From an uncultured Spirochaetota bacterium (GTDB lineage: Bacteria > Spirochaetota > Spirochaetia > SZUA-6 > Fen-1364), in NCBI GenBank assembly GCA_963745235.1, contig CAVUXE010000020.1, positions 1 to 31,127 on the forward strand: a stretch of DNA of 31,127 nucleotides, read 5' to 3'. Position 1 is the stretch's first letter. Each line of letters begins with the position of its first letter. The notes beneath the pieces were generated by a model that had not been told where the DNA came from, ran no database searches, and was given only the letters and a program-made list of their open reading frames with translations. Below, in pieces: positions 1 through 31,127 of this stretch. Position numbers and translations under genes: made by a program.

Positions 1-22
1 TTCTAGTCAACCCGCGCGACTT

Positions 23-51
23 TTGACACCCCCGCGCAAGTCCGCTATAGT
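23..51 (+). promoter_or_regulatory. Sigma70-type promoter for the 69..2034 gene pair
   Basis: TTGACA (23-28), 17-bp spacer, TATAGT (46-51). A GGAGGA Shine-Dalgarno sequence at ~58-63 precedes the GTG at 69. Confidence 0.75.
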
Positions 52-68
52 GGCGCGGGAGGAAAAAC

Positions 69-1106
69 GTGGCTGAGGCAAAGAAGGGTGACTTCGCTGA
101 TCTCCTTGACGGCACGTTCACCATGATATCCCGCACCTGGATGACATCGCTGATCCTGGGCGGCGTGCTCTTCATCCCCACGGCATTCCTGTTCGGCTGG
201 GCGTACAGCGCCTTCTTTGATTCCATCAAAGAGATGGCCGGAGGAATGGCCCGGGAGAATCCAACATCGGGGCTCCTGGCATTTGGTCTGGGCTACCTGT
301 GGATCCTGCTGGCAGCACTGGCGCAGGGACTTGTCTTCCTTTTTGTCCGCGCATGCGTCACCGAGCACACGGCTCGGGCGGTCCGCGGGGAGGCCACCAA
401 CACGTTCAGCGTGGCGGCGTACGTGATCAGGAACAAGTACGCGCCGCTCCTTGGCCAGAGAGTCCTCCAGATGATCATCGTATCCATCACACTCTCCGCA
501 GTGGTCCTCATCGTGAGCCTGGCAATTGGAGCTCTCCTGGCCATCAAGCTGACCGGGCTTGCCATCCTGGCGGGCATTCTCTTTTCCCTTGCGGGGCTTG
601 CGGTGGTGATCTGGCTTTCCGTCAGTTACCGCGTGACCCTGGAATCCCTGGTGATAGACGGCACCAGGATCGAGCAAAGCCTTGACCACAGCTTGGCCCT
701 GGTCAGGCCCCGGTGGTGGCGGGTCTTCGGGTACACCCTGCTCTTCGGCCTCATGGTCAGCTTTGCCTCTTCCCTCATTGGCACGCCCATCATGTTCTTC
801 GCAACCATCCGCCAGTTCATCCACGCCCTGGAGGCGCTGGTCAGGGAGTCTTCGGGACCCCGCAGCTTCAACCAGGTCTTCCTGAGGCTCATGGCCGGGC
901 TGGGTCGGCGGCTTGGGATCCTTCAATACGTCCAGGGCCTCATTTCGGCATTTGTCACGCCGGTGTTCATGACGCTCCTGTTCCTGGAGCTGAAGAAGCC
1001 ACCCGCGCCGCAGCCCGCGGCCGCGGGCCTGCCTGAGTCCCAAATCGCACCGACTGCGGGCGAGCTTCCCGGTGCGCAACCCCTTCCCCCGGGGGCCATC
1101 ACGTGA
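69..1106 (+). CDS. Polytopic membrane protein with a Pro/Ala-rich C-terminal tail (resembles uncharacterised multi-TM families such as the GDPD membrane domain)
   Basis: 345-aa ORF with about 5-6 hydrophobic helices, a family-typical 'SLDHSLALVRPRWWRVFG' segment, and a good promoter and RBS. Confidence 0.75.
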   Translation: MAEAKKGDFADLLDGTFTMISRTWMTSLILGGVLFIPTAFLFGWAYSAFFDSIKEMAGGMARENPTSGLLAFGLGYLWILLAALAQGLVFLFVRACVTEHTARAVRGEATNTFSVAAYVIRNKYAPLLGQRVLQMIIVSITLSAVVLIVSLAIGALLAIKLTGLAILAGILFSLAGLAVVIWLSVSYRVTLESLVIDGTRIEQSLDHSLALVRPRWWRVFGYTLLFGLMVSFASSLIGTPIMFFATIRQFIHALEALVRESSGPRSFNQVFLRLMAGLGRRLGILQYVQGLISAFVTPVFMTLLFLELKKPPAPQPAAAGLPESQIAPTAGELPGAQPLPPGAIT

Positions 1107-2034
1107 GGCCAAGGCCCGCACCGATTCTGGACGGATCCTGGGAGAAGCCCGGAAGCAACCCGCTGCGGGCGGGGATTGCCCGGTCTTTTGATCACGGGGG
1201 CGCTGTATTCCACCATCGGCGGACTGATCCTTTCCATTGTTGCCCTTGCTTTCTCGTCCCACGACTGGTCATGGATCAGGTCTGACAACTTTGTGGATTT
1301 TCTCCTGCGCTACTATCAGAAGTTCCAGGTCCCCATCCTTGTGGTCACCGCGATCATGGAGTTCGCGGTGTTCCTTGGAATCACTTTCTTCCTTGTCAGA
1401 AAGTGGCATTCCAGCCAGCCCGCGCGCTACCTCTCGTACAATCCGCCCGCCGCGCTTGACCTCATCCTTGCCGGTGTCGGGGGGATAGCCGTTGTGCCGC
1501 TTGCGGAGCTGCTGGACAGCTGGTCCTACATCCTGTTTCCCGTGCTGAAAGAGCTGCGAGGCGGGGAGGCCTCTCTCCTTGCCATCCACACTCCCGCGCA
1601 GGCGGCGCTGGTGGTGTTCGCGGTCTCAATCACACCTGCAATCTGCGAAGAGGCCATCTTCCGCGGCTGGCTCCAGCGCACCATACGTCGAAAGGCTTCC
1701 GCCCTTGTCTCCATCGTCATCACCGGGGTCATCTTTGCCCTGTTCCACATGAGCCCCCTGTCGATAGTGGCCCTTGCCTTTGTGGGCTTTTACCTTGGGT
1801 ACCTGTTCGAGCGGACGGGCACGCTCTTTGCCTCCATGACCGCTCACTGCCTCTACAACCTCACCATCATTGTGCTGGTCAACGCCAACATCAGCTGGCC
1901 GTGGCTCGCGGACAGCCTCCGGTGACATCGCGCTGCCTGCCATGATCGGCACCGTGGTGGTCTTCCTGCTCGTGATTCTGGCAATCGAGGTGAAGACCCG
2001 GGCGCAGGAACACCAGGCGGCCGCCGCGGCCTGA
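1103..2034 (+). CDS. CPBP (Abi/Rce1-like) family intramembrane glutamic protease, split by two apparent +1 frameshifts
   Basis: Motifs 'PAICEEAIFRG', 'FALFH' and 'AHCLYN'. The GTG at 1103 overlaps the upstream stop (GTGA). Removing one C at ~1179-1181 joins 'NPLRAGIA' to 'GLLITGALY'. Removing one base at ~1915-1920 adds a final TM helix (GDIALPAMIGTVVVFLLVILAIEVK...) ending at TGA 2032-2034. Confidence 0.85.
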
Positions 2035-2070
2035 GAGACGCTCCAACCAGACGGCCCTGTTCCTGTCGGG

Positions 2071-3723
2071 CTAACTCCGCACTCTTTCAAGGTGGAGTTC
2101 TTTCAGGAGGACACGGGAAGGGCCGGAGCCGGACCACCGCGGCTCCAGCGTGGCCGTCCCGCCGGGAACAGCGAAGCGTGTTGCCACGGGTCTCACGGGG
2201 CCCGCTGAGACGTTTGCAGCCGCAAAGCTCCAATTCAGGACATTGCCTGCCGCGTCCCGGGCAACAAGCTCCAACCTGAGCGAGCCGGTGCCTTCCAGGG
2301 ACGCGCTGGAGGAGAGCGTGAGCTCAGCCCCCGGCTTTACCGGTATCTGGATCCCTGAGTTGAGGGCCCAGTCCCGCGCGCCCCGGTGCGTAACTATCAA
2401 CGCCTGGGGAATGCCATCCGCGTCATCCTCGACACTCGTGCTGCCTGCTCCCGGGTCACGCGTCCACAGTTTTGCCCATGAATACACGGGGAAGTCCAGG
2501 GATTGGAGACGGTCGGAGGCGAAATCCGCCGCCGTTCCTTCATCCGGCCCAACCTCCAGGGTCTGGGTGGCATCAAGACCAAGGGCGGTGAGGCACCCGG
2601 TGTCCACCCGCGGTCCTCTTCGCCAGCCCGGTTCACTGAAGGTGATCAGCCCGAAATCTGTATCGTAGTCCCACATGCACCAACCGATGCCAAGGGATAC
2701 AAGGCTGCGGCTCACGTCGCTTATCCAGTGAAGGCGGTCCTTTGGGGGAGCCACCTTGCGGTAAACGCCAAACTCTCCGCAGAAGACCGGCACGTGATTC
2801 GCGGCAGCCCATTCCGCGGCTCGCGCCAGCCCGGCGCGCACGCGCGTCTCATTCCAGCTTTCACTTCCGTAGCGAACCACCTGGTCCCGCGCTTTCGGAT
2901 CAGCAATCGCGGCAACCGCGCTCTGGACCGCCGAGGGGCTGGAAGGGTAGGGGATATCCGAGAGCAACGCCTGGGTGGGGCCGGCCCAGCTTGCCCCCTG
3001 GTGAGTGAAAGTGAAGGGATCGTACCAATGAAAGCTATAGACGACGTTGCGGTCCGCCAGGGGCTTCAGTTCGAGAAGGCCGTCGATCCCTCCCCATTTT
3101 TCCCCCGTCACGATGATGGTATTCAGAGGCGCTCCGCGCCGGATGGCCGCAACCAGTGATTCCTGCACCGGCTGCCACCAGGACGAATCCACTCTTTCTC
3201 TTGCGCTGAGGTGTGGCTCGTTCATTACCTCGAAGAAGATGCGGTCCGTAGAGAAGCCCGCGAAATGCCTGGCTAGAGCTTCCCAGTAAGCCTGCGCCTT
3301 GGCCAGAAAAACTGGGTCATGGGCCAGCCCCGCCTCCCACTCCACGCTGGAGGAGGAACCGTGGACGGGATCAAAGATCACTGCAAGGCCAGCATCCAGC
3401 AGGAGGCGCACTCCGCGGTCCACGTCACGGATCACTTCCTTCGGCCGTGCCGGATCCGCGGGATCGAAAAGGAGATCCGGGGCCAGGGGAAGGCGGCATA
3501 CAGTGAAGCCTGACTTCCTGAGGAACGCCGCCTCCGCGGGGCGGAAAGCCGTCGCGTAGCTTGCCGGACTGGCTCAGGGTGAAAACCAGGAATTGAGGTT
3601 GATTCCACGGGCCAAAAGCGCCAGTCGCTCCGGCGGGACACTGTCCAGGGCCCGGGCAGGCGGCGCGGATCCGAATGACAGGACGGCAAGAAAGATCAGG
3701 GCACGAGCGATAGGAGACTTCAT
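2071..3723 (-). CDS. Secreted glycoside hydrolase family 5 (cellulase family) with a probable C-terminal carbohydrate-binding beta-sandwich; one in-frame TGA at codon 50
   Basis: The ATG at 3723 (GGGGA RBS) gives MKSPIARALIFLAVLSFGSAPPARA (signal peptide), then 'LARGINLNSWFSP', a TGA at 3576-3574, and the same frame continues into the 454-aa ORF. Acid/base motif 'FEVMNEP', 'YSFHWY' and nucleophile motif 'FCGEFG' are present. Confidence 0.88.
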
Positions 3724-3738
3724 ATCCCCAGAAGGTAC

Positions 3739-4044
3739 TCAGAACGATGGAAGCAAGATATCCGTGAGCCCTGTCAGCTTCATTTTCTGCATCACCTGGG
3801 CGGAGACATTCCTGATCTGAAATGACCTGCCCTGCTGCTGGAGAAGAGCGTTGAGGGAAAGAATGACGCCGAACCCCGTGGAGTCGACGTGGGTCACCTC
3901 TCCAAGGTCCAGGGTGTAGCAAAAGCCATCCCCCTGGAGGAGGGACGCGATCAGGTTCCTGAGCCTGTGCGCCGTTTCAAAGACTATTTCGCCTGTTGGG
4001 TGAATGACGTGCTTGCCATCATGGCAGGTGTGAAGAACTTCCAC
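3739..4044 (-). CDS. STAS-domain anti-sigma factor antagonist (SpoIIAA/RsbV-like)
   Basis: 'LDLGEVTHVDSTGFGVIL' with the conserved phosphorylatable Ser and a C-terminal 'MKLTGL'. The start is reassigned to GTG 4044 because GGAGG lies ~7 nt upstream, giving 101 aa. Confidence 0.85.
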   Translation of the reverse strand: MEVLHTCHDGKHVIHPTGEIVFETAHRLRNLIASLLQGDGFCYTLDLGEVTHVDSTGFGVILSLNALLQQQGRSFQIRNVSAQVMQKMKLTGLTDILLPSF

Positions 4045-4224
4045 TTCGCTACCTCCCCGTCCCGTCTCCAGGAGCAAGGGTCGCGCAGGAGTGTTAGTGG
4101 AAAACAAACATTGCGCGATTTCTCTGTGAATCTGTTCCCGCAATCAGCCTTTTCCTTGGGCGGCGCCATCTAGGTATATTTGTCAAGCCATGACTGACAT
4201 GGACAGTGTAACCGGGAAGAGAGG

Positions 4225-5274
4225 GTGGTCTTGACGGCTGCCCAATACAAGAGGCTCGAGACCCAGTTCGCTCGGGCTGTCGGTCTTTGGCTGCGCAGGG
4301 CACGGGTGGGTATCTTCAATGCCCTTTTGCGCGTATTGAAGAAGGGGAACCAGCGCTTCACCGTCATGATGGTCCCCCACTCCAAGAACAGGATCTACAA
4401 CCTCCAGACCTCCTTTTTTTCCTTCGTCTTCTTTATCTGCACCATCACCGTTGTGGTGGCCGCGTTCGCGCTGATGGTGACTCACCTCAGGTCCGCAAAT
4501 GCCAGACTGGCCCGACTGTCCCAGGAGCTTCACGAAAGCGAGGTGACTCTCCAGAAGTTCCAAGACTCCATTTCAGCTCTCCACAAGACTGGAACCGGCT
4601 TTCGCACCGAGGTTCGGGACCTCCGGGTCGCCATGTCCGGTGAAAGCCCCCAGCCGTCCGTCGGTGCCGAGATTGCTTCACTTTTCCCGATGACTGAGAT
4701 CCAGGACAGGACGGGCGCCTCCGACCTTGTCTACGTCAAGAAAGACACAAGGCTCCTGGAGAGCTCCGCTGAGACGATGCGCGATATCGGAAAAATACTG
4801 CGGACATACGGGGAGTTCGAGGCGGATACCCCGACTCTGTGGCCACTCAAGGGCGTGCACGGCGTCATTACCACGCGGTTCGGCTGGACAATCAACCCTT
4901 TCACCAACCTGGGATACCTCCATCAAGGGGTGGATATCGCCTGGGGCGTCGGCACCCCTATAGTGGCTGCCGCAAACGGCGTGGTGGTGCAGACCGGTTA
5001 CAACGAGGTGCTTGGCAACTACGTCACCATCCAGCACAAGTACGGATTCGTGACTCGATACCTCCACATGCTGCGTGTCGAGACCCACGCCGGGGTCCAC
5101 GTGAATCGCGGGGACGTTATCGGCTACCTCGGGTCCACCGGGCTCGCCACGGGACCCCATTTGCACTACGAGGTTCACCTGGGAGGCAACTACCTGGATC
5201 CCATGAACTTTCTTTCCATCCCACCCGGCCTGGATGCGGCAAAACCTCAGTCAAGGTCAAGCGGATATCCCTGA
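4225..5274 (+). CDS. Membrane-anchored M23 family metallopeptidase with a coiled-coil stalk
   Basis: Zinc motifs HQGVD (HxxxD) and GPHLHYEV (HxH), plus 'TRYLHM' and 'IGYLGSTG'. An N-terminal TM helix and coiled coil precede the catalytic domain. Confidence 0.92.
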   Translation: MVLTAAQYKRLETQFARAVGLWLRRARVGIFNALLRVLKKGNQRFTVMMVPHSKNRIYNLQTSFFSFVFFICTITVVVAAFALMVTHLRSANARLARLSQELHESEVTLQKFQDSISALHKTGTGFRTEVRDLRVAMSGESPQPSVGAEIASLFPMTEIQDRTGASDLVYVKKDTRLLESSAETMRDIGKILRTYGEFEADTPTLWPLKGVHGVITTRFGWTINPFTNLGYLHQGVDIAWGVGTPIVAAANGVVVQTGYNEVLGNYVTIQHKYGFVTRYLHMLRVETHAGVHVNRGDVIGYLGSTGLATGPHLHYEVHLGGNYLDPMNFLSIPPGLDAAKPQSRSSGYP

Positions 5275-5698
5275 TCGCGATGCCGACGCTGCGTGCCAAA
5301 CCATCACACGGAGGGGCTCGATTGGCTGGAGTGGAGAAAACCGAGAAAGACCCGCCCACGGCGAGGTCTGCGCCGACTGCCCTGTCTGCTGCGGCTGCTT
5401 TGGAAGGATCAAGAAAGTCATGGCCCGAGAGATTCGCTCCTTCTTTCCTGGCGCGCCACTGGTCCTCAGGGATGATCTCGAACCCAGCCTCACGAAACTC
5501 CGCGCTGATGGTCAGGAACAGACTCTGCGAATGGTCTGATCCTTCAGTCGGACTGGCGTCAGAGGAGACCGCCTGCGCAGCCGCTTGCGATACATCAGTG
5601 ACGGGGAAGATTATCGCCTTTACGACGGGAGCGGGCTGCCCCTGGGCACCCATGACGCGGCGAACAATCAAAGCGATGATGGCGCATGACAGGTTCAC
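5117..5698 (-). pseudogene. Hypothetical protein or gene remnant with a TolB-N/CsgG-like alpha/beta segment
   Basis: The middle reads protein-like ('AIIFPVTD...AEFREAGFEIIP...AAADRAVGADLAVGGSFSV'). However, the start is poor and the frame runs ~160 nt antisense into the M23 gene. Confidence 0.35.
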
Positions 5699-5810
5699 GA
5701 AGGCGGGCTTGTCTCTGACTCAAACATGGCGTTTGACGACGTCGCCGTAGTGTAGTTCATTTCGATGACATTGGGCCATCCGGGAGTCTATATATTCTTC
5801 AGCTTTTCGG

Positions 5811-5840
5811 TTGACTTCGAACTACTTTTATGACTACAAT
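5811..5840 (+). promoter_or_regulatory. Candidate sigma70 promoter of the export operon
   Basis: TTGACT (5811-5816), 18-bp spacer, TACAAT (5835-5840), in an AT-rich intergenic region 42 nt upstream of ATG 5883. Confidence 0.55.
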
Positions 5841-5882
5841 TCGCAGTCTCCTCAGATAGTCGAGAAATAGAAAGTTGTTGGT

Positions 5883-7325
5883 ATGCAAGAGAAGCCTGAA
5901 AGTTGTACGTCCATCAGTATCCGTCATGCATCGATATTTTCTTTCCTCGTCTCCATAATCGTCTTCATGTCGACATCATGCTCGAGTGACGTTGCTTTCA
6001 ACAAGTCTTACTCCGCTGTCAACCGCTCGGCAGGGATTGAGAAGCTAATCTCGGACCTGGTTCGAATGGATCAGGAATACCCCGATCGTTTTCGGCTCAA
6101 GCGTGAAATCGGAGTGCTCTACCTCCAGAAGGGTGATCCTGTTTCCGCCGAGCCTTTTCTCAGACGGGCGCGCGCACTTGCCGGGGCAGCAATCACACCC
6201 TCGGAAAAGGCGACTCTCCTTGGCGGGCTTGCAATCGTCTCCTATGCCCGCGGGGAATATGCGCAGGCGGTACAGCTCGGGCGACAGGCGCTGTCCGTCC
6301 AGGCAGATGAATCTGCCGTTTTCGGTTTCATTACGGGGCGTGCCCTGCTCGCAGAGGGCAAGAATAAGGAAGCGCTCGAGTGTTTCGATACTGCCTGGGG
6401 GAAAGCGAAGGCGTCAATGGTCCGAGAGGACTATCGGGCCTATGCGCGGGTACTGGAGTCTGCCGGCCGTTACGCGGATCTGATTGCAGTTCTGGATTCC
6501 TATGAAGAATCGTTTCCGTATGAGCCCGGCCTCGGTCTCATGCAGTCGGAAGCCTATGAACACCTGGGAGATTTCGACGGGGCCGTCCTCTCGGCTTTCA
6601 AAGAAGCTGAGTACGGGGCGGCGTACGGCGCAGCGCGATCTTCTGACATCCAGAAGAATCTTGCAGCTCTGGGGCGCAAGCTGGATGACAAGGCGTTCAA
6701 TCCGGTTGGAAAGGGTAAGGCTGTCCTTCAAGCGGTGACGGCTTTCGCCAGGGAGGACTGGACCGCAGCCGCCAAGGTCCTGGAGGAACGCCAGGGCACG
6801 CAGATCTTTGAGAAATACCTTCTCCTTTCCGCGCGCATCGAAATGAAACACGCTGCCCCGTCGGACGTGGATGCTTATGCGGCCCTGCTGCCTTCCCTGA
6901 GGAGCCTCCCTCCATACTTCTACCGGCTGTACCTGGGGCTCAAGAGCCTGTCCGGGGTCAGCACGGACAGGCTGGCCGACTTTCTGGAAACAGCCATCGA
7001 TCTCGCCCCCATTTCGGACAGTGCTCGGACCTATCGGAAAGACCTGGCGGAAGTCCTTGGATTGTCGGCGTCGGAGGGTTCTCGAGTTCTGACCAAGGTG
7101 GAGCTCTCGGCTGTGGCAGAAAAGGCTGCCGCCACGGGAGAACCATCGTTGTTGGATCCATTGATTGGAACCCTGGATCTTAAAGACAACAGGTCAACGC
7201 TGATGGCCGTCGGAATACTTCGGGCATTTGCAAAGGACGCCAGATATAGACCATTTATCATAGATAGATCGAAGAAGTCGGCTGGGCGTGCCAGGGAGAG
7301 GCTGGATTACATCCTGGCAAACTAA
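5883..7325 (+). CDS. TPR-repeat lipoprotein (480 aa)
   Basis: Hydrophobic stretch ending in lipobox-like 'VFMSTSC'. TPR helices include 'EIGVLYLQKGDPVSAEPFLRRA', 'GLAIVSYARGEYAQAVQLGRQAL' and 'GRALLAEGKNKEALECFDTA'. Confidence 0.8.
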   Translation: MQEKPESCTSISIRHASIFSFLVSIIVFMSTSCSSDVAFNKSYSAVNRSAGIEKLISDLVRMDQEYPDRFRLKREIGVLYLQKGDPVSAEPFLRRARALAGAAITPSEKATLLGGLAIVSYARGEYAQAVQLGRQALSVQADESAVFGFITGRALLAEGKNKEALECFDTAWGKAKASMVREDYRAYARVLESAGRYADLIAVLDSYEESFPYEPGLGLMQSEAYEHLGDFDGAVLSAFKEAEYGAAYGAARSSDIQKNLAALGRKLDDKAFNPVGKGKAVLQAVTAFAREDWTAAAKVLEERQGTQIFEKYLLLSARIEMKHAAPSDVDAYAALLPSLRSLPPYFYRLYLGLKSLSGVSTDRLADFLETAIDLAPISDSARTYRKDLAEVLGLSASEGSRVLTKVELSAVAEKAAATGEPSLLDPLIGTLDLKDNRSTLMAVGILRAFAKDARYRPFIIDRSKKSAGRARERLDYILAN

Positions 7326-7342
7326 CGCGCCGGGAGGCGCCC

Positions 7343-8008
7343 ATGGGAATGAAAAAGTTTGAGCGCGGAATGTTCATGACAGTCTTGTTGGCCGTCATGG
7401 CCATGTCAGGCTGTTTGCCGGCAAGACCATCCAGCGCGGATCTGGACACCTACGTGAAGTCTCGGGACCTCTACCTGCGCGGCTCCCTGGATGAGGCCGC
7501 CGCACTGGTGTCTCGCATCGAAAGCCGCATCAAGGGGTTCCATCAAGCGCGACTCCTGGAAGGAAAGATCTTCTTCTTTCAGGGGGACATGCAGGCGTCC
7601 GAGCGCGTGTTCCAGGATCTGAGCAAGCGATTCAAAGATTACACGGAAGCGCGGCTATGGCTTCTCCGTGCGCTTCAGGCCCAAGGCAAGACAGAAAAGG
7701 CAGAGCTTCTTCTGTCCGAGGTGCTTGAGAAGAATCCCGGAGATCCGAGATTCCTGCATCAGGCGGGTCTGCTCAGATTGGCCTCTGACGATATCAGTGG
7801 CGCTCTTGCTTTTTTTCGCCGGTCCCAGGAATACGCCGCAGAGTTCTCTCAGTCATACATTGAGACTGCCCGAATTCTCTACCGCTTCGGCCTCCTTGAC
7901 TCTGCGCTCGTGGACCTGGCCACTGCAAGGTCGCTCCTGCCTCCGGACAGCAACATGCGCAAACCCGTGTCTGACCTCGAGAAACGCATTCGTGAGGGCA
8001 ACAAATGA
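7343..8008 (+). CDS. TPR-repeat lipoprotein (221 aa)
   Basis: Lipobox 'MAMSGC'. TPRs include 'EGKIFFFQGDMQASERVFQDL' and 'RALQAQGKTEKAELLLSEVLEKNPGD'. GGAGG RBS. Confidence 0.85.
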   Translation: MGMKKFERGMFMTVLLAVMAMSGCLPARPSSADLDTYVKSRDLYLRGSLDEAAALVSRIESRIKGFHQARLLEGKIFFFQGDMQASERVFQDLSKRFKDYTEARLWLLRALQAQGKTEKAELLLSEVLEKNPGDPRFLHQAGLLRLASDDISGALAFFRRSQEYAAEFSQSYIETARILYRFGLLDSALVDLATARSLLPPDSNMRKPVSDLEKRIREGNK

Positions 8009-8496
8009 AAAGTGTACTCCCCGTAATTACTCTCGGCCTCGCCGTTCTCTCCTCATGTGCTCTGATTCCCAGACGGGACACTGTCGCCTATTCCGCGGAG
8101 GGAGGACCGGGTCGTGCGCCCCAATCCGTGTTTGTGGATCAGGTCGATGTTGACCGCAGAGTCCTCTCTCGTGAAGTCGCCCGGGATGTGACGGCACTGC
8201 TCGAAGTTCTGGCGCCGGAGAATGGCTTTGCAATCACGCCAACCCCAGAAACAGAGGCCTGGCCGCTGCGGGTACACATAGTGGAGCGTGAGACAATTCG
8301 GGACTTTTCTCCCCAATTTGCAATCATGGTGTCACTGGAAATGTTCTCTGCTCCAGAGGCGGCAGGCCCGGCGCTGACCGTAGTCCATACAAGTGAATCG
8401 GCTGACAGCATCTCCTCGCCGTGGGTATTGAAGCGGATCCTCAACGATTGCCTTCGCGAGGCGGCCCGCGTTTTCGTCGCGGCACCGAAGAAGTAG
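8005..8496 (+). CDS. Small lipoprotein of unknown function (163 aa)
   Basis: Lipobox 'VLSSC', ATGA overlap with the upstream gene, GAGG RBS. Confidence 0.75.
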   Translation: MKSVLPVITLGLAVLSSCALIPRRDTVAYSAEGGPGRAPQSVFVDQVDVDRRVLSREVARDVTALLEVLAPENGFAITPTPETEAWPLRVHIVERETIRDFSPQFAIMVSLEMFSAPEAAGPALTVVHTSESADSISSPWVLKRILNDCLREAARVFVAAPKK

Positions 8497-8503
8497 CCGT
8501 CCC

Positions 8504-9907
8504 GTGGATTGTCGACTGGCGCTGCCCATAGCAGCAGCGGCCTGGCTCCTGTTGTCTGCCGGGCCGGCAATCCCCGCGGAATCTTTCACGGAGGAGCAGG
8601 CGGTGGAGCGTGGAATGGCCACATCCCGTGATCTTGCCTACCAGAGCGCCATCCTTTCTGCAACAGAGCTCAGCTTTGCGCTGGGCATCCGGGAATACTT
8701 TCCGCGATTTTCGGTTGGCTATGATGAAAATACCACGATCGCTCTGAGATCGCCTGACACGCGCGGAAAGTCCATCTCTTTCACCGCCACCCAGCCGCTG
8801 CTTCGAGGAGGGGTCAAGCCGTACGAGCGGGGTCTCGCGCGCATGGATCTGGCTCTCTCGCGGGAGGAGTTGGAGCAGAAATATCGCATCCTGGAATGCG
8901 ACCTGAGGCGGATGTTCGCCTCCATCCTCGTTGCAGAAATGAAACGAAGCATCCTTATTCGGACAATCGCCCTGGCCCAGCAGAACATAGATATTCTTGC
9001 CACTCACGTGCGCCTGGGGGGCGCGCTGGACCTGGACCATGCCCAGGCGCAACTGGAGCGTCTATCGCTGGAGATCACGCTATCCGAGACTGAAGCGTCA
9101 CTGGAGGACTCGCGCTACCAGATGAAGAAGCTCCTTTCACTGGATCCCGCAACGTCCCTTGAGCTGCAGGGAGCCCTGGACAGGGGTTACACGGGCCTGG
9201 ACCTGGCAGGAATGGAAGACGCTCTTTTTTCGATGGCGGCAAGCTTCAGCCCTGCCCTCAAGCGCCAGGGAATTGCGGTGCAGAAGGCAGCCATTCAGGT
9301 CCAGGCCGCGACTTTTCCTTTCATTCCCAACGTCGACCTCGAGGTTTCAGCAAGCTTCACGGGTGAGCAATTCCCCCTGAGAAACCCCCAGTACGGCGGC
9401 AAGCTCACGTTCTTTTTTGCAGTCCCCGAGTCGCCAACAACGTACACGGGGGGCGTCTCGTCGACGCCTGGCAGGGACAAAGGAGGAAGTCTCTCCGTGA
9501 AGACTTCCCCACTGGAGAGCATCTCCGCGTGGGTCGACAGAAAGACGGCTGTTCTCTCCCTGGATGCCGAGGCGAGAAAGAAAGAGGAGGTTCTCCAGGA
9601 CCTGCGTTTCCAGGTCAAACGTCTGACAGCCTCGTACTCCCAGGCAAGGCGCGCCATTGAGCTGGCTGCCAGGAAGCTGGACGTGGAGCGCCGCAAGGAA
9701 GCAATTCTCCAACGGCAGATGGATCTCGGCGAGGTCAAACGGATCGACTACCTGCAAGGGGCAATAGAGACCGCAACTGCAGAGATTGATCTTGTCGAGT
9801 CGTATCTCCAACTCCTGGAAAGGGAGCATGACTGGGAGACACTTCTCGGCGTGCGACCGGGCGGGTTGCAGGCAATCATGCCAAAAGAAAGGGGTTCAAC
9901 GAAATGA
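8504..9907 (+). CDS. TolC-family outer membrane channel protein
   Basis: Signal peptide and two OEP repeats: 'YFPRFSV...ATQPLLRGG...VRLGGALDLDHAQAQ...MKKLL' and 'FIPNVDL...MDLGEVKRIDYLQ...WETLLG'. Confidence 0.88.
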   Translation: MDCRLALPIAAAAWLLLSAGPAIPAESFTEEQAVERGMATSRDLAYQSAILSATELSFALGIREYFPRFSVGYDENTTIALRSPDTRGKSISFTATQPLLRGGVKPYERGLARMDLALSREELEQKYRILECDLRRMFASILVAEMKRSILIRTIALAQQNIDILATHVRLGGALDLDHAQAQLERLSLEITLSETEASLEDSRYQMKKLLSLDPATSLELQGALDRGYTGLDLAGMEDALFSMAASFSPALKRQGIAVQKAAIQVQAATFPFIPNVDLEVSASFTGEQFPLRNPQYGGKLTFFFAVPESPTTYTGGVSSTPGRDKGGSLSVKTSPLESISAWVDRKTAVLSLDAEARKKEEVLQDLRFQVKRLTASYSQARRAIELAARKLDVERRKEAILQRQMDLGEVKRIDYLQGAIETATAEIDLVESYLQLLEREHDWETLLGVRPGGLQAIMPKERGSTK

Positions 9908-11250
9908 GCCTCCCAGCGAGGGTTGTTGTGGTGCTTGCTGCCACTGTGATGGCCTGCTCGTGTGCCAAGGGGAAACCGACAACGGTCCTCGATGAGAGAA
10001 TCCCCGTCAGCACGATCGTCATCAAGGATGAATCGGTGCCGCGGGAAGTCTCCAGCTTCGGCACCATAACCTTCACGCGAAAGATCGACATTTCCGCAAC
10101 GGTAGACGGCACCGTGGCGACGCTCCTTGTGAGGGAAGGTCAGCGCGTTCGTGAAGGCCAACACCTCCTTACCCTCAGGAACGTTCAGCTTGAGCTCAGG
10201 CGGCAACAGGCGTTGAGCGGCATTGATTCCGCCCGTTCTTCCCGGGAGCTGGCAGAGGCAAAACTCTGGGAGGGGGAGCTTGCCGTGGAAGCCCGAATGG
10301 TGGCCGTCGAAAGGACGGAGCTTGAACGGGAGCAGAAGCGGCTGGAGGTGGAGGATGCGGCTCAGACTCTTTCCAACAAGGAGGAACTCTCCAAGGTCGG
10401 CGGAGTCACCGCGGAAGCGCTTTCCGCGGTTCGTCTTCGTCTCCTGGCCGCAAAAAACGACTACGCAATGATTGACAAGGACCTGGTGTCGCGCCGGATC
10501 GGGTTGCGGGACGAAGACCTGAAGCGGGATGGTCTTATACCTGCGGCGGACCCTGTCACACGGACCCGCCAGGTTGTGCAGCTGAACACCAAGACCCTGA
10601 AAGCAGACGTGGAAGCGGCGAAGGCCCGATGCGAATCCGCCAAGCGGGATTGGGAGGCATCTGAAGAGCTCTTGAACGCGCTCGTCATAGACGCTCCTGC
10701 TGCGGGCATTGTCGGCGCAAAGTACGTTGAGCAGGGAGAGTACGTCGCGCAGAACGGGAAGATGCTCACGCTCATGGACACCAGCAACGTGTACGCTGCT
10801 CTTTTGGTCCAGGAGTCCGAAATGCCTCTCCTGCGGGAGGGCATGCGGGCGGATCTTTGCGTGGACGCCCTGTCGCCCAAGCCTCTGGCCGGCCGCGTGG
10901 ACACCATCTCCCCGACTGCGGATCCGCAGACGGGGGCGTTCCTTGTGAAGGCCTCACTCGCCAATCCGGCCGGCCGTCTGCGTCCGGGAATGTTCGTTCG
11001 CGCAACAATTACTTACGAAAAGCCGCAGGTGTCTCTTGTCGTGCCTGAAAAATGCATTCTTCAGAAAAAGGGTGGCTCAGCTCAGGTCTTCAGCGTCGTC
11101 AACGGCAAGGCATTTCTCAAGCAGATAACGATAGGGAGGGATTTGGGAGGCTCCTTCATAACGGAAAAAGGGCTTGCAAAGGGCGATGTCCTCATCGAGG
11201 CGCCCCCTCCGACACTACGGGAGGGAATGAATGTCGAGATATCGAAATAG
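9904..11250 (+). CDS. Periplasmic adaptor subunit (MFP) of an RND/TolC system, lipoprotein, with an extra-long helical hairpin
   Basis: Lipobox 'VMACSC'; lipoyl halves 'ISATVDGTVATLLVREGQRVREGQHLL' and 'IDAPAAGIVGAKYVEQGEYV'; 'LRPGMFV'; membrane-proximal 'LVVPEKCI...GLAKGD'. ATGA overlap with the TolC gene. Confidence 0.92.
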   Translation: MSLPARVVVVLAATVMACSCAKGKPTTVLDERIPVSTIVIKDESVPREVSSFGTITFTRKIDISATVDGTVATLLVREGQRVREGQHLLTLRNVQLELRRQQALSGIDSARSSRELAEAKLWEGELAVEARMVAVERTELEREQKRLEVEDAAQTLSNKEELSKVGGVTAEALSAVRLRLLAAKNDYAMIDKDLVSRRIGLRDEDLKRDGLIPAADPVTRTRQVVQLNTKTLKADVEAAKARCESAKRDWEASEELLNALVIDAPAAGIVGAKYVEQGEYVAQNGKMLTLMDTSNVYAALLVQESEMPLLREGMRADLCVDALSPKPLAGRVDTISPTADPQTGAFLVKASLANPAGRLRPGMFVRATITYEKPQVSLVVPEKCILQKKGGSAQVFSVVNGKAFLKQITIGRDLGGSFITEKGLAKGDVLIEAPPPTLREGMNVEISK

Positions 11251-12652
11251 CTTCATCACCGCTTTTCTTGTGATTCTTTGGGGCTGCTCGCTCATCTCTT
11301 TCGACAATCTCAGCGTGACTGTCTGGCCGCACAACCGAGACGCAATCCTGGAAGCCGGGGCATCTCCGTGGGTCGAGTTTCCGGACTCACCGGATCGCCC
11401 ATCTGTTCAGCGGCTCTTTTCCCTTTCAGCGCCTGACGGCCAGGTGTCGGGCAATTTCCGATGGGAAGGGCGGCGGATGTACTTCGATCCTGCTCCGGCC
11501 TTTCGGCCCGGCGTGCGACACGTGCTGTCTTTCCGCGGTCGTGTCACGCTGGAGAATGGGCAGGCATTCGATGCGAACGAGGAAGTGCCATTCTATGTCG
11601 GTCACCGGGGTCCTGGACCTGCTCTGGTCTCCGCCGACCCGGCAGACGGTGCGATCATAGGTATATCGCAGGCTCTTGTCCTGCGTTTCTCCTCGGCCAT
11701 CGACTCGAACAGCTTTTCCAGGGAGTTCGATCTGCAGCCTTCGGTGGAAGTCACAGTAGCCTGGGATTCTCTCAAGCAGCTAGCAGCTGTTTCCCCGAAG
11801 GATGCCTGGACAAACCTTGCAACGTATGCATGGACTGTCGGGAAAGACCTTGCAGCTCCCGACGGAACTCCGACAGGGATCGAGTATTCGGGAGAGTTCC
11901 GGGTGCAGGAGGACTCGACTGCACCCAGCGTAAGCTCAATAGCGCCGGCGTTGCGCGAGACTTTCGTCTCCACAGGCAGTGATCTTGGCCAAGCCGGCGC
12001 GGATGATGTTCTTCTCCTCACCTTTTCAGAGGACGTGCGCCAGGAAACTGTTGTTTCCGCTTTTTCTTTGAGTCCGGCCACTTTGGGCTCGTGGCTGAGA
12101 GTACGCCCCGCAGTATTCGCCTTCATGCCGCAGTCTCGCTGGGTAATGTCCCAGCCCTACACGCTCCGCATTGCGGCAACCGTGGAGGACCTGGCGGGCA
12201 ACAAGCTTGCCTTCCCCTATGAGGCGTCCTTCACGCCGAACATCCCTGTCCAAACGGTGCAGGCCATCAAGGCAGTCTATTCCTCGAGCGAAGACGAATG
12301 GACTGTTTTCAACCGTCTTGATGCGAAATCCGTTGCGGTGGACGTGGATGGAAACCTCCGGCTCGTCATCCGGTTCTCACAGCCGTATCCACCGGAGAAT
12401 GGGGCAAAGCTCGCTTCCGCCCTGCTGCTCGACGCATATTTCCCATCCTCCTTGGGAGACCCGTCGCTTGTCACTGCCCTCTGGACAGGTGGAACCACGC
12501 TTTCTCTTACCTATGCCGGACTCGAGAAAAGCACTGCGGAGTGCGGAAAGTTCTACAAGCTGACGCTGCCCGGCGGCTCGGCTTCATCGGACAATGGGTC
12601 AGGCTCATTCCTGAAGGAAGATGTATGGCTGTATTTCATCACAAACCAATGA
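11231..12652 (+). CDS. Lipoprotein with tandem bacterial Ig-like (Big_5/SbsA-type) domains
   Basis: Lipobox 'ILWGC'. Repeats such as 'PALVSADPADGA...LVLRFSSAID' and 'DSTAPSVSSIAP...LLTFSEDV...YTLRIAATVEDLAGNKL'. Confidence 0.85.
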   Translation: MSRYRNSFITAFLVILWGCSLISFDNLSVTVWPHNRDAILEAGASPWVEFPDSPDRPSVQRLFSLSAPDGQVSGNFRWEGRRMYFDPAPAFRPGVRHVLSFRGRVTLENGQAFDANEEVPFYVGHRGPGPALVSADPADGAIIGISQALVLRFSSAIDSNSFSREFDLQPSVEVTVAWDSLKQLAAVSPKDAWTNLATYAWTVGKDLAAPDGTPTGIEYSGEFRVQEDSTAPSVSSIAPALRETFVSTGSDLGQAGADDVLLLTFSEDVRQETVVSAFSLSPATLGSWLRVRPAVFAFMPQSRWVMSQPYTLRIAATVEDLAGNKLAFPYEASFTPNIPVQTVQAIKAVYSSSEDEWTVFNRLDAKSVAVDVDGNLRLVIRFSQPYPPENGAKLASALLLDAYFPSSLGDPSLVTALWTGGTTLSLTYAGLEKSTAECGKFYKLTLPGGSASSDNGSGSFLKEDVWLYFITNQ

Positions 12653-14163
12653 GGTTGCGATCTCTCTGCAAGGTCCTGGCGGCCGGCCTGTGCACAGGGC
12701 TTCTTGGCTGCTCCCTGTTTCTCGGTCTCGACGCCCTGAGGGTCACTGACTGGAGACCTCACGAAGCTCGGCTTGATGCAGCATCGGTGGACGAGATTTG
12801 GGTGGAGTTTTCCGCAGAGGTAGATGAGGCAAGAGCGGAGCAGGCCTTTTCCCTTTCAGAGAACGGTTCATCCATACCTGGAAGCTTTACGTGGAGCGGA
12901 AAGAGACTTCTATTCGCTCCTGCGCGTCCTGTTGGCGCGGGGAATGACTATGAGATAGCAGTCCTCTCATCCGCGGAGACCAGAGACGGCAACTCGCTGG
13001 CCAAGGACTTTCGGTTCGCTTTTTCGACCAAGGAAGAAACCGGGCAACCCACCATTGTCTCCTTTCAACCATCGGACGGCAGCATGGTGTCCATTCCGCG
13101 TGCCCCTGTTGTCATAAACTTTTCCGAGCCCGTTGATCACGCGTCCTTTATGGCTGCCTTCTCAGTCTCACCTGATCCCGGCGGGACAATCACTTTCAAC
13201 GCGAGCGGCTCGGTTGCCACTTTTGCGCCGCTCGCCGTTTGGATGCCCGGCACGGGGTACAGGGTTGTGATCTCCGACTTGCTGAAGGACCTTTCCGGAA
13301 ACCGGCTTCCTGCGGCGGTCACGTTCGGCTTTACGGCCGGCGCAGAGACAGGTCGGCCTTATCTTCTTTCGGTCCGACCAACTCTCAGCGGCATTCCGCA
13401 GGCAATCGCGCTGACTGCTCAAGATCCGAACGGCCAGACCCTCCAGATAAACTCCGGATTCGAGGCGAACTGGGGAATTGAGCTCCAGTTTTCAGAGCCA
13501 GTCCTCCGGGACAATATCGAATCTTTCATCGATTTCGAACCAGCGTGGGGGTCTCAGATCGATCCTTCCGGAACGCCCCGCGCAAACTACCTCCTTTCAC
13601 CCAAGGAGCTCTTCGTGTGGGGATCTTTCTACTGTTTGACAGTCAGGAAAGGGGTAATGGATATCAGCGGAAATGCAAGCTCCGTTGACACGCGATTCAT
13701 GATCAAGGCGGACGGACTCTCCACCAGGCCGCCCAGCGTGGAGCTGGTCAGGTTCCGCACCAATCCCGGCGACCCAAACCCGACATACGATGCATACACT
13801 GCCAGCAGCTCATTTTCGAACCTGAACCTTTCCAACTTTACTCCCGGTGTGGATGCGGTTTCCTGTTTCGATATCTATCTGCGCCTGGCCGATGGGGCAG
13901 CGGTGGACCCCTTCTCGCTCATGCACACATTTTCGGTGGCGGCGACCAACGGCGCTGCGCTCATTACGCCGATCGCGGTTGCTACCCAGGCTTTTACGGA
14001 CCCTCGACCGGTGCCCGTGTCCGGCCTTGCTCCCGCCAGGATATCCGTGAATATCACCAATACGGCAAACTCAGGTGTCGTTACTCTTGCGGTATCGAAC
14101 GGCCTGACCGACAGCAAGGGCAACAAAGCGGTGGCAGCATTCAGCCTGCCACTCCTGAAATAG
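12649..14163 (+). CDS. Second lipoprotein with tandem Ig-like (Big_5-type) domains
   Basis: Start reassigned to ATG 12649 (ATGA overlap), giving MRLRSLCKVLAAGLCTGLLGC (lipobox). Repeats such as 'PTIVSFQPSDG...VINFSEPVD...YRVVISDLLKDLSGNRL', 'LQFSEPV...VMDISGN' and 'LTDSKGN'. Confidence 0.85.
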   Translation: MRLRSLCKVLAAGLCTGLLGCSLFLGLDALRVTDWRPHEARLDAASVDEIWVEFSAEVDEARAEQAFSLSENGSSIPGSFTWSGKRLLFAPARPVGAGNDYEIAVLSSAETRDGNSLAKDFRFAFSTKEETGQPTIVSFQPSDGSMVSIPRAPVVINFSEPVDHASFMAAFSVSPDPGGTITFNASGSVATFAPLAVWMPGTGYRVVISDLLKDLSGNRLPAAVTFGFTAGAETGRPYLLSVRPTLSGIPQAIALTAQDPNGQTLQINSGFEANWGIELQFSEPVLRDNIESFIDFEPAWGSQIDPSGTPRANYLLSPKELFVWGSFYCLTVRKGVMDISGNASSVDTRFMIKADGLSTRPPSVELVRFRTNPGDPNPTYDAYTASSSFSNLNLSNFTPGVDAVSCFDIYLRLADGAAVDPFSLMHTFSVAATNGAALITPIAVATQAFTDPRPVPVSGLAPARISVNITNTANSGVVTLAVSNGLTDSKGNKAVAAFSLPLLK

Positions 14164-14172
14164 GCCGGGCTC

Positions 14173-17100
14173 ATGAGCGCGCTGATAGCCGCGGCCCTTC
14201 GTCATCCCGTTGGAACCATCATGATATTCATGGGCGCTATGATTCTAGGGCTCGCGGCCGCGGTAAACCTCCGGTTGGAGCTGCTTCCGGAGCTCGCCAT
14301 ACCGAGGCTTACCGTGTCCACGAGCTTCCCCGGGCCTTCCGGCCTCCGAGGTTAGATCTCTCATCACCATTCCTTTGGAGGATCAGCTTGCATCCGTGAA
14401 GAGCGTGAAGCGCGTGTTCTCCGTTTCCCGAGACAGCCTCTCCATCATCAGCCTGGAGTTTTCCTGGGGGGAGGACATGGTGTCCGCCGCGGTGCGGACT
14501 CGGGAGGGAATAGACGTTGCCTACGCTGCCCTTCCTTCGGAAGCTGGCAAACCGCAGGTGCTCCCCGCCGAAGCGGGGGAACGTCCCATAGCGATCATAG
14601 CAGTAAGACCGCGGGCCGGAGACCTCAGCTTTGCGCGCCGGCTGGGTGAACGGGAAATCAAGACGAGGCTTCAGCAAGTGGATGGGGTGGGATCCGTGGT
14701 CCTCTCAGGCGGTACCGTGGAGGAAGTGGTCGTCTCCGTGGACCAGTCTCTCATGGCTTCGAAAGGCTTGAGCCTGAATGACGTGGCAACGCTTGTCGCA
14801 AAGAACAACTATGATTATCCCACAGGCACGATAACGAAGGGAAATCTCGAATACCTGGTCAAGGCGTCAGGGACGGTCACTGATCTCGCGAGCCTCGGCC
14901 GGTTTCGTTTTGTCGGCAACCGTTCCGCGCTCAGACTTTCTGATATCTCCACCATCTCCCTGGCCCCGAGGGAACGGCTTTCCTTCTTCCAGGTTGATGG
15001 GTCCGAAGCCGTCGGCCTGAGCGTCATGAAAAGAAAAGGCGCGAGCCCGATCAAAGTCTCTGAAGGGTTGAAGCAGGAGGTGGCCAGGCTTGCCGCGGCA
15101 TATGGAAAGGACCTGGATATAAGCGTCGTCTCTGATGGCTCCCTATTCATCTCCGCTTCCCTTCGGAGCCTGGCTCTTTCGACACTAGGCAGGGTCCGCC
15201 ATCGCGTTCCTTGTCCTCATCGTCTTCCTTCGTGATATGAGGACCTCGGCTCTCCTCATGCTCTCTTTACCCATTGCAATCACCGTGACGCTGCTGGCGC
15301 TCCAGGTTTTCGGGAGGACGGTCAACATCATGTCCCTCGGGGGCCTTGCCCTCGCCATCGGGATGATCGTCGACAACAACGTCGTGATCCTGGAAAACCT
15401 CCAGAAACGACACCTTGGAGCTCGGGCTACCGCTGACAGCGTCCTGAGACACACCCTGGAGCTGGCGTCCTCCCGCCTGGGGTCTATGCTGACGCTGATC
15501 GTCGTCTTTCTGCCGGTCATCTTCCTCCCCGGTCTGCTCGGAGCACTTTTCACGGACCTCTCACTGTCCGTCATTTTCGCGCAGATCGCCTCCTTCCTGA
15601 CGTCGATATCGCTGATGCCGGTGCTTTTTCTGCTGCTGGAGCGCGGCTTTCCCCGAAGACGAAGGCAGGGCCGCCGGGCACTGCCTGACAGCATCTTCCG
15701 TCGCCTGCTCCTGATGTCGTTCAGGAAGCCGTGGACCGTTCCAGGCCTGGTAGTTGCGCTCACTGTCCTGGGCGTGCTCTGCGCCACCCGCCTCGGATTC
15801 GATTTCATGCCTGCCCAGGACACAGGCGAAATCGACGTGGCAATAGTGATGCCCTACGGGACTGCACTTGAGCGCTCGGCCGCCGTCAGCGCCGATGCCA
15901 CGCGGCTAATCCGCCGCATTCCCGATGTGCGCAGAGTCCACGCACGGGCCGGGGGCGAGCCTGAGGATGCCCAGTACTATGCTGATCCCGAAGAGCGTCG
16001 GGAGATCATTCACCTCTCTGTGGCCCTGAACAATCCACGTGTTCATCCGACTGCTTCGATTGCAGAAGCAATCAGGTCATCCCTCGTGATTGATTCGGCG
16101 GAAGTGAGTGTTGCGCTTCCCGGCTCTGTCATCGCTCCCCTTCTCGGTCTTGGCGCACAGGGGCGCGCAATCGTGGTCAGGGCGACCACGCAGGAGGAGG
16201 CTCGGCGCAGAGCGCAAACCATCTCCGCGCGGTTCGCACGCGGGGCGCAGGGAAAGCAGCTTGCTTCCCGCGTGACCGTTCAGCCGAAAGGGGAGACCAC
16301 CGAGGTTCGGCTGATCCCCGACAGGGACGCGATCACTCAGGCTGGATTGTCCCTCTCCGACCTTGCTGAAACAGTGCGAAATGCGATAACGGGAACGTAC
16401 CCCTCCCGTATGAGCATGGAAGGGCGGGAGCTCGATGTGCGCGTTCGCGTGGACCGGCGCCAGACATCTCGCCCCGAGGATTTGCCGGCGATCGTCGTGG
16501 GGACCCCTGAGGGCTCAGCGGCCCGGCTTTCAGCGTTGGTGCAGCAGCATTCCGAGTCGGCAGTGCCGGCTCTCTACCGCCGCGACAGAGCGGACGCCGT
16601 GATTGTGAATGTCGAGCCGGCTGCCGGCGGGAACCCCGGGGTGGCCGCTGAGATCGGCTCTCTGGAGAGGCGCTACGATTGGCTGAGGTCCGTTGAAGGT
16701 TCAGTCCTGACAGAGAACATCTCCTCCCTGATAGTGGCTTTTGCCCTGGCACTCGCGCTCCTCTACCTTGTCCTTGGCGCCCAATTTGAGTCGTTCCTCC
16801 TGCCAGCCCTCCTGCTGACAGCTCTTCCCCTTTCGTTCTCTGGAATAAGCCTTGCGCTGGCGCTTTCAGGAAAGCCAATCAGTTTTGACTCCGCCCTGGG
16901 AATCATCGTGCTGTTCGGTATCGCGGTCAACAACTCCATTATTCTCTATGAGACGTACTCCGCCCGCAGAAAATCGGGAGTCCCTCTCCTGGCCGCAATC
17001 TATCAGGGCACATCGGACCGAATGCGTCCCATCCTGATCACCATGCTCATTACCGTTCTTTCTCTTCTGCCAATCGCAATCGACTTCTCTCACACATCCG

Positions 17101-17225
17101 CGGAGAGCGGAATGGCCGTTGCCATTATTGGAGGTCTGTTCGTATCGACCATTCTCACGCTGTTCGTGCTGCCGCAGCTTTTTGCCCTCTACTTCCGCCG
17201 GAGCAGGCGACGTGGGAATCGCTAG
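14173..17225 (+). CDS. RND (AcrB-superfamily) permease 1, about 1,016 aa after repairing two +1 frameshifts
   Basis: N-terminus 'ALRHPVGTIMIF...LELLPEL..P'. Repair at ~14335 gives 'FPGLPASEVRSLITIPLEDQL'; repair at ~15189 gives 'TLAGSAIAFLVLIVFLRDMR'. Motifs 'NIMSLGGLALAIGMIVDNNVVILEN', 'AQFES', 'GIAVNNSII' and 'RMRPILIT'. Confidence 0.92.
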
Positions 17226-20200
17226 CCTGTACCGCAGGCCGGTTGCCTCCGCCACTGGCCTTCTCATCGTCCTCATCGTTTCGGGGGCAGTCATTGCGGG
17301 GACGCGTCTCGGCCCCTCCGGAGGAGAGGAAGGTGCCGCCTTCTCCGTCATTGTCGAGCATTTCGGAGTGAGTGCCAGAGAGATCGAGAGGACCATTACA
17401 CGCCCTTTGGAGGATGCCGCAGGCACTTTGCAGGGCTTGAAAAGCCTCCGTTCCATGTCGGAGTATGGCTCCTCGCGCGTCACCGCCTTCATGAGACCAG
17501 GGGCCAACAGCCGGGAAACGTATCTCCAGCTTCGAGATGCAGTGGACCGCGTGTACAGCGAGCTCCCAGAGTCAGTTCAACGTCCAAGGATACTCGCATC
17601 CGGGGAAGAAGCGCGCCCTGTCTTTATCGCCTCCGTGCGTTCTTCTTCAATGGAATTCGCTGATCTGGCCACCATGCTGGAAAAAGAGCTCAAACCCTCG
17701 CTGGAAAGAATCGAGGGCGCGAGCGAAGTAGAGGTGGGAGGCGGATCACCGCGGGAGATCCACGTTGAGCTTGATGAGAGGCGAGCCTCACGGGCGGGTC
17801 TGGATGCCGCCTCGGTTGCCCGGGCAATCCAGTCCAGCGAGCTTCTGGCTCCGCTCGGCACGGTCCGGGAAGAAGGGAACGAGCTATCCGTCGTCCTTTC
17901 CGGCAGATTGGGGGACCTGGCGGCGCTCAGCGGCTTGCATGTCCCTGCCGCGGAAAGCAGTATGGCACTCAGCTCCCTGGCAAAGGTTGAATACGCAGCC
18001 CGGGAGCGGGATGAGATCAACCGGGTGAACGGGACCGAAAATGCCGTGCTTGCAGTGAAGAGCACAGGGGGAGCCAACCTTATCGAGCTTTCCCATGCAA
18101 TTCGCAGTGAGTCAAAGAGGTGGGAAAAGAAGGGGCTTGCGTTCGACATCATCCTGGATGCGGGGGCAGCGCTGGAGAAATCCCTTCGAAGCATTCTGGA
18201 AGCCATACTCTTTGCGGTTCTCGTCTCCGCTGCCACATTGCCCATTTTCATCTCCGGCGCGCGTCGGATTCTTGTCTTGTCCGCGTCGATACTTGTGATC
18301 GGTTTTGCGAGCGCGGCTGCGATCTCAGCGGTCGGGTTCAGTCTTGATACCTACATCCTCTCGGGGCTTGCCATCGGGATTGGAACCATGATCGATACCG
18401 GTATCATCATCGCCGGCCGGGCGATGCCGGGCATGAGCCGGGATGCATACTTCGCGGACGTGGAGCGCATCATCCCCGCTCTCCTCTCTTCCACACTGAC
18501 GGCTCTTATCGTGCTGATACCCCTCCTGGCCCTTGATTTCGGCGGCGGAGGGATCCGAGAAGTATCGCTGTCCCTGGCGGCCTTGATGGGGATTTCATTC
18601 GTTCTCTCATGTCTGTTCCTTCCGTCCTATGCAATTGGGACGCGAAAGGGCAGGCGCAACGGTGTGCACAAGCAAAAATCTGCAAGAGGCCCCATACATG
18701 CCATTCGCCGCAGCGCGCAATGGATCGCCAGGCGAATCATTACCGCCTGTGCTGCTCGTTTCACATGGCCGCTGGTAGCCGGGGCAGGCCTGGCCGCGCT
18801 CGGAATATGGGCGGTTGCATCCATCGGCATCGACCTGGATCCTCCGCCGCAGACAGATTCCATTCCCGTCCATGTTGAATGCGAAAGCGGAGCCTCCATC
18901 GAGTCCGTGGATGCCTGGACGTCTTCATTCAGCTCCCGGCTGCAAAAGACTCGGGGAGTATCAGTAGTCCAGAGCACAGCCAGGCGCGGGAGCGCAGAAG
19001 TGGAAGTGGGCTTCAACGCATCTCTCGTAAATCGCGAGGTCCTATCGAAAGCAATCAGGACGGACGGGCGCGGCATCCCCGGGGGGTTTGCTTATCTCCC
19101 CGAGGGTGTCGGAGCGACAGAGAGGGCTTTGGAAATCGCAATCACTGGTGATGATGATGCCACACTCAAGGAGTATGCGTCACAAGCTGCGCAGCTTCTC
19201 GGGGGGGAAAGCAAAGTGAAGGAGGTCGTTCTCAACTTCAAGGAGCCGGCACCTTCCTATGTGTTCAAGGTTGATCCAGAGCGTGCCGCCGCAGCCGGAG
19301 CTACCGCCGAAGCGGTGGCTGGCGCATTGCGCTGGCATCTGTACGGCCCTGTCGCCCTCAAATGGATATGCGAAGAAAGGGAGATGGACCTCCGAGTCAT
19401 GGGCACGCGGAGCACGGAGCCAACTCTCCTTGACCTCGCCAAGGTCCCTGTGCCAACCGGAAACGAAAGCACGGTGCCTGCTCAGGCAACGGGGGGGTTT
19501 TTCCTGTCGGGGGAGGGAGGCAAGCTCTATCGGTTGAACCGGCAGCGGGTGGTCTACCTGACCGCGCACATGGAAGCGGGGGACATCGGGCAGATAGTGC
19601 GTGGGGTCGAAAAGACCCTCAGTTCCCTGAGCATGGCGCCCGGGTACGCGCTCGAGGTTGGAAGAGATCTGGTGGAGCAGGCGGAGCGGTTTCAGACCCT
19701 GTGGGTGACATTTGCTTTATGCACAATGCTTGTCTATCTGGTCCTGGGCATTCTCACCGAGTCATTCCTCTGGCCGCTTGTCATCCTTGCCGTCCTTCCC
19801 GCCTCTATAACCCTCCCGCTCATCATTATGAAGCTGACCGGCCAGCGCCTGGTGGAGCCAGTCCTCATTGGTCTGATCGTGTTGAGCGGGATGGCGGTGA
19901 ATAATTCCATCCTCATTGTGGATGCCTATCGCGCGGGAAGCCGGGCAAGGGAGGCCAGCGCGCGGAGGGCGTGGCTCTCGGCGTTCTGCGGCTGGTCTCA
20001 GTGCAGTGACGGATGCTGTCCTTTCGCGTCTCTCAGCCCTGACTGCCACATCCGGGGTAACGGTCCTCAGTCATTTCCCCCTTCTTTTTGCAGCCGGGCA
20101 GGGGGCAGCTTTCATGCGGTCCCTCGCGTTTGTCATAATTTGGGGCATCGCCGGGTCATATGCGGCCACTGTTTTCCTCACCCCGGCTCTGCTGAGCCTG

Positions 20201-20269
20201 GCGGCGAAACGGCCGCCGAACAAGGTACAGGCGCTTAAGGGGAAATTGCAAAATGAGACATTGGGCTGA
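17212..20269 (+). CDS. RND permease 2, divergent, about 1,018 aa after one +1 frameshift near 19950
   Basis: Probable GTG start at 17212 ('VGIASLYRRPVA'), overlapping permease 1. Motifs 'GVSAREIERTITRPLEDA', 'LAIGIGTMIDTGII', 'LTESFLWPLVIL' and 'GMAVNNSILIVD'. TM11-12 continue in the 19916..20269 frame ('SRLSALTATSGVT...MRSLAFVIIWG'). Confidence 0.88.
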
Positions 20270-20298
20270 TTGCGATCTACACAAGTAGGAGCTATGTT
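20270..20298 (+). promoter_or_regulatory. Candidate internal promoter for the giant gene
   Basis: TTGCGA (20270-20275), 17-bp spacer, TATGTT (20293-20298), in the only sizeable (72-bp) gap of the operon. A GGGGGA RBS precedes ATG 20342. Confidence 0.4.
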
Positions 20299-20341
20299 CT
20301 CGACGTATTCTTGAAAATGTCTCCTCGGCCACGGGGGAAAT

Positions 20342-23300
20342 ATGAAAGTGCATGCGGTCTTGGGAACTCTTCTATCCGTTGTCCTTGCGCTCGCCCTGAC
20401 CGCTTCCGCGGCCGCGCAGGAGTTGCCTGGCAGCGTCAAGGGATTCAAGAAAGAAACGCTGGAAGTCTACTTCAACCGGGCCGACCTCGAGCGGGAAAGT
20501 TCTGCCTGGGAGAGAGTTGCGAAGCTCGGCGCAGAGGCAGCGATTTCCCAGTGGGAGCGGGAAGCAACCGAGCTCTATTGCGACGCGCCACAAGCCGCTC
20601 AGGCCCGAGATCAGCTCATCGGTTGGGCAGGCCGTCAGATGGAAGACCGCTATGAGAAGTGGCTGACACGGCGGTTCTTCGAACGCGAGGGGGCCTTGGG
20701 GGCCGAAGCGGTCCTGCGCGCAATCTCAGCGGCGGACCTGCAGTACCTGTATAGAACAGATGAGTCTGGAAACGTTCTCCTTGACGAAGCCGGAGACCCC
20801 GTTCTGCGCGAAGCAGACGGGCTGCAGGCGGATCGGGAGGGCTGGAAGGCGAAAGTAGCTTCTGCCTCTGACGCTGTCCTTGCCGCGTGGGAACAGAAAG
20901 TTGACACGGCCTTTGCCCCTGAGCTTGGAGACCTCCTGGGTCCTGAGGCGCTCTCGAAATTCGGGGAATACAAGGCGAACGAAAAGGCAGGCTTGCGTCG
21001 TGAGATGGAGCATGTTGCGTTGCAGGGTGAGCTTTCACTCGCGGCAAGAAGACTGTACGACCAGTATTCCCTTCGCAAGAAGAGCGAAACGGCGACCGCT
21101 GATTCAATTGCGGACCAGATCGTCAAAGAGACTCAAACTCACACGGCCCAGGGAATTGCCCAGATCAAGGCCGGATTGAACTTGGCGCCTGACGCCGTGG
21201 ACATGGCCGCTCCCAACATCGAAGCTCAGAGGTGGCTTGAGAGCTTCAAAGCGGCTTTCGAGAAAGGACTCTCCCAGTGGGATACAGCGGAGGAAAAGTT
21301 CCTTGTCAGCCGAATGGAATGGGAACGGGATGCCGGCAAATCCTATTCCGAAGGGGAGAAGGCGTGGTCAACGGCGTTCGAAAAGCTCACAACCGCGCGC
21401 AAGGGTTGGGAGCAGGAGGTAGACCAGCTCCTGCAGACAGGCGCCGCGAAGTGGGGTCAAGCGCGTTCTGAGCTATCGAGTGCAATCAGTGGAGCTCGAA
21501 CGGAGTTTCAGAACGAGTGCACCGAGCGTTTGAGCGCAATGCAGGATCACGTAGGTGCACTCGTTGACATGTATGCGCAATCCGCTCAGGTCGTTTCAAC
21601 AGCCGTCTCTTCGGGCCAGGAGCTGATCAGGAAGCTGAATATACGGGATGGGAACGGAGAGTACGTGAAATGCTCCCCGGACGCGGATCCAGCAATAATT
21701 GCTTTCCGAAAGCAGCAGTGGAGCGGATACATTGCGGGATTGAACAATGAGATCGCGAGCCTGAATCAGCAAAAGGCCTCTATCCCGGCTTGGGTTGAAC
21801 AACACCTGGAGATGGCAACGTGGCTCCCGATGTTGCAGGGCTACGCGGACACCCTCCAACGACTGAATAGCGCGATAGGGACGAGAACAGCGCTCGTCAG
21901 CTTGATGAGCTCCGTCGACCCTGGCGCGTCAGTCCGGGAGGCGAATCCTACGCTGAATGAAGTGTTGAACGCCTACCTGGAATATGTGACCAACACCGCG
22001 GGAGATCCCAACAGGGCAGCATCGGTCCAGGCGGACTGGGAGCGTCTGGGCCGTCTTGGAGATTGGCTCACAATGATTGACACGTACAGCGCGCAGGCCG
22101 CCACCGCAAAGCAGCAGATGCAGGAGGCACTGGGGAGCGCTTTCGGCAGTGATGCCTCAGACTTGCGGGACGTGCTCAAAACAGACTCCGATGCGGGAAT
22201 CACGTATCTCGATGAGTATCAGCTCGAGCTTCTTCGGGCCAAAGCGGTTCAGGACTACTGGACGCAGAGGAAGGCGGTTGCAGACGCGGTTGTGGCCTAC
22301 GCTCAGGACATCTCAAGCGGCAGGGCCACCGAGGATGAGGGAGAAAAGAATCTCGCCTCGGCCCGCTCAGCATATGAGGCTCAGCTTGCTGATTACAACA
22401 GGGTCTTGAACGAACTGAGGTCGAAGGGGGGCAATCTTGATTCCGCCCGCCAGAAGCTTGAAGCGGCGCAAGACGCAGTGGGCGCAGCCTCGACAACATA
22501 CGAGGAGACGCGCCAGAAATACATGACCGCGCTTGCCTCCTCCCAGAGCGGGAACGTGGATTTCTACAAGAAGCAAATGGAGCAAAAGTACAGTGAGCTT
22601 CTGAGCGCAGGCGGCATGACCGCATCGGACACCGGGCTTGCAGATGCCGCAACGGAGTATTACGCAGCCGCGCGACGTTACGGCTATGACCTTGCAGTCA
22701 ACAGCGCGTGGGCCAAGGCATCGGAGCTGGTAAGAGGAAACCCTGAGTCCAGACTCCTTTCACTTGCGGACCTCAAAGCCGCGGCGGAAAAGCTGCGGGT
22801 GCCGGCTTCGACAGATGAAATTCCCGCGGATATTGAAGGTCTTGGCGTTTCCCTTGACTCCGCAAACTACGCAAAGGTTTCCGCTCTGTTTGGTGCATGG
22901 AAAGGTGCTGCAGGAGACGCCCGAACGCAGGCGGCATGGAAGCTCCTCCAGTACCTGGGAGTCATCGCGGCTGACGCCAACCAGGCATGCGTCCAGAGGC
23001 TCGCGCTGATACGGGCGTACGGGGCGGCAGATGCTGTTACGTGGTATGCCGAATCTGGCGGAAAAAGGACTGACGGGAAGCTGGAGGAGCGTTTGTCAGC
23101 CGACTCTGCAGCCGCGGCCCTGTCACTGATAGAGGCAAGGGCGCATGTTGAGATTCTGGGGTTGGAGGCGTGGCTCGATTTACAGAACGGACAGACTCCA
23201 TCTGACAAGGACGCGTTGATGCTCGCCCAGTCCGCGCAGGAAGGACTAAGCCAGGAAGAGGCACAGAGCCGTATTGAGATGCTCGCTGCTTTGATTTCAG

Positions 23301-26300
23301 ACCTCAACGGCGCTTCCGCGGATGTGTTCGGTGCAACCTCGAGGCTGAGAGCTCTGGCGAGAAGCGGCGGTTGGATTCAATCATTTGTCGGCGGCGCGGG
23401 AAGCTTCGTTGACTCTCAGGCTGGGGATCTGACTCTGACGATGTGCACAGACCAGTACCAGGAAGCCAACCGAGCCCAGGCGCTGGTCTCAGCATGGATG
23501 AATGCTTCTGTAAACAGCATCGCGCTCGTAGCAGAAAGGGAAGCATCAGCGCTTGATTCGATCAAGAAAGTCTTCTCGGATCATCAATTGAGCCTCAAAG
23601 ATGACGACGCACTTCCGTCCTCGGAAGACGTGGCTACCATGATCAGGCTTTCAGACCCGGATGAGGCCGCGACATTCGTTTCTGAGCTTACTCAGGCGCT
23701 GCAGGAAGCGGCCTCCACCGGGCCGCGCTGGTTGGCAGACCGGATCAGGGATTACTGTTCCGCCATTGCCCGGGTATGCCGCGGCGGAGGCTGGAAGCCA
23801 CGTATCAGCGCAAACGGCTTCAGTAGAAGCCGCGTCCGCCGAGGCAGCCGCTGCAGCAGATTCATCAGCCAGGTCAAACCTTCGAACGCTGGCGGAGGAG
23901 CTCCAAGGGGGATCCCGCCTTTCGGCGCTCATGGAGTTGTACACTCGAAACGACAAGCCGTCCGCTTCGGCTGCGTCCGCCCATGATCTCATCGTCGACT
24001 CAGGGGCAATTGAGGCTGCAAAGAGATCGCTTGCTGATCCTTCGATTTCCCTTCAGAGCATCGCCGCCGATCTCGCGCCCGGAATGACAACCATGCTTGC
24101 GAGTGAGATCGCTGCTGAAGCTCAGAAACTGCTTGATGCCCAAAAGGGTCAAGGACCAACAGGCGAGCGGGTCGCCGCTTTTCGAACCTGGAGCACCCTC
24201 AGTGTGTCTCAGGCAATCGCGGGACTCGTTGTGAGCTCCTTTGCCGCCGACGCGAAGAGACTTTGGGACGAAGTTGCTTCGAAGACCTGGTCCAGCCAAC
24301 AGCTATTGAGCGAAGCCCTCGCCGGCTACCTTGCCAGTTGTAGCGAAAGCAGTCCCGCATCGGATCAGATCAAGCAGCTCTGCTCGCAGTTGGAGTATGG
24401 TCTTGATGATCGGGATGCCCTTTTCCGCAGATTCTTGTTTGGAAGTGACTTCGATGCGCGTCTGTCATCGCTCGCAGCCATGGGAGCTGCGGGAACGGTC
24501 TACCAACGAGCAATCGCTCTGACAGTCGCCTCGCAATCCAGTGGCGCTGTATCAGGCCGGCAGCTCGCGAGTTTCCTGCTGGATCGGACGGGGATAACCG
24601 GCGTAGCAGACGCAGCTGATTTCGCGGGCACAGCGTCTCAACTGGAGCAAACCGCTTTCTCAGGAAGCGGAGACCTCGCAGTCGAGTACTTGTGCAAGAA
24701 CCTTGTTCTGCGAGGCGTTTCGATTCCTGAAGACCTCGAAAAACAACTTGCCAAGAGCTCAGCCGCTACTGAGAAAGTGAATCAGTTCAAGGAAATGCTG
24801 GGGAAGGTCCGGGGATATGTCGCTGCCTTGGACGGAAACGCCCAAGCCTACGCGCAGTCTCTGGGCGGGGACTTCATGTCTCGAGACGCACTCGCGGCCT
24901 CAATTTCCGCCGGACAATGGAATGATGATCTTTTTGCTGCAGGCTCGAACGCCGACTACCTGAGCTGGTACGATCAGATGAATGCTTCGAAGCTTGACGC
25001 TGCAGGGCAGATGATCCTGGAAGAGCTTGCGCTGGCGTCCGTGGATTTTAGCAGCAAGTCGGCTGTCCATTCAGCCGAAGCGTCCTATTGGCGTCAGGTG
25101 GAACGGCAACCCAGCCAGGCCACCTCTTGGCGCGTGTACCTGACCGGAAACGTCGGAACTTCGGTGACTGTGGAAAGCGCAACCAGCGCTCAGACACGGG
25201 ACGGGAACGGTTATGTCCAATGCGTTTCGGATTCCGCAGAGAATGTCACCCTTGATGCGTTCAACTCCCTCGCGCAACAGGAAAATGCTTTCGTGAGTCA
25301 GCTTGCGGCAACCAGGGATGATGGCGGTTCCGTGGCCCGATTTCGTTCATTCCTGGAGGCCTTCGCGGCCGGGAATGCCAAGGCGAGCGACCTGCCGGTG
25401 TCGAGCGAGCAGGAAGTGAACGCGGCGGAGGGCGCATATCGCTCTGAGCTTGCCAAGGTGCAGTCGCTGAAGGATGACATACGCCGCTTCGGAGAAGCCT
25501 TGAAGTTCCTGGACCTGGGTAGTGAAGAGCGCCAGGCAGAGTTGGATGAGCTGAGGAACAGCGCGGATAATCTTGCAATAAAGGTGGCAAACAAGCAGGT
25601 CTTGGTTGATACGGCGCTGGGGGACTTCGAGGGACAAGGAGCCCTCTATAACACTGCCTACGCTGAATTGCAGATATCTTCGGAAAGCCTGGAGAAAGCG
25701 CGCTTCATGCTTCGGGTCAGTGAGGAGATACAAGACTGGGCTTCAAACGGCTACCTGACCTCGCGGGGAGAAGCGGCCCAAAGCTACCAGAGCCCCGTGC
25801 AGATGCAGACAGATGTTTCCGAGAAGCTCACTCGTGCCGCAGCGGCGGTGGATGCGCTGAAAGAACTGTACGGCGAGTCACCTGTCACGGACAGACCGAT
25901 TGGTGACGCAGCCACTCTGGCCGCATATGACGCATGGAAAACGAGCTATGCCGAGCTGTTGCGGTTGAAGCGAGTCACCGGCGAATTGGATGAGGCAACC
26001 ACGGAACAGGGGAAAAAGGTCGAAGAACAGTTCGAGTCGCTCCAGAAAGCGAGGGATGCAATTCTTGACGGGTCCCGGGTGGATGCAAACCTCACATGGT
26101 CGGATGACGAAACAGAAAGAGCAGGCAACTGGACCAGCTATTTGACTTTCCAGAATGGTCGGCTATCGTTGGACATTTCCGTCGATTTCAAGTTGCACGC
26201 GCAGCAGACCAAGGATGAGTGGCAGACCGTCAAGGACTATTTCGACGTCCGAGAAGCTGACGGCGGGGATCCCGCGGAGGCCGCCGCAAAGAGTGACTTC

Positions 26301-29300
26301 GAGCGCCAGATGGAAGCATGGCAGACAACTGTGAACACCTATGCCGCGAAGTTCGGCGGCATGAGCGCACTGATTGACCGCTGGGGCTTTGCTGCAGATT
26401 ACCTCAAGCGGCGGCTGTATGACAGCAACGGGAGCGGGTCGCTGGGCTATCTCGAAAATTATCAAAGTGACGACAAATTCATGCGAGACAACAACTACCT
26501 GGACATCCACACCAGCGGTGAGGATCTCAGAGGCGCCGCCCGCGACTGTCTGAGAGCCGCAGTGACATTCGCCCAGTCTCAATACTCGGCAGTAATGGAG
26601 AACGCCGATGAAAGGGACGCATTCGAGTTCTATTTTGCAGTCCGCATAGCGAGCGCTGGCGGAAACGAAAATCAGTTTGACCAGTTCAATTCCCGAACAA
26701 GCGCTTCAGCCTTGCGAATGCTTACGCAGAGGTTGCAGGATACCATAGAGAGGCTTCGCGCCAACCGCCGTGCTCCATTCGGCTGGATTTCGGACGCTGT
26801 CGCGGATTGGACCGGGCAAGCAAGTGCCCTTGACAACAAGAAGGGGGACATTGAAACCCTCCTGAATGGCTTTTCTCCAAACATCCTTGGAAGCTCAATA
26901 TCAACGTTCACCCAGGCAAGGCGTGACTACGAGTCCGGTTGCGCACGGCTTGCCGAGCTGAGAGGGACTGACGGGGCTCATTTGACTTCCGTGGAGGACT
27001 TCCTGTCGCAGTATCGAAAATTAGCCGCCCAGAGCCAGGGCATTGCAACCGACCTGGCGAGGGTCTCCTCCGAGCTGGAGGCCCAATTCCGCTCGGCATG
27101 GAGTGTGCTCGCGGCGGAAGACAAGGTGTCCTTCAGCAAAGCGCTGCAAGAGATGACTGTTGTGGCAAGTGTGAATGCTGAAGACGCTCGTGGGAAGACC
27201 GTACTCGCAGCTCAGGCAGCGGAAGCGAAGGCAGCGGATGCGCAGCAAGCCTATCGATCCGCCTACGAGGCTTATGTCGCGGGGACCGGGACGAAAGCTG
27301 ACATGTTGGCAGCTGCAAAGAGTGCCTATAGGGATTCACTGTGGGTCGCAAAGGCTGACCAAGAGCTCCTGTCCGGCGTCCTTGGTGACGCTGCATTCTC
27401 TGCTGGCGTACTGCTCAACGACTCCGAGTCCAACACCAGGATGAACGCGCTTCAAAGCTATGCCCAGGCCGTACTTTCTGTTTATTCAGGAGCGCTCAAA
27501 TCGCGCGAGACGGAGTTGGAGCAAAAGTGGGGTCAATCCGTGCAGGACCTCGGCAGCCGCCAACAGACCTGGTACGCACAAGTTGGTCTTGTTCGGGCCA
27601 AGGCGGCCAGCGCCTGGGATGAAAGCCAGCAAAAGCTGCTCGAAGCGTTTGGACAGTGGCGGGAGGGCTTCCAGCAGGAATATGGCGACAAGAGTGATGC
27701 GTGGAACGTTGCCTACCTTGGCCTCGTGGAGAAGAAGGATGATTGGGTGCAAGCCACGCGGGAGAAGGCAGCCAAGGCAGGCAATGAGGCCATTCTCGGC
27801 GAGGTGGGTGCAAGCGCGGATGACAGTTCGCGAAGCGCGAGCACGCTTTTGATCGGGGACATAAGTTATGACCCGAAGGAGGCCACAACGAAGGTTCAGA
27901 CGCTCCTTGCGGAAGTAGGGAGCGGACAGTCACTTACGGCGCTGAAGCGGATGAGCTCGGGGATTGCGCCAGAGTCGGTGACGGTGGCCAGCGGGAAACT
28001 GGGAGCGGACACCAGTGGCGCGCGGATTGCCAGCGAGGTGAAGCGCTTTATCGCAACAAGCAGGAAGGAGCTCTCGGCGTTGGCGGCTCGGGGGTTGGCA
28101 GATGATGCCCGAACGAGCGTGGAGGAAGCGAAGAAGGCGCTTTCTGAGAGTGTGAAGGAAGCGAACAAAGGCTTTGAGAAGAGCATGGATGAGGTGTTTG
28201 TCACCGTTGGGTACGGGACGGGCGGAGGAGAGTACAAGCGGGAGGCAGTGAAACGGAGCACGCTCATCAGCGGTCTCATAATGGAGACGCAGCGGGTGGA
28301 GGCGTACCGGTGGTATGCGATGCCGAGGCTGGAGCTGAAAGTGGATTTGAGCCAGGGGAGGCTGAACGGTCTCGAGGCCGGGGCGGTGATGGATCTTGTC
28401 GGCATAGCGCAGGAGGAAGTCGGGGAGCAGCAGAATAGGATCTTCGGGGAAGGGAAGAAGCTCACGGACGCAGAGAAGAGGGCCAAGGGGCTTGTGTTCG
28501 AAATCACAGCAAACGGAGAGGCGAAGACCAAGGAGCTGGGGGAGGGGGAGTTTGGGCAGTGGGTGGGGTATTCGCCAGAGTTCGCCAAGGAACCTGACTT
28601 CGACAAGTCTCAGAACGACAACATAGTTGTGCAGGGCAAGGGGGAACTGGGGCGCCTGATGGGCGCTTTCATCTGGAATCAGACGAAGGAGGCGCGGGGT
28701 TGGTCGGAGGTGCAGAAGCCCACGTGGGACAAGGCGCTCTGGGACGACACCGGCAGCTGGTTCAAAGCCCCAAGCTTGAGAACCGTGGGATCGATAGCCG
28801 CAGGGGTGGTAGCGACCCTGGCAACGGGAGGGATCGGGGGGATTGCCGGAATCGTGGCCACTGCCGCGATAAGCACATCAAGCACGCTTCTGTTTGACAC
28901 GCTGGATGTGGTGAGCGGCTACAAGACATGGGAAGAGGCAGGGCTGGATATAGGGAAGAGCTTCCTGACGAGCGCGGCGACGAGTACGGTAGGGGGCGTG
29001 TTCAACGGGTTCAATCCGAAGGAGGTCGGGGGGATCGCAGGAGCCTTGGGAGATTTCGGCAAGGCGCCCATCGGGAAGGCGCTGCTGGCCGGGGCGCAAG
29101 GTTTTACGACGAACACTGCCACCAGTGCGCTCAGCGCGTTCTCTTGGAGCAACGGCAAGCTTGGGTGGGACAAGGACGCGTTCCTCACGGGGTCGTTTGG
29201 GACAGGAACGTGGGCGAGCGTTGCAGGGGCCTCAGGAAGCGCGTTCACCAGCGGGCTGATGAGCATGGCGAACATGGTGGATGGGAATGGCACCATCCTC

Positions 29301-31127
29301 AGCAGTAATGTGTTCAATACGAGAGGGATTAGTAGCTTCAACAACCTGACGGGAGGCCTGGTCTCAACGGGTATACAATATGGGATGACTGGGGACGCTA
29401 CGTTGAACCTGATGAACATAGCTGACTTTGGCAGCGAAAGGGGTTACGGACTGCTGGAGATGCACCTGGACAAAGCAAGGGTTCAGCATGAACCTGGGCA
29501 GTAATGGAACGAATGTCAGCTTGGGAACAATCGCTTCGAGCATGGGCGGGGTTGGCGAATCGTATAAGATCACCGAGGCGAAGTATGAAAACCTGCAGGG
29601 GGATAAGCCTGCACTTACGACATTGAACTCGGCCAATGGGCTTGGCTACACCGACAACAAAGATAACTATCAGTTGGCGAAGGATATTTTGAACGGGAAC
29701 AAGAATGTCGTTTACTATAACGCATCCACTCCAGCGGTCACAACGCAGGACCTTGCCGCGCTTGCCTATGCAGGAGATGACGGGAAGTCGATTTATGTCA
29801 ACTCCAAGCTGCTTGGCGGAAAAAGAAGGGGCCGCGCAAGTTGCATCAATCATGTCTCATGAAGCCAAGCACCTGGCAGGGAAAGATGAGTTCGAATCAC
29901 GGATGACGGAGACCAGTGCGTATTCCGATTTGATGAAGGCGTGGGGCGTGACCGGAGCCGGAGACGAGGATACAGGGCTCGCCTGGGGCGCAAGCATGCT
30001 GCGCAAGATAGGGGCCGGCGGCTATGGGTTTGTGCTTGACGCGCAGATCGCTAGCCTTCCTGTCAGCTCAAGTGGAAGGGTGTACGACCAGGCGCCGGCA
30101 CAGGACTCGGGGTCCTTGCGCAGACTCAATTGCGACGGGCTATAACAAGCACGAATACGGAATCGAACAAGCTTTGGGATTATCTGGTTCAATCAGGTGA
30201 CAAAGGAAAGATAGCTGACATTCTGTGGGACAGTGGTACATTCTCCAATTTCACTGCCGGCGTTTTGTCTGAAGAAGCCGATGGCAGTGCGTTTGCGCTG
30301 CTGGGCGGCCTGCGTGATGCGTTAAAGGACTCCACGGACTTTGCCGCCGGAAGTATCCTCAGCCACGACATGCTTCAGTACACGACAAACGTGTTCCGCG
30401 GCAGCAACGGGATGAATGGGCTTTCAGGGGCGTTATTCCTGGCGAACCTCGCATCGGAGGACGTGGTACGAGCGGGAAATGCGAACGGGTATTTGATCAA
30501 CGATGTGGCGCGGACGTACGAGGGGGAATATCTCAATATTAACTACGACAGGACTGGGGCCATCGCCGGCGATCTGACTGGAGCGCAGTACTACATGAAC
30601 TTCAATCTCAAAGGCCCGGGGATGGCCAGGCGATCACCGGGTATTTCAATTGGCCATGGGTTAGTTCACCGACCAGTACCCCATCGCTGGATTGCATTGG
30701 ATATGTCAACACAGTGCTGTATGCGTCCGGGGCCCAAAGCCGGGCTAGCTCTAAATGCAAGTGTCAAGGGCAATAAAACTGAGGTTGGCATATGGTCGAG
30801 GGAATACACATCAGCGCATGCTGCTCAGTTGGACACGGAGTCGGGAATTGTGGCAAATGGGCTAAGTCGCACTTTCCTATATGGCGGGTGGCCTCAGATG
30901 GTTGCCGACAAGAAGCAGGCGAACCAGTACGTGGGGGGCGTGTTGCTTGCCTATGGAGATGATCGAAAGACATGGAGCGACACCCCTCAGGTAGGAGACC
31001 TCGTCTTCATGCAGGGGCATGTTGGGTTCTATGGTAGTAAACGATCTCGGGCAAAACATCCTGAGTACATAGCGCACCGCGGCTGACGGGCTCGGCGGGA
31101 CGACATATGGAGCAGGTCCGAGAGAGA
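20342..31127 (+). CDS. Giant secreted helical protein, candidate polymorphic toxin (about 3,580 aa or more), fragmented by small frameshifts; 3' end uncertain (TGA at 31086 or beyond the window)
   Basis: Sec signal peptide 'MKVHAVLGTLLSVVLALALTASAAA-QE'. Five overlapping + strand ORFs (20342..23986, 23661..29504, 29428..29862, 29705..30145, 30130..31086) join through small indels at ~23770, ~29473, ~29822 and ~30120-30150. Each upstream fragment decays into non-protein-like sequence exactly where the next frame becomes protein-like. Confidence 0.82.
21233..21454 (+). repeat. Trp-periodic helical repeat, block 1 (six Trp, spacing 15-14-15-14-15)
   Basis: W-LESFKAAFEKGLSQ-W-DTAEEKFLVSRME-W-ERDAGKSYSEGEKA-W-STAFEKLTTARKG-W-EQEVDQLLQTGAAK-W. 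Confidence 0.85.
27528..27746 (+). repeat. Trp-periodic helical repeat, block 2 (six Trp, spacing 14-15-14-15-14)
   Basis: W-GQSVQDLGSRQQT-W-YAQVGLVRAKAASA-W-DESQQKLLEAFGQ-W-REGFQQEYGDKSDA-W-NVAYLGLVEKKDD-W. Confidence 0.85.
29780..29935 (+). other. HEXXH zincin-like metallopeptidase motif within the giant protein
   Basis: After removing one A at ~29822 the frame reads 'KSIYVNSKLLGGKEGAAQVASIMSHEAKHLAGKDEFESR'. HEAKH lies at 29858-29872. Confidence 0.65.
30620..31086 (+). other. NlpC/P60 (papain-like) cysteine hydrolase domain at the C-terminus of the giant protein
   Basis: Frame 3 reads 'SLDCIGYVNTVLYASG' (Cys codon 30693-30695); frame 1 reads 'TPQVGDLVFMQGHVGFYG'. Confidence 0.7.

Follow-up and report, generated by a model that had tools for sequence, protein, structure and literature searches.

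Introduction

Small-molecule export is the textbook role of RND tripartite machines. In MdtABC-TolC and MuxABC-OpmB a single operon encodes the adaptor, the outer-membrane factor and, side by side, two RND permeases, as the locus described here does. Type I secretion combines an ABC transporter with an adaptor and TolC, and its substrates lack a Sec signal and carry a C-terminal signal or RTX repeats. The Tae/Tai pairs of type VI secretion consist of amidase or peptidase effectors that act in the periplasm and of periplasmic immunity proteins; the effectors are small and are fired by a contractile machine.

Heat-stable enterotoxin II is secreted by MacAB-TolC in two steps, by Sec to the periplasm and then by a tripartite pump with a TolC duct; ~10 kDa is the largest cargo cited for a periplasm-loading tripartite pump (MacB-type), and the available part of the source records no RND tripartite pump that moves a protein (PMC8277102). 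According to the same part, SecDF belongs to the RND superfamily and pulls polypeptides by proton-motive force (PMC8277102). In the type I giant adhesin system LapA/LapBCE, which combines a giant protein with an adaptor and a TolC-like pore, the idea is that an N-terminal part stays in the pore for display at the surface, as set out in the available part of bioRxiv 10.1101/198937. CdiB/CdiA and polymorphic toxins are very large exported proteins with a conserved N-terminal trafficking part, an exchangeable C-terminal toxin and an immunity gene directly 3′ (PMC3482391). The trafficking modes listed in the available part of PMC3482391 are T2SS (Sec only), T5SS, T6SS, T7SS, PVC, TcdB/TcaC, PrsW and MuF; toxins with a Sec signal are filed there under 'T2SS', RND, TolC and AcrB are not mentioned in that part, and none of its modes involves linkage with an RND cluster.

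The window, that is, the whole stretch of DNA analysed (31,127 bases, one entire contig), carries ten genes for an RND-type machine and a giant protein. It is an evenly poised proposition that the ten genes form one conserved accessory module of machine and giant toxin, in which the machine exports or anchors the giant protein. The proposed route would share with that of MacAB-TolC the two steps of Sec and then a tripartite pump with a TolC duct (available part of PMC8277102); the engine of MacAB is a MacB-type ABC transporter, whereas that of the module is of the RND type, and the proposed cargo is about 300-450 kDa against the ~10 kDa cited there for MacB-type pumps. LapA/LapBCE is similar in its giant protein, TolC-like pore and adaptor. 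Unlike in type I secretion, no ABC transporter was present in the window ORFs scanned and the giant protein bears a cleavable Sec signal; neither RTX repeats nor a C-terminal signal were detected on it by Pfam. SecDF acts together with SecYEG, in the inner membrane, and has neither adaptor nor duct, whereas the permeases of the module have full AcrB-type architecture. The module resembles Tae/Tai in its cell-wall hydrolase domains (NlpC/P60, M23) and signal-bearing candidate neutralising proteins, but here the hydrolase would be the tip of a Sec-exported protein of at least 3,000 aa.

Results and Discussion

Organisation of the locus: The sequence-only reading had described ten co-oriented genes in tight succession (TPR, TPR, small lipoprotein, TolC-type factor, adaptor, two Big_5 proteins, two RND permeases, giant protein). 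Their order, strand and families were confirmed by domain scans and direct reading (Table 1); direct reading also bore out the described ATGA overlaps (8005, 9904 and 12649) and those of 20 nt at 11231 and 14 nt at 17212. The promoter-like site lies 43 nt 5′ of the first gene, and no terminator-like site was found between the stop of RND2 and the start of the giant gene. Lipobox-like N-termini (…SGC, …SSC, …WGC, …LGC) were recognised by eye. As had been claimed, an ABC ATPase, Omp85/TpsB, T6SS and tail genes are absent from the window ORFs scanned.

Table 1. Features of the window; positions are counted from its first base.
Feature	Position	Strand	Basis
Promoter-like site TTGACT-18-TACAAT	5811..5840	+	10/12 consensus positions; consensus match only
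TPR1, 480-aa TPR protein, lipobox-like N-terminus	5883..7325	+	TPR_14, TPR_16, TPR_12
TPR2, 221-aa TPR lipoprotein (…AMSGC)	7343..8008	+	TPR_19, E 6e-13
Small 163-aa lipoprotein (…VLSSC)	8005..8496	+	no family assigned
Outer-membrane factor (TolC type), 467 aa	8504..9907	+	PF02321 OEP, two stretches, E 4.8e-28
Periplasmic adaptor (MFP), 448 aa	9904..11250	+	TIGR01730 RND_mfp, 190.5 bits (cut-off 94.9)
Big_5 Ig-like lipoprotein a, 473 aa	11231..12652	+	PF13205, E 9.4e-20
Big_5 Ig-like lipoprotein b, 504 aa	12649..14163	+	PF13205, E 5.6e-33
RND1 permease	14173..17225	+	ACR_tran on both pieces, E 7.4e-44 and 2.6e-104
RND2 permease	17212..20269	+	ACR_tran, E 1.2e-95
Giant protein, runs off contig end	20342..31127	+	homologues with open frames in relatives
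Signal peptide and conserved all-alpha N-domain (~450 aa)	20342..21691	+	alignment A1, profile
Hydrophobic Gly-rich (GxxxG-type) segment	28794..28905	+	Kyte-Doolittle 19-residue mean 1.63
SHEAKH (HExxH) motif	29855..29872	+	homology to G002 giant stops here
Variable C-terminal domain, NlpC/P60-like	30130..31127	+	HHalign to P0022 tip

TPR1 gave only sub-cut-off matches to TPR chaperone families; it is kept in the cluster phylum-wide, frequently inverted, and TPR2 is kept in distant clusters too. No family was assigned to the small lipoprotein in Pfam and NCBIfam-type profile scans, and its orthologues were found only in the close relatives G002, G014 and G020. The outer-membrane factor scored 34 bits against TIGR01844, far under the cut-off of 225. 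The adaptor also matched HlyD_D23 (E 8.9e-30) and has a long predicted coiled-coil stretch. The two Big_5 proteins are paralogues (27 % identity). A separate M23 gene lies immediately upstream of the cluster.

Integrity of the reading frames: In the window, the frame is broken twice in RND1, once in RND2 and at least four times in the giant gene. The RND1 breaks correspond to one-base assembly insertions near 14328 and 15188, and that of RND2 to a one-base assembly insertion near 19943, which is missing from the public runs X1 and X2; the true C-terminus of RND2 lies in frame 19901-20266. Indels in the giant gene were located at 23769, 29467/29470, 29820 and 30105, and further at 30621, 30735 and 30738. 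All seven break intervals hold an indel that is missing from independent contigs (four public runs, three studies); the breaks are therefore assembly indels, and RND1, RND2 and the giant gene are intact in nature. Seven breaks across these three genes would fit a system that is decaying into a pseudogene array in the source genome. Each of them, however, is an indel of 1-2 bases missing from the four runs, the indels fall in short G/C runs, and two further contigs of the source genome, C78 and C95, share a reading that departs from the window's, which leaves this explanation hardly credible. The orthologues of RND1 and RND2 in G002 have intact open frames, stop to stop, of 1,018 and 1,092 aa, respectively.

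The giant protein: A length of ~3,650 aa (~380 kDa) was judged from the intact copy on C95, and homologues in relatives have open frames of 3,636 and 3,945 aa. The N-domain profile retrieved 418 representative clusters, always with the match at residues ~1-450; full-length members of the family have about 2,650-4,170 aa. The Sec signal that had been ascribed to the giant protein was recognised by eye (…TASAAA|QE, about 20342-20416), and an N-terminal signal was found in 7/7 aligned homologues. Alignment A1 of the N-domain contains 40 invariant columns among seven sequences. Its predicted fold is all-helical (pLDDT 77.7, pTM 0.39) and gave nothing at E ≤ 0.001 against the PDB. The top PDB rows, which are non-significant, were spectrin repeats.

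The giant protein resembles CdiA and polymorphic toxins in the layout given above, with a candidate immunity gene in the corresponding 3′ position, but its body is helical in the predicted fold, unlike that of the beta-helical CdiA type. No TPS domain, Omp85 partner, PAAR/VgrG, WXG/LXG or Rhs was found by Pfam in the window, and a TPS domain and an Omp85-type TpsB were likewise absent from the 35 giant homologues scanned. Apart from the Sec signal, the trafficking domains named in the available part of PMC3482391 were not detected on the giant protein by Pfam.

The hydrophobic segment sits ~830 aa before the C-terminus; the giants of G002 and G019 have equivalent peaks 733-786 aa from theirs, and the Kyte-Doolittle means of these segments are 1.6-2.1. 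Such a segment could hold the protein in the inner membrane, which counts against export. The giant protein might then be kept in the periplasm or inner membrane, where it would form a long helical scaffold on the machine and its tip would remodel the cell's own wall under regulation by the downstream protein. The Sec signal, the all-helical N-domain (with its non-significant spectrin-repeat rows) and the TM-like segment are in keeping with such a scaffold, as is the M23 gene directly upstream of the cluster; the C-terminal domains bear on it further.

The SHEAKH region matched Peptidase_M48 at E 0.024 only, and a motif of this HExxH type is present in 13 of 86 full-length family members.

Variable tips and the downstream gene: The proposal of a conserved N-terminus followed by a variable C-terminus held among the homologues, and the downstream gene was found to co-vary with the C-terminus. 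Homology with the giant of G002 gives out ~440-480 aa short of the C-terminus, and the tips differ, being M23 in G002 and NlpC/P60-like in the window. The tips of the 86 full-length members sort into 28 groups. Pfam M23, NLPC_P60, Peptidase_M15_4 or Pre-toxin TG domains were recognised at the C-termini of 6/27 members scanned, with Pre-toxin TG (PT-TG) in one family member, and many C-termini were unassigned by Pfam.

The tip in the window is scrambled by three indels, has no direct Pfam or PDB match and gave a predicted fold of pLDDT 31. By HHalign it matched the C-terminus of P0022 (probability 99.4 %, E 2e-21), whose tip in turn matched NLPC_P60 (PF00877; E 2.2e-4, 21.6 bits, just under the cut-off of 23). 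It carries a Cys motif (LDCIGY, 30687-30704) and a His motif (GHVGFY, 31015-31032), the Cys and His of which are invariant in the four homologues that span them; the Cys and two His are conserved. An NlpC/P60-like assignment is thus indicated indirectly, through homology to the P0022 tip.

In 22/22 loci the gene 3′ of the giant encodes a signal- or TM-bearing product, judged by eye from a hydrophobic signal-like N-terminus. Among 231 locus pairs compared, seven had related tips, and in five of these the downstream genes were related too; in two cases (24,309 and 7,284) the tip homologue and the downstream-gene homologue lie on equal-sized contigs. The layout appears to be of the polymorphic toxin-immunity type, from which a toxic and an immunity function are presumed for the respective products. 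One Gly-zipper tip is paired with a multi-TM downstream protein.

All recognisable tips target peptidoglycan, which is present in the producer's own periplasm; this speaks for a scaffold retained there. A housekeeping wall enzyme, however, would not be expected to have 28 tip groups in 86 members, a Pre-toxin TG domain, tip-specific downstream genes, the Gly-zipper tip with its multi-TM partner or a patchy distribution within genera (8/24 genomes in g24, 4/20 in g1). Retention of the giant protein for work on the cell's own wall is accordingly judged distinctly improbable.

The RND permeases: The permeases agree with those of RND tripartite pumps, which have about 1,000 aa, 12 TM segments and an ACR_tran domain, and as in such pumps an RND-type adaptor and an outer-membrane factor are encoded alongside. 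It had been suggested that an RND phylogeny be built to see whether the permeases nest among ordinary pumps. In a tree that included the source genome's four other RNDs along with AcrB, MdtB and MdtC from E. coli, they formed a clade of their own: RND1 (22 sequences) and RND2 (19) are each monophyletic, and their joint clade (SH-aLRT 99) is separate from all of these reference sequences.

The AcrB proton relay (D407, D408, K940, R971) is altered, with D408 and K940 replaced in both permeases. At these positions RND1 of the window has D N N R T, and RND2 has D T N (D T N R T in its G002 orthologue). D408 is kept in 3/22 RND1 and 1/21 RND2 orthologues, and position 940 is Asn in 17/22 and 19/20, respectively. 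AcrB, MdtB, MdtC and three of the four other RNDs of the genome read D D K R; the fourth, on C27, has P at position 940. The loss of D408 and K940, which AcrB needs for proton coupling, counts against the export reading, in which the energy source is presumed.

Like those of MdtABC and MuxABC, the permeases have about 1,020-1,040 aa and full ACR_tran matches. Unlike MdtB/MdtC, the pair lies outside the MdtB/MdtC clade and lacks D408 and K940; unlike in either system, each permease scored far under the cut-off for NF033617 (multidrug RND permease; ~265 bits against 1,250, a score depressed somewhat by the frame breaks in the window), and two Big_5 and two TPR conserved lipoproteins and a linked giant protein are present. 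RND1 also matches SecD_SecF_C weakly (E 2.9e-6).

The machine might instead be an exporter of small molecules or lipids, or an envelope-maintenance pump, which the toxin system needs only indirectly (for removal of wall fragments, export of a cofactor or surface lipid, or protection of the producer), the giant protein crossing the outer membrane otherwise or not at all. All four core parts belong to ordinary pump families, and a protein-moving RND tripartite pump is not on record in the available part of PMC8277102. The separate clade with its altered relay argues against such a role, as do four conserved accessory lipoproteins for which an ordinary pump has no known need. The distribution of the two components, given below, bears on the same question.

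Proposed route: On the export reading, the machine would be an envelope-spanning, tripartite-pump-like assembly of outer-membrane factor, adaptor and an anciently duplicated RND pair with a non-canonical proton relay, accompanied by the two Big_5 and two TPR lipoproteins. The giant toxin, of about 2,600-4,500 aa, has a conserved N-domain and a long body, both helical, followed by the hydrophobic Gly-rich segment and a C-terminal domain open to exchange, and would reach the periplasm by Sec. There the machine would take it over and pass or anchor it across the outer membrane, with the N-domain as the putative recognition or retention part. The exchangeable tips, mostly resembling cell-wall hydrolases, could reach neighbouring cells once displayed or released, and the protein encoded directly 3′ of the giant would be a candidate periplasmic or membrane immunity protein. 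We infer contact between giant protein and machine, and a route through the TolC-type duct.

With confidence somewhat short of even, we further suggest that this is a new system for secretion or display, found solely or mainly in Spirochaetota, in which an RND pair with a one-Asp relay threads or anchors a Sec-exported giant toxin through a TolC-type duct. The giant protein would be recognised in the periplasm through its helical N-domain, assisted by the adaptor and the two Ig-like and two TPR lipoproteins.

In literature searches, neither a paper on the module nor one describing a bacterial-competition weapon of the spirochaetes' own was found. The module may represent an undescribed route for releasing very large toxins from a bacterium. 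If the proposal is true, the module would be the first protein exporter driven by an RND machine, polymorphic toxins would have a trafficking mode not listed before, and diderm bacteria would have one more way to move proteins, here of 300-450 kDa, through the outer membrane; an explanation would then be needed for the altered proton relay and for the four accessory lipoproteins. Spirochaetes, a phylum that spans host-associated and environmental groups, would gain such a weapon. Even on a cautious reading, and as far as can be told, the large uncharacterised giant-protein family (418 representative clusters), the catalogue of unassigned candidate toxin domains and of candidate immunity proteins, and the near-obligatory genetic dependence of the giant on a distinctive RND clade are new.

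Co-occurrence and linkage of machine and giant: Big_5 protein b was used as cluster marker (orthologue profile A3), and counts were collated by hand. At this orthologue level the cluster was found in 97 of 401 sampled Spirochaetota genomes. Both components were present in 74 genomes, the giant only in two (93 % and 85 % complete), the cluster only in 23 and neither in 302, so that presence or absence agrees in 376/401; the genomes being related and not independent, these counts overstate the number of independent events. Among 41 nearer relatives, the corresponding numbers were 9, 2, 2 and 28. The giant is almost never found without the cluster, an asymmetry that is expected of a machine-dependent cargo. 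Clusters that usually lack the giant gene had been named beforehand as damaging to the proposal; the giant N-domain is present in 74 of the 97 cluster genomes, and this check, like the RND tree, spoke for the proposal.

The TolC-MFP-Big_5-Big_5-RND-RND synteny, for which a search had been advised, recurs phylum-wide, usually beside a giant gene of >2,600 aa. In 14 of 20 diverse giant loci (GC 31-65 %) the cluster lies ≤20 kb 5′ of the giant, and its gene orders and orientations vary among the 20. Where linkage could be assessed, cluster and giant were ≤20 kb apart in 42/48 genomes, with gene order shuffled, and unlinked in six (G101, G157, G233, G315, G356 and G416). Adjacency in nearer relatives was seen in G000, G002, G014, G017, G031, G035 and a Treponemataceae MAG. 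Synteny inherited without any functional link could be suspected from the relatedness of many genomes and from the six in which the loci are apart. It is nevertheless very unlikely: adjacency persists while cluster order and orientation change among lineages, and presence and absence are concordant in 376 of the 401 genomes. Functional coupling of giant and cluster is well supported.

In up to 23 of the 97 genomes with the cluster no giant was detected, and in at least four of them (G044, G204, G313 and G413) the cluster flanks are well covered and hold none; the machine may therefore have another, or its primary, function. The same genomes favour a pump that the toxin needs only indirectly. 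That explanation is considered unlikely, though still a serious contender, given that the giant occurs without the cluster in only two of 76 genomes, both incomplete, that giant and cluster are gained and lost jointly within genera (the same eight genomes of g24 hold both) and that linkage outlasts repeated rearrangement. Several genomes, such as G252 and G358, carry two or three giants.

Gene array of the window
The source genome (5.85 Mb in 104 contigs, 85.7% complete, 5.9% contamination) supplies the window as one entire contig of 31,127 bases, C20. The ten-gene order proposed from the sequence alone for the forward strand from 5883 was found as given, and the overlaps described between its genes (ATGA, 20 nt and 14 nt) are real. 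Pfam families were assigned to nine of the 15 submitted frames; the other six, left without a family, are the five fragments of the giant protein plus the small protein. No terminator-like site was found in the 72-nt gap between RND2 and the giant gene. Upstream of the cluster lie genes that appear unrelated to it: Rce1-like, GH5 cellulase and STAS genes and a stand-alone M23 peptidase gene.

Features of the window, in order along the contig
Feature	Position	Strand	Length	Remarks
Separate Peptidase_M23 gene	4225-5274	+	349 aa	E 3.1e-30; directly upstream of the cluster, same strand
Promoter-like site	5811-5840			
TPR protein (TPR1)		+	480 aa	
TPR protein (TPR2)		+	221 aa	
Small protein		+	163 aa	no family
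OEP/TolC-type protein		+	467 aa	
RND-type adaptor (MFP)		+	448 aa	NCBIfam 190.5 bits, cut-off 94.9
First Big_5 protein		+	473 aa	
Big_5 protein b	12649-14163	+	504 aa	marker for cluster presence
ACR_tran permeases RND1 and RND2		+		~265 bits; NCBIfam multidrug cut-offs (1,250) far above
Giant frame	20342-31127	+		runs off the contig

Gene integrity
In the window RND1 is divided among three frames, RND2 between two and the giant among at least five. The stretch 14000-31127 was compared with independent contigs of four public runs on soil and peat, drawn from three studies. These contigs are one base shorter at 14328 (all four runs), 19943 (two runs), 23769 (four runs) and 15188 (one run; the other three have no depth there), and carry extra bases at 29467, 29470, 29820, 30105, 30621, 30735 and 30738; each of the seven frame-break intervals contains at least one of these sites. 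In the relative G002 the frames of both permeases are unbroken, as is that of a 3,635-aa giant. Because neither the independent contigs nor G002 have the breaks, these were assigned to assembly errors; RND1, RND2 and the giant gene are intact in nature, and the original count of ten genes stands. An array of pseudogenes, to which broken frames might otherwise be put down, is scarcely credible beside these unbroken counterparts.

Two further contigs of the same genome, C78 and C95, carry copies of the 3′ part of the giant gene that are 99.0% and 98.5% identical to the window and differ from it mainly by indels of 1-2 bases within short G/C tracts. At 29469/70, 29820, 30106, 30621 and 30735/8 the two copies share one reading and the window has another, and the C95 copy is open for 1,109 aa up to its stop. 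The assembly indel rate is about 1 per 1.5 kb over 14000-31127, and an IS66 transposase gene on C78 (L001, 48-1539) is likewise split into two frames; other apparent pseudogenes in this indel-rich assembly should therefore be treated with caution.

The giant protein family
Of 41 related genomes, 11 have relatives of the first 1,136 aa of the giant, the longest open frame reaching 3,945 aa. Seven aligned N-termini share 40 invariant columns, many of them Trp, and all begin with a hydrophobic signal that ends near Ala-Gln; by this signal, judged by eye, the giant enters the Sec pathway. A profile of the N-domain (the first ~450 aa) was searched against 1.84 billion representative proteins; 418 clusters matched at E ≤ 0.001, 220 of them even at E ≤ 1e-30, and the match is always at residues about 1-450; complete members measure about 2,650-4,170 aa. 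Where the source annotations give a name, it is 'hypothetical protein' or 'M23 family metallopeptidase [Treponema sp.]'.

The predicted N-domain is fully helical (pLDDT 77.7, pTM 0.39) and had no PDB match by Foldseek at E ≤ 0.001. An identity as spectrin repeats was rejected, the top Foldseek rows (E 0.2-1) representing generic helical likeness only. Searched by sequence against solved structures, the tail of family protein P0001 gave no match. Three members have a hydrophobic, Gly-rich segment 730-830 aa ahead of the C-terminus. Cysteine makes up 0.37% of the giant bodies and 1.4% of the genome's long ORFs; this fits export in an unfolded state, and since the background is crude the figure was set aside as evidence.

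The near-identical 3′ copies (98.5-99%) in the source genome lie at window 23875-31127, C78 (L001) 5038-12463 and C95 (L002) 5924-9254, against a single N-domain match in that genome. They diverge from about window 31020; the genes downstream of them are 51% identical, yet identical over the last ~70 aa. C78 is flanked by IS66 and a group II intron reverse transcriptase, and C95 by a PIN gene and beta-lactamase-fold genes. The copies may represent paralogues, variants from different strains in the bin, or displaced cassettes.

Linkage to the RND cluster
Cluster presence was scored with Big_5 protein b. Orthologue-level matches occurred in 11 of the 41 near-relative genomes: nine have both giant and cluster and 28 neither; the giant stands alone in two (60% and 87% complete), as does the cluster in another two (69% and 78% complete). 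In G000 (the source genome), G002 and G014 the cluster directly precedes the giant in the same orientation. Orientation is also shared in G035, where TPR1 is inverted, and in a Treponemataceae MAG; G017 and G031 have the cluster divergent from the giant; in G019 and G024 it lies on another contig with no giant adjoining.

The comparison was extended to a phylum sample of 401 genomes from 153 genera, in which the N-domain was scored as present at E ≤ 1e-10 and the marker at orthologue level where the best match reached E ≤ 1e-45 and its frame measured 450-620 aa; the collation was by hand, and a 1,220-aa paralogue in G089, G196 and G433 was set aside. The N-domain is present in 76 genomes. Judged on the best 150 of 476 marker matches, the marker accompanies the N-domain in 74 of these 76 and stands alone in 23 genomes, and 302 lack both, counts that include related genomes; clusters usually lacking a giant, named in the sequence-only reading as evidence against itself, are thus not the rule. 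On the same 150 of 476 matches, the same eight of 24 genomes in genus g24 hold both, and in family f27 both occur in 17 of 75 and the marker alone in one.

By coordinates, and again among the best 150 of 476 matches, 42 genomes have giant and marker on a shared contig no more than 20 kb apart; at most two (G101, G315) have them widely separated on a shared contig, and at most four (G157, G233, G356, G416) have them on separate contigs, the 20-kb flank being empty; 24 genomes have them on different, mostly short contigs and two could not be placed. Linkage on these matches is therefore 42 of 48 where it can be judged, and the unlinked counts are upper bounds because only the best 150 of 476 matches entered them. 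Within the 20 kb 5′ of 20 diverse giants, the predicted synteny (TolC, MFP, two Big_5 and two RND proteins, usually with TPR proteins) recurred in 14; at one exception, L047, the flank has no RND gene. The diverse loci present at least five orders or orientations and a GC content of 31-65%. Conserved adjacency may be mere synteny, and beside such rearrangement that explanation is very improbable.

Flanks were inspected in about ten marker-only genomes. G179 has a divergent 2,602-aa giant directly after RND2; in G046, G060 and G263 the contig stops just past RND2; and no giant was found in the flanks of G044, G204, G313 and G413 or on the 17-kb contig of G364. In the small genomes G185 and G285 (1.5-1.7 Mb; L091-L094) TolC, adaptor and Big_5 genes are kept, the permeases are matched in fragments only and the giant is missing; this copy may be a decaying module. 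Genomes with the giant nearly always have the cluster too, and some genomes have the cluster alone. The two are inherited, lost and kept adjacent together, and the cargo-like giant depends phyletically on the machine-like cluster.

A Big_5 paralogue of ~1,220-1,266 aa recurs in family f27, away from the cluster (matching the Big_5 profile at E 1e-52 to 1e-57; among the matches listed, G089:C19, G196:C4, G130:C33, G147:C31, G101:C1, G154:C1 and G433:C17).

Permeases and Big_5 proteins
An RND tree was built from 49 sequences (22 RND1, 19 RND2, E. coli AcrB, MdtB, MdtC and CusA, and the genome's four other RNDs). RND1 and RND2 each form a single clade (SH-aLRT 91 and 100), and with few outgroups their joint clade (99) stands apart from the group of AcrB, Mdt and the genome's own paralogues (95). 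The suggestion that these permeases have a clade of their own is borne out at this small outgroup sampling.

At AcrB positions, the giant-linked permeases retain D407 (all but one), R/K971 and T/S978. D408 is retained in 3 of 22 RND1 and 1 of 21 RND2 sequences, and 17 of 22 RND1 and 19 of 20 RND2 carry Asn at position 940; AcrB, MdtB, MdtC and three other RNDs of the genome read D-D-K-R-T, and CusA D-A-E-R-T. The altered relay is common to both permeases in the window and in most lineages. A canonical D-D-K occurs only in the subgroup G017, G019 and G005, and there in RND1 alone. At these loci (L016, L039, L043) the order is RND2, inverted TPR1, RND1, and RND2 lacks the canonical relay; unlike the rest of the family, these permeases may be a 'live plus dead' pair.

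The Big_5 profile gave only weak matches to solved structures, to N-terminal residues (~6-123) of L,D-transpeptidases and TssM.

Variable tips and downstream genes
The giants of the window and of G002 are 56% identical at the N-terminus; homology stops just beyond an HExxH motif, and the last 440-480 aa are unrelated. HExxH was rejected as a general releasing protease of the family, since just 13 of 86 full-length members have the motif. By their last 450 aa these 86 form 28 single-linkage groups (17, 16, 14, 5, 4, 3, 3, 2, 2 and 2 members, and 18 singletons), which, against the 40 invariant N-terminal columns, agrees with the conserved N-terminus and variable C-terminus anticipated earlier. 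A Pfam scan of 27 of the 86 found C-terminal domains in six: M23 in P0011 and weakly in P0038, NLPC_P60 in P0086 and weakly in P0022, Peptidase_M15_4 in P0044 and Pre-toxin TG in P0151. Twenty had no match, and P0121 only a weak, irrelevant one to Sec8_N. The G002 giant ends in Peptidase_M23 (E 2.2e-13).

The tip of the source genome has an invariant Cys (LDCIGY) and His (GH[IV]GFY…HSAP) and is homologous to that of P0022 (HHalign 99.4%), whose match to NLPC_P60 is slightly under the cut-off. NlpC/P60, CHAP and endolysin-like clusters in the ESM Atlas (score 0.82) are a lead only; the predicted fold of the window's C-terminal 477 aa (5-row alignment) reached pLDDT 31.1, and tip profile A4 against solved structures gave a chance row only.

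Downstream genes were compared at 22 loci (20 across the phylum, C78 and C95). In each, the gene whose start coincides with the giant's stop or closely follows it codes for a protein of 140-400 aa with, by eye, a signal-, lipobox- or TM-like N-terminus (22 of 22). Five of the seven locus pairs with related tips have related downstream proteins, against 11 of 231 pairs overall (Fisher p 1.8e-6, kin not being independent). At L082 a Gly-zipper tip is followed by a multi-TM protein. The source genome's downstream protein has 16 homologues, none with a name; two of them lie on contigs matching in length those of tip homologues, 24,309 and 7,284.

Tips are thus exchangeable, and the recognisable ones are wall hydrolases with tip-specific, signal-bearing neighbours. 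Wall hydrolysis would also suit a giant acting as a periplasmic scaffold or autolysin, which, set beside the exchangeable tips and their matched neighbours, is improbable. The layout of tip and downstream gene matches the definition of a polymorphic toxin system, with putative toxicity and putative immunity.

Downstream proteins at L070, L075, L076 and L085 are LRR-like in wording (…NITDEAFVHF…, …ITDKGLTYLK…), and three of the four giants share one tip type ending …SFYYLRR; these tips and proteins are a candidate new toxin-immunity family pair.

Comparison with known systems and proposed working
The module is built like MdtABC-TolC and differs from it in proton relay and clade. The lack of an ABC transporter and the Sec signal of its cargo rule out a type I system, and the absence of a TPS domain and Omp85 partner rules out a two-partner system. 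It has the architecture of polymorphic toxins, in an RND neighbourhood outside those listed in the 2012 survey (PMC3482391), of which the first 300,000 of 357,715 characters contain neither RND, TolC nor AcrB. No RND-linked giant protein in spirochaetes was found in the full-text literature, a scope mostly outside subscription journals.

According to PMC8277102, MacAB-TolC expels the Sec-exported enterotoxin II from the periplasm, and SecDF, an RND superfamily member, pulls polypeptides by using the proton-motive force; these precedents make export of the giant conceivable. Sec would deliver the giant to the periplasm, where the machine would receive it, with the conserved N-domain as address or anchor; the machine would then move or hold it across the outer membrane, and the tip could thereby act on other cells. 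This working is given about an even chance. Against it stand the gap in cargo size (about 10 kDa versus about 380 kDa), the altered proton relay and the clusters without a giant. The machine may instead be a pump required indirectly, an explanation that, next to the joint inheritance and adjacency of giant and cluster, is considered unlikely.

Related loci in other records
A single peptide pattern retrieved eight related loci, from records of uncultured Spirochaetaceae, Treponemataceae, Spirochaetia and Spirochaetota MAGs; coming from one pattern, they carry little information on the range outside the phylum. L032, on a 706,055-base contig of a 'Candidatus Bathyarchaeota archaeon' MAG, has a giant gene 53% identical to that of the window, an RND2 fragment (76% identical) and many frame breaks; its archaeal label suggests mis-binning or mislabelling.

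Follow-up and report, generated by a model that had tools for sequence, protein, structure and literature searches.

Peptidoglycan endopeptidases and amidases of the NlpC/P60 type (PF00877), such as LytE, CwlO, MepS/Spr, RipA/RipB and T. vaginalis NlpC1, share a canonical, non-permuted papain-like core, and their superfamily also contains acyltransferases, deamidases and other amidases. The T6SS amidase effectors Tse1 and Tae1-Tae4, with their immunity partners Tsi/Tai, are papain-like Cys-His hydrolases as well; Tse1/Tae are small, stand alone and leave the cell through a T6SS. In addition, NlpC/P60-clade peptidases form the extreme C-terminus of polymorphic toxins, and the treatment of Tox-NLPC/P60 in Zhang et al. 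2012 (PMC3482391) records them from Bacteroidetes and delta-proteobacteria, where the carriers are of T6SS, PVC or TcdB/TcaC type and contain RHS repeats, no immunity family being named in that part of the source.

The DNA analysed here, referred to as the window, is a stretch of 31,127 nucleotides from an uncultured Spirochaetota bacterium. Its positions 29470-31127 make up the 3' end of one gene, the product of which is a giant, Sec-exported protein of an environmental spirochaete. By tblastn, this gene runs collinear with homologue P0036 (3,613 aa), and it is likewise collinear with the homologues P0011, P0016 and P0020. The assembly holds three copies of it that are ~99% identical, C20 (the window), C78 and C95, and the DNA of the window copy was aligned to the two sister copies of the same genome. 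The locus is multi-copy, and IS66 and reverse-transcriptase genes occur as flanks. The signal peptide was judged by eye and not by a predictor; hydrophobic leaders of a similar kind begin P0036 and P0011. The contig end removes the last ~60-65 codons of the tip, for which the intact equivalents P0001 (from C95, 389 aa) and P0002 (from C78) were used. The layout of the gene as assembled is as follows.

20342..31127, plus strand: giant gene of ~3,640 codons, ended by the contig end, collinear with homologues
20342..20419, plus strand: N-terminal Sec-type signal peptide MKVHAVLGTLLSVVLALALTASAAAQ, read from the translation by eye
20342-23767, plus strand: piece in frame 2
23766-29468, plus strand: piece in frame 3
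29473-29820, plus strand: piece in frame 1
29822-30105, plus strand: piece in frame 2
30106-30620, plus strand: piece in frame 1
30621-30735, plus strand: piece in frame 3
30739-31035, plus strand: piece in frame 1, thereafter frames 2, 3 and 2
29470..31090, plus strand: error-dense tail with eight indel sites (-2, -2, -1, -1, -2, +1, +1, +2)
29858..29872, plus strand: HEAKH (HExxH) motif, frame 2 as assembled, located between a glycine-rich region and the tip
30130..31127, plus strand: C-terminal tip, a helical N-terminal part followed by a predicted NlpC/P60-like core, placed by the C95/C78 equivalents, the model and the fold search

Taken as a whole, the locus is best explained by a reading in which the real gene has an uninterrupted frame, the frame changes are consensus errors, and the tip is a divergent NlpC/P60 domain that probably serves as an antibacterial effector; we give this combined reading a probability of roughly 0.65. 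Like the NlpC/P60 enzymes, the tip appears to have its cysteine at the start of a helix, a histidine at the start of a strand and a third residue, again histidine, on the next strand, in the motifs D-C-x-G-(Y/F)-V, G-D-x-x-F-x-x-G-H-x-G-x-Y and I-H-S/A. In contrast to theirs, its core is preceded by an additional helical segment that is conserved (FRG..G..GL motif) and followed by a likewise conserved extension at the C-terminus (SGPR, ND.Y, F..W), and the tip ends a protein of 3,100-3,900 aa. With the Tox-NLPC/P60 toxins, as far as the above part of PMC3482391 describes them, it shares the position at the extreme C-terminus of a large secreted protein, the existence of relatives with other tips, a metallopeptidase-like HExxH segment upstream and a neighbourhood rich in mobile elements; unlike them, it sits on a spirochaete giant carrier with only a Sec signal and no RHS, PAAR or VgrG detected by Pfam, and its putative partner is secreted and beta-propeller-like.

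The codons expected to matter for catalysis are distributed over two frames as assembled (Cys in 3, His in 1, second His in 3):

30621..30735, plus strand: frame-3 stretch with the conserved LDCIGYV, bounded by losses of one and two bases
30693-30695, plus strand: catalytic Cys codon, frame 3 as assembled, equal to C189 of the intact copy
31018..31020, plus strand: catalytic His codon in GHVG, frame 1 as assembled, equal to H298 of the intact copy
31068..31070, plus strand: third triad residue, the His of (I/S)HSAP, frame 3 as assembled, equal to H314 of the intact copy

Over 30620-30735, frame 1 of the window reads MARRSPGISIGHGLVHRPVPHRW, and frame 3 of the same bases reads DGQAITGYFNWPWVSSPTSTPSLDCIGYVNTVLYASGA. 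C95 and C78 span this stretch in a single open frame as GPGYGQAITGYFNGPWVSSPTSTPSLDCIGYVNTVLYASGALKAGQALNAS and carry a TAA stop in the frame that corresponds to frame 1 of the window; the frame-3 stretch is 87% identical to the external homologue P0003 and 77.5% identical to P0036. Because of this agreement, the frame-3 reading of 30621-30735 is, at the level of sequence comparison, far beyond chance. The initial annotation had proposed that frame 3 hides an 'LDCIGYV' motif here, and both sister copies and the distant homologues indeed read the stretch in this way, with DCIG in the open frame and not in frame 1. Compared with the intact copies, the window lacks one base at 30621 and two bases at 30735-30738, and the frame order therefore runs from 1 to 3 and back to 1, as had been suggested. 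Likewise, the proposed partner motif follows in frame 1, at 30985-31035, as PQVGDLVFMQGHVGFY, with the GHVG His codon at 31018. The His codon at 31068 stands after two gains of one base each, at ~31036 and ~31064.

The same annotation had regarded the two losses as a compensating pair that masks the cysteine. The pair is not isolated, being two of nine frame changes within one gene (~23767, 29470, 29821, 30105, 30621, 30736, 31036, 31064 and 31088), and a biological masking is not supported. Elsewhere in this assembly, rpoB changes from frame 1 to 3 and back to 1, rpoC is spread over three frames, gyrA over two, and ileS lies in about eight pieces, secA being the only whole gene among the five essential genes tested; an AcrB gene within the window is also divided between frames, and at 24558 and 28751 the C78 copy shows indels that are private to it. 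Because rpoB, rpoC, gyrA and ileS are broken likewise, the indels of the window are best read as consensus errors, and the nine frame changes are most likely the product of an error-prone assembly, with the real organism most likely having an uninterrupted frame with DCIGYV in it. The presumed errors are aggravated here, where the three ~99%-identical copies meet at the contig end. A compensating frameshift pair is thus an expected artefact in this assembly, in which even rpoB has one, and should be taken as a caution against a biological reading.

Two biological explanations of the frame changes have to be weighed against consensus error. The window copy might be a truly decayed third paralogue, with real indels and a hydrolase tip that is no longer made. 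In favour of such a pseudogene, all eight indel sites of the tail, together with 22 private substitutions (within 29390-30774), fall into 1.6 kb, with none in the preceding 5.7 kb, and the density of 8 sites per 1.6 kb exceeds that of rpoBC (4 per 7.6 kb), being similar to that of ileS; furthermore, one of three copies could be dispensable. In contigs from four of four soil runs (two studies), every covered indel site had the in-frame form, and the window's indel form was absent from these contigs at the sites covered. These in-frame contigs bear C95/C78-type letters at most window-specific sites and may therefore derive from other copies, and the window's own allele was not recovered from the sequencing runs examined, the best of which contained 0.42 of the sampled words, so that this allele was in frame in no independent data set examined. 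Against decay stand, besides the breakage of single-copy essential genes, the substitutions themselves: 14 of 23 window-specific substitutions (61%) are synonymous in the corrected frame compared to 23% expected at random (P about 1e-4), as are five of the six in or beside the frame-3 stretch (30618-30738), and the window allele therefore evolved as a coding gene. Similarly, contigs X3 and X5 share the window-type letter at 30092 and yet are without the deletion at 30105, and the last 90 bases of the window turn from C95-like to C78-like and have additional bases at the joints, which looks like a mixed consensus. Taken together, we consider a pseudogene rather unlikely. Recoding, that is, programmed frameshifting or phase variation that toggles the catalytic cysteine, would fit the -1 and -2 changes that bracket the catalytic motif and restore the frame. 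It is highly improbable, given nine frame changes and not two, no homopolymer or short-repeat tracts at the indel sites, no such changes at these sites in the two sister copies or any homologue, and the same pattern in essential genes. For lack of repeat tracts at the indel sites, phase variation was dropped as a candidate, and so was a diversity-generating retroelement (a reverse transcriptase lies downstream on C78), since the differences comprise indels and show no adenine specificity.

Based on conserved residues and the structural model, the ~390-residue C-terminal tip is predicted to be a divergent papain-fold hydrolase of the NlpC/P60 type, in agreement with the motif fit that had been noted initially. 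Each of the 13 aligned homologues with coverage of the site keeps D-C-x-G (C189 in 13 of 13 rows), H298 is kept in at least 90% of the alignment rows, and H314 is invariant (16 of 16 rows). The AlphaFold2 model of the tip has a mean pLDDT of 58 and a pTM of 0.68, with 70-90 in the core and low confidence outside it; a helix (189-200) begins at C189, and strand 298-304, which starts from H298, is followed by the strand (310-316) that bears His314 in the numbering of the intact copy. A cysteine at the N-terminus of a helix and a histidine on a strand of the sheet, as in a papain-like core, are accordingly found, in the predicted structure only. In a VIA-align search of 48,161 chains, the top 23 rows had Z scores of 8.4-10.9, and at least 19 of these are titled NlpC/P60, peptidoglycan or cell-wall hydrolase, autolysin, endolysin or endopeptidase; NlpC/P60 structures superimposed with an rmsd of 2.1-2.8 A over 110-125 residues, e.g. 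6bim (Z 10.9, rmsd 2.3, 121 aligned) and LytE 8i2e (Z 10.2, rmsd 2.1, 110 of 118 aligned). The papain-like fold, for which a check on a model had been proposed, is thus present in the model, while Foldseek against the PDB gave weak rows only (best E 0.13), many of them NlpC/P60 entries. A single-sequence search of the PDB with the tip gave no match, and a profile search gave a single, non-significant NlpC/P60 chain (4xcm, E 1.8).

At the level of sequence families, NLPC_P60 (gathering cut-off 23 bits) is the best Pfam match of P0001 (14.6 bits) and P0002 (18.9 bits), both below the cut-off, and it is the best match in eight of ten homologues scanned, where only P0013 (24.6 bits) passes, P0021 (22.8 bits) and P0018 (22.3 bits) staying just short. 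The frame-1 open reading frame of the window had no NLPC_P60 match in Pfam, and its own pieces gave nothing useful in Pfam and NCBIfam. Because the tip, unlike PF00877 members, scores under the cut-off, it would be classed on sequence as a remote NlpC/P60 branch and not as a routine Pfam member. The unusual Cys-His distance of ~108 codons, which had been taken to imply an insertion, corresponds to 109 residues (C189 to H298) in the intact copy; four homologues without insertion (P0010, P0011, P0016 and P0020) have ~52-55, and the insertion of ~55 residues, which sets the tip apart from PF00877 members, is real and variable among homologues. The branch is a rare one: 19 relatives were found among 1.84 billion representatives, and 300 further genomes drawn from the phylum gave no match.

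The body region of the protein led to 12 external giants, three of which carry this NlpC/P60-like tip. The other nine have no match to the tip profile: in eight, the sequence diverges beyond body residue ~527 or ~664 and continues as an unrelated tail of 360-540 residues, one alternative tail having a weak Peptidase_M23 match, and the giant P0044 stops where the body match stops. The conserved carrier with alternative tips that marks polymorphic toxins is therefore seen among these external giants. Similarly, C95 and C78 are ~99-100% identical outside one cassette, which comprises the last ~85 residues of the tip and the first ~310 residues of the protein encoded by the next gene. This gene encodes a protein of 384-396 aa with a signal peptide that is 51% identical overall between C95 and C78, highly conserved in its C-terminal ~90 residues, and syntenic in C78, C95 and L008, a locus of an uncultured Spirochaetota MAG and the sole one obtained from a search with a three-row alignment. 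For six partner homologues (P0026, P0028, P0030, P0031, P0034 and P0027), the longest contig is equal in length to that of a giant or tip homologue or to C78, which suggests that they share contigs. The low-confidence model of the partner (pLDDT 56.5) has a generic resemblance to beta-propellers (Z 8-10, rmsd 4-5 A), which is uninformative as to its function. A predicted complex of tip residues 80-389 with partner residues 30-384 scored 0.00 and 0.01 compared to a mark of 0.32, values that are uninformative on binding either way.

As the giant protein begins with a signal peptide and the tip is exchangeable on a conserved carrier and, in addition, has a co-varying secreted partner gene, the tip probably, or at least plausibly, serves as an antibacterial effector, the partner being its putative immunity protein in the periplasm. 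The giant protein would first be exported by Sec; afterwards, the tip, as the exchangeable end of the conserved carrier, would cleave peptide or amide bonds of peptidoglycan stem peptides, and the co-varying partner would protect from it in the periplasm. The earlier suggestion of a cell-wall-degrading toxin that acts in the periplasm of a target is thus a reasonable inference from context. Membership of the Tse1/Tae families, which had also been considered, is not borne out. The tip has in common with these effectors the presumed periplasmic target and the adjoining gene for a secreted partner, but it is fused to a giant carrier and matches their structures (Tae3 4hz9, Z 7.1; Tse1 3vpi, Z 6.8) less well than housekeeping NlpC/P60 enzymes (Z 10-11), and a search of its own genome (85.7% complete) for TssC/VipB (PF05943) and Hcp (PF05638) gave no matches, with a positive E. 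coli control. Also, Pfam and NCBIfam detected no trafficking module (T5SS/CDI, T6SS PAAR/VgrG, T7SS LXG/WXG, RHS etc.) in the window pieces, the C95 copy or 11 giant homologues.

Alternatively, the tip could be an NlpC/P60 hydrolase that remodels the producer's own peptidoglycan and is no toxin, which we hold to be possible, if rather doubtful; the same applies to its details, namely that the enzyme, for example, helps in passing or anchoring the giant protein in the spirochaete periplasm and that the partner is structural or regulatory. That the best structural matches are housekeeping enzymes (LytE, CwlO, MepS, RipA/B) and not T6SS effectors is what such a role would predict, as is the failure to find the above T6SS genes, and the partner, at three times the size of typical immunity proteins and with its conserved C-terminal part, is unlike the usual small ones. 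The alternative C-terminal tips on a conserved body, the joint swap of the tip end and the variable part of the partner between copies, and the multi-copy locus between IS66 and reverse-transcriptase genes argue against an own-wall role; alternative tips, joint exchange and a multi-copy mobile-element setting are typical of conflict systems.

Independently of the frameshift pair, what remains is a rare, divergent NlpC/P60 branch that ends uncharacterised giant spirochaete proteins, whose tips are exchangeable and whose partner gene co-varies. Should the effector role prove true, both the type of carrier and the immunity family would be new to the polymorphic-toxin repertoire, and the locus would point towards antagonism between bacteria in soil spirochaetes, a subject on which, to our knowledge, little is known. 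It might tentatively be speculated, although we think it on balance unlikely in this full form, that environmental Spirochaetota, including MAGs labelled Treponemataceae, possess undescribed Sec-exported carriers of 3,100-3,900 aa for exchangeable wall-attacking tips (NlpC/P60-like, possibly M23-like, and several whose fold is unknown), that every tip is paired with a secreted, co-varying immunity protein resembling a beta-propeller, and that these form a new antibacterial weapon, contact-dependent or surface-displayed, without T5, T6 or T7 systems in which tip and immunity gene are swapped as one cassette between near-identical flanks. In a limited literature search on NlpC/P60, polymorphic toxins and spirochaetes, no title among those listed dealt with such giant proteins, which is no proof that the family is unpublished. 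The HExxH motif upstream of the tip is kept in the homologues P0036-P0041; in the intact C95 copy the sole family match of this segment is a weak one to Peptidase_M48 (E 0.018, below the cut-off), and the segment may be a zincin-like processing peptidase.

Over window positions 30620-30735, inside the giant gene (plus strand, from 20342), frame 1 reads MARRSPGISIGHGLVHRPVPHRW... and frame 3 reads DGQAITGYFNWPWVSSPTSTPSLDCIGYVNTVLYASGA; further on, frame 1 continues as PQVGDLVFMQGHVGFY. These are the readings on which the initial annotation had built its proposal that a catalytic cysteine motif is masked by a compensating frameshift pair, and the window translation agrees with them. The genome assembly concerned (5.85 Mb, 104 contigs, 85.7% complete), of which the window represents all of contig C20, contains two extra copies of this region, identified by an own-genome search on contigs C95 and C78. 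Both are spanned by a single open frame (1,109 codons in C95, 879 codons in C78) which translates as ...NFNLKGPGYGQAITGYFNGPWVSSPTSTPSLDCIGYVNTVLYASGALKAGQALNASVKGNK...PQVGDLVFMQGH(I/V)GFY.... As this open frame matches frame 3 of the window, and the frame corresponding to frame 1 is interrupted by a TAA stop, frame 3 is the conserved reading. Base-by-base alignment to C78 and C95 further demonstrated the proposed pair of indels, the window being short of one base at 30621 and of two at 30735-30738.

Alignment to C78 and C95 reveals eight indel sites within the final 1.66 kb of the window, the pair being two of them. The homologue P0036 (3,613 aa) is collinear with the window, and therefore the ORFs of 1,214, 1,947, 144, 146 and 318 aa are fragments of one gene of ~3,640 codons, the 3' end of which is lost at the contig end. 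Near 23767, where the gene leaves frame 2 and continues in frame 3, another indel error is probable.

Indels relative to C78 and C95, matches to P0036 and catalytic codons of the giant gene (window coordinates, plus strand)
29469-29470: two bases missing
29820-29821: two bases missing
30105: one base missing
30621: one base missing
30735-30738: two bases missing
~31036: one extra base
~31064: one extra base
~31088: two extra bases
20342-23767: P0036 match, frame 2
23766-29468: P0036 match, frame 3
29473-29910: P0036 match, frame 1
29822-30118: P0036 match, frame 2
30106-31035: P0036 match, frame 1
30615-30734: P0036 match, frame 3
30693: catalytic Cys codon, frame 3 as assembled
31018: catalytic His codon, frame 1 as assembled
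31068: second His codon, frame 3 as assembled

Such indels could be errors of the consensus or mark the window copy as a truly decayed third copy. Similar breaks affect essential genes of the same assembly (C73:99187-106818; C9:61778-64167; C52:183641-186074): rpoB passes from frame 1 to 3 and back to 1, a 'compensating pair' of its own, rpoC is spread over three frames, gyrA over two, and ileS (contig C52) lies in approximately eight pieces inside 2.4 kb, leaving secA as the sole unbroken gene among the five tested. Within the window, an AcrB-type gene (14375-17225) is broken at 15235, its parts lying in frames 2 and 3, and C78 has private indels at 24558 and 28751. Two Big_5 ORFs (window 11231-14163) overlap by 111 bases and possibly form one gene, with a probable indel error. 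Four soil-metagenome runs, belonging to two studies, provided contigs for alignment to window 29300-31127; these contigs have the in-frame form at all covered indel sites, and none of them has the window form. Since their letters are of the C95/C78 type at most window-specific positions, and the best run contains 0.42 of the sampled words, these contigs may stem from other copies rather than from the window allele. The X3 and X5 contigs nevertheless favour the error reading, in that they combine the window-type G at 30092 with the extra C at 30105.

The window has 23 private substitutions across 27974-31030, 22 of which reside inside 29390-30774. In the corrected frame 14 of the 23 are synonymous, compared to a chance expectation of 23% (P ~1.3e-4) with all single-base changes taken as equally likely, an expectation which transition bias would lift somewhat; in the frame-3 stretch and its edges (30618-30738), this applies to five of six in the DCIG frame. 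This predominance of synonymous changes argues that the corrected frame was coding while the window allele evolved. In an odd recurrence, a T to G change at the first codon base has three times (29963, 30280 and ~30620) given the window Asp where the other copies encode Tyr. The three copies are ~98.5-99% identical, the indels cluster where the copies meet the contig end, and within the final 90 window bases a resemblance to C95 gives way to one to C78, the joints carrying extra bases, as would be expected for a consensus of mixed copies. Based on the broken essential genes, the in-frame soil contigs, the coding-like substitutions and the mixed-copy tail, the window indels are most likely consensus errors, and a truly decayed third copy appears unlikely. 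Thus, the frame-3 motif and the indel pair of the initial annotation stand, while the 'masking' of the cysteine is most likely an assembly artefact. Frameshift-based findings anywhere in this genome are suspect.

The intact C95 copy, P0001 (389 aa), served as reference for the tip domain. Among 1.84 billion representatives, searched exhaustively with HMMER, there were only 19 relatives, three of them proteins of 3,122-3,413 aa with the domain at the C-terminus, and the tip profile had no match at E <= 1e-5 in a phylum-wide sample of 300 other genomes. In a 16-row alignment, Cys189 is invariant in all 13 covering rows (D-C-x-G-Y/F-V), His298 is conserved in at least 90% of rows (G-D-x-x-F-M-x-G-H-x-G), and His314 is invariant in 16/16 rows (I-H-S-A-P, followed by an S-G-P-R motif). 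Cysteine and histidine are 109 residues apart in P0001 compared to ~52-55 in the homologues P0010, P0011, P0016 and P0020; as had been suspected, the over-long spacing is due to an insertion, ~55 variable residues that these four proteins lack. Pfam NLPC_P60 is the top match for both intact copies, which at 14.6 and 18.9 bits miss the 23-bit cut-off, and for eight of ten homologues scanned, exceeding the cut-off in P0013 (24.6 bits).

In the AlphaFold2 model (mean pLDDT 58, core 70-90; pTM 0.68), Cys189 opens a helix, and His298 and His314 are located on consecutive strands. Foldseek rows were weak; in VIA-align against 48,161 chains, Z reached 8.4-10.9 for 23 rows, of which at least 19 are titled NlpC/P60 or cell-wall hydrolases, in agreement with the fold initially predicted. 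The T6SS amidases Tae3 (Z 7.1) and Tse1 (Z 6.8) score below these. By both sequence and model, the giant protein is predicted to end in a papain-like domain with Cys, His and His in canonical order, nearest to NlpC/P60 peptidoglycan hydrolases.

VIA-align matches of the tip model
6bim: Z 10.9, rmsd 2.3, 121 aligned
LytE 8i2e: Z 10.2, rmsd 2.1, 110/118
MepS 8xud: Z 9.6

The giant protein has an N-terminal Sec-type signal peptide (by eye) and no Pfam or NCBIfam domain; a glycine-rich hydrophobic region precedes an HExxH segment (HEAKH, 29858-29872), for which the intact copy gives a weak Peptidase_M48 hint (E 0.018). A body-region search identified 13 giants, of which P0046 belongs to the same genome, leaving 12. 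The source labels of the others are Spirochaetes, Treponemataceae or Treponema, and the sole related locus among named genomes, L008, is from an uncultured Spirochaetota MAG. The present tip occurs in three of the 12 external giants and its profile does not match the remaining nine: eight of these have unrelated tails of 360-540 residues past body residue ~527 or ~664, and P0044 terminates with the body match. Residues 2932-3039 in the tail of P0048 weakly match Peptidase_M23 (E 6.5e-4, sub-threshold), another peptidoglycan endopeptidase family; the C-terminal tails of P0039-P0047 matched no family. In L008 the giant gene lies in at least six ORFs, followed (8834-12857) by a probable restriction-modification pair (by eye), an IS200-like transposase and a second partial giant-gene body.

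Directly 3' of the tip, C95, C78 and L008 encode a protein of 384-396 aa that starts with a signal peptide. Low-confidence modelling gives it a generic beta-propeller fold. Its 13 homologues are unnamed or 'hypothetical'; for six of them (P0026, P0028, P0030, P0031, P0034 and P0027) the longest contig is equal in length to that of a giant or tip homologue or of C78, suggesting that they share contigs. The DNA of C95 and C78 is near-identical apart from one cassette (C95:4754-6200, C78:3867-5300), in which the tip's final ~85 residues and the initial ~310 of the partner diverge together between flanks of ~100% identity. The partners share 51% identity overall and 100% over the final ~75 residues. 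This joint exchange suggests mutual binding of the tip and the variable partner part, as effector and immunity protein. Cys189 would act as the nucleophile, activated by His298, which His314 would orient, and attack a peptide or amide bond of a peptidoglycan stem peptide; the HExxH segment might release the tip. The main functional rival is self-directed wall remodelling by the tip. T6SS sheath and Hcp genes were not found in the 85.7% complete assembly.

NlpC/P60 tips of polymorphic toxins are already known from Bacteroidetes and delta-proteobacteria, and in the sections of Zhang et al. 2012 (PMC3482391) considered here their carriers are T6SS, PVC and Tc-type, with no immunity family named. 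Relative to the tips described in those sections, the present carrier is an uncharacterised spirochaete giant protein with no recognised trafficking module, the domain is divergent, with an insertion and extensions, and the partner is large and secreted.

Directly 5' of the giant gene and on the same strand (8504-20238), the window has genes for an outer-membrane factor, a HlyD-type membrane-fusion protein, Big_5 proteins and two RND transporters (pumps); TPR proteins are also encoded upstream. The C78 copy is followed 3' by an IS66-family transposase (L006 48-1539), whose two overlapping pieces may indicate another frameshift, and an RVT_1 reverse transcriptase (2139-3146), perhaps of a group II intron. 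At the C95 locus (L007 730-1557, 2681-3106 and 3382-3876), two beta-lactamase-fold (serine hydrolase) pieces surround ~1.8 kb with a PIN-domain gene, and could be one gene with an insertion or two separate genes.
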